A DNA stretch of 64,000 bases from a virus, in the IMG/VR virus record IMGVR_UViG_3300027733_000049, positions 10,239 to 74,238 of that record; one strand, written 5' to 3'. Each line of letters begins with the position of its first letter. Positions within the stretch are counted from its first letter, which is position 1. Under the pieces are notes generated by a model. It was not told the DNA's origin and ran no database searches. It was given only the letters and a program-made list of their open reading frames with translations. Positions 1 through 64,000 of this stretch are shown one piece after another. A program made the position numbers and the translations under genes.

Positions 1-2
1 CA

Positions 3-653
3 ATTTCTTCTACAGGTAACGCCACTACTTTTGGCATATTGACTGTTTCACGTACTTATATAGGTGGTTGCTCTAATAATACTCGTGGCGTGTTTGGTGC
101 TGGGGATAATGTGTCGGGTAGGCAGAGCGTTATAGACTATATAACAATCGCGACAACTGGTAATGCTACAAACTTTGGCAATCTTTCTAGTGCTCGTTAT
201 GCTCCAGCCGCTTGTGCTAGTGAAACTAGAGGTGTGTGGGGTGGCGGCAATACAGGTTCGGGTACTAATATCATAGACTACGTAACACTTGCTACAACAG
301 GCAACTCTACTAGCTTTGGACAGTTAACAGCCGCTCGTGACTATGTAACCGCTTCTTCTAGCAAAACCAGAGGTGTGTTTGGGGGCGGGTATACTGGCAC
401 TACGCAGTCAAACACAATTGATTACATAACAATTGCTTCCGCAGGGAATGCTACTTCTTTTGGTACTTTAACTGCCGCACGTTCTCAACCAGCAGGTTGT
501 TCTGACGGAAGCCGAGGTGTATTTGGTGGGGGCGACCCTACCGGTGTAGGGAATATCATAGATTATGTCACTATCGCCACTACAGGAAACGCTACAAGTT
601 TTGGTACTATGACGCCTTCTACTGGTGGCCAAGGCGCTTGTTCTGGTAGTTAA
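3..653 (+). CDS. Kelch-like repeat (beta-propeller) tail/receptor-binding protein, 5' truncated
   Basis: Frame is open from base 3; repeated ~45-aa unit RGVFGGG...IDYITIATTGNATxFGxL; lies in the tail cluster. Confidence 0.65.
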   Translation: MSSTGNATTFGILTVSRTYIGGCSNNTRGVFGAGDNVSGRQSVIDYITIATTGNATNFGNLSSARYAPAACASETRGVWGGGNTGSGTNIIDYVTLATTGNSTSFGQLTAARDYVTASSSKTRGVFGGGYTGTTQSNTIDYITIASAGNATSFGTLTAARSQPAGCSDGSRGVFGGGDPTGVGNIIDYVTIATTGNATSFGTMTPSTGGQGACSGS

Positions 654-675
654 AAATTTATAACAGGAGAAATCT

Positions 676-1494
676 TTGAACGATCTAGCACTGCAAAACA
701 TCTCAACCGCTCTGACTACAACCAAGCCAGAGTACAACGTCATGTTGCAAAACATTGACGCTAAATTGCCAGCCGTCCTCAAAGGGGCGTCGAACTTCTA
801 CAAGGGTCATTCCCAGTTCATGAACGTCACACTTGATGTGACCACACTGACACCCTTGCGTTCCATTTATCAATCGCTGGCTGAGATTGAGCAGACCAAG
901 AATGCTCTGCAAGAGAACCACATCAAGATGATGAAGACCGATGTTGAGCGTCGCCGCAAAGAAGCAAAGCTGGCTGAAACCACTGATCCGTTTGACCGTG
1001 AGTTGCTAGAGCTTGAGATTCTGGAAGCCAAGTCTGGCGCTGTGAACACCCAGAACTACATGGAAGGTGCAGTGCGTAAGCTGAACTTCTTCATGAACCA
1101 GTACGACAACATCCTCAAGAAGATTGGCAAAACCGAGATTACTGAGGAAGACTACGAGTTGGAAGAGAAGCGGTATCACGTTATGACCTGCATGAAGCAA
1201 GGATTGAACGCCGCTCGTGCGCGTGGTGGTGTGATTGACGAAGGCAACATGATTTACTTGTTTGACTTGGGTATTAACGCCGCTCAAGCGCAAGCCGAAG
1301 TCTTTGCCTACCTGACGATGGAAAACGAGATGATCTCCAATGGTCAACCCCCTACGCATGAAATGACTGTCCAGTGGTTAGAAGCCTGCGCCGACAAGTT
1401 CCAAGACTGTGCCGAAAAGTTTGCCGCTAACCGTGGCTTTGTGGTGCTGGATCGCCAGTCATTGACCAACACTCAGTTGTTGGAGTCCAAATAA
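676..1494 (+). CDS. hypothetical coiled-coil protein
   Basis: 272-aa ORF, TTG start after AGGAG RBS, coupled to next gene (TAATG). Confidence 0.75.
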   Translation: MNDLALQNISTALTTTKPEYNVMLQNIDAKLPAVLKGASNFYKGHSQFMNVTLDVTTLTPLRSIYQSLAEIEQTKNALQENHIKMMKTDVERRRKEAKLAETTDPFDRELLELEILEAKSGAVNTQNYMEGAVRKLNFFMNQYDNILKKIGKTEITEEDYELEEKRYHVMTCMKQGLNAARARGGVIDEGNMIYLFDLGINAAQAQAEVFAYLTMENEMISNGQPPTHEMTVQWLEACADKFQDCAEKFAANRGFVVLDRQSLTNTQLLESK

Positions 1495-2201
1495 TGCACT
1501 TAGTCATTGGTACACCAATGTATGGTGGGATGTGCTGTAGCGAGTACACACAGTCCCTGCTTCAGTTACAGAGTGACATGGAGCGAAACGGCCACAAGAT
1601 GACCTGCGTATTTTTGGGCAATGAGTCTTTGATTCAACGCGCCCGTAATACAGTGGCCCACCATTTCTTACAGACTGATGCAAGCCATCTTTTGTTTATT
1701 GACGCTGACCAAAAGTTTCGCCCAGTAGATATTGTCAAGATGATCCAAGCAGATAAGGACATCATTGCTGGCTGCGTTCCCATGAAGGGCATCAACTGGA
1801 CTCGGGTGCGTCAGGGCGCTGTGTTAAACCACAAAGAACTGCACAAGCTAACTGGTATCTTTAATATCAATCCGCTGGAAGGCCACAAGATGGTTCATCC
1901 AGAAGAGCCGTTCCAAGTCAAACATGCTGGCACAGGATTTATGTTGATTAAACGTGAGGTTTTTGAGACACTCAAGCCATACTCTGCCGTTTACACAAAT
2001 GGTGGGCAGTCCATCCCTGATGGCGAAGAGGTCTATGACTTTTTCCCTGTGGGCGTGACTGATGGTAAGTTGTTATCAGAGGATTTTAATTTCTGCCACC
2101 TTTACCGCGAACACGGTGGCACTGTTTGGGCCGCACCTTGGTGTGAACTTGGACATTTTGGTTCGTATCTTTTCAGTGGGCAATACTCACAAGGAGCATG
2201 A
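1494..2201 (+). CDS. GT-A fold (GT2-like) glycosyltransferase
   Basis: IGTPMYGG, ESLIQRARN, LLFIDAD (DxD), GTGFMLIKR, LSEDFNFC motifs. Confidence 0.75.
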   Translation: MHLVIGTPMYGGMCCSEYTQSLLQLQSDMERNGHKMTCVFLGNESLIQRARNTVAHHFLQTDASHLLFIDADQKFRPVDIVKMIQADKDIIAGCVPMKGINWTRVRQGAVLNHKELHKLTGIFNINPLEGHKMVHPEEPFQVKHAGTGFMLIKREVFETLKPYSAVYTNGGQSIPDGEEVYDFFPVGVTDGKLLSEDFNFCHLYREHGGTVWAAPWCELGHFGSYLFSGQYSQGA

Positions 2202-2202
2202 C

Positions 2203-2544
2203 ATGGCACGTCAAATGATGAAATACCGCCTGACAGCCGAAGGCACAATTCCAGACTTCCTATACCTTGGCGAAGATGGTGTAGGTGGTGTTTATGGTGT
2301 TGCTGACCCTGCAACCCCTTGGCCTCGTGACTTGGTGCAAGTTGGCATCACAAACGATAACGCTACTGGCGATTTTGAGGTCATCCCAACCAAAGCTGAC
2401 CTGTTGGCGTATTTGACATCAGTTAGCGGAAGCTGGACACAGCGCGATCCAGCGAACCCCGGCGATCCAAATGCCACCATTCCTTTTGATCCTTCAGCCG
2501 CTACAGACTGGGCATGGGGTCGTTTAGACGCTCTTAACGCCTAA
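2203..2544 (+). CDS. hypothetical protein
   Basis: ATG at 2203 after AAGGAG; more plausible than the track start at 2062. Confidence 0.7.
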   Translation: MARQMMKYRLTAEGTIPDFLYLGEDGVGGVYGVADPATPWPRDLVQVGITNDNATGDFEVIPTKADLLAYLTSVSGSWTQRDPANPGDPNATIPFDPSAATDWAWGRLDALNA

Positions 2545-2553
2545 TCATGCGTA

Positions 2554-2841
2554 ATGCGCTGGCTCCTTCTGTTACTGCTGTTGGGGCTAGTGGGAGCCGT
2601 AGCCAAGAACGGGTGTTACGTTCGGGAGTTCTATGGAATAGGTTACACATTTCACAACCCGACCGAGCGACACCAAGAGATGGTAGCGTGGCTAGGCAAA
2701 AATGCGCCCTACTGCAAGTCAACGGATTACGTGGTGATTTACAACAATCTGAGCGAATGGGCGGGGACAGCAGACTCAACAAAGATTAGAGAATTAGTCA
2801 TACACGGATACAAAGAGGCACTTGAGCGTGAAAAAAAATGA
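2554..2841 (+). CDS. hypothetical secreted/membrane protein
   Basis: Hydrophobic signal-like N terminus; ATGA overlap with next ORF. Confidence 0.6.
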   Translation: MRWLLLLLLLGLVGAVAKNGCYVREFYGIGYTFHNPTERHQEMVAWLGKNAPYCKSTDYVVIYNNLSEWAGTADSTKIRELVIHGYKEALEREKK

Positions 2842-3074
2842 TCGAGACAATCAGATTATTCCCAACTGTTCAAGCGTCAGGGTATCCAGACATGCACGAC
2901 CTTGCCCAGAAGAAGCTGGAGAAACAGCATGAAATTAACAAGGCTCTTGAGCTTGCCAAGCAAAAGCAGGTGCAGTTACAAGACATAGGTTTTGAGATTT
3001 ACTGTAAGAAGGTAACGCAAGAGCGCATCCGTATGGAAATATTTACCAACCGCAAACTGGACGTATACGCATAA
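2838..3074 (+). CDS. hypothetical protein
   Basis: Translationally coupled on both sides. Confidence 0.55.
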   Translation: MIETIRLFPTVQASGYPDMHDLAQKKLEKQHEINKALELAKQKQVQLQDIGFEIYCKKVTQERIRMEIFTNRKLDVYA

Positions 3075-3778
3075 TGGTTACAAAAAAAGCCCCAGCCAAG
3101 GTAGCGCCAGTCAAACGGCGTACACCTAAACCCAAGGTAGAAGTCGTTGCCGCCCCTGCGCCCAAACCTGAAGTCAAGAAAGATGACTCTACCATTGGTA
3201 AAGTAATCGGTTTAATTGAATGGGTGGACAATCCATTCAAGCTGTTTACAGTCATCTTGTTGTCGTTCTTGTTCTTTGCTGGGTACTTTGCTTGGGATTC
3301 CCGCACAGTCATCTTGAACGCCATAACAAGCTCAAGTCACCAGCCACAGCTTAAAGAGATCAAGGTGTTAGAGCACGTAGCTCAAAAGCTACAAAAAGAC
3401 TTAGAAGCTGAAACGGTGTTGGTTCACAAAGTAACGCTTGTTGTAAATAGCAGGGTTACGCTACTTGCGTATGGCCCAAAGGGTCGAGACACCACATTGG
3501 ATGGCTATAACTCCACTCTGTTTGGCAAAGATGCTACCCGTAATGCCGCCGTCATTGCCATGATGAATGGTGAAGTTCATTGCGATAAACTGGTTGTCTC
3601 TGGTAAAACATCCGATTGGGAAGAAAAACAAGGTGTAGGCTTTATCTGCCGTGGCAGTATCCCGCCTGAGATGGGCGCATTTGAAGGTTATATCTCTGTG
3701 GGCTTTACCAAAGAACCGCAAGACCTTGGCGCTGTTAAAACCCGTATCAACCTAGCTGCTACAGAAATGGCTAAATAA
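3074..3778 (+). CDS. membrane-anchored hypothetical protein (lysis region)
   Basis: Basic N terminus, one TM helix (LFTVILLSFLFFAGYFAW), soluble C-terminal domain. Confidence 0.65.
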   Translation: MVTKKAPAKVAPVKRRTPKPKVEVVAAPAPKPEVKKDDSTIGKVIGLIEWVDNPFKLFTVILLSFLFFAGYFAWDSRTVILNAITSSSHQPQLKEIKVLEHVAQKLQKDLEAETVLVHKVTLVVNSRVTLLAYGPKGRDTTLDGYNSTLFGKDATRNAAVIAMMNGEVHCDKLVVSGKTSDWEEKQGVGFICRGSIPPEMGAFEGYISVGFTKEPQDLGAVKTRINLAATEMAK

Positions 3779-3787
3779 GGAGTAATC

Positions 3788-4282
3788 ATGCTTGATATTT
3801 TATCTGGGGGCTTAATGGGTTCCATCTTTGGTGGGCTGTTTCGTATGGCCCCCGAGGTGCTGAAGTTTTTTGACAAGAAAAATGAGCGCCAGCATGAGCT
3901 TGCTATGTTTGCCCGTCAATGCGAACTAGAAACACTTCGTGGTCAGCAGAAGTTGGCTGAGATTGGGGCACAGCGGGAAGCCGCTATGGACGTTGGTGTC
4001 ATGGATGCCTTCAATAACGCCATCACTCAACAAGCCGAAATGGTCAAAGCCGCAGGCGGTTGGGTAGCTAGTCTTTCAGCTTCCGTGCGTCCCGTGGTCA
4101 CATACTGGGTGCTGTTTGTTTGGTCGTTCATTCACGTATGGTTTGCATGGAACGCATGGGTTGCTGGTGCGCCTGCTGTAGAAGTGTTTAAGACCATGAT
4201 GACCCCTGACTTTTCAGCCCTGCTGTCTGGAACTATCAATTATTGGTTCCTTGATAGAACTCTGAAGCAACGCGGAATATGA
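3788..4282 (+). CDS. putative holin (3TM-holin-like)
   Basis: AAGGAG RBS; SVRPVVTY...YWFLDRTL with TM segments; directly upstream of lysozyme. Confidence 0.6.
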   Translation: MLDILSGGLMGSIFGGLFRMAPEVLKFFDKKNERQHELAMFARQCELETLRGQQKLAEIGAQREAAMDVGVMDAFNNAITQQAEMVKAAGGWVASLSASVRPVVTYWVLFVWSFIHVWFAWNAWVAGAPAVEVFKTMMTPDFSALLSGTINYWFLDRTLKQRGI

Positions 4283-4722
4283 ACCTAGAACTAGCCGCTG
4301 AACTGTGCCGCCGGTATGAAGGATATCGGGCCAAGCCCTATCTTTGTCCGGCTGGTGTAGCTACGATTGGCTACGGCTCTACCTACTACGCAGATAAACG
4401 CAAGGTGACTTTGGAAGACGCTCCGATGGATGAACCCACGGCTAGGGCGCTTTTGATGATTGAGCTTGAGCACACGTACCTGCCCGGAGTTCTGCGTAAC
4501 TGCCCCGGCCTGATTACGGACGTTCGTAAGTGCAATGCCATCGTAGATTTCTGCTATAACTTGGGCACAGGACGCTTGCAAACAAGCACGTTAAAGAGGA
4601 AAATCAATGCCAATGATTGGGAAGGGGCAAAAGAACAACTGATGCTCTGGACTAAAGGTGGCGGCAAGGTATTGCCGGGCTTGTTAAAACGCCGCACGGC
4701 TGAGTGCGCACTGCTGGACTAA
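4279..4722 (+). CDS. endolysin, GH24 lysozyme
   Basis: YEG...YLCPAGVATIGYG, FCYNLG, W...GGKVLPGLLKRRTAE. Confidence 0.9.
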   Translation: MNLELAAELCRRYEGYRAKPYLCPAGVATIGYGSTYYADKRKVTLEDAPMDEPTARALLMIELEHTYLPGVLRNCPGLITDVRKCNAIVDFCYNLGTGRLQTSTLKRKINANDWEGAKEQLMLWTKGGGKVLPGLLKRRTAECALLD

Positions 4723-4724
4723 AA

Positions 4725-6842
4725 ATGCCATTACAAAAAATACTGTTCAAACCGGGTGTGAACAAAGAGAACACTCGCTACACCAATGAAGGTGGCTGGT
4801 ACGAAGCCGACAAGGTTCGTTTTCGTCAGGGTAATCCCGAAGTTGTTGGTGGATGGGAGCCTTACTCTGCGGCTACGTACCAAGGCGTATGCCGGTCTTT
4901 ATGGAATTGGGTAACGCTAGGTGGCAATAATTTAATTGGCGTTGGCACAAACCTCAAGTTCTATCTAAACCAAGGCGGGTTGTATAACGACATCACACCT
5001 ATTCGGGCATCTAGCACAATTAACAACAACCCGTTTGCAGCTACAAATGGCTCTGCCACAATCACAGTAACAGATACAAGTCATGGCGCTATTACAGGTG
5101 ATTTTGTTACGTTCAGTGGGGCTGTTAGTCTTGGTGGAAACATTACAGCTACGGTGTTAAACGCTGAGTATCAAATAACAGTTCTTACTGCAAACACATA
5201 CACATTCACAGCGTCAGCTACAGCCAATGCAACGGATGCTTCTGGTTCTCCCGGTGGCGGTGCTTCTGTTGTAGCCGCATATCAGGTCAGTGTTGGCCCC
5301 GCTATTCCTGTTGCAATTATAGGTTGGGGCGCTGGTACTTGGGGTCAGACGGCTACAACGTGGGGCAACGGCGGTACATCTACATCAGCGCTACGTTTGT
5401 GGAACCAAATTAACTATGGCCAAGATTTAGTGTACGGCCCCCGCACAGGTGGCATTTACTACTGGACTGCCAACAACGGCGTCACTACCCGTGGGGTTCT
5501 TTTAAACTCGCTTGGCGGTAATGTTTCGTTTACAAGCGCTTCTCCTACAGTTGTAACCTCAACTGTTCTATATACCGAAGGCGCGGCGCTTCAGTTTGCT
5601 GCTACTACATCTTTACCCACAGGTATCTCTGCGGCTACAACATACTACGTGTTTGAAGTTAATGGGTTGACGTTCAAACTGCTTGATGCAGCGGGGGCAG
5701 CAGTTAATACATCTTCCACAGGCACGGGTGTATATGTGTCTTTGATTGTGGATGTGCCGACTGTGCAAAACAATTTCACGGTGTCTGACAGTTCGCGTTT
5801 TGTAATTGCATTTGGCTGTAACGATTATGGCTCAAACGTGCTTGACCCTATGCTGATCCGCTGGTCAGCGCAAGACGACATCTATAACTGGACACCTGAC
5901 CCTACCAATCAGGCAGGGTTTATACGTATTTCTCACGGCTCTGAAATTGTAGGCGTTGTACAAACTCGTCAAGAAATTGTGATGTTTACCGACTCAGCTG
6001 TGTACTCACTCCAGTACCTTGGCCCCCCGTACGTGTGGGTACCGCAGTTGCTTGGCGACAACATCTCTATTATGAGTCCTAACTCGGCTGTGATTGCTTC
6101 GGGCGTTGTGTACTGGATGGGCGTAGATAAATTCTACGTCTACGATGGCCGCGTCAATACGCTTAATTGTGACTTGCGCCGTTACGTATTCCAAGATTTA
6201 AACCAAGAGCAGGCATTACAAGTATTCTCTGGCACCAACGAAGGCTTTAATGAGGTCTGGTGGTTCTACTGCTCGGCTAATAGCACTGCGGTTGACAGGT
6301 ACGTTATTTACAATTACCAAGAAAAAATCTGGTACTACGGCACTATGTCTCGGACTGCTTGGCTTGACTCTGGGTTACAGGATGTTCCTATTGCGGCAAA
6401 CTACGTCACGGCTTCGCTCACGGGTAACCTGATTAACCACGAAACAGGCTTAAATGACAATACGTCCGGCACTGCTACTGCAATTGATGCTTACATTAGC
6501 TCGTCTGAGTTTGACATTGGTGACGGCCATAACTTTGGTTTTGTGTGGCGCGTTTTACCTGACTTAAGTTTTGAGAACGCTACTAACACTCCTGCCGCTG
6601 TTGCTCCACGGGTAACCATGACGCTGTACGGTTTGAATAACTCAGGCTCTGGAACGACAAGCAGTGCTAACGGCACAGTTGTAAAGGGTAGCACGTACGT
6701 GATTACCGAAGAATTTACAGGCCAGATATTTACCCGCATGCGCGGTCGCCAGATGATCTTTAAGATTAGCTCAAATCAAGTTAACACTTGTTGGCAACTG
6801 GGTGCTCCCCGTATTGACATCAGACCAGACGGCAGACGTTAA
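4725..6842 (+). CDS. tail tube/nozzle (DNA stabilisation, P22 gp10-like) protein
   Basis: Beta-rich ~705 aa; IRWS..QDD, YWMG..KFYVYDG, EVWWFY motifs; precedes the ejection proteins. Confidence 0.6.
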   Translation: MPLQKILFKPGVNKENTRYTNEGGWYEADKVRFRQGNPEVVGGWEPYSAATYQGVCRSLWNWVTLGGNNLIGVGTNLKFYLNQGGLYNDITPIRASSTINNNPFAATNGSATITVTDTSHGAITGDFVTFSGAVSLGGNITATVLNAEYQITVLTANTYTFTASATANATDASGSPGGGASVVAAYQVSVGPAIPVAIIGWGAGTWGQTATTWGNGGTSTSALRLWNQINYGQDLVYGPRTGGIYYWTANNGVTTRGVLLNSLGGNVSFTSASPTVVTSTVLYTEGAALQFAATTSLPTGISAATTYYVFEVNGLTFKLLDAAGAAVNTSSTGTGVYVSLIVDVPTVQNNFTVSDSSRFVIAFGCNDYGSNVLDPMLIRWSAQDDIYNWTPDPTNQAGFIRISHGSEIVGVVQTRQEIVMFTDSAVYSLQYLGPPYVWVPQLLGDNISIMSPNSAVIASGVVYWMGVDKFYVYDGRVNTLNCDLRRYVFQDLNQEQALQVFSGTNEGFNEVWWFYCSANSTAVDRYVIYNYQEKIWYYGTMSRTAWLDSGLQDVPIAANYVTASLTGNLINHETGLNDNTSGTATAIDAYISSSEFDIGDGHNFGFVWRVLPDLSFENATNTPAAVAPRVTMTLYGLNNSGSGTTSSANGTVVKGSTYVITEEFTGQIFTRMRGRQMIFKISSNQVNTCWQLGAPRIDIRPDGRR

Positions 6843-7492
6843 TGACAACAAACAACCGGATTATTAACCCAGCGCCTCCTAACCTGCCGCTGAGCACGGA
6901 TCAGTATGACCGCCGCTATCAAGATCAGTTTTTAAATATCCTGCGTTTGTACTTTAACCAGCTACAAAACTCTTTGACAGAACTGCTGGGCAACACAGGC
7001 GGCAAATACATTGCGTTTCCTTACGGGGCGTTTCAAGATTCCACAGATCAAACAGCCGCTAGCACAACTGTTGCCTATCCGGTCACATTTAACACCACAG
7101 ACTTTTCAAATGGTGTGACTGTAGCCAGCAATAGCAAAATTACTGTGGCTTATGCTGGAATATGGAACTTACAGTTTTCCATTCAACTGACAAACACTAC
7201 AAACGCTTCTCAAGACGTAGACATTTGGTTTCGGGTCAATGGCACAAACGTGGCTAATTCAAACAGCCGTTTTGGTTTAGCCGCAAGAAAATCTCCCGGT
7301 GATCCATACCACATTATTGCGGCGCTTAATTATTTTGTAAGTTTAAATGCAACTGACTATGTTGAGATAGTGTGGAGAACGACTGATACGGGTGTTTCTA
7401 TTGAGCAATATCCCGCCAGTGCCAGCCCCACACGACCAGCAATTCCATCAGCCATTGCCACACTTTCGTTTGTGTCTGCGCTCCCAGCATGA
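6842..7492 (+). CDS. tail-associated protein with beta-sandwich C terminus
   Basis: PPNLP...LRLYFNQL N terminus followed by a C1q/jelly-roll-like beta region. Confidence 0.55.
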   Translation: MTTNNRIINPAPPNLPLSTDQYDRRYQDQFLNILRLYFNQLQNSLTELLGNTGGKYIAFPYGAFQDSTDQTAASTTVAYPVTFNTTDFSNGVTVASNSKITVAYAGIWNLQFSIQLTNTTNASQDVDIWFRVNGTNVANSNSRFGLAARKSPGDPYHIIAALNYFVSLNATDYVEIVWRTTDTGVSIEQYPASASPTRPAIPSAIATLSFVSALPA

Positions 7493-7526
7493 TATTATTA
7501 AATAACCCCCATTTTGAGAGGCAAAA

Positions 7527-9983
7527 ATGAGCCTACAACACGCTGCCCATCATTTAGCGTCACAAGGTCGTGGACCTGACGATACGCTCGTCCATATGTC
7601 CCACCGTGAAGTGCGGAGCCTACAAGATATTGCACGGGCAAATGGCGGTTCGTTGACCATTAATCCTGAGACTGGCCTTGTTGAAGCTGGGTTCTTGACT
7701 AACCTTTTGCCTATGATTGCAGGGGCAGCTTTGACGGCAACTGGGGTTGGTGCGCCTTTAGCGGCTTTGATGGTGGGCGGGTTCCAAACTGCTCGTACTG
7801 GCAGTTTAGAAAAAGGTCTCATGGCGGGACTTGGGGCTTATGGTGGCGCTGGGTTAGCGGGTGGACTGTCTGCTTCCGCTGGGGCGGCAGAAGCTGCTAA
7901 TCCTGCTGCAAACCTTGCAGGTAAAGCTGTTCCTCCAATTGAACAAATTAACCCCTCTAATGCGTTATCAGTAACTGATAAACTTAAATATGGTATTCAG
8001 GGTCTTGGCACGGAAACAGGACGCAATGCCGCTCTTAATGCAATGGGTGGTGGGTTTGGAGCCGCTAAAACCGCAGGTATGGCGTTAGCCCCCGTACTTA
8101 CAGACACTGGCGATCAAAAAGCCCCGCCTTCAGACAACGAGCAGTACAACTTTGAGTACGATCCCGGACGTGTGGAAAACCCTGATGAAGGGTATACAGG
8201 CGCATTTACTGGCGAACGTACGCACTTTAAACCAAGCTATACACGACTACCTAATACCAGAGTGACTGGGATGCGTGATGGCGGTCCAGCTTATTCTGAC
8301 GACAGTGGCGTTTCATTTTATGACGACGATGAAAATGTAAAAAGATATGCAGGTGAGACTGGTAGCGTAGTTAAAGACGACAAAGATAAAGCAGTCGGTA
8401 TACAAGGGGCCGCTGCCGCCAAAAACTACGTACCGTTTGAATATCCAGCAACAGCAGCGCAACCTGCCGGAAGCGTCCAACCTGTTGCAGCAAATCCGTT
8501 TTACACAATGACGGGCCAATCTGCTGATGCGTACAGATACTTGATGGGTTTAGGACCGCAAACAAAAGGCCCAACTGTAGTTAAACCGCCTGTTATTACA
8601 GACGCTCCCGTGACTACTGAAAAACCCGTAGTCACTACAAGACCAGTTGTTACATTAGGTCCAGTAATTACTACTCCGTTTGAGACGTTTACGGAAGAAG
8701 AAACGACCGGTGAGTTGACTACCTTTGAAGACGATACAACCGAGGAAGAAACAACCGAGGAAGAAGAAACGACCGGTGAGTTGACTACCTTTGAAGACGA
8801 TACAACCGAGGAAGAAGAAACGACCACTGAAGAAGAATACACAACCAGTGAGTTGACTACCTTTGAAGATGATACAACCGAAGAAGAAACGACCACTGAA
8901 GAAGAATACACAACCGAAGAAACTACGCTTTCTATTTATAGAGAACCAACTGTCACTATTGGTGACCCCAATATAACAATAGAGGACTTTACGTTTCCAG
9001 ACTTTACGGTAGAACAAGTTACCGTAGACAAAACTGACAAATCTTTTTGGGATGATCCTAATTTGGTAGACGTTGGTCCTTCAAGAGGCTTAATTAAAAA
9101 TCAAGAAGAATTAGATGAATCATTTGACAAATATTTAGCAACTAATACAGATAGTCTTTTTGGAGGTTGTCCTGCGCCTTGGATCAACATTTTGATGGCG
9201 GACGGGGGCCTTGTAAAAGCTGGCGACATTAAACCCGGTATGCAAGTCTATACACGGCATGAAACCACCAATGAGTGGGGCGTCTACCCTGTGACTGCTA
9301 TGGAGATGGGTGAAGACAATCGCTGGGAAGTGGTGTTAGAAGACGGACGTATTTTTGTTGGTACGTTCAACCACCGCGTGCATACTGATGATAACTGGAC
9401 TGAGATTCGTAATCTAAAAGCAGGTGACAAACTTGTTCAGCCAGAAGGCTTTGGAATTGTTAAATCTAACAAAGAATTAGACCACGGCCCAGTTGTCAAA
9501 ATTACTGTTGCTGATGCGCATACATATATTTCTGAAGGCTTCCTGTCACACAATGTAAAAATTATGGATGGTTATGATTTAGACGGGAGTTTTGATTTCC
9601 GTGGCGGTTCTGGCGGGGGCGGTAAGTACTATGACGATTTTAGTAGCCAAGCCATGGCTGCTGGTGGTATGACGTCCCCAATGATTCGTGGTCTAAGTGA
9701 TCTTGGTGGCTACTCCGATGGTGGTCGTCTGTTACGTGGCCCCGGCGATGGTGTATCTGACAGCATCCCTGCAACAATTGGTGGCAAACAACCTGCACGC
9801 CTAGCTGATGGTGAGTTTGTAATTCCGGCACGGATTGTGTCTGAATTGGGTAACGGCTCAACCGAAGCTGGCGCACGTAAACTGTACGCCATGATGGAGC
9901 GTATCCAAGCTGCCCGTGGCAAAACAGTTGGTAAAAACCGTGTGGCTGCAAATTCGCGTGCTGATAGGCATCTGCCCGTATGA
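7527..9983 (+). CDS. ejected/internal virion (DNA transfer) protein with acidic repeat and Hint domain
   Basis: Gly/Ala hydrophobic N terminus; Thr/Glu repeat; Hint C548-N676; C-terminal GPGDGVSDSIPA..LADGEFVIPA domain. Confidence 0.7.
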   Translation: MSLQHAAHHLASQGRGPDDTLVHMSHREVRSLQDIARANGGSLTINPETGLVEAGFLTNLLPMIAGAALTATGVGAPLAALMVGGFQTARTGSLEKGLMAGLGAYGGAGLAGGLSASAGAAEAANPAANLAGKAVPPIEQINPSNALSVTDKLKYGIQGLGTETGRNAALNAMGGGFGAAKTAGMALAPVLTDTGDQKAPPSDNEQYNFEYDPGRVENPDEGYTGAFTGERTHFKPSYTRLPNTRVTGMRDGGPAYSDDSGVSFYDDDENVKRYAGETGSVVKDDKDKAVGIQGAAAAKNYVPFEYPATAAQPAGSVQPVAANPFYTMTGQSADAYRYLMGLGPQTKGPTVVKPPVITDAPVTTEKPVVTTRPVVTLGPVITTPFETFTEEETTGELTTFEDDTTEEETTEEEETTGELTTFEDDTTEEEETTTEEEYTTSELTTFEDDTTEEETTTEEEYTTEETTLSIYREPTVTIGDPNITIEDFTFPDFTVEQVTVDKTDKSFWDDPNLVDVGPSRGLIKNQEELDESFDKYLATNTDSLFGGCPAPWINILMADGGLVKAGDIKPGMQVYTRHETTNEWGVYPVTAMEMGEDNRWEVVLEDGRIFVGTFNHRVHTDDNWTEIRNLKAGDKLVQPEGFGIVKSNKELDHGPVVKITVADAHTYISEGFLSHNVKIMDGYDLDGSFDFRGGSGGGGKYYDDFSSQAMAAGGMTSPMIRGLSDLGGYSDGGRLLRGPGDGVSDSIPATIGGKQPARLADGEFVIPARIVSELGNGSTEAGARKLYAMMERIQAARGKTVGKNRVAANSRADRHLPV
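8694..8926 (+). repeat. in-frame tandem repeat encoding (G/S)ELTTFEDDTTEEETT
   Basis: GTGAGTTGACTACCTTTGAAGA at 8710, 8776 and 8848 (66- and 72-nt spacing). Confidence 0.9.
9168..9554 (+). other. Hint (intein-like, BIL-type) autoprocessing domain
   Basis: Starts CPAPWINILMADG, block B T-F-N-H, ends HTYISEGFLSHN; +1 residue is Val. Confidence 0.8.
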
Positions 9984-10384
9984 ATATTGAGCGTGTAGAC
10001 GTTGCGCATGTCCATCATGTGTGGCCTTTGGTAGAGGGGCATATCTTCTCCGCCCTTGAGCATTCAAAAGGCGACTACACGCTGGATCAGGTTAAAACGC
10101 TAGTAGCCCTAGGTAACTGGACGCTATTGGTTGCTGTAGATGATAATGGCGTACATGGTGCGGCAACAGTTGATTTTTTTAATCGGCCCAATGACCGTAT
10201 AGCATTTATTACAGCCATAGGTGGGCATTTAGTATCTAGTCCTGATTCAGTTGAGCAACTTAAAAAACTGCTTGGATCTTTTGGGGCTACATGTATAGAA
10301 GGTGCGGCAAGAGAATCGATTGCACGTTTATGGTCAAGGTACGGCTTTGAAGAGAAGTACCGAATTGTAGGAGTAAAAATATGA
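9980..10384 (+). CDS. small virion-associated protein, possibly GNAT-like
   Basis: ATGA-coupled between ejection genes; C-terminal ARLWSRYGF resembles the GNAT end motif. Confidence 0.5.
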   Translation: MNIERVDVAHVHHVWPLVEGHIFSALEHSKGDYTLDQVKTLVALGNWTLLVAVDDNGVHGAATVDFFNRPNDRIAFITAIGGHLVSSPDSVEQLKKLLGSFGATCIEGAARESIARLWSRYGFEEKYRIVGVKI

Positions 10385-12507
10385 GCGGTGGCGGAAGCAG
10401 CAGTGGGACATCCACGCAAATACAAGACGTACCAGATTGGGCAAAACCGTATGCTAAGACTGCGCTAGGGCAGGCATCCCAATTAACGGATATTACTAAG
10501 AACCCGTACCAGTCGTATACGGGTGATCGTACTGCGCAGTTTACGCCTTTGCAGCAACAGTCCTACCAAGGTGCTGCGGCTATGCAGGCTGGCCCGCAAG
10601 CGTTTCAATCGCAAGTTGGTCAGTACATGTCTCCGTACATGCAACAAGTTGTGGAACGTCAACAACAAGATGCTACACGCCAAGCTGGTATTGCAGAACA
10701 AGCTCAGAAAGCTCAAGCTGCTCGTATGGGTGCGTTTGGTGGTAGCGGTGACTATTTAGCTCGTGGTCAAGCTGCGTCTGCTTTGGCTCGCCAAAAGGGT
10801 GATATTCAAGCCCAAGGATTACAAGCGGCTTTTGGTAACGCAACCAACCAGTACAACCAAGGTCAAAGCCAAAACATGGCGATTAACCAGTTGCAAAATC
10901 AATATGGTGGTCAGCAACAGCAACAAGTACAGAACATTCTTAGTCAGCAACAGCAAGACTTCCAAGACCAGAAGCGTTATCCATATCAGCAATTAGAGTT
11001 TATGTCTGGTTTGATGCGTGGCACGCCCATGGGTACTGTGTCCTCAATGTATCAAGCTCCCGGTAGTGCGTTAGGCCAAGTTGCAGGTCTAGGCATGGGT
11101 GCATATGGACTATCCCAGATGGGTATGAAGTTTGCCGATGGGGGCGCTGTTGGTTATGCGGGTGGTGGTTATGCTGATGGTGGGAGCGTTGACCACCCAG
11201 ATAATGTTGCCTCTATTGTTCATACATTAAGTGATTTGCAACTTGCACATGCTGAACAGGCCGCAAAAGCCCGAGGTGATGTCGAACAGTTAGATGCAAT
11301 TGAAAAAGAAAAAGCTATGCGTGCGTCTGAACGTGGCGGCATGGCAGGCGCATTTAACAGCCTTCCCGAGGAACAGCAAGAGCATATGTTGGCGGGTGGT
11401 GGTATGGCGGTTGCCTTTAAAAAAGGCGGTGATGAAGGTGAAAATACATACTTTCAAGACCCTATGGGTGCGCCATCTGTTTCTGAAGGTCGTGCGCCAA
11501 GCGCGGCAGACTTTGTACCTGACTTTCGTCAAAACGTAACAGAAGGTGAGTCATACACCCCCGGCCTACGTGGGATGTTGTTTGGCTACGATGTGAAAAA
11601 ACCCGCACCAAAAGAAGAGAAGCCTAAAGAAACACCGTACGATCCAAGCACTGCTACACGTCGTTCGGACTTTGACGGTAAGAAACAGCAAATTAGTCCC
11701 GTTGTCAAACGCGGAATTTCTGAACTTGCGGCCTCACGTGGTCTGTCAGAAGACGACCTGATGGAGTCCACCAAAAAAATGATGGCGTACTTTGATTCTC
11801 GTAGCAAGCCAGAGATGGACAAGCTACAAGCCATGATTGACCAAGGTGCGGGTGAGTCAAAAGAAATTAAAGAACAGGCGCTTGGTAGAGCACTTGCTAA
11901 ATATGGTTTTGACTGGGCGGCTAAAGCATCTCAGCCCGGGGCACGTTTCCTTGGTAGTGCTTCCGCCGCCGCTCCATCTATTGCAGAGTCTGTAGCTGAA
12001 AGCCAAAAGCTTGAACAAGCCGCTAAACAAAATCAACTCAAGCTTAATATGTCTATGCAACAGTTTCGTATTGCACAGAGCAAGGGCGATGAGCGTGCAG
12101 CTATGTCTTGGGCACAGCAAGTACGTCAGTTAAAACAATTTGACCAACAGATCGATCTTAAACGTCAAGAACTTGGCATCCATGCGGCTGGTATTTCTCA
12201 AAAGAATCAGCAGTTCAATGCCATGATGGGCGCACGTATGGCGTCTGCTGGGGCACAAAATAAACAAGCTCAAGCACGCTTGGCTAAAGTTGGTACTGAC
12301 GCCGCGTTTAAATACGATGAGTCAAACCGTCGTATTAAAGATGAGTTGATTAAACAACACGGTCCTGTTGCAGGCGAAGCTCTGTACAGGCAGGGTCGAA
12401 AGAATTATATTAATGAGGCAATGCAGTCCACTTCTGACTCTATGTTAGACAGCCGTGGTAGCGAAGGTAGTAGCGCTCGTAATGTATTTGATCTGTTGGA
12501 AGACTAA
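10381..12507 (+). CDS. ejected/internal virion protein (DNA transfer)
   Basis: MSGGG..T.Q.PDW..PY, YMSPY, GAFGGS, Q-rich coiled coil, YPYQQL; several xxGG motifs. Confidence 0.7.
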   Translation: MSGGGSSSGTSTQIQDVPDWAKPYAKTALGQASQLTDITKNPYQSYTGDRTAQFTPLQQQSYQGAAAMQAGPQAFQSQVGQYMSPYMQQVVERQQQDATRQAGIAEQAQKAQAARMGAFGGSGDYLARGQAASALARQKGDIQAQGLQAAFGNATNQYNQGQSQNMAINQLQNQYGGQQQQQVQNILSQQQQDFQDQKRYPYQQLEFMSGLMRGTPMGTVSSMYQAPGSALGQVAGLGMGAYGLSQMGMKFADGGAVGYAGGGYADGGSVDHPDNVASIVHTLSDLQLAHAEQAAKARGDVEQLDAIEKEKAMRASERGGMAGAFNSLPEEQQEHMLAGGGMAVAFKKGGDEGENTYFQDPMGAPSVSEGRAPSAADFVPDFRQNVTEGESYTPGLRGMLFGYDVKKPAPKEEKPKETPYDPSTATRRSDFDGKKQQISPVVKRGISELAASRGLSEDDLMESTKKMMAYFDSRSKPEMDKLQAMIDQGAGESKEIKEQALGRALAKYGFDWAAKASQPGARFLGSASAAAPSIAESVAESQKLEQAAKQNQLKLNMSMQQFRIAQSKGDERAAMSWAQQVRQLKQFDQQIDLKRQELGIHAAGISQKNQQFNAMMGARMASAGAQNKQAQARLAKVGTDAAFKYDESNRRIKDELIKQHGPVAGEALYRQGRKNYINEAMQSTSDSMLDSRGSEGSSARNVFDLLED

Positions 12508-12509
12508 AC

Positions 12510-15500
12510 ATGATTATCAATCTGCCCAAACTTGGGGACGTTGAGTTTCCAGATAATGTCACGCCCGAACAGTTAAATGGGTTGTTGGGCAAATTGTCTG
12601 AAAAATATGATTTCCGTTTACCAAAGCCAGAAGCAAGTTTAGGTACGATTGCAAAGCGTGGTGTGATGCGTTCTTTGGGAGAAACAGGTATCGCGTTTGG
12701 CGATCTGGCTCCCGCAATGCTCAACGAGTTTGTTGGTGGTGATAAAGAATATACGCAGCGCCAGATGGGTGAAGCGCAAGCTTCCCGTGAAGAACTTCAA
12801 CGTAAGTACCCCACACGGTTTAAATCTTACAAAAACATTGACAGCCCATTTGAAGCAATTGAATACGGTGCTGAAACTTTAGGCGAGCTAATCCCCACTG
12901 CCGCTACTACCATGATCCCCGGTGCAGGTGCAGGTGTTGTAGGTGGCAGAATGGCGGCAGGCAATGTAATGCGTTCTGCCTTGCAAGCTGGCCCACTATC
13001 CCGTGCGGGTATGGCTACGGCACAAACTGCCGCCAAAGAAGCCGGTCAAGTTGCAGGTCGCCGTGCTATGTATGCAGGCAACTACATGGGTTCATTTGCG
13101 CAAAACGCCCCTGAAGTCTTTGAAGGTATTTACCAAGAAACTGGCAAGTTTGAACCGGGGATTGCCGCCCTTGCAGGTGGTATTAGTTCTGTGTTGGACT
13201 CTATTGTCCCAACTAAAGTCATGGATCAACTTGGCACATATGGCAAATTAAAGCTCGTTGAGAAGTTGGCTAAAGAATCGGGTGCGGCCCCCAATGTGTG
13301 GAAGCGTATTGGCATCGATGCCGCTAAGACTGCGGCTACGGAAGGCTTAACTGAGTCTGCACAAGAATCAATTGGTGCATATGCAGAACAAGTCGCAGGC
13401 AGTGCCAAGGGCATACTAGATCCCGAGAACATCCAACGCTACAAAGAATCATTTGTTAAAGGTGCTATTGGTGGTTCAGCTTTTGCCGTGCCTCAAGCTG
13501 TGTCTCAGTACCGCACAATTAAACGTGATCAGTTTGCAACTAAAGAAGCACAAGATGCTTTGGCACAGCAAGATCAACTTGCAAAACAGCAGGCTCAACA
13601 GCCAACAGCTATGCAACAACAAGTGATGAAAGCCGCGCAGCCCCAGCCCGGTGTTCCTCGCACACAGGAAGAACTTGAGGAAGCTTTTAGATACACGCAA
13701 GAAGAGTTGGGCATCTTACAGAAGCGTATGGATGAGTCACGTCCCGGCTCACCAGCTTATGCAGAATTGGATGCCGCAATCAAAGCTAAACAAGTTGAAG
13801 CAGATAAGATCAGCCAAGAGAAAGCCAAAACCAGTGTGTTTGCTGCCGCCAAACCAAATGAACAAGGTTTGTATCCCGCACAACAACCGGTTGATGTCAA
13901 CACAGTTAAGTCATTAGGTGTTAACCCTACATCTAAAGCTGCTCAATCATTAATGGGGCTTGACTTAAACACACCTGAAGGTGTGACTACGTTTGTACAA
14001 ACACTTGAAGATCCGGGCTACAAGGGTAGTATTAATGAAGCCGCATACAACAGCCTCGTATCTACATTTGACCCCGCCACAGTTGCGACGGCTAGAGAAA
14101 GCCTCAAAGGAGCGCCCAATGTTGCAAGACCTAACGCCCCAACAGGTGGAACAAGCACTAAGGTGGCTAGCCAGCCCAGTGGTGGACAGCCCACCGCAGG
14201 AGCTACTACATCTAAACGAGATGGAATGGTTTCTACTGGACAGAATGTTGACAACACTGTTGGTGGAGAAGGACAGCCAACCACTCCAGTAGCCACATTC
14301 CAGACATCTAAGGGCAGTACCTACATTGTTGGTACAGATGGTAAAACAAGTCGTACCAAACTCTCCCCCGGAAAAGGACAAGGAGAGACATACGAGCCAC
14401 ACACTGCCTTGTTTGTAAACCCCGGTGACCATACTGAAATCTTAAGTGACATGCAAGGTGGTATGGGCGACCACTCTGTCCGTTTGGGTTATATGGCAAA
14501 CGGCAAGTTTGTTCAAATACAGAGCATTTCTGAAATACCTGATGGTGCAGAACCTAAAGTTGGAGTGTTTAATAAGAAGACTGGCGCAACTGTTGGGATG
14601 TACGGTGCCGCAACTGCACCTGCAATGGGGTTGCATCCAGTTGAAAAGTTGTACAAAACTGATGGTACTGCATCGACCCACGTTGGCAATTCAATTACTA
14701 AGATTGATAAAGCAGTTGCAGAGGAAAGCCAAGAGCTAGACCCGCTTTTTGAATATGCGGTGTCTTTGATCCAAACAGGTGTTGAACCTACGCCTAGCGC
14801 CCTTGCAAAAGAACTTGATATTGATCAAGAACGTGCTTTGGAAATCTTGGCGCAGATGGATTCTGAAGGTATGTTTGACGAGATTGCTAAACAAAATGCA
14901 ATTGAGGTGGGCAAACGTAAACCACCACCCAAACAACCACCTGTAGGTACAGTTAAGACAATTAACATCCCGCAAGAAGAAGTGGTGACTGAAGTTGATA
15001 AAACCAACGCTTCTGATAAAGAAAAAGTCAAAGCGCTTGCTGATTCAAAGAGTAAAACTCCCAAGGAAAAAGACGCCCGTGCATATTTTGGGCGGTTAGA
15101 ACTTGGTTTAGCGCTTCGCACTATTGCCAATGACTTGGTACTTCAGCCTACGAGATACCGCAACTCATTGATGACGAGCCTTAAAGACAGCCCCGAAGGT
15201 GCGGAACCACTTTTTAAAGATGAAGCAGAAGCTAAACTGCATCGTGGTCAGGGTGGTGTACATACCCGTAACGCATCTGAGTGGGTGCGTGAAAACCTGT
15301 CGCCTAAGAATGTTGCCTACATGGATAAGTGGGTTGCGCAATATACAAAAGAAGACCAACGTGCACAACGGTTTTCAAAGAAGTTTGAAAAACAACAAGA
15401 ACAAAGAGCCAACGTAGAAACGCAGGTTAAAGAAGAATCTCAAGCCGCTAAAAAGCAAGGCGAGTATGTGCCTACCGCAGAAGAAGCCGCAGAAGCCGCC

Positions 15501-18500
15501 GCCACAGAGACTTTGGTAGAAAAGGGCAAGAAGAACCTACAAACTCTTGCATACGAGTTAGAGAATGACTTGTATGGCAGTGACGAAGATTTGCTTGCCT
15601 CCAAAGATATTGCCGCGCTGTTCAACCAAGCGCACCCCGTTGTGCTTGACCTACTTGCTCGCGGTCAACTGACCCGTGCCCTGCAATCGCTGTCGGATAC
15701 TGCCTCATCAGAGTTTGTTCGTAGAACTGCGGAAACTTTGTCCAAGGTTACTGGCACTACCAAACTTGTGTATGGCGCAAAGGAGTCTAGGTTTGACCCT
15801 GCGACTAACACCGTTTATCTACGTGATAGTGCGACCGACTACGAAATTTTGCATGAGATGTCCCATGCCGGTTTGTCCCACATAATCTCCAACCCATCGC
15901 ATCCAGTTACAAAACAACTGGGTCAAATCTTTGCGCAAATCAAAGGTGATATTGATGGTGCATATGGTGCAAAGAACTTACAAGAATTTGTAGCAGAAGC
16001 TTGGAGTAACGAAGACTTCAGGGGCCACTTAAAAGAAAAGTACGCTCCCGGCAACAAGTTGTCTGTTTGGGACAAGATCATGAACGTCCTACGTCGCATG
16101 ATTGGTTACCCTCCCAAGACACAGGAGTCTGTGCTTGATAGCGTTGATCGCATGTTGAACCAAATTGCCAGTGTTGCGCCCGACATGCGTAAGGGAGATT
16201 CTCTGTATGCACAAGCTATGCAACACCCCAACTTGGCTCAAAAAGTTATGGGGAAAGTGGACGACGTAATCCAGCAGCAGCAGGTTATGACTCCAGAGCG
16301 TGCCGCTGAATGGGTGGGTAAAGCTGAAAACATGGGCATCAGTTTCCGTTCTGCCATGCAAAGGTTCTTAAACCTCTCAGCGCTAGGGCAAGTGGGTAGT
16401 AACTACGTTGGACGTGATGCAATTACGTTTTCCGATAAGGTCAACGAGATGGCGGGTTACTACGAAAACTTGATGAACAAACTCAAGCCTCTGGTTGACC
16501 GTGAAGAAGCATTTGCTAAGACTGACCGTTATCAATTTTGGTCTACCCTTGTGAACGACTCTACTGTGGAGGATGTAAATCCTACCGCACCACGCAAAAA
16601 CTATGAAGGTTCTCCAGAGAAGCTGGCCGCATGGGATCAGTTGAACAGACGCTACAACACGTTGACCGATACAGAAAAGAAACTGTACAACGATCACTTC
16701 AGTGCGTTCAAGGAAATGTTCAAAGAACTGAAAGCTTCTATTAGAGGCAGTCTGAACCAGACTTTCCGCAACGAAGATGGATCACCTGATGATGCCCGTA
16801 TATCGTCTGCCTATGAAAAGATCATGGACAAGATTACAAAGATGGGCATCGATCACTACTCACCTTTGTATCGTCATGGCTCGTTTTGGCTAGTCTACAC
16901 AGACAAGAATACCAATGAGTCTGTATCAAAACTGTTTGAAAGCCAAGCAGAACGAAGACTTGAACGTAATAAGTTGGAAACCGAGGGGCATACTGGCTTT
17001 GATGAGCCTGTGCGTATGGATCAGATGAAATCCAAATCTGTTCCACGTGGAACAGTTGCCGCAGATATTGTGAAGATCATGAAAGACGGTAACGCGGATG
17101 AGAAGGCTATCGATGCCTTCTATCAACTTATTGTCAGTGCCCTGCCAGAGACCAGCGTGCTCAAGTCGTTTCAAAAACGTAAGAACACCCCCGGCTACAT
17201 AGATGATGCGGCACTGGCGTTTACCAACGTCACAAGCAACATGGCACGTCAGTTGTCCCGCATGAAGTACAACGAAGAACTCAAAGGCTTGGTTGATAAG
17301 ATGCGTACGACTGTGGGTCAAAGTCGTGGCAAGGATGCCTTGCGTGGTGCTGAAGTTGTAAAAGAACTAGAAGCACGTCGTGAGTTTGCGATGAACCCCA
17401 CCCTGTCTGACATATCACGCTATGCAAGTGGGGGGGCTTTTTACTTTAACTTGGCAGGTAACATTTCATCTGCTGTGGTCAACTTAGTACAAACCCCAAT
17501 GGCGACTTACCCTCAACTTGGTGGTGAGTATGGCTACTTAGAGGCAGGTAGGGCATTGATTGCGGCTACCAAATTGTATGGATCATCAGGGTTATCCCGT
17601 ATAGTCACTGACATAAATGGTCAGCAGTCCACAGAAAAAGCCATGTTGTCTGTTGAAAACCTTGTCAATGCAGGTAAAGCCCCGCAGTACAAAGAACTTG
17701 TAAAACGTCTGAATGAATTGGGCTTCTTACAAAATACAACAATGCGTGAGGCGTTGGAAGCAAGCAACCGTGGCGAAATCAACAAGGGTAAGTCTTCGGA
17801 TCTAATGAACGATGTTACCCAAAAGGCTACGTTCCTGTTCCACCATGCCGAGCGTGCCAACCGTGAAGTCTCTGCAATCGCTACGTACGACTTAGAAATG
17901 CAGAAGCTGAAAAACAACAAGCAGATGAACGATGAGCAAAAGCAGGCTCAAGCAATTGAAAAAGCAGTGCGTATGTTGGAATTCACGCACGGTGCAAGTC
18001 ACACAGAATCTGCCCCCAGTATTGGTCACTCCGACATTGGTAAGATTTTGACAGTGTTCAAGCGTTTTGGTTTCACCATGTATTACATGTTGTTTGACAC
18101 AATCCGCAGATCACTTCCAATAGCAGGTGCTACTGGTAAAGAACTTGAGGGTATTCAAGCGGCTCGTCGCCAACTGATTGGCACATACGGCATGGCAGGG
18201 ATCTTTGCAGGTGCTAAAGGTTTGCCCTTGTATTGGGTTGCTGAGTTGGCATACAACGCATTGAACGATGACGACGAAGATGACTTTGATGCTGTCATGC
18301 GTAAATATCTTGGTGAGCTTGCGTTTAAAGGACCTGTTAATTACTTTACTAACTTAGGCATTGCAGATCGCGTGGGTTGGACTGACCTAATCTACCGTGA
18401 AAACAAAGGTGATAAAGCCGATGCAAGTGCCTTGAGCCAATTTGTAGAGAGCGTGTTGGGTGCGCCATACTCTGTGGTTAATAGCTTGTATCGTGCCAAA

Positions 18501-18995
18501 CAACTAGCATCTGAAGGGCATACAGAGCGTGCAGTTGAAGCGGCACTGCCCATTGGTCTGCGTAACATCCTCAAAGGTGGACGCTATGCCGTTGAAGGTG
18601 CAAATACATTACGTGGTGACCCAGTGATGGGTGAGATCAACGGATACAACGCCGCCATGCAAGTTATGGGATTTGCCCCTGCTGACTTGATGGCACAGTA
18701 CGAAGAAAACGCCTACGCCAAGAAAAAGGGCGACACCATTAGCGGTATGGAGAAGAAGTACCTCAAACAGTATTACGTTGCTGACCGCATGGGAGACTAT
18801 GAACGTGCTGATGAGTTGCGTCAGAAGTTGTATGACTTAGGTGACAAGTACCCTGAGTTGAAAATTACTGAATCCACGATTACAAAGTCTGTTAAAAATC
18901 GGGATCGCATCTCAGAGGATATGTATCACGGGGTGCAGTTGAATAAGAAGCTACGCCCAATTATTGAACGTGATATTGCAGAACTGCGTGACTGA
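12510..18995 (+). CDS. giant polyvalent internal virion protein (FtsK-gamma-like wHTH, zincin metallopeptidase)
   Basis: 2161 aa; DPLFEYAV...RALEILAQMDSEG; ILHEMSH...EFVAEAWSN; last gene of the late arm. Confidence 0.75.
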   Translation: MIINLPKLGDVEFPDNVTPEQLNGLLGKLSEKYDFRLPKPEASLGTIAKRGVMRSLGETGIAFGDLAPAMLNEFVGGDKEYTQRQMGEAQASREELQRKYPTRFKSYKNIDSPFEAIEYGAETLGELIPTAATTMIPGAGAGVVGGRMAAGNVMRSALQAGPLSRAGMATAQTAAKEAGQVAGRRAMYAGNYMGSFAQNAPEVFEGIYQETGKFEPGIAALAGGISSVLDSIVPTKVMDQLGTYGKLKLVEKLAKESGAAPNVWKRIGIDAAKTAATEGLTESAQESIGAYAEQVAGSAKGILDPENIQRYKESFVKGAIGGSAFAVPQAVSQYRTIKRDQFATKEAQDALAQQDQLAKQQAQQPTAMQQQVMKAAQPQPGVPRTQEELEEAFRYTQEELGILQKRMDESRPGSPAYAELDAAIKAKQVEADKISQEKAKTSVFAAAKPNEQGLYPAQQPVDVNTVKSLGVNPTSKAAQSLMGLDLNTPEGVTTFVQTLEDPGYKGSINEAAYNSLVSTFDPATVATARESLKGAPNVARPNAPTGGTSTKVASQPSGGQPTAGATTSKRDGMVSTGQNVDNTVGGEGQPTTPVATFQTSKGSTYIVGTDGKTSRTKLSPGKGQGETYEPHTALFVNPGDHTEILSDMQGGMGDHSVRLGYMANGKFVQIQSISEIPDGAEPKVGVFNKKTGATVGMYGAATAPAMGLHPVEKLYKTDGTASTHVGNSITKIDKAVAEESQELDPLFEYAVSLIQTGVEPTPSALAKELDIDQERALEILAQMDSEGMFDEIAKQNAIEVGKRKPPPKQPPVGTVKTINIPQEEVVTEVDKTNASDKEKVKALADSKSKTPKEKDARAYFGRLELGLALRTIANDLVLQPTRYRNSLMTSLKDSPEGAEPLFKDEAEAKLHRGQGGVHTRNASEWVRENLSPKNVAYMDKWVAQYTKEDQRAQRFSKKFEKQQEQRANVETQVKEESQAAKKQGEYVPTAEEAAEAAATETLVEKGKKNLQTLAYELENDLYGSDEDLLASKDIAALFNQAHPVVLDLLARGQLTRALQSLSDTASSEFVRRTAETLSKVTGTTKLVYGAKESRFDPATNTVYLRDSATDYEILHEMSHAGLSHIISNPSHPVTKQLGQIFAQIKGDIDGAYGAKNLQEFVAEAWSNEDFRGHLKEKYAPGNKLSVWDKIMNVLRRMIGYPPKTQESVLDSVDRMLNQIASVAPDMRKGDSLYAQAMQHPNLAQKVMGKVDDVIQQQQVMTPERAAEWVGKAENMGISFRSAMQRFLNLSALGQVGSNYVGRDAITFSDKVNEMAGYYENLMNKLKPLVDREEAFAKTDRYQFWSTLVNDSTVEDVNPTAPRKNYEGSPEKLAAWDQLNRRYNTLTDTEKKLYNDHFSAFKEMFKELKASIRGSLNQTFRNEDGSPDDARISSAYEKIMDKITKMGIDHYSPLYRHGSFWLVYTDKNTNESVSKLFESQAERRLERNKLETEGHTGFDEPVRMDQMKSKSVPRGTVAADIVKIMKDGNADEKAIDAFYQLIVSALPETSVLKSFQKRKNTPGYIDDAALAFTNVTSNMARQLSRMKYNEELKGLVDKMRTTVGQSRGKDALRGAEVVKELEARREFAMNPTLSDISRYASGGAFYFNLAGNISSAVVNLVQTPMATYPQLGGEYGYLEAGRALIAATKLYGSSGLSRIVTDINGQQSTEKAMLSVENLVNAGKAPQYKELVKRLNELGFLQNTTMREALEASNRGEINKGKSSDLMNDVTQKATFLFHHAERANREVSAIATYDLEMQKLKNNKQMNDEQKQAQAIEKAVRMLEFTHGASHTESAPSIGHSDIGKILTVFKRFGFTMYYMLFDTIRRSLPIAGATGKELEGIQAARRQLIGTYGMAGIFAGAKGLPLYWVAELAYNALNDDDEDDFDAVMRKYLGELAFKGPVNYFTNLGIADRVGWTDLIYRENKGDKADASALSQFVESVLGAPYSVVNSLYRAKQLASEGHTERAVEAALPIGLRNILKGGRYAVEGANTLRGDPVMGEINGYNAAMQVMGFAPADLMAQYEENAYAKKKGDTISGMEKKYLKQYYVADRMGDYERADELRQKLYDLGDKYPELKITESTITKSVKNRDRISEDMYHGVQLNKKLRPIIERDIAELRD

Positions 18996-18998
18996 ATG

Positions 18999-19030
18999 AA
19001 AAAACCCTCCGGTTTTTAGCCGGAGGGAAA
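18999..19030. terminator. intrinsic terminator between the convergent arms
   Basis: CCCTCCGG-TTTTTAG-CCGGAGGG (19005-19027), preceded by A6 (U-tail on the - strand). Confidence 0.8.
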
Positions 19031-19094
19031 GATCAGGAAGATCAGCAACTGGAAGGAGAGGAGATCAAGTTGCTAGGCGAACTCTATCACATGA

Positions 19095-19328
19095 TCATCC
19101 AATGCGCCAGACTCTCACACCCTGTGTGCCGTTTTCCAAACAAAAGCGTGACTTGACAGTCATATTTCGCTTTCGTGCTTCTTGCTTTATATCCTCTGCC
19201 AACTTTTCAGGGTCTAGCGTCGGGATATAAAACGAACTACCAATTATAAACTTGTGCCATTCTATAATAACTGGCACACCGCTATTGTGGATCATCTGAT
19301 GGTGATGGTGGTGTATCTTCCGGATCAA
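19095..19328 (-). CDS. hypothetical protein
   Basis: Short ORF downstream of primase, ending GVRVWRIG; true start uncertain. Confidence 0.6.
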   Translation of the reverse strand: MIRKIHHHHHQMIHNSGVPVIIEWHKFIIGSSFYIPTLDPEKLAEDIKQEARKRNMTVKSRFCLENGTQGVRVWRIG

Positions 19329-22143
19329 GTACTGTTGCTTTTGCGCAATCGATTACCAAAGCACTTACAGATGGCGTGGTCATATCTGATCCACGGGACA
19401 TGGCTTTCTTGACAACACCAAGCGATGCACCCAGTTTATTCAGGTCATCAACCAACGATTTGTATGAAACTTGATTGTCGCTACACCAGTCCCGCAGTAT
19501 CTTGACTGTGATAAATAGATGCTTGGTATCAGGCTCGTACCGAGTAATCAATTCTCCACGGGGTTCCCGTATCGGCACTTCGAACAGCCCTGACCGTTTG
19601 TCAGATGTGCTTTTAACAATCAACATATTGTTGTTGTGCTTGTTCAAAAATAATCCTAGGTGTGCCATTGGACCTGACGCGCCGGGGCGCACTTCAACTC
19701 TCATCCTACCAATTGTTTCCACAGCCCACTTATACACTGCTGCCACATCAATGTTGTGAAGTCCTAACTTCTTTGTAATTAAACCGGAAGTGATGGCACA
19801 TGCCGCCTTCGCAGACCAAAAGCGTTCACGCTGAGTAAGCCCTGCCGCCTTGTCAAACTTGCGTTGGATTTTCTCCAACATCTTTTTAACTTCAGGCAGA
19901 TTGGTAATGACGTAGCGAATGAATACTTCACCTGCCACACCGTAGTTGTCGTACATAGCGTTGAAAGCCGAATCAGACTCAGCCTTCGTCATGTTGTCGG
20001 TCTTAGAGATTGTGAACTCCAAGATACGCATTAACTCACCTTCAGGGAAGTCCTTCAAGTTGAACAACTGATCGTACAAGCTCTTGTTGCCTGATGTAAT
20101 TGCTATCAAAGCCCAGCGCAGTGTATTGCTACGCTCTGCATTAACTTGTGACTGCATACGGTTACGCCCCCGACCATGCGTAATGCTGTACGCCATGTTG
20201 CTAACTTCTTCGTCAGCCATGTTGGTCAACTCATCAATCGTTGCAGGCAAATTACCAAGAATAGAAACACGGTGCATACGGGCAAGGTACTTGTCCTCCT
20301 GATTCATCAAGGTCTCAATAGGGCGACCCCAAATGCTGTTGACCATGTGCTGAACCGTGGTCTTGCCCACACCCGAGCCGTTGTTAGTCAGGTGGATGAT
20401 GCCGCCACTGAGGTTAGTGAACTTGAACAACGCAGAACCAAATCCTGCAAACAAAATAAATGCACGGTCTTCGTTACCGGCACGGGAGTAGTTGTTAGCC
20501 AACTTAGCCCACTCATGGATCGTACCTTTCTTGGAATACATAGCCGCCAACTCAGCCGTTGCCGATGATGATGGGCTGTAGTTGACCCCTGCCGCAGTGA
20601 TCTCACGGTTGCCTACGACAAACGTTTCATCGTTATCACACCAACCAAATTGTTGACGTGCCTTTTCTGCTTCTGATAGTTGCTGTAATTCATTTACCCA
20701 TCGGGTGATATATGCCATAAGTCCATCCAATCTTTTGTTATATGCGGTAACCCCTTGATAAGCCAGTACTTCACGGAACTTGTCCTTTGACAGCACACTC
20801 GCCAACGGGCAGGAAAATTCACGGATTCCATCTTTAGGCATGTGTAACCGCATCCATAAAGATTCACCCGTATCAGGGTCAGTAAGTCGTTTGACTACAT
20901 ACAAGTCGTATTCATAAATCAACGTATCTCGTTCTTCTTCATCGTCCTCGTCCTTCTTCTTGGCTTTATCAGACTGGATTCCACGCTTGTACACGCCACC
21001 ATTCTTTCCACGAAAATACGGAAATGGGTACTCCGGAATCTCAACTGTAATTTCTTCTTCCAACGTAGCATTGCGCATTACTACAATGTTGTCCTCTGCG
21101 GTAGCCTCTGCAATCTGCGAACCAATCTGAATGGGCGATGTGATCTTGCCTTTGTTGGGACAGTCAACGCATCCATCAGGATTTAGCCCTGCAAAAGTAG
21201 AACACTTGTATGGCTTTGTAAGTAATAGGTTTGCTTTGTCCCGTGTTTCTTTTGGGTCGTACTCAGGGTGACCATGCGAAATCTTGTGGATAGCCAACTC
21301 ACCATCTTCACAATTTACAGCAATCGACAGCCCTGCTCTCCACAACGGCTCTTCAGTAGCCTCTTGGTTTCGATACACTGAAACAAGTTGTGCGCAACCT
21401 TTACCTTGTGCGCTCTTACGCATGATCGTTCCAAACCGTGACACGCTGTTACCCATCAAAGCACGGGTCGTTGCATCCATTGGTTGTTTACGTACAGGGG
21501 TAGCAAACGGTAGATCAGCATCCCCATCGTCCACTGTGATACCAACGATAGCTTGGAATCTGCTGAACTCTATGGGTTGTGAACTCACCAAAACATTTAC
21601 GGGTTTGGGTGGTGAGTCCTTGAAGTTTAATGTTTCCGGTACTCGTAGGATGCGAGCTGCATCGGCTGTAACAGCGGGATCTGCATACAAGTTGTAGGAA
21701 GCACAGAACTTCTTAAACGCTTCAGCAGTTGGCTTCCAATCGTTGTAGAAAATTGTTTCTGTTAATGCCCAGTATGCGTGAACGCCACGCCCTGAGTTTA
21801 TAAGTGTTGGTCTTGGGAGTCCGGTTGTCTGTACAAACTGTTTGAGTGCATCTATTGCTTGTGCTTGTGTTTCATAGGGCTTGTTATCACCGCAATCAAG
21901 GTCAAGCCAAAAGGCTTTGAACCATTTTGCGTTCTGCGCTGTACGTCCTTCTGAAACGTTCAGATATTTTGCACATCCAAAGTACGCATCGTATCCTTGT
22001 GCAATTAGTCCTTCTACTACACCGTCAATCTCTTCTAATGTCTCTACAAAAGTCTGTCTAGGCGCACCCTTCTTCAACCCCACCACACAGTACATGCCAT
22101 CAGGGGCAAGCACCGATGAGAGAAAGGGAATCCTTGAGGTCAT
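19282..22143 (-). CDS. AEP/RepB-type primase fused to DUF927-type helicase
   Basis: WLDLD, NSGRGVHAYW, DAARILRVP (primase); Cys cluster; Walker A GSGVGKTT, Walker B IDE. Confidence 0.85.
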   Translation of the reverse strand: MTSRIPFLSSVLAPDGMYCVVGLKKGAPRQTFVETLEEIDGVVEGLIAQGYDAYFGCAKYLNVSEGRTAQNAKWFKAFWLDLDCGDNKPYETQAQAIDALKQFVQTTGLPRPTLINSGRGVHAYWALTETIFYNDWKPTAEAFKKFCASYNLYADPAVTADAARILRVPETLNFKDSPPKPVNVLVSSQPIEFSRFQAIVGITVDDGDADLPFATPVRKQPMDATTRALMGNSVSRFGTIMRKSAQGKGCAQLVSVYRNQEATEEPLWRAGLSIAVNCEDGELAIHKISHGHPEYDPKETRDKANLLLTKPYKCSTFAGLNPDGCVDCPNKGKITSPIQIGSQIAEATAEDNIVVMRNATLEEEITVEIPEYPFPYFRGKNGGVYKRGIQSDKAKKKDEDDEEERDTLIYEYDLYVVKRLTDPDTGESLWMRLHMPKDGIREFSCPLASVLSKDKFREVLAYQGVTAYNKRLDGLMAYITRWVNELQQLSEAEKARQQFGWCDNDETFVVGNREITAAGVNYSPSSSATAELAAMYSKKGTIHEWAKLANNYSRAGNEDRAFILFAGFGSALFKFTNLSGGIIHLTNNGSGVGKTTVQHMVNSIWGRPIETLMNQEDKYLARMHRVSILGNLPATIDELTNMADEEVSNMAYSITHGRGRNRMQSQVNAERSNTLRWALIAITSGNKSLYDQLFNLKDFPEGELMRILEFTISKTDNMTKAESDSAFNAMYDNYGVAGEVFIRYVITNLPEVKKMLEKIQRKFDKAAGLTQRERFWSAKAACAITSGLITKKLGLHNIDVAAVYKWAVETIGRMRVEVRPGASGPMAHLGLFLNKHNNNMLIVKSTSDKRSGLFEVPIREPRGELITRYEPDTKHLFITVKILRDWCSDNQVSYKSLVDDLNKLGASLGVVKKAMSRGSDMTTPSVSALVIDCAKATVLDPEDTPPSPSDDPQ

Positions 22144-22191
22144 TGTTCGCTCTTAAAAAATACCGATAACCTACTGGCGATAGGTTAAAAG

Positions 22192-22449
22192 TCAAATTGT
22201 TGATTGGTTGCTTTTGGCTCTGAGTGTCTTGATGACTTCGGCAATCGTTTCTCGCATCTTGGGGTGGGGCAATGATCTGCCCAAGAACCACATATATGCC
22301 GCTTGCCTTGATACACCAATATATTCAGCTACATCTTGCACCGGAATGTCTCGGTCAATACATATGCGTCCAAGTTGCACACCAATATGTTTTTGGTCTG
22401 CCGCCTTGTTTGCTTGTATAAACTTTCGTGAATAGCCTGTGTTGTTCAT
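22192..22449 (-). CDS. helix-turn-helix DNA-binding protein (XRE/Cro-like)
   Basis: VQDVAEYIGVSRQAAYMWFLG. Confidence 0.75.
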   Translation of the reverse strand: MNNTGYSRKFIQANKAADQKHIGVQLGRICIDRDIPVQDVAEYIGVSRQAAYMWFLGRSLPHPKMRETIAEVIKTLRAKSNQSTI

Positions 22450-22458
22450 AGTGAAGGT

Positions 22459-22508
22459 GGGGGTACTAACCGCTCGTCCGCAAGCAAAAATTGCACGGCT
22501 TTCCCCCC
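22459..22508 (-). ncRNA. candidate structured RNA (loop-E motif plus multi-way junction)
   Basis: - strand GGGGG-GAA-AGCCG...CGGUU-AGUA-CCCCC with two inner hairpins. Confidence 0.45.
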
Positions 22509-22513
22509 GATAT

Positions 22514-22753
22514 TTATAAATTTATATCACTCACAAGTCCGTAAGTGCCACGATTCCACAAAAGGGTTTGCACCCTTGTAGCACCCAAACGAATTAGTTC
22601 TTCTTCACTGAAGCGTTGCTTAGTAACACGGGGATACCCCGGTCCTACAAACACACTACCGTTACGAAAGTGCGGTACATAAACCACTTCACCAAACTTC
22701 AAAGCAGTTTGGAATTCACGTGGTGCAGAGTCAGAAGTGTTACGTCTAGACAT
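22514..22753 (-). CDS. hypothetical protein
   Basis: Coupled to the SSB stop codon (TAATG). Confidence 0.6.
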   Translation of the reverse strand: MSRRNTSDSAPREFQTALKFGEVVYVPHFRNGSVFVGPGYPRVTKQRFSEEELIRLGATRVQTLLWNRGTYGLVSDINL

Positions 22754-23631
22754 TACTCAGCCCAATCATCTAAGATTGCATCCACATCTTTTGGTGCGGC
22801 TTTCTTAACACGCTTTGTTGGCTCGACTTCAGGGGCTACTTCAGCCTCAACCTTTGGTGCGGCTTTTGGCGCAGGGGCTTCAATGGCTTTGGATTTCACA
22901 CCATCTGTCTGTGCAACAGTAGAAGCAGTAGCGGCTTTGGCATCTGCGGACTGACCCTTCTCCTGACAAGTTGTCATCTCCTCTTCTTCCAAAGGACGCA
23001 CGGCTTTGAACGTCAGCTTGGGTGTTGCACTTGCAGTATCAAAGCGCATCTCTGTCACGACTGCTGTAACTGGCAGACCATGACCGCCCAAGAACTTAGC
23101 ATAAGCCTGCAAAGGCATCTTGCCATTCTCAGCGTTACCAAAGATTGACTGCGCAGGAAGCGTCAGTTGATACACATCTCCTTGGAGATCGTTCTCAAGG
23201 GTAACTGCCAATCGTTGGCTGTAACGGCAAGCACGACCATTGCCCTGTCCTGAACCTGCAATGTTTTGTGGGCAGTTAGCGCACTTCGATGCTTGTGGTT
23301 CATCAACTTTAGTATCAGGGGTGACACCATCGTTTGACCAACATGTGGGGGCAACATTTTTGCCTTCTTCATAAGTACCTTCATAGTAGCTACGTGAAAC
23401 GTGGGGGTTAGCCGCAACGATCACAATGTTCATTGAACGATCTTCGTTCTGTGCAATCTCTTTACCGTCAACAAGCATACGGAATACATTGCCACGGATT
23501 GAGATGCGCTTACCAGTTGAGCCGCTACCACTAGAACCCATGAGGGCTTTTGTAGTTGCATCCAATTCTAGATTGCGTAAGTGTGCGGGTAAATTGTTAC
23601 CACCTTTTGAAAATAGAGTCATTGCTGTCAT
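22753..23631 (-). CDS. putative ssDNA-binding protein
   Basis: In the replication module; CWSNDG..CANCP..RACRY; flexible linker and acidic aromatic tail DAILDDWAE. Confidence 0.6.
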   Translation of the reverse strand: MTAMTLFSKGGNNLPAHLRNLELDATTKALMGSSGSGSTGKRISIRGNVFRMLVDGKEIAQNEDRSMNIVIVAANPHVSRSYYEGTYEEGKNVAPTCWSNDGVTPDTKVDEPQASKCANCPQNIAGSGQGNGRACRYSQRLAVTLENDLQGDVYQLTLPAQSIFGNAENGKMPLQAYAKFLGGHGLPVTAVVTEMRFDTASATPKLTFKAVRPLEEEEMTTCQEKGQSADAKAATASTVAQTDGVKSKAIEAPAPKAAPKVEAEVAPEVEPTKRVKKAAPKDVDAILDDWAE

Positions 23632-23646
23632 TTAGTTTCTCCTGAG

Positions 23647-23880
23647 TTAAAGAGCGATCCATTCGCCATTGTGATCCACGTACTGTGTATCGAGATTACC
23701 GTCACACCATGTAATGATGTGTCCGATTGATGGGACTTGTTCTACAAAGAACTTGATAGTCCTTGTCATGTCAGTGCAATTGCCAGCAGGCATGTGAACG
23801 TGACCCACATTCTTTATTAGGTCGTAGGTTACGTTTGTAACTTCACACCCAAAATAGTGGTGATCAATAGCACTACTCAT
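23647..23880 (-). CDS. hypothetical protein
   Basis: AGGAG RBS; ATGA overlap with upstream ORF. Confidence 0.6.
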   Translation of the reverse strand: MSSAIDHHYFGCEVTNVTYDLIKNVGHVHMPAGNCTDMTRTIKFFVEQVPSIGHIITWCDGNLDTQYVDHNGEWIAL

Positions 23881-24053
23881 TTAGTGTCTCCTGATGTATT
23901 TGTCATGGCTTCAAGGTCTGAGCGTTTGACTCGTACCTTTGTGCCTACTTTGAAATGCGGAATCTTTCCCGCACGGATTAGCGCATAGACCGTCTGTCGA
24001 GAGACACGCAAGTATTTTGCTACCTCTTCAACGGTCAGAGTTTCAACTTCCAT
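23877..24053 (-). CDS. excisionase-family (HTH_17/MerR-like) DNA-binding protein, 58 aa, not in the ORF track
   Basis: MEVETLTVEEVAKYLRVSRQTVYALIRAGKIPHFKVGTKVRVKRSDLE; AGGAGG RBS. Confidence 0.8.
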   Translation of the reverse strand: MEVETLTVEEVAKYLRVSRQTVYALIRAGKIPHFKVGTKVRVKRSDLEAMTNTSGDTK

Positions 24054-24450
24054 TTGAAGTCCTCCTGATGGTTACAGAATATTTAGAATCGACATTCATG
24101 CCAATTGGCATCATGTCGGGGTTTTCGTCAAGCAACTGTCTCATCGTGGTCTGACTGATGCGCTTCTCTAAAAGTTCAGGCATCTTGTGTTCCATGATGA
24201 AGTTGTGCATGGCTTGCCAATCACTTGTCCAGTAACGGGTTTTGACACCACGTATTACCGTACCGTGTTGGGTTTTAAGACTATCAGCACCAACGGATTT
24301 ACAGAGGTCAAGCAATCTGCCTTCCACTGTTTCCATCTGTTCTTTTATAGTCCCGTCCTGCTCTTCGTACTCTCGCAGAAGTTCAGCACGTTTGTCCCGC
24401 ATTTTTATGTATGCGGTGACAAGTCTATCAGCCGAAATGGTTTCGGTCAT
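24043..24450 (-). CDS. hypothetical coiled-coil protein
   Basis: AAGGAGAGGA RBS; 135-aa ORF. Confidence 0.7.
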   Translation of the reverse strand: MTETISADRLVTAYIKMRDKRAELLREYEEQDGTIKEQMETVEGRLLDLCKSVGADSLKTQHGTVIRGVKTRYWTSDWQAMHNFIMEHKMPELLEKRISQTTMRQLLDENPDMMPIGMNVDSKYSVTIRRTSNGS

Positions 24451-24476
24451 GTTCCTCTCCTTCTATTTATGTTTTG

Positions 24477-24504
24477 ATATTACACCTAAATTTTACAATG
24501 TCAA
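24477..24504 (-). promoter_or_regulatory. putative sigma70 promoter
   Basis: TTGACA-16-TAATAT on the - strand, intergenic. Confidence 0.5.
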
Positions 24505-24510
24505 GAGTTA

Positions 24511-26058
24511 TTATCTCAGTAGTTCCCCGTATAACTGAATAATTTTGTGATGTATATCAACCTTGCTGTTGAGCATGGTGTACATACGTCTCTCGACTCC
24601 ACTACCTTGCAGATGCACGACGGTCGTAGGGTTCTTTTGCCCTGCTCTGTGTACCCGTGCGTTGCATTGCAAATACGTTTCCACGGACATCACTGGACTC
24701 CAATACACAATTGTGTTTGCGGCATGGAGTGTGACACCGTGTGATGCGGCTTGCGGTTGGATGACCAACACTTGCAAGTCATTCTTTGTTTGGAAGCGTT
24801 CAAATATTTCAGAACGCTTTGATGCAGATACCCCACCATGAATTACAGTAGTAGGATACCCATGTTTCTTTAAATCGTCAGCTACAACTTCAATAGCATG
24901 ACGATAGGGTACGAACACCAGAACCTTGTGACTTGATTCCTCTATAACTTCTCGTAGTATGGCTAAACGATTGCTTGCATCAAAGTGAATCACCTCGCCT
25001 GTATCTGAATACACAGCACCACCTGATAGTTGTAGTAGCTTATTCAAATTAGCCGCAGCATTTACTGTTGTTATCTCCTCACCTGCCGCTTGCACTATCA
25101 ATTGCTTGCGTAGCAGTTCGTAGTATTTCGTTTGCTGTGCCGTAAGCGGTACATCTCGTGTGACATAAGTCATCTCAGGCAAGTCAAGACATTCTTCTTT
25201 TGTAAATCGTATTGCGGGTTGCAACGCCTTATACACCACGTTGTCTGCATCAGGTTTTGGAACCCACTTAAACTGAGTGACCTTATTCATAACCTGATCT
25301 CTAAAGCCTCCAAAGAATCTAGGGACTCCATCAGGGTTTACAAGTTTGGCGATGCCGTATGCGTCTGTTGGTGACTGTGATGCAGGCGTGCCAGTTAACA
25401 TCCACAGCCATGTATCGGGCGTGACTAGTTTGCTCAACACCTTCCAACGTCTTGTCTGTGGATTTTTATATGCGTTAGCCTCGTCAATGACGATTAGATC
25501 AAAGCCACCCTGTGCAATGGTGTCCGCAATGATCTCTACACCATCGTAATTCACAATAATAAATTCAGCCTCACCTTTAATTATTTCTTTACGCTTCTCA
25601 GGCTTGCCATACGCAACATCCACCTTGCGGTGCATAGCGAATTTGAACAAGTCATTACGCCAAGCGGAATCCATAATCGATAGTGGGCATATCACAAGCA
25701 CACGTTTTATGCGATTGAGTGTCATCAGGTAATCAGCCGCCCATATCACTGAAGCAGTTTTACCAGTGCCTTGTTCATTAAAACAAAATGCGCGTCTGTG
25801 TAACGTCAAGAACGAGGAAGTTTCTCGTTGGTGATCGAACGGTTTAAATAGCCCGGGCCACTTGTATGATGCGTTTATCGGTGAAGGTATTGGTATGCGT
25901 AAGTTCTTCAGAACTATGGCTTCCTCTAACCCCCAGTTAACTAACACATCTGAATGTCCATCAAATGTTTGTATTACCTTACTCTTTGGGATCACAGTTG
26001 TGATGCGATCCGGATTGCGTACCTTGAGCAATACTGCTCTGTTATCTATGATCTCCAT
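24511..26058 (-). CDS. SNF2-family helicase
   Basis: EQGTGKT, IVIDEA, LTGTP, QCNARVHRAGQ; start moved to ATG 26058 after GGAG. Confidence 0.85.
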   Translation of the reverse strand: MEIIDNRAVLLKVRNPDRITTVIPKSKVIQTFDGHSDVLVNWGLEEAIVLKNLRIPIPSPINASYKWPGLFKPFDHQRETSSFLTLHRRAFCFNEQGTGKTASVIWAADYLMTLNRIKRVLVICPLSIMDSAWRNDLFKFAMHRKVDVAYGKPEKRKEIIKGEAEFIIVNYDGVEIIADTIAQGGFDLIVIDEANAYKNPQTRRWKVLSKLVTPDTWLWMLTGTPASQSPTDAYGIAKLVNPDGVPRFFGGFRDQVMNKVTQFKWVPKPDADNVVYKALQPAIRFTKEECLDLPEMTYVTRDVPLTAQQTKYYELLRKQLIVQAAGEEITTVNAAANLNKLLQLSGGAVYSDTGEVIHFDASNRLAILREVIEESSHKVLVFVPYRHAIEVVADDLKKHGYPTTVIHGGVSASKRSEIFERFQTKNDLQVLVIQPQAASHGVTLHAANTIVYWSPVMSVETYLQCNARVHRAGQKNPTTVVHLQGSGVERRMYTMLNSKVDIHHKIIQLYGELLR

Positions 26059-26079
26059 GCCATCTCCAATAGCGTTGCA

Positions 26080-26100
26080 CTTCAAACACGGTGTTTGAAG
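26080..26100. promoter_or_regulatory. perfect 10-1-10 inverted repeat (operator-like)
   Basis: CTTCAAACAC-G-GTGTTTGAAG just upstream of the SNF2 RBS. Confidence 0.5.
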
Positions 26101-26104
26101 GAAA

Positions 26105-26225
26105 ATCCCCGTCTTTCCGAGGTGTCAGTCAGTTCCCAACTGAAAGGAATGTCGTACTGACTGGTGCGGTTATTCCATGAAACAGGATGTTAGTCCTCGG
26201 TCTTGCTATCACTCACACCTTACTT
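26105..26225 (-). ncRNA. candidate structured RNA
   Basis: Stems GGUGUG/CGCACC, CAGUCAG/CUGACUG (inner UUCC/GGAA) and CCUCG-GAAAGA-CGGGG. Confidence 0.4.
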
Positions 26226-26264
26226 CGCTTGACTCACGTAATTCAAATACAATCAATCTCCAAC

Positions 26265-26525
26265 TTACGCCATCGACTTATCAGACTTGCGCCTGAAAGA
26301 ACGATTCTTTGAGGGGGCTTGCAACTTATAACCGTCTGCATTACTGCCACCCTTTGATAAGGCTTTGACGTGGGCAACATCTTTACCCGTGCGGTCAACG
26401 CCCTTCTTATCTAATGCTCGTCTAGCACGCTGTCGCTCCATACGGGCTTCATGCGCACCTGAACGTTTTTTCTCTAAATCCCATTCGTGTTTAGCGTCAC
26501 GATCCGTTTTGTTTTTGTACGGCAT
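26265..26525 (-). CDS. small HNH-like protein
   Basis: KDVAHVKALSKGGSN...SKNRS, a betabetaalpha-Me-like pattern. Confidence 0.6.
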   Translation of the reverse strand: MPYKNKTDRDAKHEWDLEKKRSGAHEARMERQRARRALDKKGVDRTGKDVAHVKALSKGGSNADGYKLQAPSKNRSFRRKSDKSMA

Positions 26526-27212
26526 TTATCCGTTCCTTCCATTGTGTGAACAATCTAGCACAGGACACCACGCTTTGCAAGTGAAGTTTTGTTTGGGATT
26601 AAACACCCCAGTTTCATACGCAGTCTCTCTCGATACTAACGAACCATCTAACTCTGAAAACACTTCTAAACCAGTTGATGCTTGGTACTCAGACCGTACA
26701 AAATCTTTACACACGACAAACAACAAGCCAGCCTTAACACGTTCTATCTCGGGAAAGTGTAGGAACACGCAGGCAGACATGAGGGCTAACTGTTTTGGGT
26801 CAGCGTACCTACTGCTCTTGCCCGTCTTGTAGTCAATGATTCGTGCGTCTTTCTTCTCGGTGTCTAAGATAACCAAGTCTGCTACACCACGATACCAAAC
26901 TTCTTTATCAAAGAATCCACAAGGGGCAAGGCGTCCATCCACCTTCTTGATGCCCATCTTGTGTTCACATAACTTCTCACCTTTCATGTTGGCTAACTTC
27001 TGCAACATCGACTCCATGTACGAATACTTGGCAGGGATCGGTGTACCGTCTTTGATATATTTTTCAGCCGCAAGGTGTACGTCAGTCCCGTACATCATTG
27101 CTTCGCTCTCAGGCTCCTTAATATCTTTCACCACACGCAAGTGGTAATACTTCTTAGGACACTGATCGAACAGCGAAAGACTTGAGTAACTCCATGCAGG
27201 CACTTTGACCAT
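26526..27212 (-). CDS. PD-(D/E)XK (Cas4/RecB-like) exonuclease
   Basis: WSYSSL..FDQCP, GVADL, IIDYKTGK, QL, C-terminal CxWCP...C. Confidence 0.85.
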   Translation of the reverse strand: MVKVPAWSYSSLSLFDQCPKKYYHLRVVKDIKEPESEAMMYGTDVHLAAEKYIKDGTPIPAKYSYMESMLQKLANMKGEKLCEHKMGIKKVDGRLAPCGFFDKEVWYRGVADLVILDTEKKDARIIDYKTGKSSRYADPKQLALMSACVFLHFPEIERVKAGLLFVVCKDFVRSEYQASTGLEVFSELDGSLVSRETAYETGVFNPKQNFTCKAWCPVLDCSHNGRNG

Positions 27213-29029
27213 TAACAATCTCCGTATGAGGCTCCGAACCCTGATTCACAATTTAGTGGGACACCTTCAGCCCACTGTGGCACGAACCGCATACATTCTT
27301 CAACATATGCAACAGCTTCGACGGCTTGCTCTATTGGAGCTACGCACGCCACAGCATCGTGTACAGTGAGTACAACACGGTATCTCTTCGCAATCTTTAG
27401 CATCTGCTCACCAATTATGCAACGTGCCAAGCCCTGACAAATGTTCTCTGTCAACTTGCCCCCGTACAGCTTTACTGAGCCTCTGCGTGAATCATAAATA
27501 TACTGCTCTTTACCATCTTTGTCTTTAAATTTTTTCAAGTTAGGGTATCTTTGGTACATCCCGTTGGGCATGAGAACCCCGTCCTTGCCTATGGTCACAG
27601 CCCCATTACCCCATGTGGCAGTACGCCCCTTGGACAGCGCCTCAATTGCCTTGTTCCCACTTTGCCACAACGAGGGTATCCACGGGTACGTCTCACGGTA
27701 CACGTCTATGACCCGCTTGGATGCGTCATCTTCAATGTCCACTCCAAACGTCTTGAGTTGCGCTTTAAATTTAGGCGCTCCCATGCCGTACCCCGCACCC
27801 AAAATGGTTGTTTTTCCAACAAACCTTTCGCCCTTATTGATTTCTTCGACATCCTTGTTGTATATAGCAGACGCCATGATTTTGTATACATCCTTGCCAT
27901 CTCTGAAAGCCTCCACTAAGTCTGTCTGCCCTGCAAACCAAGCCAACACACGGGCTTCAATCTGCGCTGAGTCACAGTCAATAATTACATGACCCTCGGG
28001 TGCAAGGATAGACCGCTTGATCTTGCCTGCGTTATCGCCCCGTGAGGGAAGGTTTTGAAAGTTCAACTTGTCAGCCCCACCCCACCGTCCCGTGTGGGCG
28101 GCATAGTAAGACAGAGGTACAGGTATCAGTCCTCGGGAGGCAATCCCAAGCAGGCGTTCGGTACGAGTCTCCTCAAGCGTAGTCTTGTTACCCAACCGTG
28201 CGGCAACAAGTAACTGCACCCTCTCATCAGGATGTTCAGCCAAAGCCTTGAACCCTTCATCAGACTTAGCCAGTGCCAACGTCTCCCTGCCCGTGGTCAA
28301 ACTAATCTTCATGGGCGGCTCAACCCCAAGTTCTCCTAGTAACTTGGCAAACTTCTGATTGGACATGAGGTTGTCCAAGTCAGTCGTTGTATCGTTGATT
28401 AGGTCCTGCTTACGTTTCTTGACGTGTACAAGATGTTGCTCCAAGACGGGTACATCCAAGCGCAGGACCGGCTCTGTAAACATACGCACGGTCAGATCAA
28501 TCAGTTTCAACTCGACCTTCTGAAACATCGGGAGCAACGTCAGGAACAAATCGTACGTCAGGTCAACGTCATTGACGCAGTACCTTGCATACATTTTCAT
28601 TTGGTGGATAGGAAAGTCAGTACGTCTAATGCCTAGCGCATTGATGACCTCATCTCCTTTCTCACCCAAGTTGTAGTACTTGACCAACTTAGCCAAACTG
28701 TTACCGACCTCAGTACCGTGTACGGCACGTGCCATGCTCAATGTATCTGCAATAGCTTTGGGTTTAATACCAAGAACCCAATTCAATATAGACATATCGA
28801 ACATGGCATTGTGGGCAACAACCATGCTGTTGTCCCAGTCATACCGCAACAACTGTTGACGTAACAGTTCATGCTCGCCAGAAAAGAATCGTGTCTTTTC
28901 ATCGTTGACCTTGACGCCTACGCCAATGATCTCAAACCTTGGATCACGCACGTACTCCTCTGTGGTGATCTTTGATAATGAAAACTCTTTGTCGTAGTAC
29001 GTCTCAAAGTCTATGGTGATAACATCCAT
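27212..29029 (-). CDS. polA: DNA polymerase, family A
   Basis: Exo DFETY/HNAMFD; TGRW..LNFQNLP; motif A DSAQIEAR; motif B KTTILGAGYG; motif C TVHDA. Confidence 0.92.
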   Translation of the reverse strand: MDVITIDFETYYDKEFSLSKITTEEYVRDPRFEIIGVGVKVNDEKTRFFSGEHELLRQQLLRYDWDNSMVVAHNAMFDMSILNWVLGIKPKAIADTLSMARAVHGTEVGNSLAKLVKYYNLGEKGDEVINALGIRRTDFPIHQMKMYARYCVNDVDLTYDLFLTLLPMFQKVELKLIDLTVRMFTEPVLRLDVPVLEQHLVHVKKRKQDLINDTTTDLDNLMSNQKFAKLLGELGVEPPMKISLTTGRETLALAKSDEGFKALAEHPDERVQLLVAARLGNKTTLEETRTERLLGIASRGLIPVPLSYYAAHTGRWGGADKLNFQNLPSRGDNAGKIKRSILAPEGHVIIDCDSAQIEARVLAWFAGQTDLVEAFRDGKDVYKIMASAIYNKDVEEINKGERFVGKTTILGAGYGMGAPKFKAQLKTFGVDIEDDASKRVIDVYRETYPWIPSLWQSGNKAIEALSKGRTATWGNGAVTIGKDGVLMPNGMYQRYPNLKKFKDKDGKEQYIYDSRRGSVKLYGGKLTENICQGLARCIIGEQMLKIAKRYRVVLTVHDAVACVAPIEQAVEAVAYVEECMRFVPQWAEGVPLNCESGFGASYGDC

Positions 29030-29307
29030 CAGAAGTTCAACCCGTAGAACGCTTGGATGTGGGCTTCAAAGTCTTTCTTATTAAAGATACCCATCTCACC
29101 CGTCTCACGGTAACCAATGCCAAACATCCCATCGGTTGTGTCCCATATTAGATAGTCACCAAACACGATGGCTTTACCCTGCGGTATGGTCTCAACACCA
29201 TAGTGTCCACGCATCTGCCCATCGGCAAGCACCTCACCAAATATTGGCGGTGCATCCCGTGCTACGTTTTCTAATCTTGTGTGTAATACATTCTTGATCT
29301 TACTCAT
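29029..29307 (-). CDS. hypothetical protein
   Basis: ATG at 29307 after GGAGG; coupled to polA. Confidence 0.6.
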   Translation of the reverse strand: MSKIKNVLHTRLENVARDAPPIFGEVLADGQMRGHYGVETIPQGKAIVFGDYLIWDTTDGMFGIGYRETGEMGIFNKKDFEAHIQAFYGLNF

Positions 29308-29308
29308 A

Positions 29309-29932
29309 TTAACCTCCAAACATTTCTTTAAGTGCGATGTGTAACGCACGGGCTTGCTTGACCGTCAGGCTATCAAGCACATCATCCACGCTCCATTCAG
29401 TAGGTTGCTCGACCTTTGTACTGTTAGCCTTGAACTTCTCTACCAAGTCTGAGATGGAATGGTTTTCGTACTGTACGAAACTCTTAGGCATTTCTTTCAT
29501 TGCCTTCTTCTGCTCCTTCACAGCACGGGCATGGGCGGCACGGGCTACCGCCTTACTACGTTCCTCTTTAGCTTTTGCCTGTAATGTTTTACGGTCTGCT
29601 TCAGGAATCACCGTGTACGCATAGACGTAACGCCCATCAATACGTTCTGTTGATTGCGAACGGGTAACATAAAACCTATCCGAAAACTGCTTGAGCATTG
29701 ATGATGTAAAACTCAACGGTACATCGGGATGTAACACCGACAACTTGTTACGTAATCCAATGCTAGTGATTCCCGGGTTCTGCTCAATAACCGCCAATAT
29801 ACGATTTGTTATAGAGCTTTGTTTCTTCTCGTCTTTAGTTGTGTTTACCACTTTAATTTCCTCCTGTTGTGATTGATCTTCCTCGTCCCACATTTGTAGA
29901 ACTTTCTTCATTTCGTCAGCTATTGATCCCAC
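29309..29932 (-). CDS. hypothetical protein, possible winged-helix DNA-binding domain
   Basis: ILAVIEQNPGITSIGLRNKL...SSMLKQF...VTR resembles a wHTH; contains one 17-bp palindrome. Confidence 0.55.
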   Translation of the reverse strand: MGSIADEMKKVLQMWDEEDQSQQEEIKVVNTTKDEKKQSSITNRILAVIEQNPGITSIGLRNKLSVLHPDVPLSFTSSMLKQFSDRFYVTRSQSTERIDGRYVYAYTVIPEADRKTLQAKAKEERSKAVARAAHARAVKEQKKAMKEMPKSFVQYENHSISDLVEKFKANSTKVEQPTEWSVDDVLDSLTVKQARALHIALKEMFGG

Positions 29933-30236
29933 TTTGATCCCTCCATTCTTGTGTGATGTGATCTAAAATTTCCTGAACTTCTATCAGGTTCTCCTCATTG
30001 ACGACAATGGCAAAGCCACCGGCATCTTTGATCTGCGCTATGTTTCTGTCTTGCAGTGCAGTGGTCTTGCCCTTGCCTGCTTTACATTCGATAGCAATAA
30101 ATCTTCCCATGTAGCAGGCAACAATGTCGGGTATACCTGCTGATCCATACCCCCCTGCTATTGGGTAGAAGCAATACGCCCCTGCATCTTTAAGCAAGGC
30201 TACTACTTTGGTCTTTACTTTTTTCTCGGGTGTCAT
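29916..30236 (-). CDS. VRR-NUC domain nuclease (putative Holliday junction resolvase)
   Basis: TPEKKVK...GIPDI...FIAIECKAG..T.LQ. Confidence 0.85.
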   Translation of the reverse strand: MTPEKKVKTKVVALLKDAGAYCFYPIAGGYGSAGIPDIVACYMGRFIAIECKAGKGKTTALQDRNIAQIKDAGGFAIVVNEENLIEVQEILDHITQEWRDQSGINS

Positions 30237-30408
30237 TCTCTACTCCTTTCAGTTGTGCTTCGTAATATTTCAAGGGTAACCTTGCCTTGGCTTTCAAGTG
30301 TTTGCGTAACCAATCAGCACCGCCCATGTCTTGAAATATCAACCAATCTAAATCTGACATCCGCACTTGGCGTCCTATTAGTGGCATTGGTGGTTTAGGT
30401 CTTGGCAT
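30190..30408 (-). CDS. small protein, possibly ribbon-helix-helix
   Basis: RQVRMSD.DW..F...GGADWLR. Confidence 0.5.
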   Translation of the reverse strand: MPRPKPPMPLIGRQVRMSDLDWLIFQDMGGADWLRKHLKAKARLPLKYYEAQLKGVENDTREKSKDQSSSLA

Positions 30409-30418
30409 TAGTTTCCTT

Positions 30419-31021
30419 TCAAATTTTCATAAGAGTTGTGTTGTCTCCGGTAGCTACTGTCGTGTAGCCCAATTCTTTGTACTTCAATATGGTGTCTACC
30501 ACTTCTTTGGGAGAGGTCAAAGAATTCGATTCAAATTTAATTATCTTTGCCGGTCTGCTTTTTTCTTTCTTGAGTACTTCCAAATAACTGGACAGAATCA
30601 CGCAGTCATGCCCTTCAGTATCTACCTTTAACAAAGCGCAGTCATCTACTTGATACATACCAAACAATGTCTCAACAGAATACATTGGGATTTGTTTAGA
30701 TGTGAACACATCAACTGGATCAATGTTTCTTTTTGTTAAAACTTTTACAACTGTGGGGTGATACGAACTGATACTGTTACAACCACGTACCCACCAAGGT
30801 AAGCCATGTTTGCTTATGACCTCTTCTGATAAATAAAATACTTCTGCCACACCATCGTGATCTGATATTGCGGATAGTACTTTATGCACATGGGGTTTAC
30901 ATGGCAACCTGTTAAGGTAATAAAGTATTGGATCGACTGACAGCCCTATTGAATCGTCCATACATTTTTGAATCACAGTATCAAAATCAGATGTACCTAT
31001 TTCAATAAAGTCATACTTCAT
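30419..31021 (-). CDS. FkbM-family SAM methyltransferase
   Basis: FIEIGTSDFD, SVDP, LLKVDTEGHD, IKFE. Confidence 0.75.
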   Translation of the reverse strand: MKYDFIEIGTSDFDTVIQKCMDDSIGLSVDPILYYLNRLPCKPHVHKVLSAISDHDGVAEVFYLSEEVISKHGLPWWVRGCNSISSYHPTVVKVLTKRNIDPVDVFTSKQIPMYSVETLFGMYQVDDCALLKVDTEGHDCVILSSYLEVLKKEKSRPAKIIKFESNSLTSPKEVVDTILKYKELGYTTVATGDNTTLMKI

Positions 31022-31221
31022 CGCTTCATACCTCTTACATAAGCGGCAAAACTCATAGCAGTATCACCAAAGTATTTCATGGCATCAAACTCCTTGGCAA
31101 CTTCTTCTATCGTGGCGTTGCGTATCTCATCTACCAACCCAACCTTTACGGTATGTTCTTTGTCACGGTAATCGTAGTGTGCGCAACCACGTTCCCAACA
31201 ACCTTTGTCCATTAGCGTCAT
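31018..31221 (-). CDS. hypothetical protein
   Basis: ATGA-coupled ORF. Confidence 0.55.
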   Translation of the reverse strand: MTLMDKGCWERGCAHYDYRDKEHTVKVGLVDEIRNATIEEVAKEFDAMKYFGDTAMSFAAYVRGMKR

Positions 31222-31541
31222 GTGTTCTTCTCCTTGAGTTTGGCTTCAATGGCTCGGGCAAATTCAAACCTGTTTGCGTATGGCATCGTATTACTGATGG
31301 CAAATATTTCCGCATCATCCGTCAGCCCTACCCACTTACGTTCAGGCAATGGATGCCCTGCGTGTTTGTAGGCTTCGTCACGCCAAAGTTGCGCTCGTTG
31401 TTTGTTGTACTCACAGCTTGGGCAAGGGCGCACGTATTCTTGAATGTCATCATCCTCCATAGTTATCTGCATTTGTATTTGTCGTTTACGCCAACCACTT
31501 TGAATCTTCTCAACATCTTCGGGTGTGTGTGATCTTTTCAT
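31218..31541 (-). CDS. hypothetical protein (WVGLTD...ARAIEAKLKEKN type)
   Basis: Coupled ORF with a motif common in small phage early genes. Confidence 0.55.
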   Translation of the reverse strand: MKRSHTPEDVEKIQSGWRKRQIQMQITMEDDDIQEYVRPCPSCEYNKQRAQLWRDEAYKHAGHPLPERKWVGLTDDAEIFAISNTMPYANRFEFARAIEAKLKEKNT

Positions 31542-31562
31542 CTTGGTGCATCCTCATGGTTA

Positions 31563-32567
31563 TCAGGGTTGAACTTCGGTTGCTTCGTACCCTTGTCTTT
31601 CGGGTTCGGAAACGGGGGGAACGGTGGTGTCATTCTTTTTCTCCTCTTCCCAAGCGGTTCGCAATGCTCTACCACTTAGCTTTTTGTTTAAATAATCTAT
31701 GCCTGAAAATTCAATGTACTCTTGCATGGTGCGTACTCTGCCTAACCCATACACTCCCATATCTTTACCGTTAACCAAATCTTCAAGCCGCCTTGTTGTA
31801 CGCTTTTGTAATTCACCCCAATGTACAACTCGTTCTTGGGTAATATCTTTATCCCAGTGCCTCGGACGCTCCCCATACAAATGGTGCATAGGAAGGTGTG
31901 GCACATGAAATATGTCGTAGCCATGCGTAAATGCTCTTAACGCCATGGCTTGTTCCTCTCCATTGAAATACATATACGGGTCGTATGGCACATCGTACAC
32001 AAACTTACCCTGTGTAAAAAGGCAACCACCCGCAAGGTGTATCCCACGAATCGGTGTATCACGCTTAACTCTCGTTGCTACAAACTTCAGCTTCGAATGT
32101 TTAGGTTCGAACTGTTGTGCTTTGGATGAAACAATATGTACCAACACCTCCCTGCACATACGCCTCACAATCTTTCCCTCCTTGCGTTCAAACGATGCAG
32201 GGTAACTAGACACTATGCACTTGGGGTTTATCTTTGCACACTCGGTAGCGGCATTGATTAACTTCTCATCCCAATCTTGGTCGAATACTGAATGAGCATC
32301 GATCTGAAAGAACCAATCCTCATCGTTGTACATCGCCATACATAATGACCTTGCCCAACACGCACCTCGAGATTCTCTTGGATCAATACCAACATACTGA
32401 ATCTTCTTGCTCAGTGCATCGCTCACCTTGAGTCGCTCGTTTTCATACGCTTGTTCTACAACACCAAACGACAAACCATTTGGGTCTTTCGCCTTATTCA
32501 ATGCTTGCAGTACGGTGTGTTTAAGCATCTCATCTCGGTAGGATGCGATGCTGATGTAGATGCTCAT
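31563..32567 (-). CDS. GT60-like polypeptide/hydroxyproline GlcNAc transferase
   Basis: IYISIASYRD, SRGACWAR, QIDAHSVF, VPYDP..YFNGEE, RAFTHGYDIF. Confidence 0.8.
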   Translation of the reverse strand: MSIYISIASYRDEMLKHTVLQALNKAKDPNGLSFGVVEQAYENERLKVSDALSKKIQYVGIDPRESRGACWARSLCMAMYNDEDWFFQIDAHSVFDQDWDEKLINAATECAKINPKCIVSSYPASFERKEGKIVRRMCREVLVHIVSSKAQQFEPKHSKLKFVATRVKRDTPIRGIHLAGGCLFTQGKFVYDVPYDPYMYFNGEEQAMALRAFTHGYDIFHVPHLPMHHLYGERPRHWDKDITQERVVHWGELQKRTTRRLEDLVNGKDMGVYGLGRVRTMQEYIEFSGIDYLNKKLSGRALRTAWEEEKKNDTTVPPVSEPERQGYEATEVQP

Positions 32568-32755
32568 TGGTTGTTTGCTTCCCGCATTATGTCGTTGATA
32601 ATTTTCTTGATCTTTCCATACGCATCTGCCTTGGTGTATGGCATCTGCAATATGCTTTCGATCTCACGCAAAGCGTCATAGTATTCACCACCCTTCATTG
32701 CGTGCTGTAACTTATCCTCGTCCTCGGGGTAGGCAAATTCAAGTACTGCTTTCAT
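32564..32755 (-). CDS. hypothetical protein
   Basis: MKAVLEFAYPED small ORF, coupled. Confidence 0.6.
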   Translation of the reverse strand: MKAVLEFAYPEDEDKLQHAMKGGEYYDALREIESILQMPYTKADAYGKIKKIINDIMREANNQ

Positions 32756-32930
32756 TTACTCTCTCGCTTATTGGTGTCCACCCAAACCGTTTCCATGTGG
32801 CTTGCACATCTGCACCAGTTGTCCACACATATCGTGGATCATTGGCAGGAATGGTTGGCTCTGTGCGCTTAGAGAAAGGCACGGGGGGTAGTGGTATAGC
32901 AGGGTACGTATATTTAGGCTGTGCGCTCAT
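32739..32930 (-). CDS. hypothetical protein
   Basis: AAGGAG RBS; DVQATWKRFGWTP. Confidence 0.6.
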   Translation of the reverse strand: MSAQPKYTYPAIPLPPVPFSKRTEPTIPANDPRYVWTTGADVQATWKRFGWTPISERVNESST

Positions 32931-33225
32931 GTTGATCTCCTTCTTCTATGTAATACAAACGGTCGTGGACTTTGAATCCAACGCCCTTAATTAAGTTTCC
33001 CTCGGGTGCTATCCGCAAGATAGACACCGCCTCCATGATCCATCGTTCAACATCCTCTTGCGGGATATTTTTTCTTATCTTATTGTCATTAACACTTGGC
33101 ATTGTAAAGTCTACTACATCAAATGTACCATCGTCATTGATAGAAACCCTATAACTATCACCTTTTGTTTCTATCATGTTGATCATTACTTCCATCCAAA
33201 CATCCTTAGCTTCTTTGTAGTTCAT
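32914..33225 (-). CDS. hypothetical protein
   Basis: ATGA-coupled; C terminus resembles that of the upstream gene. Confidence 0.6.
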   Translation of the reverse strand: MNYKEAKDVWMEVMINMIETKGDSYRVSINDDGTFDVVDFTMPSVNDNKIRKNIPQEDVERWIMEAVSILRIAPEGNLIKGVGFKVHDRLYYIEEGDQHERTA

Positions 33226-34103
33226 ACGAACACCCAGTACTTATCATTGTCGATCTTGTAGCCAACATCCATGAGTGCAGTCTTACTACCTTCGTTGATC
33301 TGCAACACCGCAATCTTATCCCTGATACTCTCAGGAACATCTTGTAGGTTGAACACTACGGTAGGCTCAGTGTCTCCCTCGTAGCGATACTCAACCTTAT
33401 CGGTCTTAGCCCACACAAAACACTTGCGTGGTTTGTAGTTATCCATAGCTTGTAACTCTGCACCTTGCTCTCTCAAGATGTGTAGGCTTTTCCTAAATGA
33501 TTCTGTGGCGGGGGTATAGCCTGCTTGCACCATGAAATGCAACTCTTTAAGTATGTCGTCCCTCTGCATACGGGACGCTTCATACAACTTGTTCTGTGCA
33601 GGTTCTTTCATGTTGGCTATCGCACGCTCTAGATCAACGCCTGTCGATGCTACTACTTCAGTAAATGATTTAGGCTTGAGATACTGAAGTGCGTTCTTCA
33701 CACCATTGGCAAACTTCTTGGTTGTCTTGATGCGATACCCCTCGCTGTACGATGCGTACTTCTCATTCATGATGCGGTCGGACTCCACAACATACATCAT
33801 TTCTTTCTTGTCATTTAACTCAAGACCAATCTTACCAACACGCACAGTTGGGCAGTCCCTATACGCAACCGCTAAGTCTGCAAATACAAAGTACTCCAAG
33901 CCGTTGTACCGTGCGGGGCGGTAATCAGTATGCACAATCATGTCGGATCGTTTGTACTTGATCTCGTTATAGAACTTCAAGAGTGTGCCTGTCACGGGAA
34001 TATCACCAAGCCAAAACCCGTGGTTGTTTTGCTTGGCAGTATCAATGAGCGACACCAAACGGTCGTACTCGTATGTACCTTTGTAATCGTCTTTGCTAAT
34101 CAT
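33222..34103 (-). CDS. hypothetical protein
   Basis: Long ORF; ATG at 34103 after GGAGGG. Confidence 0.75.
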   Translation of the reverse strand: MISKDDYKGTYEYDRLVSLIDTAKQNNHGFWLGDIPVTGTLLKFYNEIKYKRSDMIVHTDYRPARYNGLEYFVFADLAVAYRDCPTVRVGKIGLELNDKKEMMYVVESDRIMNEKYASYSEGYRIKTTKKFANGVKNALQYLKPKSFTEVVASTGVDLERAIANMKEPAQNKLYEASRMQRDDILKELHFMVQAGYTPATESFRKSLHILREQGAELQAMDNYKPRKCFVWAKTDKVEYRYEGDTEPTVVFNLQDVPESIRDKIAVLQINEGSKTALMDVGYKIDNDKYWVFV

Positions 34104-34105
34104 GA

Positions 34106-34207
34106 TTAAGCCCTCCAATAAAATAAATCTAACAACACAACAACTAGACCGAGTAAAAATACTACTCGCTCTACCTTATCAATCCATGTCCAGTTATTCC
34201 AACTCAT
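34106..34207 (-). CDS. 33-aa membrane peptide, not in the ORF track
   Basis: MSWNNWTWIDKVERVVFLLGLVVVLLDLFYWRA; ATGA overlap with upstream gene, fills the gap. Confidence 0.55.
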   Translation of the reverse strand: MSWNNWTWIDKVERVVFLLGLVVVLLDLFYWRA

Positions 34208-35181
34208 TTGACTCTCCTTCCATTTGAATAAAACGGTACGCCTACATCCACTGCCACTTGTTTGTATGGTTTTGTTAGTCGATATAGATACTCACCACGC
34301 AACCTACTCTCAAGATGCTCACGGTCAGGGTATGTAGGTTCTGACACATGATTACTACCTGACCAAGTATGCTTCCACCTAGTATGTATAACAAACATCG
34401 CCTCAACTGCGTGCATCCACTTCTCACCAAACTCTTCGCCTTCGTTACGCACCAACCAATCGGCTTTGTCTAAAAGTTCATCCATGCTGTGCTTAAATCG
34501 CCAATCTCTGTTCTCATTCTCGGGTGTTACAAACGGACTCATGATCTCGTAGTAATTTAAGAACGGCTCAAGTTCTTGGTACACCTTCTTAACTTTCTCA
34601 CGATCAATCAACAACTTGTGTTCGGGTATGCCACCAATAACTTCGTAGAATGTTTTACCCTCACGTTCGTACGGTACGAAAGTCATTCTCTGCCCATCTT
34701 GGTAATAGTAGTTCTTCGAGCCATCGGGTTGATCTGCACACACATATTGTTTAGAACCAAACTTAACGTAACTAAGCCCTCTTGGAAACAACGCGCCTAA
34801 CATACCCCATGTAGTGTATGTGTGCATCCATTTAGGTGTGAACTCAAAACGCCCATCGGGGCAAACCATCAATACTGGATAGTAATCTTCAGCGTACCCT
34901 GTCACAGTAACTTTGCCTGTCGCTTGATCTCGTGAATGATTTGCATAGACCGAGCAAAACGCCATGCCGTACTTGTCACCCTCTTTACGCCATATCTCGA
35001 ACGTACGATGACGATCAGTCAATGGACGATGATCTGTCATGCCATGCTTTACACGCTGACCAATCAATGGCTTGACGCTCTCATACTTCTTTTTGGTTGT
35101 CTCGTAATCAACCATGCAGATGTTGTACCCACGATAACCAAGCCTATCGTAAACACTAGAAGGTTCCGGTAATTTTTTCAT
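34204..35181 (-). CDS. hypothetical early protein
   Basis: 325-aa ORF, AAAGGAA RBS. Confidence 0.8.
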   Translation of the reverse strand: MKKLPEPSSVYDRLGYRGYNICMVDYETTKKKYESVKPLIGQRVKHGMTDHRPLTDRHRTFEIWRKEGDKYGMAFCSVYANHSRDQATGKVTVTGYAEDYYPVLMVCPDGRFEFTPKWMHTYTTWGMLGALFPRGLSYVKFGSKQYVCADQPDGSKNYYYQDGQRMTFVPYEREGKTFYEVIGGIPEHKLLIDREKVKKVYQELEPFLNYYEIMSPFVTPENENRDWRFKHSMDELLDKADWLVRNEGEEFGEKWMHAVEAMFVIHTRWKHTWSGSNHVSEPTYPDREHLESRLRGEYLYRLTKPYKQVAVDVGVPFYSNGRRVK

Positions 35182-35253
35182 GATGTTCCTTTCAAAAAAT
35201 AATGAATGGGAAGTTTCGTACTGTACGAAACCGCCCTCAGAGATACCTGTAAC

Positions 35254-36435
35254 TTAGTCAACGTAGATGACTGCACCAGTAGTAGGTGTGGGCTTGTACC
35301 CACCGACAACACACCACAAGACGGGATGTTCCCACTTGCCCCAACTACCGACATAACCATCGGTCAACACGACAACACACTCGGGCTTGATGCCACGTTC
35401 CTTGATGTACACGGGGATACACGCAGGATCAGTACCACCGCCACCCGCAGGCTTAGTTGATGACACCAATTTATCTTGGTGATCACGGTCATATACTTCA
35501 TGACCTGCAACCTCTGTGTCCCAGTACAACAGATCAACAAGTTCAGGTGAGACGTTGGCACAGATAGCCTGCACCTCAGTCAGAAACTTGTTCACCTCTG
35601 TATCACCAATAGAGCCTGACATATCGACACCAATTACGATACGCCCCATGCTCTCGGACACAGTAGAGGGCATATACATATCGTGCTGTAACCATCTACG
35701 ATTAACACGTTGCCATGTGGATATATCCTTACCCACAGCCAATGATGAGATGAAGTCACGCAACTGTTCACGCCAGTCAACCTTGGGTTCGAGCAACGCA
35801 CCGATCTCACGGGACAAGTTACCACCCATCTTGCCTGCATGGATTTGACCTTGACGGATTGCTTGGTTCACCTCTTTGATGTGATCCTCAATCTCTTGCT
35901 GTGTCATGTCGCCTGTGTCCCAATCGTGTGAGTCAAAGCCACCTGCACCCTCATCACCATCTTCACCGCCACCACCCCCACCGCCTTGCTTGAGGATGTT
36001 GAATACTTCCTGTGAGTCCATGCCACGGAACTTCTCGCTGAGTAAGCCCATCTTAGGTAATACAACAAACCCATTCGTTGCCTTCTCAATGTCCTTGATG
36101 ATGAGGTTGATCACATAGTCACAAGCCATGTTCGCACACTTAGCGTGTTCCTCATACAGATGCTTCCACAAGAACGTATGCTGAAACAACTTGTGTAGAT
36201 TCTCATGCAAGATAACGCCACGCAACTCAGCATCGGGCAGAGCTTCAACAAACTCTTTGCCATAGATACAGTCGATGCCGTTGGTGCAAGCTGTTGGCAC
36301 AGTCTCATCTACACGGTACTTGCCTACCATAATGACGCCTGCATACTCCATCGTTGCCTTGTGTGCCATTAACTCCACATGAGCACGCTCAATGCGCTTA
36401 AGCGCAGTTAGAGATTGTGTTGCTGTTATAAACAT
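35254..36435 (-). CDS. metallopeptidase-vWA protein (DUF2201-like)
   Basis: TACTNG, LHENLH (HExxH), N.ACD..IN, MIDAS DMSGS, GGGTD, LTDG. Confidence 0.85.
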   Translation of the reverse strand: MFITATQSLTALKRIERAHVELMAHKATMEYAGVIMVGKYRVDETVPTACTNGIDCIYGKEFVEALPDAELRGVILHENLHKLFQHTFLWKHLYEEHAKCANMACDYVINLIIKDIEKATNGFVVLPKMGLLSEKFRGMDSQEVFNILKQGGGGGGGEDGDEGAGGFDSHDWDTGDMTQQEIEDHIKEVNQAIRQGQIHAGKMGGNLSREIGALLEPKVDWREQLRDFISSLAVGKDISTWQRVNRRWLQHDMYMPSTVSESMGRIVIGVDMSGSIGDTEVNKFLTEVQAICANVSPELVDLLYWDTEVAGHEVYDRDHQDKLVSSTKPAGGGGTDPACIPVYIKERGIKPECVVVLTDGYVGSWGKWEHPVLWCVVGGYKPTPTTGAVIYVD

Positions 36436-36511
36436 AATGATTTCCTTTCATGGTTAAAGATGTTGGGGGGCTTTCGTACTGTACGAAAGGGGTCCCCACG
36501 ATTTACTACTA

Positions 36512-37591
36512 TTACTTACGAGCAAACAAGTAATTGTTGTCAGCCGCCCACTTAGCGAATCTAGGATTCGTTGCCGCAATCGTACGCTTGGGACACATAT
36601 CGGACATGACGCTACGAGCGAACAAGCCTTGTGCTTCCTTAGACATACGAGGTAAGAACTGCATCCAAGCATCCATCGTGGACTTCTCAATGCGCTGTAC
36701 CGCTTTGGCAATCAACATACAACCCGCAGGGGCAGATGTAGGTACAGTCGCAGTAGTTGGAGACTTGATAAGGTCATCCCAGTTAGTCAACTGCGTATCC
36801 AACTTAATCATGGTCAACAAGTTGTGCATTGCCTTCTCACCTACTGTACCCTTCAGGGCATGACACATCACATCGTCACCCAAGATCATGGTGCGCTTGA
36901 TAACATCCGATGCTGTCTCTAAAGATCTTGGTGTAACGAACGCCATACGCACATCACGGGGATCATTGATGTATGTGTTCTGACGTGGATCTTCGTAGTC
37001 CTCGAACGATGCCAACATCTCAGGGAACTCTTGCACAGTCGCAATGACCACAGGGTGAAAGCCATTGTTGATGCCGTACTGCATAACTTCTTCAGCATTA
37101 GGCTTGCCAACACGAACCTGAATCACACGGTTACGAGCATGGGGCGGTACGTTATCACCGATACCTTCTATCGATAAGTTGGTAGTCGCAAACACAATAC
37201 CATCCAAGTCCCATATACCCAATGAACGCTCTTGCATAAGACGCAGGCAGGCATTGAGTACACCGCCCTTGGCTTTGCCGATCTCATCGAGCATCATCAC
37301 AACCTTCTTACCCTTGAAGTGCAAACCGAATTCCTCATTAGGCACAAAGCGGCACACCTCAACACCATCAATGTCCTTGATCTTGGGAACCATGAAGTCA
37401 CCAACATCTTTGGTAGTGATGTCAACGTAGCAAAAGAAATGATCCTTCAACTCAGGCTTGTTGCGTAGCATCTTCAGGATAGATGACTTACCAATACCCA
37501 TCTCACCTTGCGCTAAGACGGTACGCACATCACCAACAGCCGCAATCAAGTCAGCAGTTTGTGACAGGGACAAAGATTTATACATAGACAT
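36512..37591 (-). CDS. MoxR-like AAA+ ATPase
   Basis: Walker A GEMGIGKS, Walker B MLDE, ATTN, RNR, TPRS. Confidence 0.8.
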   Translation of the reverse strand: MSMYKSLSLSQTADLIAAVGDVRTVLAQGEMGIGKSSILKMLRNKPELKDHFFCYVDITTKDVGDFMVPKIKDIDGVEVCRFVPNEEFGLHFKGKKVVMMLDEIGKAKGGVLNACLRLMQERSLGIWDLDGIVFATTNLSIEGIGDNVPPHARNRVIQVRVGKPNAEEVMQYGINNGFHPVVIATVQEFPEMLASFEDYEDPRQNTYINDPRDVRMAFVTPRSLETASDVIKRTMILGDDVMCHALKGTVGEKAMHNLLTMIKLDTQLTNWDDLIKSPTTATVPTSAPAGCMLIAKAVQRIEKSTMDAWMQFLPRMSKEAQGLFARSVMSDMCPKRTIAATNPRFAKWAADNNYLFARK

Positions 37592-37689
37592 GGTTGATTC
37601 CTTTCAAAGAATTAAAAAACAACTTACACAATAAAACAACTAACACACAAGGGCAAGTTTCGTACAGTACGAAACCGCCCACCCATAAC

Positions 37690-38559
37690 TTACAGAGAGA
37701 ACTTGTCGAGCAACGCATCGACCTTGTTCTTGGTTTGCTCACGCAACATATCTGATTCACGCAATGACTGTGCATCTACATGACGCATGGTGTCCTCCAA
37801 CTCCATACGCATGGCTTCCAACTTCAGATCACCACCGATGTTGAAGTGCTTGAGCAACTGACACAACTCAACAGCGTTATCTACAAGCGAGTCACGAAAG
37901 ATTTTGCGCTTGCCATCTTCGGTATCACCAAGTCGCTCTGACATGGCAGTCAACACACCATGCAACCTATCCCACGCATCACGCATTGCATCGTTGAGCC
38001 GTGATGACAGCACACCTTCGTAATGATCCTGCATCTCACGCAAGCCTTCCTCACCAATGTCTACACGAAAGTCACCTGCCATAGGCAATGGTGTAAACGC
38101 ATATCGAAAGCCGAACTTGCCCACGATCTGATCACGGTGCGGATAGTCCTCACGATTGAATAGATCACCAAGTTGAAAAGCCGCCGCCGCAACAAGCGTG
38201 TCGTACTCATTAAGAAAGTTGTTGACAGATGTTGCGAACTGCGTCTCGTACTCGGACAGCCGTGACTTGTAGTCAATGAACGATGCCATGTTCAGCACAC
38301 GATCACCGTTGTCACCCCATGGCTGTGTCACCGTGTAGTGCCATGTACGAATCGCACTCGCAACTTTGTTGATCTCCTCCAACTTACCCGAACCTGCTAA
38401 TAGGTTCTTGTTGTAGTTGCCCGCCCGAGTCTTGGTGCTGTTTTGTTGGTCAACTTCTTCAGAGACACGCTTGTCCAACTTACGCCCAGTCCATACGGAC
38501 ATAGACAGATTCACGATCAGGGCAGAGCCTGACAACTTAGATACGTTTACTTGTTCCAT
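37690..38559 (-). CDS. hypothetical protein (DUF3150-like, from recall)
   Basis: WTGRKLD, T.PW...G.R.L, LGDLFNREDYP; first gene after the 38654-38682 promoter. Confidence 0.65.
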   Translation of the reverse strand: MEQVNVSKLSGSALIVNLSMSVWTGRKLDKRVSEEVDQQNSTKTRAGNYNKNLLAGSGKLEEINKVASAIRTWHYTVTQPWGDNGDRVLNMASFIDYKSRLSEYETQFATSVNNFLNEYDTLVAAAAFQLGDLFNREDYPHRDQIVGKFGFRYAFTPLPMAGDFRVDIGEEGLREMQDHYEGVLSSRLNDAMRDAWDRLHGVLTAMSERLGDTEDGKRKIFRDSLVDNAVELCQLLKHFNIGGDLKLEAMRMELEDTMRHVDAQSLRESDMLREQTKNKVDALLDKFSL

Positions 38560-38653
38560 GATATTTCCCTTTCATGTTTCATTACATTTCAATATGCTTT
38601 CGTACCGTACGAAACCACATCACCTTACACACAATACTACCTAACCAACCTAT

Positions 38654-38682
38654 ATTATAACAGATCAACATAGCTATGTCAA
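38654..38682 (-). promoter_or_regulatory. consensus sigma70 promoter
   Basis: TTGACA-17-TATAAT, exact, on the - strand. Confidence 0.85.
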
Positions 38683-38686
38683 TCTA

Positions 38687-38887
38687 TCACTTACTGGCAC
38701 GTGATTCAACTTCAGCCCGTGCCTTCTTGCACTCACGCACAAACGTCTCCCGATCCTCATCGTTGTCGATGAAGTGCGTAATAAATTTGCGTGCGGCATG
38801 AACTTCCCGCTTGGCGTCAATCAAGAAACCTGTAACCAGTACAGCCCACCCCAACAACACCAACTCAATCAATGTGAACTCAATCAT
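38687..38887 (-). CDS. small membrane protein
   Basis: GGAGG RBS; N-terminal TM helix. Confidence 0.6.
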   Translation of the reverse strand: MIEFTLIELVLLGWAVLVTGFLIDAKREVHAARKFITHFIDNDEDRETFVRECKKARAEVESRASK

Positions 38888-39008
38888 GCTTACCTCCATT
38901 TAAGTTGTTACGTATTACCCACCGAGCGTCAATGCGACTAGCAAACCATTTGCTCAATCGTTGGCACTCGTACCCTTCACACTCATCCTGCAATAACCCG
39001 TACGTCAT
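38880..39008 (-). CDS. 42-aa hypothetical protein, not in the ORF track
   Basis: MTYGLLQDEC...LSKWFASRIDAR; ATGA coupling, GGAGG RBS. Confidence 0.5.
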   Translation of the reverse strand: MTYGLLQDECEGYECQRLSKWFASRIDARWVIRNNLNGGKHD

Positions 39009-39241
39009 TCATCCTCCCATTTAATAACATTGCGTGTTTCATACTCAAACCATTCCTGTTGTGTGTACGGGAAACGCCCATACTCTTTGCGGAACATAAC
39101 TGCATCGCAGTCAGGGCATCCCTTCATATACGTCTTGCATGGCTTGACGTCACGAATAAACCACATCGTGTTGCTGTCACCCATGAATGGCGGGTTTGCC
39201 ATGCGTGCCAATATCTTGTGCTTGTTCTTGCGTACTTTCAT
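39005..39241 (-). CDS. hypothetical protein with Cys cluster
   Basis: AGGAGG RBS; C....GCPDC. Confidence 0.6.
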   Translation of the reverse strand: MKVRKNKHKILARMANPPFMGDSNTMWFIRDVKPCKTYMKGCPDCDAVMFRKEYGRFPYTQQEWFEYETRNVIKWEDE

Positions 39242-39244
39242 TTG

Positions 39245-39418
39245 TTAACCTCCTAAGTTCCAAGATTTAGGGGGTATCTGTTTCAATACCTCCCTTGCGC
39301 ACTCAATGTCGTGAGACAAGGTTTCAATCATTGACCCCTCTTCTATGTAACTGTCGGCTGACTGCATGAGGTTGTTCAACGCTTCACCTAACAGTTCAAT
39401 CTTTTCTGCATCAGTCAT
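39245..39418 (-). CDS. 57-aa hypothetical protein, not in the ORF track
   Basis: MTDAEKIELLGEALNNLMQSAD...; AAGGAG RBS, ATGA overlap. Confidence 0.55.
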   Translation of the reverse strand: MTDAEKIELLGEALNNLMQSADSYIEEGSMIETLSHDIECAREVLKQIPPKSWNLGG

Positions 39419-39651
39419 ATATCACTCCTTAAGTTCTTTTGGTTTGTTTGTTTTAGCGTGATACTTATTGCCGCTTTTGTAACGTACATATATCCGCCCT
39501 TTTGATACTCTTGCACCACAGTCCACGACTTGCGCTCTACTTGTGCGGCTTGCTCACCACACATCAAACACAATCGGTAACCATTACCCCACCGTTCGAT
39601 GTGTATGTCATCACCACATTCACGGCACTCTCTCCAATCAGAATGGAACAT
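39415..39651 (-). CDS. zinc-finger protein (DksA/TraR C4-like)
   Basis: CRECGDDI..ERW..GYRLCLMCGE. Confidence 0.6.
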   Translation of the reverse strand: MFHSDWRECRECGDDIHIERWGNGYRLCLMCGEQAAQVERKSWTVVQEYQKGGYMYVTKAAISITLKQTNQKNLRSDI

Positions 39652-40012
39652 CTTGCATCTCCTCTACTACTTTCGTACTGTACGAAATCAAACCCACCGA
39701 ACCTTCACGCTGTACTACCTGCATATCCTCCAAGCACAACGATGTGGTACGTACACATGGGTGTAGCTGTGTCTTGTGCTTAGTTGTTGTACGGCTGTAC
39801 TTGGTGCTGTTCTCGTACCATGTGTCCGACAATGGCTCGTATATAAACAATGGGAAGTTGTAGCGATACGAATACACGACATACCGTTTCACAATGTCCC
39901 GTGTCCCGTCAATGCCTTGCTCGTACCACTCACTAAAGATGTTCGAACCTCTGAACACCTTGTGTTCTCTTACATACTCCCGAGCATCACGGTTTGCTAT
40001 GTGCTTAGTCAT
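39638..40012 (-). CDS. hypothetical protein
   Basis: ATG at 40012 after AAGGGG; YVVYSY...PL, YSRTTTKH. Confidence 0.7.
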   Translation of the reverse strand: MTKHIANRDAREYVREHKVFRGSNIFSEWYEQGIDGTRDIVKRYVVYSYRYNFPLFIYEPLSDTWYENSTKYSRTTTKHKTQLHPCVRTTSLCLEDMQVVQREGSVGLISYSTKVVEEMQDVPF

Positions 40013-40044
40013 TTGTTTCCCCTTTCGTACGGTACGAAACCGCT

Positions 40045-40209
40045 TTACGCATACCATTTATAAATGCGGTGATACTCATCCACCACATCACCATACCCAA
40101 GTGTGAAAAGTAATTGGCACAAGACAACATCCGCTTCCTTGTGCGCTACCTCTACATCAAGGTCTTTCCCTAATGTCTTTAGCGTTTCGATTGCTTCTTC
40201 TCTCGTCAT
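40045..40209 (-). CDS. 54-aa hypothetical protein, not in the ORF track
   Basis: MTREEAIETLK...EVAHKEADVVLC.LL..LGY.DVV..Y....KWYA. Confidence 0.6.
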   Translation of the reverse strand: MTREEAIETLKTLGKDLDVEVAHKEADVVLCQLLFTLGYGDVVDEYHRIYKWYA

Positions 40210-40619
40210 TCCTCTACCTCCTGTGGTGTGTATGTCATGTCATAAAAACCTGATGCGTATTGGCTGTCCTGCTTGCCGAATCGGAAACCTACGTATCTGT
40301 ACGTACCATCGGGGCGTTTGCTACACGCATAGAAAAACCCTTTCGGATACTGCGATCTGTACAGCATGGCGTTCCTCGCCCATTGCGCACGGGTTTGTTC
40401 AATCCTTGCGTCTTTCCATTCATCGTAATAACCGCCTGCATACCAGTCGTTGATCTCGTATCGAGCACGATACAAGTCCCAGTCCTCATACTTGTGGTTT
40501 TGCAACCACTCAGGCACAACATCTGCAAGTGCGTTGTACATCTCGTAATCACTCAGCACGATGCTGTCAGGGAACTCGCCCATCTGCGCTTCCAATAATG
40601 ATTTGTATTTCATTTCCAT
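40206..40619 (-). CDS. hypothetical protein
   Basis: 137-aa ORF, GGGAG RBS. Confidence 0.65.
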   Translation of the reverse strand: MEMKYKSLLEAQMGEFPDSIVLSDYEMYNALADVVPEWLQNHKYEDWDLYRARYEINDWYAGGYYDEWKDARIEQTRAQWARNAMLYRSQYPKGFFYACSKRPDGTYRYVGFRFGKQDSQYASGFYDMTYTPQEVEE

Positions 40620-40792
40620 TCTCCCTTCATTAACTTCTGTTCGTCACGTCTAGCTACTTTCAACGCTTTCGTACGGTACGAATCTAGCTTGACATTATTC
40701 TGTCGGTCAGAAGTTGTATCGCTGACAAAGCCACACCACAACATCTTGTCACGATGTTTGTTATTGATTAACTTGCGTTCGAGCTTGTTCAT
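40610..40792 (-). CDS. hypothetical protein, first ORF of the early operon
   Basis: AAAGGA RBS. Confidence 0.55.
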   Translation of the reverse strand: MNKLERKLINNKHRDKMLWCGFVSDTTSDRQNNVKLDSYRTKALKVARRDEQKLMKGEWK

Positions 40793-40799
40793 GAGAGTC

Positions 40800-41540
40800 C
40801 TTTCGGTTGGTTGATTGAATAGTGGTCATGACGCCACCGCATAGCACACAACCAAGTGTGCTACACGCTATCGTCTCTTACGGGTTAGAGTCAACATAAC
40901 CCGCTGTCGTAATTGGTAGTTCTGTTGTGACTTGTACGCATGGCTTGAGCATTTGGTTTTTTACTAACTGCGATAGTGTTTGTCGTTGCCACATCTCCCG
41001 TTCGTACAGTACGAAAGGCTTGGCTTCCTAGTGGTTGTTGGTATGTGTTCGGCATTGTCATAGGACATACTTCGGGTTTCCCCAAGATTGATAGTCCCGT
41101 GTTGTGTATATAGACAACACTCTCACATACATACTCCACGTTAGGGCTGTTGCGTTATTAGCGCAGAGCAACCCACACATTTAGGCAGTATCTACATTAG
41201 CTTGCACATCGCTATCGGTTGTGTTCGGTGCGATACAGCACACTACTAACCTACACCACGATGTACTCCGACTGACTACGGAACGCCTATTCACTCCATG
41301 TAAGGTGTCATGGGTGAGTACATATCGTGGGCTTCGCAATCCATCCTATACATATACACCTGTCAACCTGTGGGCTTCTTGCATCAAGCAAGCGGCAGTT
41401 TGGTTCGTTGCGGTTACCCCAACTTTCGTACAGTACGAAAGCCAGAGAGGTTGCAACTGGTCTAGCAGATTTTTAAAGAGCGTGTGGTGTACCACCGACT
41501 TTCGTACTGTACGAAAGCGTCATAGGGAAATGTTCCAAAT
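40800..41540 (-). ncRNA. long, hairpin-rich early leader (candidate ncRNA)
   Basis: No convincing ORF; at least 6 stems, a boxA and three 17-bp palindromes. Confidence 0.4.
41473..41482 (-). promoter_or_regulatory. boxA antitermination element
   Basis: CGCTCTTTAA about 60 nt downstream of the predicted TSS. Confidence 0.65.
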
Positions 41541-41548
41541 GAGCTTTA

Positions 41549-41577
41549 ATTATACTAGGTTTACGCTACTTTGTCAA
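41549..41577 (-). promoter_or_regulatory. consensus sigma70 early promoter
   Basis: TTGACA-17-TATAAT, exact, on the - strand. Confidence 0.88.
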
Positions 41578-41618
41578 GCTGTTACTAGTTAGATATGGGG
41601 GGTATAACAGCACATTAG

Positions 41619-41926
41619 TTCTGCAATATTCTAGAGGGGAGAATAAAGGTAAGTCGTTGATTCATAAGGGTTTATTGATGCTTTTTTTTGTTTTATTCTA
41701 ATATTCTTGGTTTTTGGGGTTAAGCGAGACAATAAGCAAAGGTGAACAAGAACACGAGAAAACATCTGTGTGCATACACGTAAGAATGTATAAATACCAA
41801 AATAAATTTGGGGTGTATATATATTTATTTAAAGAATAATAGAATAATAGGGGTCAAAACCTTTGCAAGTGCTTGATTTCATTGAGGTTTGTTTTATTCT
41901 CATGCAGAGAATATTGCAGAATAATT
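41619..41926. other. candidate replication origin (AT-rich, AGAATA iterons, two IHF sites)
   Basis: 14-bp inverted repeat TTCTGCAATATTCT (41619) / AGAATATTGCAGAA (41908); WATCAANNNNTTR on the - strand at 41650 and 41866. Confidence 0.5.
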
Positions 41927-42003
41927 AGCGAGTAATACGGCATCGTACTGCCGTTACGTTTCGTACAGTACGAAAGTTCTAAGTTTCAGCACGTCCCACA
42001 AAG

Positions 42004-42210
42004 AGGTTACAGGTTTCGTACGGTACGAAAGTCAAGCTGGTATAAGTAGTAGTATCTGTAACACTATCTAGTGACACGCAGTACGACCCACAGTAAGGTT
42101 ACAGGTTTCCGTGGGGTTTCGTACTGTACGAAAGTTTGGTGGGTGTTGAGCGACCCACGATGTGCATACTGCCCACATCTTGTACGGCACGCGGTAAGGT
42201 TACAGGTTTC
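42004..42210 (+). repeat. three direct repeats AGGTTACAGGTTTC
   Basis: At 42004, 42096 and 42197. Confidence 0.85.
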
Positions 42211-42224
42211 AAAAGTTTGAGACG

Positions 42225-42256
42225 AAAAAAAACCCCCAACCTTTCGGTCAGGGGTT
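42225..42256 (-). terminator. intrinsic terminator
   Basis: CCCCUGACC-GAAA-GGUUGGGGG followed by U8 on the - strand. Confidence 0.8.
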
Positions 42257-42269
42257 TTGGGACTGAAGA

Positions 42270-42776
42270 TTACTTCAGTTTGATGCCAGAGGCTTCAAGG
42301 TAAGATTTGATCCCTTCATGCAAGGTATCAAACTCAGCGTTTTCATAACTTGTTTGCAAGTCATCCATGAAGCCTTCGAAGTCAGCGTCACGATAAACAG
42401 TTGCCAGTTTATCTGCAAACTCTTTTTTGCCTTTGGCGGCATTGGACGTGCCGCCTGCTTTCTTAGCACGTTGCAAGTTCCAATCGGTGACTGGCTTGCC
42501 TGATTCGACCGCCTTTTTAAAGGTGGGCAAATAGGTTTTCTGCGCCGTGCTTTGAGTCAAGCCTGAAGCCATGCAACCATCGACAAAGGCAGTTGCCAAA
42601 CCGCAACCAGTACCATCCTTTTTGTAAGTGCCAATCTTTGCCTTGGCTTTATGCAAAGCCAAGATGTTGTTATTGGCTTCAGTCTTAAAAGCTTCAGCAG
42701 ATGCCAAAGCTTTATTCATGTTGCCAACAGATGCGCCACAGGCTTGCGCCAAGGATGTCAGGGAAAGTGCGCTCAT
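42270..42776 (-). CDS. hypothetical protein, monocistronic
   Basis: ATG at 42776 after GAAAGGAAA; own terminator; the track extension to 43022 is unlikely. Confidence 0.75.
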   Translation of the reverse strand: MSALSLTSLAQACGASVGNMNKALASAEAFKTEANNNILALHKAKAKIGTYKKDGTGCGLATAFVDGCMASGLTQSTAQKTYLPTFKKAVESGKPVTDWNLQRAKKAGGTSNAAKGKKEFADKLATVYRDADFEGFMDDLQTSYENAEFDTLHEGIKSYLEASGIKLK

Positions 42777-43229
42777 GATGTTTCCTTTCAAAGAGCATCG
42801 GGGGAAACGAACGTCTCCGCAACCGACAACTGAACTGTACCTGAACCATACCAGTTTGCACGGGATAGCCCTACCCTTACAGCATTTTCGTACTGTACGA
42901 AAGTCGATACCCCCACCCCCAAGATATAGGGATTGGTTCCATGGCGAGTATGTGTACTGAGAATTGCTCGTTACAACACCATTTTTCAAATCACCCATAC
43001 ATATATACAAACAAAAACACACCCCCCATCTATGTTAGATGTAGTTCAAACATACCTCAACATCTTGAGGGGGGTACCCCCATACGAAAACGTCTGTACT
43101 TATTAATAAGTACCAACACAAAAACACCCCCCGGTAAGGGGACCCAAAAGGGTAGTCGTAAAAAAATTTTGTATTTTTTAAAATTTGATGGTACAGTCGC
43201 CCCATTCCCGTTAACCTCGGTGCAAAAAT

Positions 43230-43865
43230 TTGGACGCGATTCTTGTTACACCAGAATTAAATGTGCCCCCGCCATCTAAGATGACAAGCGAGGAGATTCA
43301 CGATTTGCGTGAACGGGCGCAGCGTCTCTTTAATACAGTAGAGTTCTTAGAAGCCAACGGTCTGGATACATCCAACCTTCAAGTTTCAAGCACAGACAAA
43401 AAAGCTGTAAGGGCTGTGTTTACAGACAGTCCTACTGGGGATCCTAAAGACGTTAATACACCGGCACGTGCCTTGATGCTCAAGGCGTTGTTGGATGAAT
43501 ACGACTTCGATGTGATACGGAACGCACAGCAGCTGCGCTCTTATATAAAGCTTAAGCTGTTGGAGCTAAGTACATCTAACCAAGAAAAGACACAACTCAA
43601 GGCACTGGACATGTTGGGCAAATTGTCGGACGTGGGGGCCTTTGTTGAACGGATCGAAGTCAATATAACTCACCGTACAACAGAAGAGTTGGAGAACGAG
43701 TTGGCCAGAAAGCTCACTGCATACATGAGTGACATCATTGATGTGGACACAAAAGATGTGTTAGCCAGTTATGACCCCTTACCAGATGCACCAGCAGTTG
43801 AAGTAATTGATCTGGATGCAGAACTGGGTGAAGTTGTCTTGGACGACGAGGGTGTGGATGACTGA
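43230..43865 (+). CDS. terS: terminase small subunit (putative)
   Basis: Directly upstream of terL; LKALDMLGKL..VG.F.ERIEV. Confidence 0.55.
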   Translation: MDAILVTPELNVPPPSKMTSEEIHDLRERAQRLFNTVEFLEANGLDTSNLQVSSTDKKAVRAVFTDSPTGDPKDVNTPARALMLKALLDEYDFDVIRNAQQLRSYIKLKLLELSTSNQEKTQLKALDMLGKLSDVGAFVERIEVNITHRTTEELENELARKLTAYMSDIIDVDTKDVLASYDPLPDAPAVEVIDLDAELGEVVLDDEGVDD

Positions 43866-45423
43866 GCATCGCAAAATATTTGAAGACCCTGAAGTAATTG
43901 AACGGGTAAGGCAGATGACCCCCGTTCAGTTGCAGGCACTGGTCAGAAGGTTCCCAGTTGATGAACAGTCAGCGGTCACAGAAATACTAGAAGAACTCAA
44001 GACCCGTAAGATTCGCGCAAAAGCACAAGACGACTTCATGGAGTTTGTGGGGGCGGTGTGGCCGACGTTCATTAATGGGGCGCACCACCGAAGAATGGCC
44101 AAGGCGTTTGAAGAAGTTGCCAATGGGACGGTGAAAAGGCTGATCATTAACATGCCACCACGCCATACCAAGTCAGAATTTGCCTCGTACCTGCTCCCAG
44201 CTTGGTTTTTAGGTAAATTTCCGCATAAAAAAGTGATCCAAACGTCCCATACAGCTGAATTGGCGACTGGATTTGGCCGAAAAGTGCGAAATTTGGTCGA
44301 TTCTGAGGCTTATAAGCGTATTTTTCCCACAATTGAGCTTCAAACTGACTCAAAAGCTGCGGGGCGGTGGAACACAAACTTCGGTGGCGACTATTTTGCG
44401 ATCGGTGTTGGCGGTGCAGTGACTGGTAAGGGCGCTGACGTACTAATAATAGATGACCCGCACTCAGAACAAGAGGCCGCGATCGGTGCATACAACCCAG
44501 AGGTGTATGACAAGGTGTATGAGTGGTACACGTCCGGTCCTCGGCAACGTCTTCAGCCGGGTGGGGCGATTGTGATCGTTATGACACGCTGGTCACTGCG
44601 TGATTTGACCGCTCAAGTGATAAAAGCAGCCGCCCAAAGGGGTGGTGAAGAGTGGAAAGTCATTGAATTTCCGGCAATTTTGCCCAATGAAAAACCACTT
44701 TGGCCTGAGTTTTGGCCCTTAGATCAGTTAATTTCACTGCGTGATGAGTTGCCAAGTGGCAAGTGGATGGCTCAATATCAGCAGCAGCCAACGTCAGAAC
44801 AAGGCGCGATTGTCAAAAGAGAGTGGTGGAAGTGGTGGGAAGATGATCGTCCGCCGTCATGTAGTTTTATTATTCAGTCTTGGGACACAGCACATGAGCT
44901 TAAGAAGATCAATGACTATTCTGCGGTGACAACGTGGGGGGTATTCTACGACCAAGAGGATCGAAATCTACCTAATTTGATCCTGTTAAATGCAGCCAAG
45001 CGCCGGGTGGAGTTCCCAGAGTTAAAAGCATGGGCGTTTGAAGAATGGGAAGAATGGGACCCCGATTCGTTCTTGGTTGAGAAAAAAGCGGCAGGTGCGC
45101 CACTCATTCAGGAATTTCGAGCAATGGGAATCCCAGTCCAAGAATTCAGTCCCGGCAAGGGACAAGACAAGATCACCAGACTAAATGCAGTTGCAGATAT
45201 ATTCAGGTCAGGTAAAGTATGGGCACCGCAGACACGCTGGGCGGAAGAACTCGTGGACGAAGTTGCGTCTTTTCCATCTGGAGAACATGATGACTTGGTT
45301 GACTCGATGACATTAGCGCTCATGCGTTTTAGGCAAGGTGGGTATCTCAAACTTCCAAGTGATGAAGAAGACGAGATTCAATGGTTCAAAGGTTACCGCC
45401 GTGAGCGGTTTTACACAGTTTAA
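43858..45423 (+). CDS. terL: terminase large subunit
   Basis: INMPPRHTKSE, GGAVTGKGAD..IIDDP, MTRW, QSWDTA, HDDLVDS. Confidence 0.93.
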   Translation: MTEHRKIFEDPEVIERVRQMTPVQLQALVRRFPVDEQSAVTEILEELKTRKIRAKAQDDFMEFVGAVWPTFINGAHHRRMAKAFEEVANGTVKRLIINMPPRHTKSEFASYLLPAWFLGKFPHKKVIQTSHTAELATGFGRKVRNLVDSEAYKRIFPTIELQTDSKAAGRWNTNFGGDYFAIGVGGAVTGKGADVLIIDDPHSEQEAAIGAYNPEVYDKVYEWYTSGPRQRLQPGGAIVIVMTRWSLRDLTAQVIKAAAQRGGEEWKVIEFPAILPNEKPLWPEFWPLDQLISLRDELPSGKWMAQYQQQPTSEQGAIVKREWWKWWEDDRPPSCSFIIQSWDTAHELKKINDYSAVTTWGVFYDQEDRNLPNLILLNAAKRRVEFPELKAWAFEEWEEWDPDSFLVEKKAAGAPLIQEFRAMGIPVQEFSPGKGQDKITRLNAVADIFRSGKVWAPQTRWAEELVDEVASFPSGEHDDLVDSMTLALMRFRQGGYLKLPSDEEDEIQWFKGYRRERFYTV

Positions 45424-45432
45424 GGAATAGTC

Positions 45433-47928
45433 ATGTTGGACAAAGCACTGTATCAGACACCCGAAGGGTATGGCTCAATGGGACAAGACCCCATTGAAAT
45501 TGAAATTGAAAACCCTGATGAGGTCAGTATTGGCATTGGTGGTATGGAGATTAATTTAAAGCCAGAACGTGAAACAGCAGATGACTTTGATGTTAACTTG
45601 GCAGAATATTTAGATGATTCATATTTGCAGTCTTTGGGTGAAGAACTTGTAGAAGACTTTGATAAAGACATCAACGACCGCAAAGATTGGATGCAGACTT
45701 ATGTGGATGGTTTGAAGTTACTTGGTTTAAAATATGAGGACAGGACAGAGCCATGGCAAGGTGCATGTGGTGTATTCCACCCACTGCTCACTGAGTCAGT
45801 TGTTCGCTTCCAAAGTGAAGGCATCATGGAGACATTCCCTGCTGCTGGCCCTGTTAAGACTGTTATTCTTGGTAAAGACACACCTGAAAAAGAAGATGCA
45901 GCCACTCGCGTGCGCGAGGACATGAATTATCAACTTACAGATGTGATGTATGAGTACCGTCCAGAACATGAAAAGATGTTGTGGAATCTGCCAATCGCAG
46001 GATCGGCATTCAAGAAGGTGTACTACGACCCAGCCAAAGGCCGTCAGATGGCAGTGTTTATTCCTGCAGAAGACATTGTCGTGCCTTATGGCGCGTCTAA
46101 CTTAGAGACATCCCCCCGCGTAGCGCATGTGATGCGTAAGACAGAGAACGAGATTTTGCAGTTGCAAGATGCTGGGTTCTACATGGACATTGAGTTGGGT
46201 GATCCCACACATGAGCTTGATGACATTGAGAAGCAAAAAGCTGAAGAGACGGGCATGTCTGCGATTGATGATGATCGCTTCCGCATTTTGGAGATGCACG
46301 TTGATATTGACTTGCCCGGCTACGAGCATAAGAACAAGAAGGGTAAGCCCACTGGGATTGCTCTGCCTTATGTAATTACAGTTGAGAAGGGCACTCGTAA
46401 GATTTTGGCAGTGCGCCGCAACTGGTACGAGGGTGATGAGCTGCATATGAAGCGCCAGCACTTTGTACATTACCAATATATACCGGGGTTTGGCTTCTAT
46501 GGATACGGACTTATCCACCTCATCGGCGGTTACGCTAAGTCAGCGACTATGCTCATACGTCAGTTGGTTGACGCTGGCACTTTGTCTAATCTACCCGGTG
46601 GTCTTAAGTCTCGCGGTCTACGGATCAAGGGGGACGACACACCGATTGCACCGGGTGAATGGCGAGACGTGGATGTGCCCTCCGGCAGTATTAGAGACAA
46701 CATTTTGCCTCTGCCCTACAAAGAACCAAGTCAGGTTCTTTACACACTGTTTGACCGCATAGTTCAAGAAGGTCGTCAGTTTGCGTCCGCTGGTGACATG
46801 AAGGTGAGTGACATGAGTGCGCAAGCGCCTGTGGGAACTACCTTGGCAATTTTGGAGCGTACTCTTAAAGTGATGGGCGCTGTGCAAGCTCGTATGCACT
46901 ACACAATGAAGCAAGAGTTCAAACTCTTGAAAGTGATCATTGCAGAGTTCACACCTGATGAGTATTCGTACGAACCAGAAGAAGGCTCACGCAAAGCACG
47001 TAGATCAGACTATGACAGCGTAGATGTGATCCCCGTGTCAGATCCTAATGCGTCAACAATGGCGCAGAAAATCGTGCAGTATCAAGCTGCACTGCAGTTA
47101 GCGCAAACAGCGCCGCAACTCTACAACTTACCCCTCTTACATCGCCAGATGATTGAGGTGCTAGGCATCAAGAATGCCAACAAACTGATCCCAGTTGATG
47201 AAGATCAAGTACCAACAGATCCAATTACTGAGAACCAAAACCTGCTGACAATGAAGCCCGTCAAAGCGTTTATGGAACAAAACCATGAAGCGCACATCAA
47301 GTCTCACATGGCAGCAATACAAAACCCCAAGATTATGCAGTTGATGCAGATGAACCCACAGGCGCAGGCTATTCAAGCTGCGGCAATGGCTCACATCAAC
47401 GAGCACATTGCGTTTGAGTATCGTCGTCAGATTGAAGAAGAGATGGGTCATATCCTCCCAACAGAGGACCAAAACAAAGCAGTGCCGCCAGAGTTGGCAG
47501 ATCAGATTGCGTCTATGGTAGCGCAAGCGTCAGAGAAGTTGATGCAGCGCGACACGCAAGAAGCCAAACAACAACAAGCCCAGCAGCAGATGCAGGACCC
47601 AGTTGTGCAGATGCAGATGCAAGAACTCCAGCTCAAAGGTCAAGAGTTGCAGCTTAAACAGCAGAAGCAACAGATTGATGCGGCAGAGAAAGCCGATCGC
47701 ATTCGTGTGGAAGAGTCTCGCATTGAGGCTCAGAAACAGATTGCTGCAATGCAGGTCGCGGCTACAGCCGCTGCAAACAAAGACAAGGCACAACGCCAAC
47801 AGGAAACTGAAGGCATGCGTATTGGTGCAGAAATCGCCAAGCACAAAGCACAGATGTCTTCACAAAACGCGCAACGGGCAGCGCAGTCTAAACAGCCTAG
47901 CAAATTCCCTAAAAAGGAAACTGAGTGA
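45433..47928 (+). CDS. portal protein
   Basis: 831 aa after terL; PW.GACGVFHPLL, GSAFKKVYYD; long Q-rich C-terminal coiled coil (P22-like barrel). Confidence 0.85.
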   Translation: MLDKALYQTPEGYGSMGQDPIEIEIENPDEVSIGIGGMEINLKPERETADDFDVNLAEYLDDSYLQSLGEELVEDFDKDINDRKDWMQTYVDGLKLLGLKYEDRTEPWQGACGVFHPLLTESVVRFQSEGIMETFPAAGPVKTVILGKDTPEKEDAATRVREDMNYQLTDVMYEYRPEHEKMLWNLPIAGSAFKKVYYDPAKGRQMAVFIPAEDIVVPYGASNLETSPRVAHVMRKTENEILQLQDAGFYMDIELGDPTHELDDIEKQKAEETGMSAIDDDRFRILEMHVDIDLPGYEHKNKKGKPTGIALPYVITVEKGTRKILAVRRNWYEGDELHMKRQHFVHYQYIPGFGFYGYGLIHLIGGYAKSATMLIRQLVDAGTLSNLPGGLKSRGLRIKGDDTPIAPGEWRDVDVPSGSIRDNILPLPYKEPSQVLYTLFDRIVQEGRQFASAGDMKVSDMSAQAPVGTTLAILERTLKVMGAVQARMHYTMKQEFKLLKVIIAEFTPDEYSYEPEEGSRKARRSDYDSVDVIPVSDPNASTMAQKIVQYQAALQLAQTAPQLYNLPLLHRQMIEVLGIKNANKLIPVDEDQVPTDPITENQNLLTMKPVKAFMEQNHEAHIKSHMAAIQNPKIMQLMQMNPQAQAIQAAAMAHINEHIAFEYRRQIEEEMGHILPTEDQNKAVPPELADQIASMVAQASEKLMQRDTQEAKQQQAQQQMQDPVVQMQMQELQLKGQELQLKQQKQQIDAAEKADRIRVEESRIEAQKQIAAMQVAATAAANKDKAQRQQETEGMRIGAEIAKHKAQMSSQNAQRAAQSKQPSKFPKKETE

Positions 47929-48122
47929 ACGACTACAAAACATTGGCCTATGTAGCCAAAGAAATTGTAAAACAGCGAGAGACATACGAGACCGCAGTTC
48001 AACGCGGTAGCGCTAAAGACTACGCTGAATACAAGAACCTCTGCGGAATAATCCAAGGTCTAACGACCGCAGAGTCAATACTTAACGACCTTGTGCAAAA
48101 AATGGAGAAAATGGATGACTGA
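47925..48122 (+). CDS. small head-module protein
   Basis: G.AKDYAEYK..CG.IQGL; coupled to portal. Confidence 0.65.
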   Translation: MNDYKTLAYVAKEIVKQRETYETAVQRGSAKDYAEYKNLCGIIQGLTTAESILNDLVQKMEKMDD

Positions 48123-48525
48123 ATTTGACGTTGCAGCGGTTGATCTGTCCGGCATTCTTAATACAAATGCTGAACAAAAAGCCAAGCAATTGCCTGAACC
48201 TAAGACGTTTCACGTTTTATGCGTTGTGCCAGAAGCTATGGAAGAGTACGCCGATAGCGAAGTAGGCATCATTAAAGCTGGTCAATCCATGCACTACGAA
48301 GAAATACTGACCCCAGTATTATTTGTAGTCAAGCTTGGGCCTGACTGCTACAAAGATCCAACCCGGTTCCCTAGTGGGCCGAGCTGCAAGGAAGGTGATT
48401 TTGTCATCGTCCGCCCTAATTCAGGCACGCGCCTGAAGATTCATGGCCGAGAGTTCCGCATCATCAATGATGATTCAATCGAAGCCGTTGTTGAAGATCC
48501 GCGTGGAATTGCCCGCGCTGCATAA
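48115..48525 (+). CDS. groES: GroES-like co-chaperonin
   Basis: GII, VVKLGPD, CKEGDFVI, G..LKIHG.EFRIINDDSIEAVV. Confidence 0.8.
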   Translation: MTEFDVAAVDLSGILNTNAEQKAKQLPEPKTFHVLCVVPEAMEEYADSEVGIIKAGQSMHYEEILTPVLFVVKLGPDCYKDPTRFPSGPSCKEGDFVIVRPNSGTRLKIHGREFRIINDDSIEAVVEDPRGIARAA

Positions 48526-48533
48526 GGAAAAAT

Positions 48534-49538
48534 ATGGCACAAGCTGAATTTGAAGGCGAAGATTTTGAATTCCCTCATGAGAAGGAAGAAAAAACAAAAG
48601 CCGTAAAAGAAGACAATTTCAAGATTGAAATTGAAGATGACACCCCTCCCGCAGACCGTGGTCGTAAAGCTGCGCCCCCTCCAGAGGACGTTTCTGATGA
48701 CGAGTTGTCCTCGTACGATGAGAAAGTTCAGTCACGTTTAAAGAAATTTACACGTGGTTATCATGATGAACGTCGCGCAAAAGAGACAGCTGAACGCGAA
48801 CGGCAAGCGGCAGAAGACTTTGCCCGTCAGGTGTTTGAAGAGAATAAACGCCTGAAACAACAACTATCACACGGTAGTAAAGCTTTTATTGCAACTTCTA
48901 AGTCAGCCGCACAGGTTGAATTGGAGTCCGCTGAGAAGAAATTTAAAGCCGCCTACGAAACAGGCGACGCCGATGCTTTAACAGCCGCCCAGAAGGAAAT
49001 TTCCAAGGCAACCTTAAAACTGGACAAAGCGGAGACCATGAAACCAATTGAGGTGGAGAAGGAACCTAAGTTCCAACCTCCAGCTCGAGAAGAAGCCCAA
49101 CAGCCTAAAGTCAGCCCACGTACCCAAAAATGGATCAATTCCAACAACGATTGGTTTGGAAATGATGATGAAATGACAATGACTGCTATGGGTATTGACA
49201 AGAAGTTACAACGCGAGTATGGTGCAGATTATGTTGGCACGGAAGAATACTTCCGTACGGTTGATAAAACCATGCGCAAACGCTTTCCTGAGTATTTTGA
49301 AGATGCTCAGAGCCATGAGGACGAAGATGCCCCGCCTCAAAGAAGAAGGGCAGAACCGGTTGAAGAGGATGAACCTCCACGCCGTGCAAAATCATCTGCA
49401 GTGGTAGCTCCAGCTTCCCGCAGTACTCCACCTAATCGCATTAGGCTGAAGGCATCACAAGTTGCGTTGGCTCGCAAGCTTGGAGTGACTCCAGAAGAAT
49501 ATGCAAGACAGGTTGCTTTAATTAATAGAGGTGAATGA
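48534..49538 (+). CDS. capsid scaffolding protein (putative)
   Basis: Acidic coiled coil; C terminus QVALARKLGVTPEEYA; between portal and capsid. Confidence 0.65.
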   Translation: MAQAEFEGEDFEFPHEKEEKTKAVKEDNFKIEIEDDTPPADRGRKAAPPPEDVSDDELSSYDEKVQSRLKKFTRGYHDERRAKETAERERQAAEDFARQVFEENKRLKQQLSHGSKAFIATSKSAAQVELESAEKKFKAAYETGDADALTAAQKEISKATLKLDKAETMKPIEVEKEPKFQPPAREEAQQPKVSPRTQKWINSNNDWFGNDDEMTMTAMGIDKKLQREYGADYVGTEEYFRTVDKTMRKRFPEYFEDAQSHEDEDAPPQRRRAEPVEEDEPPRRAKSSAVVAPASRSTPPNRIRLKASQVALARKLGVTPEEYARQVALINRGE

Positions 49539-49540
49539 AT

Positions 49541-49996
49541 ATGGCCGAAACACAAAATCGTTTAAGTCGTGAGTTGGAAACCCGTAAGGCTGCTTACCGC
49601 CCAGAAGCGTGGCGTCCGCCTGAAACACTTCCTATGCCCGAGGATCGCCCCGGTTGGAAGCATCGGTATATTCGACTCAGTACGATGGGCCAAGCTGATG
49701 CCAGCAACATTTCCTCAAAAATGCGTGAAGGATACGAACCCTGCAAAGCAGAAGAATATCCCGAGCTGATGATGCACGCTGCCACTGAAGGTCGCTTTAA
49801 AGGCGGCATTGAGATTGGTGGTCTATTGTTATGCCGAATCCCTGCAGAGTTTATGGAGCAACGTGCTAAATATTACGAGCAGCAGAGCAAGTCTCAAGTG
49901 GATTCAGTTGACAATAATTTCCTTCGTGAAAATGATCCTAGGATGCCTCTTTTCTCAGAAAAGAAAACCAAGGTCACTTTCGGTTCTGGTTCTTAA
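49541..49996 (+). CDS. hypothetical head-module protein
   Basis: GWKHRYIR...EGYEP...GGLLLCRIP. Confidence 0.7.
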   Translation: MAETQNRLSRELETRKAAYRPEAWRPPETLPMPEDRPGWKHRYIRLSTMGQADASNISSKMREGYEPCKAEEYPELMMHAATEGRFKGGIEIGGLLLCRIPAEFMEQRAKYYEQQSKSQVDSVDNNFLRENDPRMPLFSEKKTKVTFGSGS

Positions 49997-50012
49997 AATA
50001 TAGGAGTCTTTT

Positions 50013-50837
50013 ATGGCTTATCCGGTTGTTGACGCCCCTTACGGGCTAAAACCGATCAATTTGATCGGAGGTCAGGTCTTTGCGGGTTCTACTCGTGATT
50101 ACCCGATCACTAACGGTTACAGCACGGCTATTTTCTACGGCGATTACGTAGGATTGTCTCGTGGTGAAATCGTGCGTCTGTCTGTGTCTACTGGCACAGC
50201 AGGCAATCAAACAGGTATCTTCTTGGGATGCCGTTACACAAACCCCGTCACTAAACAGTTGACTTTCTCGCAATACTGGCCCGCATCAACTGCGGCTGGT
50301 GATGCAGTAGCTATTGTTGCTGATGATCCTGACCAAGTGTTCAAGGGTGTTGTTTGTTCTGCTACTACCGCTGTTGCTTCTGGCGCTCGCGCCATGATTG
50401 GCCAAAACTTGGCCATGATTAACAACACAGGTAGCACTACAACTGGCAATTCCAAGAATGCCATTCTCGCACCTAACGATACTCCCGCTACTACATCATC
50501 CTTGCCCGTTCGCGTGCTTGGTTTGGTGCCTGATACGGCTGTTTCACTTGGAACTGTGACTTACACCAGCATTTCTACCGCTACTGTAACTTGCTCGGCT
50601 CTGCCGTTTGCGTTACCCGTTGGTACAGACGTTGGCTCGTTGGACTCTTCTGGAAACTATGTTTCTTCGGGTTCTTTCGTTGACACCGCCGCATCTGCCG
50701 GTGCTACATCGTTTATTTTGAACCAAGCTCCTGTTGCTACATTGAACACTACTATTGTGTTGATGCAGTACCCAGAGATTCTGGTCAAGATCAACTTTGG
50801 TCAGCATCAGTATTATGCTGGTACCAGCATTGCTTAA
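50013..50837 (+). CDS. capsid decoration/minor capsid protein
   Basis: APYGLKP..., AIFYGD, IVADDP; directly before the major capsid gene. Confidence 0.55.
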   Translation: MAYPVVDAPYGLKPINLIGGQVFAGSTRDYPITNGYSTAIFYGDYVGLSRGEIVRLSVSTGTAGNQTGIFLGCRYTNPVTKQLTFSQYWPASTAAGDAVAIVADDPDQVFKGVVCSATTAVASGARAMIGQNLAMINNTGSTTTGNSKNAILAPNDTPATTSSLPVRVLGLVPDTAVSLGTVTYTSISTATVTCSALPFALPVGTDVGSLDSSGNYVSSGSFVDTAASAGATSFILNQAPVATLNTTIVLMQYPEILVKINFGQHQYYAGTSIA

Positions 50838-50850
50838 GGAGTAACTTAAA

Positions 50851-51762
50851 ATGGCAATTTCACGCGCACAACTACTTAAGGAACTCCTGCCCGGCCTGAA
50901 CGCATTGTTCGGTATGGAGTACGCACGCTACGGTGAAGAACATAAAGAAATTTATGAGACTGAAACCTCTGAGCGTTCCTTCGAAGAAGAGACCAAGCTG
51001 TCTGGTTTCTCTGCTGCACCAGTCAAAAACGAGGGTTCTGCCATCGCTTATGACAATGCTCAAGAGGCATGGACAACTCGCTACAACCACGAAACCATCG
51101 CTTTAGGCTTCTCCATCACGGAAGAAGCTGTGGAAGATAACTTGTATGACTCCTTGTCTGCTCGTTACACCAAAGCATTGGCCCGTGCTATGGCTTACAC
51201 CAAACAGGTTAAAGCTGCCGCCGTTATTAATAACGGTTTCAGCGCAGCCTATGTTGGTGGCGACGGCGTACCTTTGTATAGCACTGCTCACCCCCTGATC
51301 TCAGGTGGTACGAACAGCAATCGTCCTTCTACTGCCGCTGATTTGAACGAGACTTCTTTGGAAGCCGCCGTTATTCAAATCGCTGCTTGGACAGACGAGC
51401 GTGGTCTTTTGATCGCTGCTAAACCAAAGAAATTGATTGTTCCTCCAGCCCTGCAATTCGTTGCGACTCGTTTGTTGGAAACCAGCCTCCGTGTTGGCAC
51501 AACTGACAACGACATCAACGCGTTGAAGAACAACGGTTCAATCCCTGAAGGCTACACCATTAACCACTACCTGACCGACACAAACGGCTGGTATTTGACT
51601 ACTGATGTACCTAACGGTCTGAAGCACTTCATCCGCTCTCCTTTGGAGAACAAGATGGACGGTGACTTCGACACAGGTAACGTTCGTTACAAGGCCCGTG
51701 AGCGTTATAGCTTCGGCTGGTCTGATCCGTTGGGCACTTTTGGCTCACCCGGTTCGTCCTGA
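50851..51762 (+). CDS. major capsid protein (HK97 fold, Mu gpT-like)
   Basis: Strong AAGGAG RBS; K.EG.AI.YD, GDGV.L.S.AHP, PKKLIVPP, YKARERYSFGWSD. Confidence 0.88.
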   Translation: MAISRAQLLKELLPGLNALFGMEYARYGEEHKEIYETETSERSFEEETKLSGFSAAPVKNEGSAIAYDNAQEAWTTRYNHETIALGFSITEEAVEDNLYDSLSARYTKALARAMAYTKQVKAAAVINNGFSAAYVGGDGVPLYSTAHPLISGGTNSNRPSTAADLNETSLEAAVIQIAAWTDERGLLIAAKPKKLIVPPALQFVATRLLETSLRVGTTDNDINALKNNGSIPEGYTINHYLTDTNGWYLTTDVPNGLKHFIRSPLENKMDGDFDTGNVRYKARERYSFGWSDPLGTFGSPGSS

Positions 51763-51769
51763 TAAATTA

Positions 51770-51816
51770 AATATTTCTTCGGAAATATTGGAAGGGGGCC
51801 TTGTGCCCCCTTTTTA
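51770..51816 (+). terminator. UUCG hairpin plus intrinsic terminator after the capsid gene
   Basis: AATATTTC-TTCG-GAAATATT, then AAGGGGGC-CTTGT-GCCCCCTT-TTT. Confidence 0.8.
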
Positions 51817-51838
51817 TTTGGTGTATATTGACTTTAAT

Positions 51839-51906
51839 CCGGGCTTTCCGGTGCATCAAACAGTCCCGGCTGACGACATACAGATTGATGCACTTAACTT
51901 GTATGT
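51839..51906 (+). ncRNA. candidate double-pseudoknot RNA / cis-regulatory 5'UTR
   Basis: Interleaved helices CCGGG/CCCGG, GTGCATCAA/TTGATGCAC and ACATACA/TGTATGT. Confidence 0.55.
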
Positions 51907-51917
51907 AAGGAATTATC

Positions 51918-52406
51918 ATGGGATTCGCAACTCACCTAGGCCCTTGGCTGCTTGGCACTGTTAAAAACACTACCGGCACCACTGCTGGCACGATCCGCAA
52001 CATGGGCGCAACTGTTGTTACACAGACTGGCGTGACCACTGTTAACGATACAACTGCTACTACATTGTTTGTGTTGCCCGCTGGCGCAATGATTAACAAC
52101 TTCCTAGTGAACATTACTACTGCCTACGCAGGTACTACTGGTAACACAATCACTGTGAAGATTGGCTCTACAACTCTGGGTACTGTTGGTGGTGCTACCA
52201 CTACGCCTTTGTCTGTTGGCCGCGCAACGTTCACTATCACTGACGCAAGCATTGCTACTTATCAGAGCGTAGGTTCAACTGATGCAATCGTTACAGTAAC
52301 TTACGCCTGTGCTGGTACAGCCAGTGGCGGTGCAGCAAGTATTACTTGTGTTTACACTGTGCGCGATAGCGACGGTTCAGCTAATCCTTCGTCTTCTGCT
52401 GCTTAA
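51918..52406 (+). CDS. virion structural protein (capsid spike/decoration-like)
   Basis: Thr/Gly-rich beta protein with LPAGAMI; after the major capsid gene. Confidence 0.6.
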   Translation: MGFATHLGPWLLGTVKNTTGTTAGTIRNMGATVVTQTGVTTVNDTTATTLFVLPAGAMINNFLVNITTAYAGTTGNTITVKIGSTTLGTVGGATTTPLSVGRATFTITDASIATYQSVGSTDAIVTVTYACAGTASGGAASITCVYTVRDSDGSANPSSSAA

Positions 52407-52414
52407 TTAGTCTA

Positions 52415-52434
52415 GGGGGCTTCGGCCCCCATTT
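52415..52434 (+). terminator. GGGGGC-TTCG-GCCCCC hairpin (weak terminator or stability element)
   Basis: cUUCGg hairpin with short U tail. Confidence 0.55.
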
Positions 52435-52449
52435 ACAAGGAGATTAATT

Positions 52450-52734
52450 ATGATGCAGACAGACGTAAAAGCCGTCCATTTGGATGCAAGCGGTGTGGGT
52501 TTTGCAGGCCGTACCAGAGTTCGTGGTTATCAAGTTGCTCCCGGCGGTACTGCTGGTGAAATTCAATTTTACGATAATGCAACCACTAATGCTGGCAACA
52601 ATTTGCTAACTCTACACGTTACAACTAACACAGCCGTTATTGCAACATTGATACCCGGTGAAGGTGTATTGTTTCAAAACGGGTTTTACGTAGTGTTACC
52701 AACAAACGCCTCTATCACGGTGTTCTATGGCTAA
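52450..52734 (+). CDS. small structural protein
   Basis: AAGGAG RBS; IPGEGVLF..G. Confidence 0.65.
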   Translation: MMQTDVKAVHLDASGVGFAGRTRVRGYQVAPGGTAGEIQFYDNATTNAGNNLLTLHVTTNTAVIATLIPGEGVLFQNGFYVVLPTNASITVFYG

Positions 52735-53041
52735 GAGTCCAGCATGGCAGAGGAAAGAAGGCAAGAACCCCAAGGGTGGCTTGAACGCCAAGGGGCGAGC
52801 CTCTGCGAAAGCGCAAGGCATGAACTTGAAACGTCCCCAGCCAGAAGGCGGCTCCCGGCGCGACTCTTTCTGTGCGAGGATGAGTGGCATGAAAAAGAAG
52901 CTAACCAGCGCAAAGACAGCCAACGACCCGGATTCAAGGATCAATAAATCTTTGAGGGCGTGGAATTGTGCTGATGGTGGTTACGTTTCTGCTGCTGATG
53001 GTTGTGCTACCAAAGGCAAAACAAAAGGACGTATGGTATGA
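52727..53041 (+). CDS. basic protein (DUF6321-like, from recall) with C-terminal KGKT tag
   Basis: KNPKGGLNAKGR..SFCARM..WNC, then ADGCATKGKTKGRMV. Confidence 0.7.
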   Translation: MAKSPAWQRKEGKNPKGGLNAKGRASAKAQGMNLKRPQPEGGSRRDSFCARMSGMKKKLTSAKTANDPDSRINKSLRAWNCADGGYVSAADGCATKGKTKGRMV

Positions 53042-53235
53042 CTGAACATCACGACACGGCTAAAGCAGTTGCAGATGGCGCAGCAGTCTTGACGACTATT
53101 GGCGTTATGGCTACATGGCTCCCGCCTTTGGCTTCTCTATTTACGATCATTTACCTTGGTCTTCGTATTTGGGAGTCTGAAACCGTTCGCGGTATGACCA
53201 AACGCAAAGGGGATTCAAATGCCAGCGACGAGTGA
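53038..53235 (+). CDS. small two-TM membrane protein (holin-like)
   Basis: ATGA-coupled; WLPPLASLFTIIYLGLRIWE. Confidence 0.55.
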   Translation: MTEHHDTAKAVADGAAVLTTIGVMATWLPPLASLFTIIYLGLRIWESETVRGMTKRKGDSNASDE

Positions 53236-53875
53236 AAAACAAAAGCGTTTCATGGACGCCGCTGCACACAACCCAAAGTTTGCAAAAGCTGTTGGTATAC
53301 CAACGTCTGTTGCTAAAGAGTTTAGTGGAGCAAGCAAAGGTATGAGTTTTGGTAAGGGCGCACCTAGCTCCCGCGCTGAAGTTCAAGCTGTAAATAAACC
53401 AAAGACCGACCATGGTGGATCGGCTTTCTTTAAAAAAGGTGGTAATACCATGGCTACAAAAGGCGTAAACCCATTTGCTAAATTCGAAAAGTCTGGTAAA
53501 GACATTGAGAAGAAAAGCATGAAAGAAGGCTCCAAAAAAGAAGAAGCTTTTGATCGTAAACAAATGATGGGCATGAAGAAAATGGCTGAAGGTGGCATGA
53601 CAGACAAAGCCCAAGATAAAGCCATGATCAAAAAAGCTTTTAAACAGCACGACATGCAAGAGCACAAAGGTGGTAAAGGTACAGCTTTGAAATTGGCTAA
53701 AGGCGGCGATGCTAAGTACATGTCTTTTGGTTCTAAGGGTCAGCCAGCTGGTATGAAGCCGGTTCAGAAAATGGCTTCTGGCGGCTCATTCCGTTCCGCT
53801 GCTAATGGTGTTGCTACAAAAGGCAAAACCAAAGGTACACAAATTAAAATGAACAAGGGCGGAATGCCCTGCTAA
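53219..53875 (+). CDS. basic low-complexity internal head protein
   Basis: MPATSEKQKRFM; five xxxGG motifs; KGKT tag. Confidence 0.7.
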   Translation: MPATSEKQKRFMDAAAHNPKFAKAVGIPTSVAKEFSGASKGMSFGKGAPSSRAEVQAVNKPKTDHGGSAFFKKGGNTMATKGVNPFAKFEKSGKDIEKKSMKEGSKKEEAFDRKQMMGMKKMAEGGMTDKAQDKAMIKKAFKQHDMQEHKGGKGTALKLAKGGDAKYMSFGSKGQPAGMKPVQKMASGGSFRSAANGVATKGKTKGTQIKMNKGGMPC

Positions 53876-53885
53876 AGGAACAACC

Positions 53886-55007
53886 ATGGCACGTAAAGGT
53901 AGAGACTTAGCTGGACTTGCAGCGCTTGGTGCGCTGGGTTACATGTTGTCAAAAGGGGATAAAGCCGCCCCTACGGGTGGTGGCAGAATGCCCGCCGCCG
54001 CTCCAGAAGCTGGGCCATCTATTGATGATGACATGCGCAAACGCGCCCTTGCAGAAGGTGAAAAAGTCTCTGAAGGCGAGCGTGTATCACGTTACAAGCC
54101 AAATCCTTTTGACGTTGAAGACGCTGGCGGTGGTTATGATAATAAACCTGCAGCACGTCCTACAGCACGTCCTACCGCTACTACAGCGCCTAGTGTTGCC
54201 ACAGGTGTAGATCCACGTAATCGTGAAGCAGGTATGTCTCGTGGTACACGTAACGCGCCTATGGCAGGTGCTGGTCGTGGTGGTCAGGGTGGTCCCACAG
54301 CTGAAGAACTTGCAGCTTATGCTGCCAGCCGTCAAGGTGGCTCTGGTCGTGGTGGTCAAGGTGGCCCTCGTGCAGGTGAAGCCGAGGCTTATGCTCGTAG
54401 TATGGCAATGCGTGGAGCTAAAGAAAATGAAATTCCTACTGGCGGCCCCGCTGGCTACTCTGGTGTTCGCGGTGAAAAGATTGATAGTTCCGAATTAGGC
54501 CGTAATGTAAGCAACTCACTGGCGGCTATGGGTCCCGGTAAGTTGTCCGGTGTTAGTAAGATTGGTTACGAAATGCGTAATGCAGATGCAATACGTAGAT
54601 CAGCTATGGCTGGTGAAGTCCCCGTACGTGAAGCAGTTACTAATCCATTAGCTTGGATGGCTGGTCCTAAAAACGTTGGTAAATTCTCTGGTGAAGTACC
54701 CGCCGCTGGACGTGAGGCTGTGACTAATCCAATGTCTTGGATGGCTGGCCCAAAGGGCATGAAGCAGTTTGAAGAAGCTGCTCCCAGTATGACTTCCAAA
54801 GCTATGGATGCTGCTGAAAGACTGGCAGCTCGGTATAGAAAGAAACCTTTGTCCGAATCTGACACCACTGGTGGCGCAATTGGCTACAAGCGTGGTGGTT
54901 CAGTTAAACCAAAGAAAATGGCATCTGGCGGCATGGCTCGCAGTGGTGCTTCAAAACGTGCTGATGGTATTGCTACCAAAGGCAAAACACGCGGCAGAAT
55001 TTGTTAA
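53886..55007 (+). CDS. low-complexity internal head protein
   Basis: Internal repeats; YKRGG, MASGG; C-terminal ADGIATKGKTRGRIC. Confidence 0.7.
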   Translation: MARKGRDLAGLAALGALGYMLSKGDKAAPTGGGRMPAAAPEAGPSIDDDMRKRALAEGEKVSEGERVSRYKPNPFDVEDAGGGYDNKPAARPTARPTATTAPSVATGVDPRNREAGMSRGTRNAPMAGAGRGGQGGPTAEELAAYAASRQGGSGRGGQGGPRAGEAEAYARSMAMRGAKENEIPTGGPAGYSGVRGEKIDSSELGRNVSNSLAAMGPGKLSGVSKIGYEMRNADAIRRSAMAGEVPVREAVTNPLAWMAGPKNVGKFSGEVPAAGREAVTNPMSWMAGPKGMKQFEEAAPSMTSKAMDAAERLAARYRKKPLSESDTTGGAIGYKRGGSVKPKKMASGGMARSGASKRADGIATKGKTRGRIC

Positions 55008-55016
55008 GGAAAAATC

Positions 55017-55502
55017 ATGGCTGACATTGAATACAAAACCCCCCAAGACGTAGCCGACGAAAAGGCTAGTAAAAAAGCTGGCGCTGCTTTTGATAAAGCG
55101 ATGCCTGAACCTGATACTACGACTGGTGACTTTGATAGCTACCGTAAACAAAAGCAAGGCGAAATTGCAGGGCGACAAGCAAGCCGAGATGCTGCAAACA
55201 ATGCTAGAGATAACGCCAAATCTAAAGCTGTTTATGATCAGTCTGTTAAAAAATATGAACGTGAAAAAATACTAAATCCTGATGGAATAAACAAGAGTCT
55301 TGATAAAGGTCTTGATAACATTGGGGACAAAATTCGATCAGTTGGTGAATTTTTTGGTTCAAACAGAATGACGAGCATGGACGATAAAGCCCAAATGAAA
55401 GCTCGTAAAGATGTTAAAGGTTACGCTGGTGGCGGTATGACCGCTTCTAGTCGTGCTGATGGATGCTGCACCAAAGGTAAAACACGCGGAAAGATGGTGT
55501 AA
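55017..55502 (+). CDS. internal head protein with KGKT tag
   Basis: YAGGG...RADGCCTKGKTRGKMV. Confidence 0.7.
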   Translation: MADIEYKTPQDVADEKASKKAGAAFDKAMPEPDTTTGDFDSYRKQKQGEIAGRQASRDAANNARDNAKSKAVYDQSVKKYEREKILNPDGINKSLDKGLDNIGDKIRSVGEFFGSNRMTSMDDKAQMKARKDVKGYAGGGMTASSRADGCCTKGKTRGKMV

Positions 55503-55504
55503 CC

Positions 55505-55780
55505 ATGATGGCCAGCCGTGGCATGGGAGCCATGTCCCCAAGTAAAATGCCCAAGGGTAAGAAAACTGCCCGTCGGGATGACACGGATTTTACGCAGTAC
55601 GCTGCTGGTGGTAAAGTAAATGCGGCTGGCAATTACACAAAACCCGGTCTTCGTAAGAGGATTGTGTCGCAAGTAAAAGCAGCAGCTACGCAAGGTACGG
55701 GTGCAGGGCAATGGTCAGCACGTAAAGCTCAACTTGTTGCTAAGAAGTACAAAGCATCAGGTGGGGGGTATCGAGATTGA
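55505..55780 (+). CDS. DUF5872-like N-half (from recall)
   Basis: NYTKP.LRKRI...GQWSARKAQL...YK..GGGY. Confidence 0.65.
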   Translation: MMASRGMGAMSPSKMPKGKKTARRDDTDFTQYAAGGKVNAAGNYTKPGLRKRIVSQVKAAATQGTGAGQWSARKAQLVAKKYKASGGGYRD

Positions 55781-56010
55781 AAGCGCCTCAGAAATCATTG
55801 AAAGACTGGGGCGACCAAAAATGGAGAACCAAAAGTGGCAAACGCTCTTCTGACACGGGTGAAAGATACCTTCCAAGTGCTGCGATCAAAAGTCTCAGCC
55901 CTGCTGAGTACGCTGCAACAACGCGTGCGAAACGTGCTGGCAAAAAAGCCGGACAACAATTTGTAGCGCAACCAAAGACTATTGCAAAGAAAACGGCAGG
56001 ATTTAGATGA
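55777..56010 (+). CDS. DUF5872-like C-half (from recall)
   Basis: QKSLKDW..QKWRTKSG...GERYLP. Confidence 0.6.
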   Translation: MKAPQKSLKDWGDQKWRTKSGKRSSDTGERYLPSAAIKSLSPAEYAATTRAKRAGKKAGQQFVAQPKTIAKKTAGFR

Positions 56011-56933
56011 CCACTTCTGGAACAGCAACGTTTAACCTTGACCTCACAGAGATCGTTGAGGAAGCATTTGAGCGTGCTGGTTCGGAGTTGCGTACGGGCT
56101 ACGACTTACGTACAGCCCGCCGTTCTTTAAACTTGTTGTTTGCTGACTGGGCAAACCGTGGCATCAACATGTGGACGTTTGAGCAAGGTACGATTACCAT
56201 GACTCAAGGGTTAGCCACATATGCTTTACCAAACGACACAGTAGATCTGCTTGAACACGTTATTCGTACAGGCGCTGGTAATTCTTCTACGCAGGCTGAT
56301 TTGACAATTACCCGTATTAGTGTTTCTACTTACGCCACAATTCCAAACAAGTTACAGCAAGCTCGCCCAATTCAAATGTGGTTTCAGCGTTTAGATGGAC
56401 AAACGTCGTCCATAGGAACTACATTAAATGGTGGAATTTCAGCTACCGATACTACAATTACGCTGACTTCTACAGCGGGGTTGTCTGCTACTGGGTTTGT
56501 TTTAATTGAATCTGAAACAGTACAGTATGGCTACATCAGCGGGAACGTACTCTATAACTGCTTCCGTGGCCAAAATAATACAACCGCAGTAGCGCACTCG
56601 ACTGCCGCTACTGTTTACCAACAAAACTTGCCATCCGTTACTGTTTGGCCCACACCTGATGGATCACAAACCTACCAATTCGTTTATTGGCGTATGCGTC
56701 GTATTGATGACGCAGGCGGCGGCACTCGGACTATGGATGTACCTTTCCGTTTCCTGCCCTGTTTGGTTGCTGGACTCGCCTACTATCTTGCACTTAAGGT
56801 AGAGAATGGGGCAACACGTTTAGAAGTACTCAAAATGCAATACGACGAGGCTTGGCAGTTGGCGGCTGGTGAAGACCAAGAACGCGCTGCTTTACGTTTT
56901 GTGCCTCGTCAACAGTACATTGGGGGCACCTGA
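56007..56933 (+). CDS. head-tail adaptor (tail tubular A-like) with inserted beta domain
   Basis: EEAFERAG..ARRSLN...W.NRG; VWPTPD; AGLAYYLA. Confidence 0.6.
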   Translation: MTTSGTATFNLDLTEIVEEAFERAGSELRTGYDLRTARRSLNLLFADWANRGINMWTFEQGTITMTQGLATYALPNDTVDLLEHVIRTGAGNSSTQADLTITRISVSTYATIPNKLQQARPIQMWFQRLDGQTSSIGTTLNGGISATDTTITLTSTAGLSATGFVLIESETVQYGYISGNVLYNCFRGQNNTTAVAHSTAATVYQQNLPSVTVWPTPDGSQTYQFVYWRMRRIDDAGGGTRTMDVPFRFLPCLVAGLAYYLALKVENGATRLEVLKMQYDEAWQLAAGEDQERAALRFVPRQQYIGGT

Positions 56934-57361
56934 TGGGTAATCGGTTTGCTTCTGGCAAGAACAGTATCGCTATATGCGATCGCTGTGGCTTTCAATTTAA
57001 ATTGAAAGAATTGCGTATGGAGATTATTAAAACCAAAACCTTCAATTTACTTGTTTGTAAAGAATGTTGGGACCCTGATCAACCTCAGTTGCAGTTGGGT
57101 ATGTATCCGGTTGATGACCCTCAAGCTGTACGTAACCCACGTAGAGATACGACTTACTATACGGCTGGTACGAACGGGCTGCAGACAGTTAATTCAACTA
57201 GTACTGCTCCCGATGCGGCAGGGTTTGTAACGGGTGGTTCACGGGACATTCAATGGGGCTGGGCACCAGTAGGTGGAGCAAGCACTTTTGATGCAGTTTT
57301 AACACCAAACTACTTGGTGGCAACAGCATATGTTGGTACAGTTACGGTAACAGTTAATTAG
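56933..57361 (+). CDS. zinc-ribbon protein
   Basis: CDRCG...VCKECWDPDQPQ. Confidence 0.7.
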   Translation: MGNRFASGKNSIAICDRCGFQFKLKELRMEIIKTKTFNLLVCKECWDPDQPQLQLGMYPVDDPQAVRNPRRDTTYYTAGTNGLQTVNSTSTAPDAAGFVTGGSRDIQWGWAPVGGASTFDAVLTPNYLVATAYVGTVTVTVN

Positions 57362-57370
57362 GAGCTTAAA

Positions 57371-57556
57371 ATGGCATACACAAAATCTGCTGATGGCGTT
57401 GCAAAAAAGGGTAGAACAGATGTTCAAATTTTCCCTAATAGTGGCCCAACTGCATCTAACCCCAAGGGCGGCAAAAAATCTGCGGGTGTAACAAGTGAAG
57501 CGATGATGAAAGTCGGTCGCAATTTGGCCCGTGTAGCAAACCAAAAGCGAGGCTAA
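57371..57556 (+). CDS. small basic protein with tag-like motif
   Basis: AGGAG RBS; ADGVAKKGRT; GRNLARV.NQ. Confidence 0.65.
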   Translation: MAYTKSADGVAKKGRTDVQIFPNSGPTASNPKGGKKSAGVTSEAMMKVGRNLARVANQKRG

Positions 57557-57558
57557 TC

Positions 57559-57819
57559 ATGGCTAAATTTAGTAAAAAAGTGATGGGTAAGGAAGTTGGT
57601 GATGCCGCTACTTATGCCAAACCTCATACCATGACTGGTAAAAAGGTACAGGTATCAGCTAACCCCGGTAAGCCTTCAGACATTAGTAGCACCACAACCA
57701 TGAAAATGAGTGTTGGTAACTACAACAATGGTGAAAGCACAACCAAAACATCTGGTATTAAAATGCGTGGTACGGGCGCAGCTACTAAAGGCGTGATGTC
57801 ACGCGGACCAATGGCATGA
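57559..57819 (+). CDS. small basic protein
   Basis: C-terminal RGTGAATKG...RGPMA. Confidence 0.65.
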   Translation: MAKFSKKVMGKEVGDAATYAKPHTMTGKKVQVSANPGKPSDISSTTTMKMSVGNYNNGESTTKTSGIKMRGTGAATKGVMSRGPMA

Positions 57820-58490
57820 ATTACACCGAGTTAAAAGCTGCTATACAAGCCTACACAGAGAACACGGAGACAAGCTTCGTGGCGGAGATCCCTGTCTTTG
57901 TGACTCAGGCAGAGCAGCGCATATATAACTCGGTTCAGTTCCCTTCAATCCGTAAAAACGTCACCAGTACGATTGCGGTGAACACAAAGTATTTAGACTG
58001 TCCCCTTGATTTCTTGGCTGTGTACTCTATGGCGGTCATTGACGGTAGCGGTAACTACGAATACTTGCTTAACAAAGACGTTAACTTTATTCGTCAAGCG
58101 TACCCCAACCCAACAACAGATACAGGCACACCTAAGTACTATGCGTTGTTTGGCCCGACAGTATTGAGTTCTACAATTTATGACGAGCTTTCATTTCTAA
58201 TTGGCCCAACAGCCGATGCAAGTTATGGCGTTGAGCTGCACTATTACTACTATCCTGAGTCCATTACGGTTGCAGCAGATGGCCAAACATGGCTAGGTGA
58301 TAACTTTGATTCTGTACTTTTGTACGGCTCTTTGGTTGAGGCTTACACCTACATGAAAGGTGAAGCTGACATTATGGCGTTCTACAACACTAAATACCAA
58401 GAAGCACTAATGCTTGCAAAACGTTTGGGTGATGGTATGGAGCGTCAAGACGCTTATCGTTCTGGTCAGTTCCGTCAGAAGGTAACTTGA
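57816..58490 (+). CDS. second adaptor/tail tubular-like protein
   Basis: MNYTEL...AEQRI; GTPKYYA; GPTAD..Y.VELHY; LLYGSL.EA. Confidence 0.6.
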   Translation: MNYTELKAAIQAYTENTETSFVAEIPVFVTQAEQRIYNSVQFPSIRKNVTSTIAVNTKYLDCPLDFLAVYSMAVIDGSGNYEYLLNKDVNFIRQAYPNPTTDTGTPKYYALFGPTVLSSTIYDELSFLIGPTADASYGVELHYYYYPESITVAADGQTWLGDNFDSVLLYGSLVEAYTYMKGEADIMAFYNTKYQEALMLAKRLGDGMERQDAYRSGQFRQKVT

Positions 58491-58491
58491 T

Positions 58492-58911
58492 ATGTCAATT
58501 GTTCAGACTCAGACCACCAGCTTTAAAGCGCAGTTGTATCAAGGTATTCATGACCTAACGACCGATGTTATCAAAATTGCTTTGTACACAGCCAATGCTA
58601 ATCTGAATGAAGACACAACCGTGTATAGCACAGATAGTGAAGTAGCGGCTACAGGTACATATTCGGCTGGTGGCTCGCAATTGACACCAATCACGGTCAG
58701 CACTTCTGGTTATACGGCGTACGTAAGTTTTCCTAATGTATCTTGGACAGGTGCAATTACCGCAAGATGCGCGTTGATTTACAACGTTACGCAAGGTAAT
58801 AAGTCTGTTGCTGTATTGGACTTCGGTTCAGACAAGACTTCTACAACCACATTCACAGTTACCATGCCGACCAATGGCGCAACCACTTCATTGATTAGGA
58901 GTTCAAATTGA
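58492..58911 (+). CDS. tail protein (paralog A)
   Basis: SFK..L..G.HD...KIALYT; LIYN.T...K.VAVLDFG.DKT. Confidence 0.65.
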   Translation: MSIVQTQTTSFKAQLYQGIHDLTTDVIKIALYTANANLNEDTTVYSTDSEVAATGTYSAGGSQLTPITVSTSGYTAYVSFPNVSWTGAITARCALIYNVTQGNKSVAVLDFGSDKTSTTTFTVTMPTNGATTSLIRSSN

Positions 58912-59099
58912 TTGTTACTACTACCAAAGGTGATATGGATGAATCTCTGCTTGAGAAAAGAGAGGGAGTCGTCGATAATGAGAACGAATACACCACTTGG
59001 GTGGAGTATTGGTTAGAGGGTGAATTGGTGCATCGTTCAGCCCATGTAGCCCTGAAGAAAATGCCCCCAATTGTTGCTGAAGCAGCATCTCTTACATAA
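58908..59099 (+). CDS. hypothetical protein
   Basis: TTKGDMD..LLEK...WVEYW..GELVHRS. Confidence 0.6.
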   Translation: MIVTTTKGDMDESLLEKREGVVDNENEYTTWVEYWLEGELVHRSAHVALKKMPPIVAEAASLT

Positions 59100-59108
59100 G
59101 GAAACATC

Positions 59109-59585
59109 ATGGCTAATACCCAAGCAATGTGCACTTCGTTCTTAGGCGAAGTTCTTACTGCAACCCATAATTTTGGTGTAGCGCCTATCCGTGCTGCTAC
59201 CACTGCTGATACGTTCAAAGCAGCTTTGTATTTGACAAGCGCAACGGTTAATGCGTCAACAACTGTGTACTCATCTTCCGGCGAAGTAACTGGTACAGGG
59301 TATTCGGCTGGTGGTGTAACAGTAACAAATGCAACTGCGCCTTTGGCTTCTAATACATCGACAACCGCCGGTACAGCTTACTGGACGCCTTCAGCTTCAA
59401 TCACGTACACAACTGTGACTTTGACGACTGCGTTTGATACAGTGTTTATTTATAACTCTACTCAGAGCAATAAGGCTGTCAGCGTACACACCTTCGGTTC
59501 ACAGACAATTACCGCCGGTACATTTACATTGACTATGCCTGCTAATACCACTGCTGCTGCGTTGTTGCGTATCGCTACAACCTGA
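59109..59585 (+). CDS. tail protein (paralog B of 58492)
   Basis: Same KAALY / EV.GTGYSAGG / IYNSTQ..KAV pattern. Confidence 0.65.
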   Translation: MANTQAMCTSFLGEVLTATHNFGVAPIRAATTADTFKAALYLTSATVNASTTVYSSSGEVTGTGYSAGGVTVTNATAPLASNTSTTAGTAYWTPSASITYTTVTLTTAFDTVFIYNSTQSNKAVSVHTFGSQTITAGTFTLTMPANTTAAALLRIATT

Positions 59586-59594
59586 AAGTAGGGT

Positions 59595-60434
59595 ATGGCT
59601 CTTGGGTGGGGCGATAATGCGTGGGGTGAATACGGTTGGGGTGGCGCATTTGCTCTTACGGGCAACCAAGCTAATTCGACCGTTGGCACGGCCTCGCCTG
59701 TCGTTTCTGTAGCAGTTACAGGTGTAGGTGCTTCGGGAGCTGTTGGTACAGTTGTTCAGAGTCAGTCAGCTGATGAGATTGGTGATTTAGCAACTGCGTC
59801 GGTTGGTACAGTTGGGGCTTCTGTTACGGTTGCTTTGACTGGTGTTGGCGCAGTAGGTTTGATGGGTACGCCTTGGGGCTACGGCACTTGGGGTAGTGAA
59901 GCTTGGGGCGGTGCTGGTTTAGGTATTGGATATGGGTTTGCGGTTACTGGCGTAGGCGCTACAGGCGCGGTTGGTGATGTTTCAGTTGCAGGACGTTTAA
60001 TTGCGTTAACAGGAGTTGGGGCTTCTGGCGCAGTTGGATCTGTAGTAAATGACAGTAGTAAAGCACTGACAGGCACTGCGGCGACGGGTGATGTAGGTAC
60101 AGTTGTAGCTACAAGTACGCTGGGCATTACAGGTAATTCCGCACTGGGTGAAGTTACTGGGCCAATTGTGCCACTTAACTCCAACCAAGCGCTGGCTTAT
60201 GTTGGTACAGTAACATTTGGTATAACTGTTGAGTTAACTGGGGTAGGTTCAACGGGTAATGTTGGTACTTTGGGCACACCTAGAACACTTGGTTTGACGG
60301 GCAACGGAGCAACGGGTAATGTTGGGAATGTAACGGCTGTTTATTGGAAACTTATTGATGACAAGCAATCAAATACTTGGCAATTAATTGATGACAAACA
60401 GTCAACAGTTTGGCAAAATATAAATACTTCGTAA
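59595..60434 (+). CDS. Gly/Val-rich repeat tail fibre protein
   Basis: WGxxxWG motifs; repeated (L/V)TGVGAxGxVG. Confidence 0.65.
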   Translation: MALGWGDNAWGEYGWGGAFALTGNQANSTVGTASPVVSVAVTGVGASGAVGTVVQSQSADEIGDLATASVGTVGASVTVALTGVGAVGLMGTPWGYGTWGSEAWGGAGLGIGYGFAVTGVGATGAVGDVSVAGRLIALTGVGASGAVGSVVNDSSKALTGTAATGDVGTVVATSTLGITGNSALGEVTGPIVPLNSNQALAYVGTVTFGITVELTGVGSTGNVGTLGTPRTLGLTGNGATGNVGNVTAVYWKLIDDKQSNTWQLIDDKQSTVWQNINTS

Positions 60435-60443
60435 GGAACGAAC

Positions 60444-61082
60444 ATGGCAGCAACGACAACTCTTTTGGGCTTGGTCACCCCCACACAGGGAACGCTCTCT
60501 GGTACGTGGGGCGATACAGTCAACTACGGTATTTCTGACTACCTTGATATTGCCATTGCAGGCACATTATCTTTTGCAGGTGATGGCGCTATTACTCTGG
60601 CAAACACTACGGGTAGCTCGTCAGGAAACGCGATAACTTCCACCACAGCCCAATACGCAGTTATCCGTATCACTGGCACACAAACGGTTACCAAGGTTAT
60701 CACAGGTCCAAGTTACAGCAAGCTGTACATGGTGGATCACGCAGGCGCTACCAGCGCAGTAACATTTAAAGCCGCTGGTCAAACCGGTGTTTCTATTGCT
60801 GTTGGTGAGAAAGCATTTGTCTACTACAACGGCACAGATTATGTAAAAGTAGCCCCGTATTTTGTTAGTGGTGTTTTGCCAATTGCCAACGGCGGTACAA
60901 ATGCTACAGCAGCCCCAACAGCAGGCGCAGTACCTTACGGTACGGGTACAGCATATGCTTTTACAGCAGCAGGTACATCAGGTCAGGCACTTCTATCAAA
61001 CGGTGCTAGCCCACCTACATGGGGAACTGCTGGCGTTTCAACAGGTAAAGCCATCGCTATGGCGATGATCTTCGGGTTCTAA
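60444..61082 (+). CDS. tail fibre/baseplate protein
   Basis: G..SGTWG..N; GVLPIANGGT; GTSGQ.L.SNG; KAIAMAMIFG. Confidence 0.65.
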   Translation: MAATTTLLGLVTPTQGTLSGTWGDTVNYGISDYLDIAIAGTLSFAGDGAITLANTTGSSSGNAITSTTAQYAVIRITGTQTVTKVITGPSYSKLYMVDHAGATSAVTFKAAGQTGVSIAVGEKAFVYYNGTDYVKVAPYFVSGVLPIANGGTNATAAPTAGAVPYGTGTAYAFTAAGTSGQALLSNGASPPTWGTAGVSTGKAIAMAMIFGF

Positions 61083-61092
61083 GGAGTAATAA

Positions 61093-61494
61093 ATGGCAAA
61101 TCCAAATATTGTTAACGTCACGAGTATTTATGGTAATTCGGCGTATGTCATACCCGCTTCTACCTCTGTATCTGTTGCATGGACATACAACGGTTCTACT
61201 TCACTGACAGGATTGACGCCTGCGGCTGGTACAGTTAATCGTGTCACGAGCATTGTGGTGGCTAACGTCACTTCATCTGCTGCAACTTGTACTGTGGCTA
61301 TCTCAAACAATGCTACCTATGCAAGCGGTACACCCTACTACATTGCATATCAAGTGAGCGTCCCCCCAAACGCTTCTGTGGTTGTGGCCGACAAGACTTC
61401 ATCGTTCTATGTGACTGAGAACCAGTCTGTAGGCGTGATCTCCGGTACAAGTAGCGCATTGAACTACACAGCCACATTTGAAGCTATCACTTAA
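61093..61494 (+). CDS. tail structural protein
   Basis: MANPNIVNVTSIYG; SIVVANV; SVPPNAS. Confidence 0.65.
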   Translation: MANPNIVNVTSIYGNSAYVIPASTSVSVAWTYNGSTSLTGLTPAAGTVNRVTSIVVANVTSSAATCTVAISNNATYASGTPYYIAYQVSVPPNASVVVADKTSSFYVTENQSVGVISGTSSALNYTATFEAIT

Positions 61495-61506
61495 TAGGAG
61501 GCTACT

Positions 61507-62403
61507 ATGTCTCTTGATAGAGTTGGCGGCATTCTTTCTGTCGGGCTTGACGGCATCAATTCACCTGTAACAACGGTGGAGTACCTTGTCGTGGCTGGCG
61601 GGGGTGGTGGTGCGGCTACACAGGGTGGGACACCCGGCGGAGGTGGAGGTGCGGGTGGTCTTTTATCCGCTACTGGCTACGCTGTGACTATGGGTTCAGC
61701 CATCACAATTACTATTGGTGCTGGAGGCGCAGGAGCAGTAGCAGGTACAGTAGATGGCACTGGGTTTTCTGGCGTAAATTCAAGTCTTGCTGGTGGCACA
61801 ACTATCACAACAACTGGCGGTGGCGGTGCTGGTGCTTATTCAACAGGCTTATTCAATGGTAAAACGGGCGGTTCTGGCGGCGGCGGTGCTTATGGAGGTA
61901 CTGGTGGAACAGCTACAGCTTCTCCAACACAAGGCAATGCTGGCGGTGGTAGTAGCACAGGAACCGCACAAGGAGGTGGCGGTGGCGGTGGCGCAGGTTC
62001 TGCTGGTATAGCGGGTACTTCACTTGTTGCTGGGATTGGTGGCGCAGGTTTGGTATCTTCAATTTCTGGAACATCTGTAACCTATGCTGGTGGCGGGGGT
62101 GGAGGTTCATATTTATACATTGGTGGACTTGGCGGAGGTGGTGGTGCTGGTAATAGCAATGAATTGATTGGTTCTGGCTTTTCTGCAATTGCTAATACAG
62201 GCTCTGGCGGTGGTGCGGCTAACTTTACTTATGGTTCAAGTGGTAATGTTTACACTGGTGGTGCTGGCGGTTCAGGCATAGTCATCATTCGTTACCCATC
62301 TTATTTAGCCCCAGCCACGTCAACAACAGGCTCTCCTGAAATGTACGTTGCAGGCGCGTGGCGCGTGTACAAGTTTGTTGCCTCTGGCACTATCACATTC
62401 TGA
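61507..62403 (+). CDS. glycine-rich tail fibre/receptor-binding protein 1
   Basis: VEYLVVAGGGGG...GGSGIVIIRYP...FVASGTITF. Confidence 0.75.
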   Translation: MSLDRVGGILSVGLDGINSPVTTVEYLVVAGGGGGAATQGGTPGGGGGAGGLLSATGYAVTMGSAITITIGAGGAGAVAGTVDGTGFSGVNSSLAGGTTITTTGGGGAGAYSTGLFNGKTGGSGGGGAYGGTGGTATASPTQGNAGGGSSTGTAQGGGGGGGAGSAGIAGTSLVAGIGGAGLVSSISGTSVTYAGGGGGGSYLYIGGLGGGGGAGNSNELIGSGFSAIANTGSGGGAANFTYGSSGNVYTGGAGGSGIVIIRYPSYLAPATSTTGSPEMYVAGAWRVYKFVASGTITF

Positions 62404-62409
62404 GGTTTT

Positions 62410-63225
62410 ATGGCAAACGGTTTATTTAATCTCAAGCAAGTCGTACAAGCTGTTCAACAAGGTGGTTGGCCTGCACAAAGAACACCGTCAGTTGAATATT
62501 TGGTTATTGCTGGTGGTGGTGGAACTGGGTATAACTGGGGTTCAGCAGGGGGCGCTGGAGGTTTGTTGCAGGGTTTAAACCCTGTACCAAATGGGCAAAC
62601 ATTACTAATTACTATTGGTGCTGGAGGTCAATACTATTCCAACGGCGGTAATTCTGTGTTTGGTTCAATAACTGCCGCTGGAGGTGGTTCTGGTGGCGGT
62701 GGAACTACAGCCCCAGCAAATGGCGGATCAGGCGGTGGCGCATCTCAGGGCGGTGGCGGGAACGGCAATACAATAGGCTACGGAACACTAGGTCAAGGCA
62801 ATGATGGGGGTAAGGGGTGGACTGGGGGTGGCGGTGCAACAAATAATGCTACAGGCGGTGGTGGTGGCGCAGGTACTCGTGGTACTGACGTTTCCGTTGG
62901 CGGTTATGGGTCGCTTGGTGGTTCAGGGGTGGCTTCTGCTATTACAGGTACTTTAACTGCTTATGCTGGCGGTGGTAATGGCGCTGGCAATAACGGCGGT
63001 AATTCAGACACAACTGCGGCAAGAACTGCTTCTGGTTCAGCAGGCGCGGCAAATAAAGGCTCTGGTGCTGGAGCAGGTGACTACATTGCTGGCGGCTCTG
63101 GCATTGTCGTCATTCGTTATCCAAACACATACGCCGATGCCGCAAGTGTGACCACTGGCACTAAATCATCTATTACGGGCTGGACTGTTTACACGTTCCT
63201 TGCCTCTGGAACAATCACCTTCTAA
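62410..63225 (+). CDS. glycine-rich tail fibre/receptor-binding protein 2
   Basis: Paralog: VEYLVIAGGG...GGSGIVVIRYP...FLASGTITF. Confidence 0.75.
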   Translation: MANGLFNLKQVVQAVQQGGWPAQRTPSVEYLVIAGGGGTGYNWGSAGGAGGLLQGLNPVPNGQTLLITIGAGGQYYSNGGNSVFGSITAAGGGSGGGGTTAPANGGSGGGASQGGGGNGNTIGYGTLGQGNDGGKGWTGGGGATNNATGGGGGAGTRGTDVSVGGYGSLGGSGVASAITGTLTAYAGGGNGAGNNGGNSDTTAARTASGSAGAANKGSGAGAGDYIAGGSGIVVIRYPNTYADAASVTTGTKSSITGWTVYTFLASGTITF

Positions 63226-63234
63226 GGAACAGAC

Positions 63235-64000
63235 ATGAGTAATAGATTAGGTGGTTTTATTGCAGGGCAGAACATTAACATCGCCATTGGCACGTTCACG
63301 GCTGTAACTTCACCAACATTCACTTTTGCTTCTACGCAGGCAACACCTGCTGTGGGTCAGGCTGTGCAGTTCACAACTACTGGCACTTTACCAACTGGTT
63401 TGTCATTGAACACAAATTACTACGTCATCAGCACAAGTACAAACACTTGCCAATTCTCCACAACGCTTGGCGGCTCTGCTGTCACGTTCACAAACAGTTC
63501 AGGCTCTGGCACTCACACTGCCGTAACCCAACGTGCATTCAATCCTTATGCTGGTGCTCCTAATACTGTTGAGTATTTGGTAGTAGCTGGTGGCGGCGGC
63601 GGAGGTGGCAATGCCGCAGGAGGTGGAGGTGGGGGTGGTCTTTTGACTGCGGTTGGTTTTGCTGTTGCTAGTGGTACTGCTTTAACTGTCACTGTTGGTG
63701 CGGGTGGGGCTAGTGGTAGTAGTGTGGTTGGGTCATCTGGAGCTAACTCTGTATTTAGTAGCATCACATCCACTGGTGGTGGCGGCGGTGGAAGCTTTAA
63801 TGGCGTTTCTGGTACTGCTGGCGGGTCTGGTGGTGGCGGCGCTTCTGATGGCGGTAACGCTGGTGCGGGAACATCAGGGCAAGGTTTTGCTGGTGGTCAA
63901 GGCGGGTCGCTGGGAACTGTCAATGTTGGCGGCGGCGGCGGAGGCGCAGGTTCTGTTGGAACTGTCGGAAAAGGCAGTGGTGGCCCACCGGGAAATGGCG
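63235..64000 (+). CDS. glycine-rich tail fibre protein 3, 3' truncated, not in the ORF track
   Basis: ATG at 63235 after AAGGAA; open to the window end; VEYLVVAGGGGG domain. Confidence 0.75.
   Translation, partial: MSNRLGGFIAGQNINIAIGTFTAVTSPTFTFASTQATPAVGQAVQFTTTGTLPTGLSLNTNYYVISTSTNTCQFSTTLGGSAVTFTNSSGSGTHTAVTQRAFNPYAGAPNTVEYLVVAGGGGGGGNAAGGGGGGGLLTAVGFAVASGTALTVTVGAGGASGSSVVGSSGANSVFSSITSTGGGGGGSFNGVSGTAGGSGGGGASDGGNAGAGTSGQGFAGGQGGSLGTVNVGGGGGGAGSVGTVGKGSGGPPGNG

Follow-up and report, generated by a model that had tools for sequence, protein, structure and literature searches.

Which factor recognizes a short palindrome that recurs along the early arm of a phage genome, and does it read the sequence as DNA or as RNA? 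We addressed this in a window of 64,000 nucleotides, which covers bases 10239-74238 of a virus record that is 74,238 bp long and, according to CheckV, 100% complete. The palindromes come from an uncultured 74-kb freshwater phage.

A 17-base palindrome in the early arm

Scanning the window for TTTCGTACNGTACGAAA with up to two mismatches returned exactly 16 matches to the 17-base palindrome TTTCGTAC-N-GTACGAAA. Thirteen are perfect, and the other three carry a single mismatch each, at position 1 or 17; A, C, G and T are each represented at the centre. This reproduces, copy by copy, the set described in the original prediction, with starts at 29464, 34665, 35214, 36472, 37658, 38598, 39671, 40023, 40667, 41000, 41424, 41500, 41959, 42014, 42117 and 42886. 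The number expected by chance was 0.01 in dinucleotide-preserving shuffles, none of which (0/100) gave more than one copy. The 15-base core occurs 16 times across the entire 74,238-bp record, with none beyond these. Since all 16 sit in the leftward early arm, the late arm is free of the palindrome, as had been proposed. The sites and the elements around them, listed in the direction of early transcription (sites without strand), are as follows.

42886-42902: site 1, perfect, upstream of the p168 gene and 24 nt ahead of the -35 of that gene's probable promoter
42881-42876: TGTAAG box near the p168 promoter
42834-42868, minus: probable p168 promoter, predicted from sequence
42868-42856, minus: p168 promoter box CTATCCCGTGCAA, in which GTGCAA serves as the -35
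42839-42834, minus: p168 promoter -10, TACAGT, after a 16-nt spacer
42270-42776, minus: p168 gene (protein 42776-42273, 168 aa, then stop), with the RBS GAAAGGAAA ahead
42229-42258, minus: strong intrinsic terminator right after p168, a 13-bp stem then T8, kept in relatives
41989-42210, minus: three iteron-like repeats GAAACCTGTAACCT..N..GYGSNCGTRC (42210-42181, 42109-42081 and 42017-41989), alternating with sites 2-4
42117-42133: site 2, perfect, non-coding, between iteron-like repeats
42014-42030: site 3, perfect, immediately following TTGAC and running into the start of iteron-like repeat 3
41959-41975: site 4, perfect
41815-41850, minus: AT-rich element, direct repeat CTATTATTCTATTATTCT then ATATATATA, kept in relatives
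41549-41577, minus: early promoter P1, TTGACA-17-TATAAT
41500-41516: site 5, perfect, centre at about +34 of the estimated P1 start
41470-41481, minus: boxA-like GCTCTTTAAAAA, 17 nt past site 5
41424-41440: site 6, perfect, centre at about +110 from P1
41000-41016: site 7, one outer mismatch, within a conserved non-coding leader
40667-40683: site 8, one outer mismatch, 47 nt ahead of the start codon at 40619
40023-40039: site 9, perfect, past a stop codon and ahead of the RBS of the gene that starts at 40012
39671-39687: site 10, perfect, 19 nt ahead of the start codon at 39651
38654-38682, minus: early promoter P2, TTGACA-17-TATAAT with TG extension
38598-38614: site 11, perfect, centre at about +41 of the estimated P2 start
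37658-37674: site 12, perfect, junction past a 289-aa gene, stem-extending flanks GGGCGG/CTTGCCC
36472-36488: site 13, perfect, junction past an ATPase gene, GC-rich flanks
35214-35230: site 14, perfect, junction past a 393-aa phrog_1314 gene, flanks GGGCGG/CTTCCC
34665-34681: site 15, one outer mismatch, within a 325-aa ORF
29464-29480: site 16, perfect, distal, within a 207-aa ORF

A close relative (G001) has a distal copy equivalent to site 16. The p168 gene is the first of the leftward early arm, and the ORF listed as 42270-43022 is p168 with an upstream extension absent from its orthologues. The two exact promoters of the original prediction are both present on the minus strand, with palindromes starting 32 and 39 nt past the -10 hexamers of P1 and P2. 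For the p168 promoter, 50/52 unique contexts have a TATAAT-like hexamer (at least 4/6) 16-17 nt past GTGCAA, 29 of those 50 with a TG extension; random positions match TATAAT at 4/6 in 8.5% of cases and at 5/6 in 0.8%. This promoter, like all transcription start sites given here, is a prediction from sequence. Relatives carry the iteron-like repeats whatever their motif version, with the consensus GAWAMCTGTWNCCTY...GCGKGCCGYA; the repeats may serve as an origin or as promoters. The AT-rich element is a candidate for origin unwinding.

Co-variation of the palindrome with p168

The same palindrome system is present in about 70 related metagenomic phage contigs, in five versions with the cores CGTAC, CATAC, CCCAC, CATAT and CCTAC, and any one genome uses a single version throughout. 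When a degenerate pattern was applied to five near-complete relatives, only their own version was found, in 6-16 copies within 6-9 kb. Five versions, each uniform within its genome, point to a phage-encoded, sequence-specific trans factor.

Signature residues of p168 predict the motif version in 57/57 distinct homologues (56 initial ones plus one MAG contig tested afterwards). T81 goes with CGTAC, V81 or N81 with CATAC, KK..L85..DWGGTK with CCCAC, and EWNPAQ with CATAT. This gene (42270-42776) had been listed first among the candidate ORFs; the remaining candidates gave no version-tracking signal. The version is tracked neither by the p168 C-terminal domain nor by backbone genes: among the first 24 homologues it changes only 5 times on the N-domain tree, 8 times on the C-terminal-domain tree and 7-10 times on backbone protein trees. 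With 56 homologues and the signature columns removed, the N-domain tree needs 10 changes, where shuffling gives 31 on average.

Individual switches follow the same pattern. Within one clade, each switch between T81 and V81 is joined by one between CGTAC and CATAC (the best tree has 5 such pairs, 1 of them on well-supported branches). CATAT arose twice, both times with DWN..R changing to EWNPAQ, and R103Q coincides with G10 to A in the palindrome; in DNA major grooves, Arg is typically a reader of G and Gln of A. One contig with two p168 paralogues, of the CATAT and the CCCAC type, has both motif versions. A sign test cannot reach significance because independent events are few (1-5 per switch). 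Co-variation that stays perfect although mosaic recombination has occurred beside the gene and inside it speaks against linkage alone. Because relatives change the palindrome and a few p168 residues together, the palindromes are most likely docking sites of p168. The earlier idea that one new protein binds many palindromes draws support from the co-variation. The sites, their placement and their co-variation with p168 are observed; that the target would be DNA rather than RNA, that p168 would bind as a dimer and that it would repress are inferences.

p168 represents a new family, without a Pfam model or a solved relative. A Pfam search gave no family, no PHROG is assigned, Foldseek found no match (E 1 or worse), and VIA fold comparison reached Z of at most 5.2 for the entire protein and at most 3.8 for its core; DNA binding thus found neither fold nor family evidence in Foldseek, VIA and Pfam. 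The AlphaFold model (pLDDT 84) is all-helical and places a helix-turn-helix-like pair, residues 59-70 and 75-92 with the recognition-helix-like QSTAQKTYL, at the specificity residues.

The proposed target of p168 and the possible role of the sites

With modest confidence, we favour a model in which a p168 dimer occupies each site on double-stranded DNA, controls its own gene, and blocks early transcription or tunes it. Each subunit of a symmetric dimer would contact one half-site (R-N-TTTC-xx-A-y), and helices 59-70 and 75-92 would read base pairs 4-6, with the DWNLQR segment (98-103) reading the inner ones. Of 56 homologues, 54 have a cognate site 103-181 nt ahead of the p168 ATG, about 55-80 bp upstream of the likely transcription start (here its centre is at about -65 relative to the estimated start), from where p168 may regulate its own gene. 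A site is also centred at +28 to +46 of 56/58 strong sigma-70 promoters, 4 of which have a further site at -59 to -69. These two promoter-linked positions, +28 to +46 and about -55 to -80, are the best conserved of all. Accumulating p168 at the +35 to +45 sites and the junction sites would block or throttle host RNA polymerase along the early arm, with a Cro-like or roadblock-type shut-off of early genes as the overall outcome. Since sites near +40 lie past the usual RNA polymerase footprint, repression there would have to use a roadblock or looping. The multiple specificity versions could prevent cross-regulation among related co-infecting phages.

The strongest alternative, which we consider unlikely yet serious, is that p168 recognizes the palindrome in the form of an RNA hairpin, in nascent early transcripts, with a 6-7 bp stem and a Y-N-R triloop. 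It could then mediate processive antitermination of the lambda N/nut type through the p168 terminator and along the early arm or, at hairpins just before RBSs, act as a translational repressor or mRNA stabilizer. Several observations suit this reading. The +28 to +46 placement puts a site in the 5' leader after nearly every strong early promoter. The P1 leader of relatives of all versions has a canonical boxA (GCTCTTTAACAA or GCTCTTTAAAAA) next to its cognate site, with the site 2-28 nt ahead of boxA or some 15 nt past it. Further sites follow beyond the strong terminator after p168, which gives an order like lambda pL-nutL-N-tL1: promoter region, site, p168, terminator, then site and boxA. 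As predicted, palindromes also lie 10-70 nt ahead of several early start codons, and this holds for many sites, others being at gene junctions. The centre base shows a strand bias (in 219 non-redundant sites of relatives, the coding strand has C in 106, G in 42, T in 36 and A in 35); a symmetric dimer on duplex DNA would be blind to this bias, which hints at a strand-specific factor, whether RNA or transcription. The p168 core profile matches the RNA-binding ribosomal protein S7 weakly (E 0.05), protein-hairpin specificity is known to co-vary in lambdoid N and boxB, and RNA-library contigs of relatives cover several sites, a weak point given possible DNA carry-over.

Site statistics and placement argue against this reading. 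Over the 219 sites, core positions 2-16 are nearly invariant in both arms, with just one G-U-type variant, so that sequence rather than pairing is conserved; hairpin recognition normally keeps pairing and not stem sequence, and an invariant stem would be unusual. Positions 8 and 10 remain complementary, having changed together from C/G to T/A, though they are unable to pair across a 1-nt loop. The flanks are likewise symmetric yet unpaired (R favoured at -2, Y at +2; 73 Watson-Crick pairs vs 79 expected), and 29% of sites lack pairing at the outermost positions, 1/17. All four patterns are signs of two-fold DNA readout. The best-conserved site precedes the conserved promoter-like element of p168 and is therefore probably absent from the p168 mRNA, and some strong promoters have a site at -59 to -69. 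boxA is accounted for by the untranslated structured leader of about 500 nt that follows it: leaders lacking this structured RNA have a site but no boxA, and the boxA-site spacing is variable. Moreover, p168 has no arginine-rich motif (2 Arg), and the S7 match is limited to one species, with the Pfam S7 model hitting 2/43 members at E 0.24 or worse.

It is improbable that the sites are instead positive control elements on DNA, through which p168 would activate its own promoter from about 55-80 bp upstream and also units of palindrome and GAAACCTGTAAC-N7-box, as middle promoters or origin-activating transcripts. The consensus early promoters could be repressed simultaneously, a dual switch like that of phi29 p4, which binds inverted repeats and both represses and activates. 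A site at -55 to -80 of a promoter with a poor -35 and an extended -10 would fit, as would the identical TGTMAR-N7 box after sites 1-3. However, the site-to-promoter distances at p168 (clusters at about -56, -66, -72 and -79) lack clean helical phasing, the iteron-like repeats have no recognizable -10 element, and most sites, at +40 or at junctions immediately ahead of an RBS, are too tightly placed for a promoter to fit downstream.

We give still less credence to a role in replication, DNA entry or protection rather than transcription, with p168 organizing, for example, the origin region or tagging the arm that enters first with a parS-like or anti-defence signal. Three sites do alternate with iteron-like repeats beside the origin-like AT-rich element, and one arm holds all sites; however, the tight coupling to promoters (56/58 at about +40) and gene junctions would be unexpected, and the sites are scattered across 13 kb. 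The parS-like mark of the original prediction finds no support here, in a genome without a ParB or ParA domain or a partition gene.

Least probable of all, the palindromes would be structure-only RNA elements (RNase III-type processing sites, stabilizers or terminators) or DNA hairpin promoters of the N4 type, used by a virion RNA polymerase, with p168 linked and not binding: GC-rich complementary flanks do extend the stem at three junction copies, as predicted, and at least four contiguous flank pairs occur in 18/219 sites vs about 8 expected, but flank pairing in relatives is at chance level past 1-4 bases, the stem of 6-8 bp is too short for RNase III (which requires roughly two helical turns), no U-tracts follow, and the sequence changes in concert within each genome. 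A stem with a 3-nt loop resembles N4 early promoters, the template-strand centre is a purine in 65% of sites, and the genome encodes a 2161-aa virion protein of unknown function; against this, perfect sigma-70 promoters already serve the arm, and a search for an RNA polymerase domain was negative.

Comparison with known systems

The system recalls several described regulators. Like the immunity repressor (L5 gp71) and stoperators of Cluster A mycobacteriophages, which had been proposed as a parallel, the system would have one protein acting at many near-identical short sites, dozens in L5, in a transcribed arm, many of them intergenic, with specificity varying among related phages. The fit is loose: stoperators are asymmetric 13-bp sites oriented with transcription, in temperate phages with an integrase, whereas the sites here are perfect 15-17-bp palindromes without orientation, and their most conserved placement is +28 to +46 past each strong promoter. 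p168 has no detectable HTH family, and no integrase (as originally noted), resolvase, ParA or ParB was found in this phage genome. The repressor (gene c) of the temperate Streptomyces phage phiC31 binds conserved inverted repeats (CIRs), which share the 17-bp length, the many early-region copies, often intergenic, and the single phage regulator. That repressor is larger and unrelated, and here there is no homology and no lysogeny module, but several co-varying specificity versions.

With lambda Cro and CI the system has in common a dyad of 17 bp whose centre is uncontacted, a site at the promoter of the regulator itself, and heteroimmune-style diversification alongside mosaic exchange; QSTAQKTYL of p168 fits the Q-S-x-x-x-K pattern of Cro. 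Unlike lambda, there are 16 dispersed sites rather than two clusters of three, they lie downstream of promoters and not over them, and p168 has no Pfam HTH or fold match. Lambda N/nut (boxA and boxB) offers the order of promoter, site, first early gene and terminator, a hairpin-capable element beside a canonical boxA in the early leader, and co-variation of protein and site. In contrast to N, p168 is a folded helical protein of 168 aa without an arginine-rich motif, and there are 16 sites vs 2, with an invariant stem sequence and the best-conserved site seemingly outside the transcript.

KorB of plasmid RK2, a ParB-family protein, binds the 13-bp OB palindrome TTTAGC-S-GCTAAA at 12 places; this phage genome lacks a ParB_N domain, but the likeness extends to a global regulator with identical, odd-spaced palindromes with a free centre base, located at, near and far from promoters. 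The Gal repressor uses operators OE (-60.5) and OI (+53.5). An upstream partner site is present at only 4/58 promoters; at these four strong promoters it lies at about -59 to -69 and is paired with one at +35 to +45, an arrangement compatible with looping.

Copies of the palindrome and their genomic setting

The palindrome of the window reads TTTCGTAC-N-GTACGAAA. Allowing up to two mismatches, a search for TTTCGTACNGTACGAAA found exactly 16 copies, 13 of them perfect and three off only at an outermost position. These are the same 16 that the original prediction had listed, again with 13 perfect, and dinucleotide-preserving shuffles gave an expectation of 0.01 copies against the 16 observed. 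Across the entire 74,238-bp record there are 16 occurrences of the 15-base core, every one within window 29464-42902, which places all copies in the early arm and bears out the earlier impression that the late arm has none. The record, of which the window is bases 10239-74238 and which is complete by CheckV, consists of two divergent arms that, judged by gene content, meet near 43.1 kb.

Arms of the genome (window coordinates)
43 kb to 19 kb, minus strand: small unknown genes, ATPase, phrog_1314 protein, glycosyltransferase, DNA polymerase A, exonuclease, helicase and primase-helicase
From ~43.1 kb, plus strand: terminase and portal protein first

The early arm gave no nucleotide match to cultured phages in either near or distant search mode, and the nearest cultured DNA polymerase, from Pseudomonas phage KPP25, is 36% identical. 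The sequencing runs that contain the window stretch are freshwater metagenomes.

Two features of the record stand apart from the palindrome. Small proteins near both of its ends (bases 486-7278 and ~62965-71320 of the record, the latter being window 52727-61082) match the same orthologues in relatives, and the 74-kb genome exceeds those relatives by 7-14 kb; the resemblance may reflect the duplication of a module followed by divergence, or an overlap in the assembly. In addition, a terminator-like hairpin with a T-run (43126-43143, minus strand) points left just upstream of the early-arm start, in the divergent stretch that precedes the terminase genes, where there is no obvious transcript to end.

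Motif versions and the p168 protein

Related viral contigs were collected through a search with the ATPase gene (28 contigs) and an alignment search with p168, the product of the first gene of the leftward early arm (67 contigs). In de novo counts of inverted repeats, a single palindrome dominates each contig; it always follows the scheme TTC-xx-A-y-N-r-T-xx-GAA and comes in five versions that we name by their cores: CGTAC (the version of the window), CATAC, CCCAC, CATAT and CCTAC. In five near-complete genomes a degenerate pattern matches only the genome's own version, 6-16 times, inside 6-9 kb of the early arm. Since the palindrome is uniform within a genome and different between genomes, it cannot be a mere hairpin and requires a phage-carried, sequence-specific reader that changes alongside it.

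Among the proteins encoded near the sites, the one encoded by ORF 42270-43022 shows a divergence that parallels the motif version. Comparison with orthologues places its true start at the ATG at 42776, after a GAAAGGAAA ribosome-binding site, giving the 168 residues of p168. This ORF headed the original list of candidate partners, and its residues do predict the motif version across homologues: in 56 distinct homologues, a few positions do so without exception.

Motif version and p168 residues
CGTAC: T81 in 14/14 proteins, and in 0 proteins of other versions
CATAC: V81 or N81
CCCAC: KK at 73-74, L85 and DWGGTK at 98-103
CATAT: EWNPAQ

A homologue found later, on a pond MAG contig, carries T81 together with seven CGTAC sites, matching the prediction; this contig is most likely a phage fragment that was binned, rather than evidence of a host.

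The genomes are mosaic, and the motif version changes 7-10 times on backbone trees (terminase, ATPase and others) and 8 times on the tree of the p168 C-terminal domain, which exists as two exchangeable alleles. A tree of the N-domain from the first 24 homologues needs only 5 such changes. When this tree is extended to all 56 homologues and the signature columns are excluded, 10 changes are required, where shuffling gives 31 on average. Within a 21-member clade every CGTAC/CATAC switch coincides with T81/V81, which makes five pairs on the best tree but only one on well-supported branches; CATAT and EWNPAQ arise together twice. The independent specificity events are too few for a formal sign test, which needs six. 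These tree-based counts and signature residues replaced per-column mutual information over 13 protein families, because the latter was noisy and its ranking was dominated by hypervariable proteins with few orthologues. We are confident that p168 and the sites are linked, and we consider this link well supported. From the sequence comparisons, the reader of the sites would be a new protein family, p168.

Two further observations concern the versions. At L110:14999 and L117:4269, both in genomes of the CCTAC version, hybrid sites join a CATAC half to a CCTAC half (TTTCATAC-N-GTAGGAAA), and in them a perfect hairpin is impossible. One 60,129-bp viral contig (loci L020, L095 and L107) carries two p168 paralogues, one at each end, which are neighbours if the contig ends join; one has the CATAT signature and the other the CCCAC signature. 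The same contig has both CATAT- and CCCAC-type sites, and the CATAT-type one follows a strong promoter.

No Pfam family was found for p168, and no HTH family among 21 full-length and 43 core-domain members; PHROGs likewise held no family for it. The PDB sequence search returned no credible solved relative, its matches to Ika4 and Ika8 being rejected as repeat artefacts. In the metagenome protein set we found 614 homologues, unnamed; tblastn detected none in cultured phages, and the protein atlas matched only unnamed viral clusters. AlphaFold (AF2) models of p168, with a pLDDT of 84, predict a long N-terminal helix (4-43), a loop, helices 59-70 and 75-92 and a short helix 101-107, followed by a disordered Lys/Gly linker and a three-helix C-terminal domain. 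In the model, the specificity residues fall where helix 75-92 begins and in segment 98-103. Helix 59-70, a turn and helix 75-92 follow one another, and the local sequence FVDGCMASGLTQSTAQKTYL fits the classical 20-residue HTH pattern, with Gly at 9, a hydrophobic residue at 10 and, as in lambda Cro, a Q-S-x-x-x-K recognition helix. No HTH protein was prominent in the fold searches, which gave no meaningful match (Foldseek E >=1; VIA Z <=5.2 for the whole protein and <=3.8 for a 69-residue core). Since these searches place p168 with no HTH proteins, an HTH is something that we infer.

The profile of the p168 core (residues 44-112; 42441-42647, minus strand) matched ribosomal protein S7 of Thermus thermophilus (residues 31-78) at a borderline E of 0.05, the two having in common DG..A..F.D.C...T.Q..L..FK.AVE..KP. 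The core profile matched the S7 of this one species only, the Pfam S7 model matched 2 of 43 p168 members at E >=0.24, and S7 was absent from the fold matches. This sequence resemblance may be taken as a weak lead towards RNA binding, and as nothing more. One metagenomic homologue of p168 is labelled 'ribosomal protein S7' by its source.

Site placement and the DNA or RNA target

Across relatives, 65% of the sites are intergenic, against the 19% of the span that is non-coding, and three placements recur. The first is upstream of p168: in 54/56 homologues a cognate site lies 103-181 nt before the ATG, and most short metagenomic contigs with a homologue carry this upstream site as well. Downstream of it we found a conserved box, TGTMAR-N7-CTATCCCGTGCAA, and, 16-17 nt after GTGCAA, a TATAAT-like hexamer (at least 4/6 matches; TGTAAT, CATAAT, CACAAT or TACAGT), often TG-extended, in 50/52 unique contexts. 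At random positions, 4/6 matches to TATAAT occur in 8.5% of cases and 5/6 in 0.8%. If the GTGCAA/-10 element is the p168 promoter, as we infer, the site is centred at -55 to -80, outside the p168 mRNA; its distances from this promoter revealed no clear helical phasing. The second placement follows the strong sigma-70 promoters of the early arms: at 56/58 of them the centre of a cognate site falls between +28 and +46 relative to the estimated start. At P1 and P2, the two perfect TTGACA-17-TATAAT promoters of the window (minus strand), the sites are centred at +34 and +41 from the estimated starts. At four of the 58 promoters there is an additional site between -59 and -69. Gene junctions are the third placement, often right before the next ribosome-binding site.

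Features downstream of p168 (minus strand)
42258-42229: strong terminator after p168, with three further sites between it and P1
Within 41815-42210: three iteron-like repeats of ~30 nt, GAAACCTGTAACCT...CGTRC, interleaved with the three sites between the p168 terminator and P1
Within 41815-42210: conserved AT-rich direct repeat, CTATTATTCTATTATTCT then ATATATATA, adjoining the iteron-like repeats
~40900-41420: putative untranslated leader of ~500 nt, conserved, after P1 and boxA

The layout of repeats and AT-rich stretch is common to relatives of every motif version. By its sequence, 41815-42210 is a candidate replication origin, although it may instead represent promoters of an unusual class. 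The leader carries long invariant blocks common to relatives of all versions and a hairpin whose loop, TAGTCAGT, is flanked by compensatory changes (CGT-TC-CG / CC / GC / CT). Indels in the leader have lengths not divisible by three, its longest ORFs encode 26-78 aa, and Rfam gave no match in 34000-43300. It may be a new structured phage RNA.

Regarding the target, we lean towards the reading that p168 binds DNA, with repression or autoregulation. In 219 non-redundant sites, positions 2-16 are near-invariant on both arms, with one G-U-type variant only, and in 29% of the sites the two outermost bases do not pair. The change from C/G to T/A affected positions 8 and 10 jointly, though a single intervening base leaves them unable to pair. 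Flank preferences, for a purine at -2 and for a pyrimidine at +2, are symmetric and not paired (Watson-Crick pairs, 73 observed vs 79 expected). Together, the near-invariant arms, the broken outer pair, the co-change and the symmetric unpaired flanks favour a symmetric dimer on duplex DNA, and the dyad symmetry of the sites would suit an operator read by a homodimer. Past the motif, flank pairing is near chance, and the coding strand has no excess of G-U over A-C. Both R103Q with G to A, and the change of hydroxyl to methyl at residue 81 with G:C to A:T, fit B-DNA major-groove readout. The site upstream of the p168 promoter, at least, and those near -60 of strong promoters are apparently not transcribed.

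Binding of p168 to RNA hairpins we consider rather unlikely. One argument for it is the centre base, which on the coding strand of the early arm is C in 106 and G in 42 of the 219 sites (C 48%, G 19%, T 16%, A 16%), a strand bias for which the DNA model gives no account; the CCCAC version prefers T or G instead. The order of promoter region, site, gene and terminator also recalls pL-nutL-N-tL1 of lambda. Moreover, a boxA-like GCTCTTTAAAAA lies 17 nt after site 5, the site that follows P1, and a canonical boxA, GCTCTTTAACAA or GCTCTTTAAAAA, adjoins a site in the P1 leader of relatives whatever their motif version. An untranslated RNA of some 500 nt needs Nus-type protection from Rho, however, and since boxA precedes the structured leader, it is sufficiently explained without p168. 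It occurs at one leader only, at a varying distance from the site, and leaders without structured RNA retain the site and have no boxA. The two RNA runs contain only small shares of the stretch, in contig form. Contigs from RNA libraries of relatives span several early-arm sites and cannot reveal RNA ends or strand.

A composite of these elements appears doubtful as a whole. It would make p168 the founder of a new class of sequence-specific nucleic-acid binders with a new fold, possibly derived from S7, in which one to a few residues reset specificity: T81/V81 would select G:C or A:T at base pair 5, and R103/Q103 G or A at base pair 8. What it recognises may then be palindromes folded into hairpins, either in the nascent RNA or in the non-template strand. 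This would account for the strand-biased centre base, and p168 would be a non-lambdoid, N-like antitermination or early-switch factor acting with boxA and the conserved structured leader RNA. All readings other than DNA binding with repression or autoregulation and RNA-hairpin binding are unlikely even when taken together. A restriction or methylation target was rejected because the sites are restricted to one arm and co-vary with p168, and a mobile palindromic element because flanking sequence is not common to the copies.

Significance and comparison with known systems

With p168 and its sites, a large group of uncultured freshwater phages gains a regulator whose link to its sites can be tested. 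Five natural specificity versions with matching residue changes offer a ready-made recognition code in a protein that belongs to no known family and has no known fold. A phage that appears lytic may place its whole early arm under one small protein, and specificity diversifies in an immunity-like manner outside known temperate systems. With RNA as the target, the system would represent a new form of antitermination or of translational control.

Several comparisons had been proposed or suggest themselves. RNase III-type processing sites, one of the original suggestions, do not fit: the stem has 6-8 bp, against about two helical turns, the flanks are at chance beyond 1-4 bases, and only 18/219 sites have at least four extra flank pairs. 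Nor was the parS-like reading supported, as a six-frame search of the whole record for PF02195, the ParB N-terminal domain, gave no match at E <=1. In agreement with the remark that no integrase was evident, no tyrosine integrase, serine recombinase, ParA or ParB domain was found in the 74-kb record. The stoperator-like reading holds in part: many sites (16/16) lie in the transcribed early arm, but they are perfect palindromes, and there is no integration or maintenance module. Stoperators of Cluster A mycobacteriophages are asymmetric and have one orientation relative to transcription, whereas the sites here are symmetric and only their centre base is strand-biased.

Lambda N is small, arginine-rich and disordered; p168, in contrast, is predicted to be folded and helical, with two Arg and no arginine-rich motif. 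A nut-type placement, inside the transcript, fits the +28 to +46 sites and probably not the site upstream of p168, with starts estimated from sequence. N4-type virion RNA polymerases are hard to detect; Pfam found no domain in the 2161-aa virion protein or in other large proteins. Operators of Cro and CI have a similar site geometry, and p168 differs in having no HTH family match. L5 stoperators, phiC31 CIRs, P1 C1 operators and RK2 KorB share with p168 the working of one regulator on many sites, yet p168 belongs to none of these families. What sets it apart from known networks is the site ~40 bp downstream of strong promoters, present at 56 of the 58.
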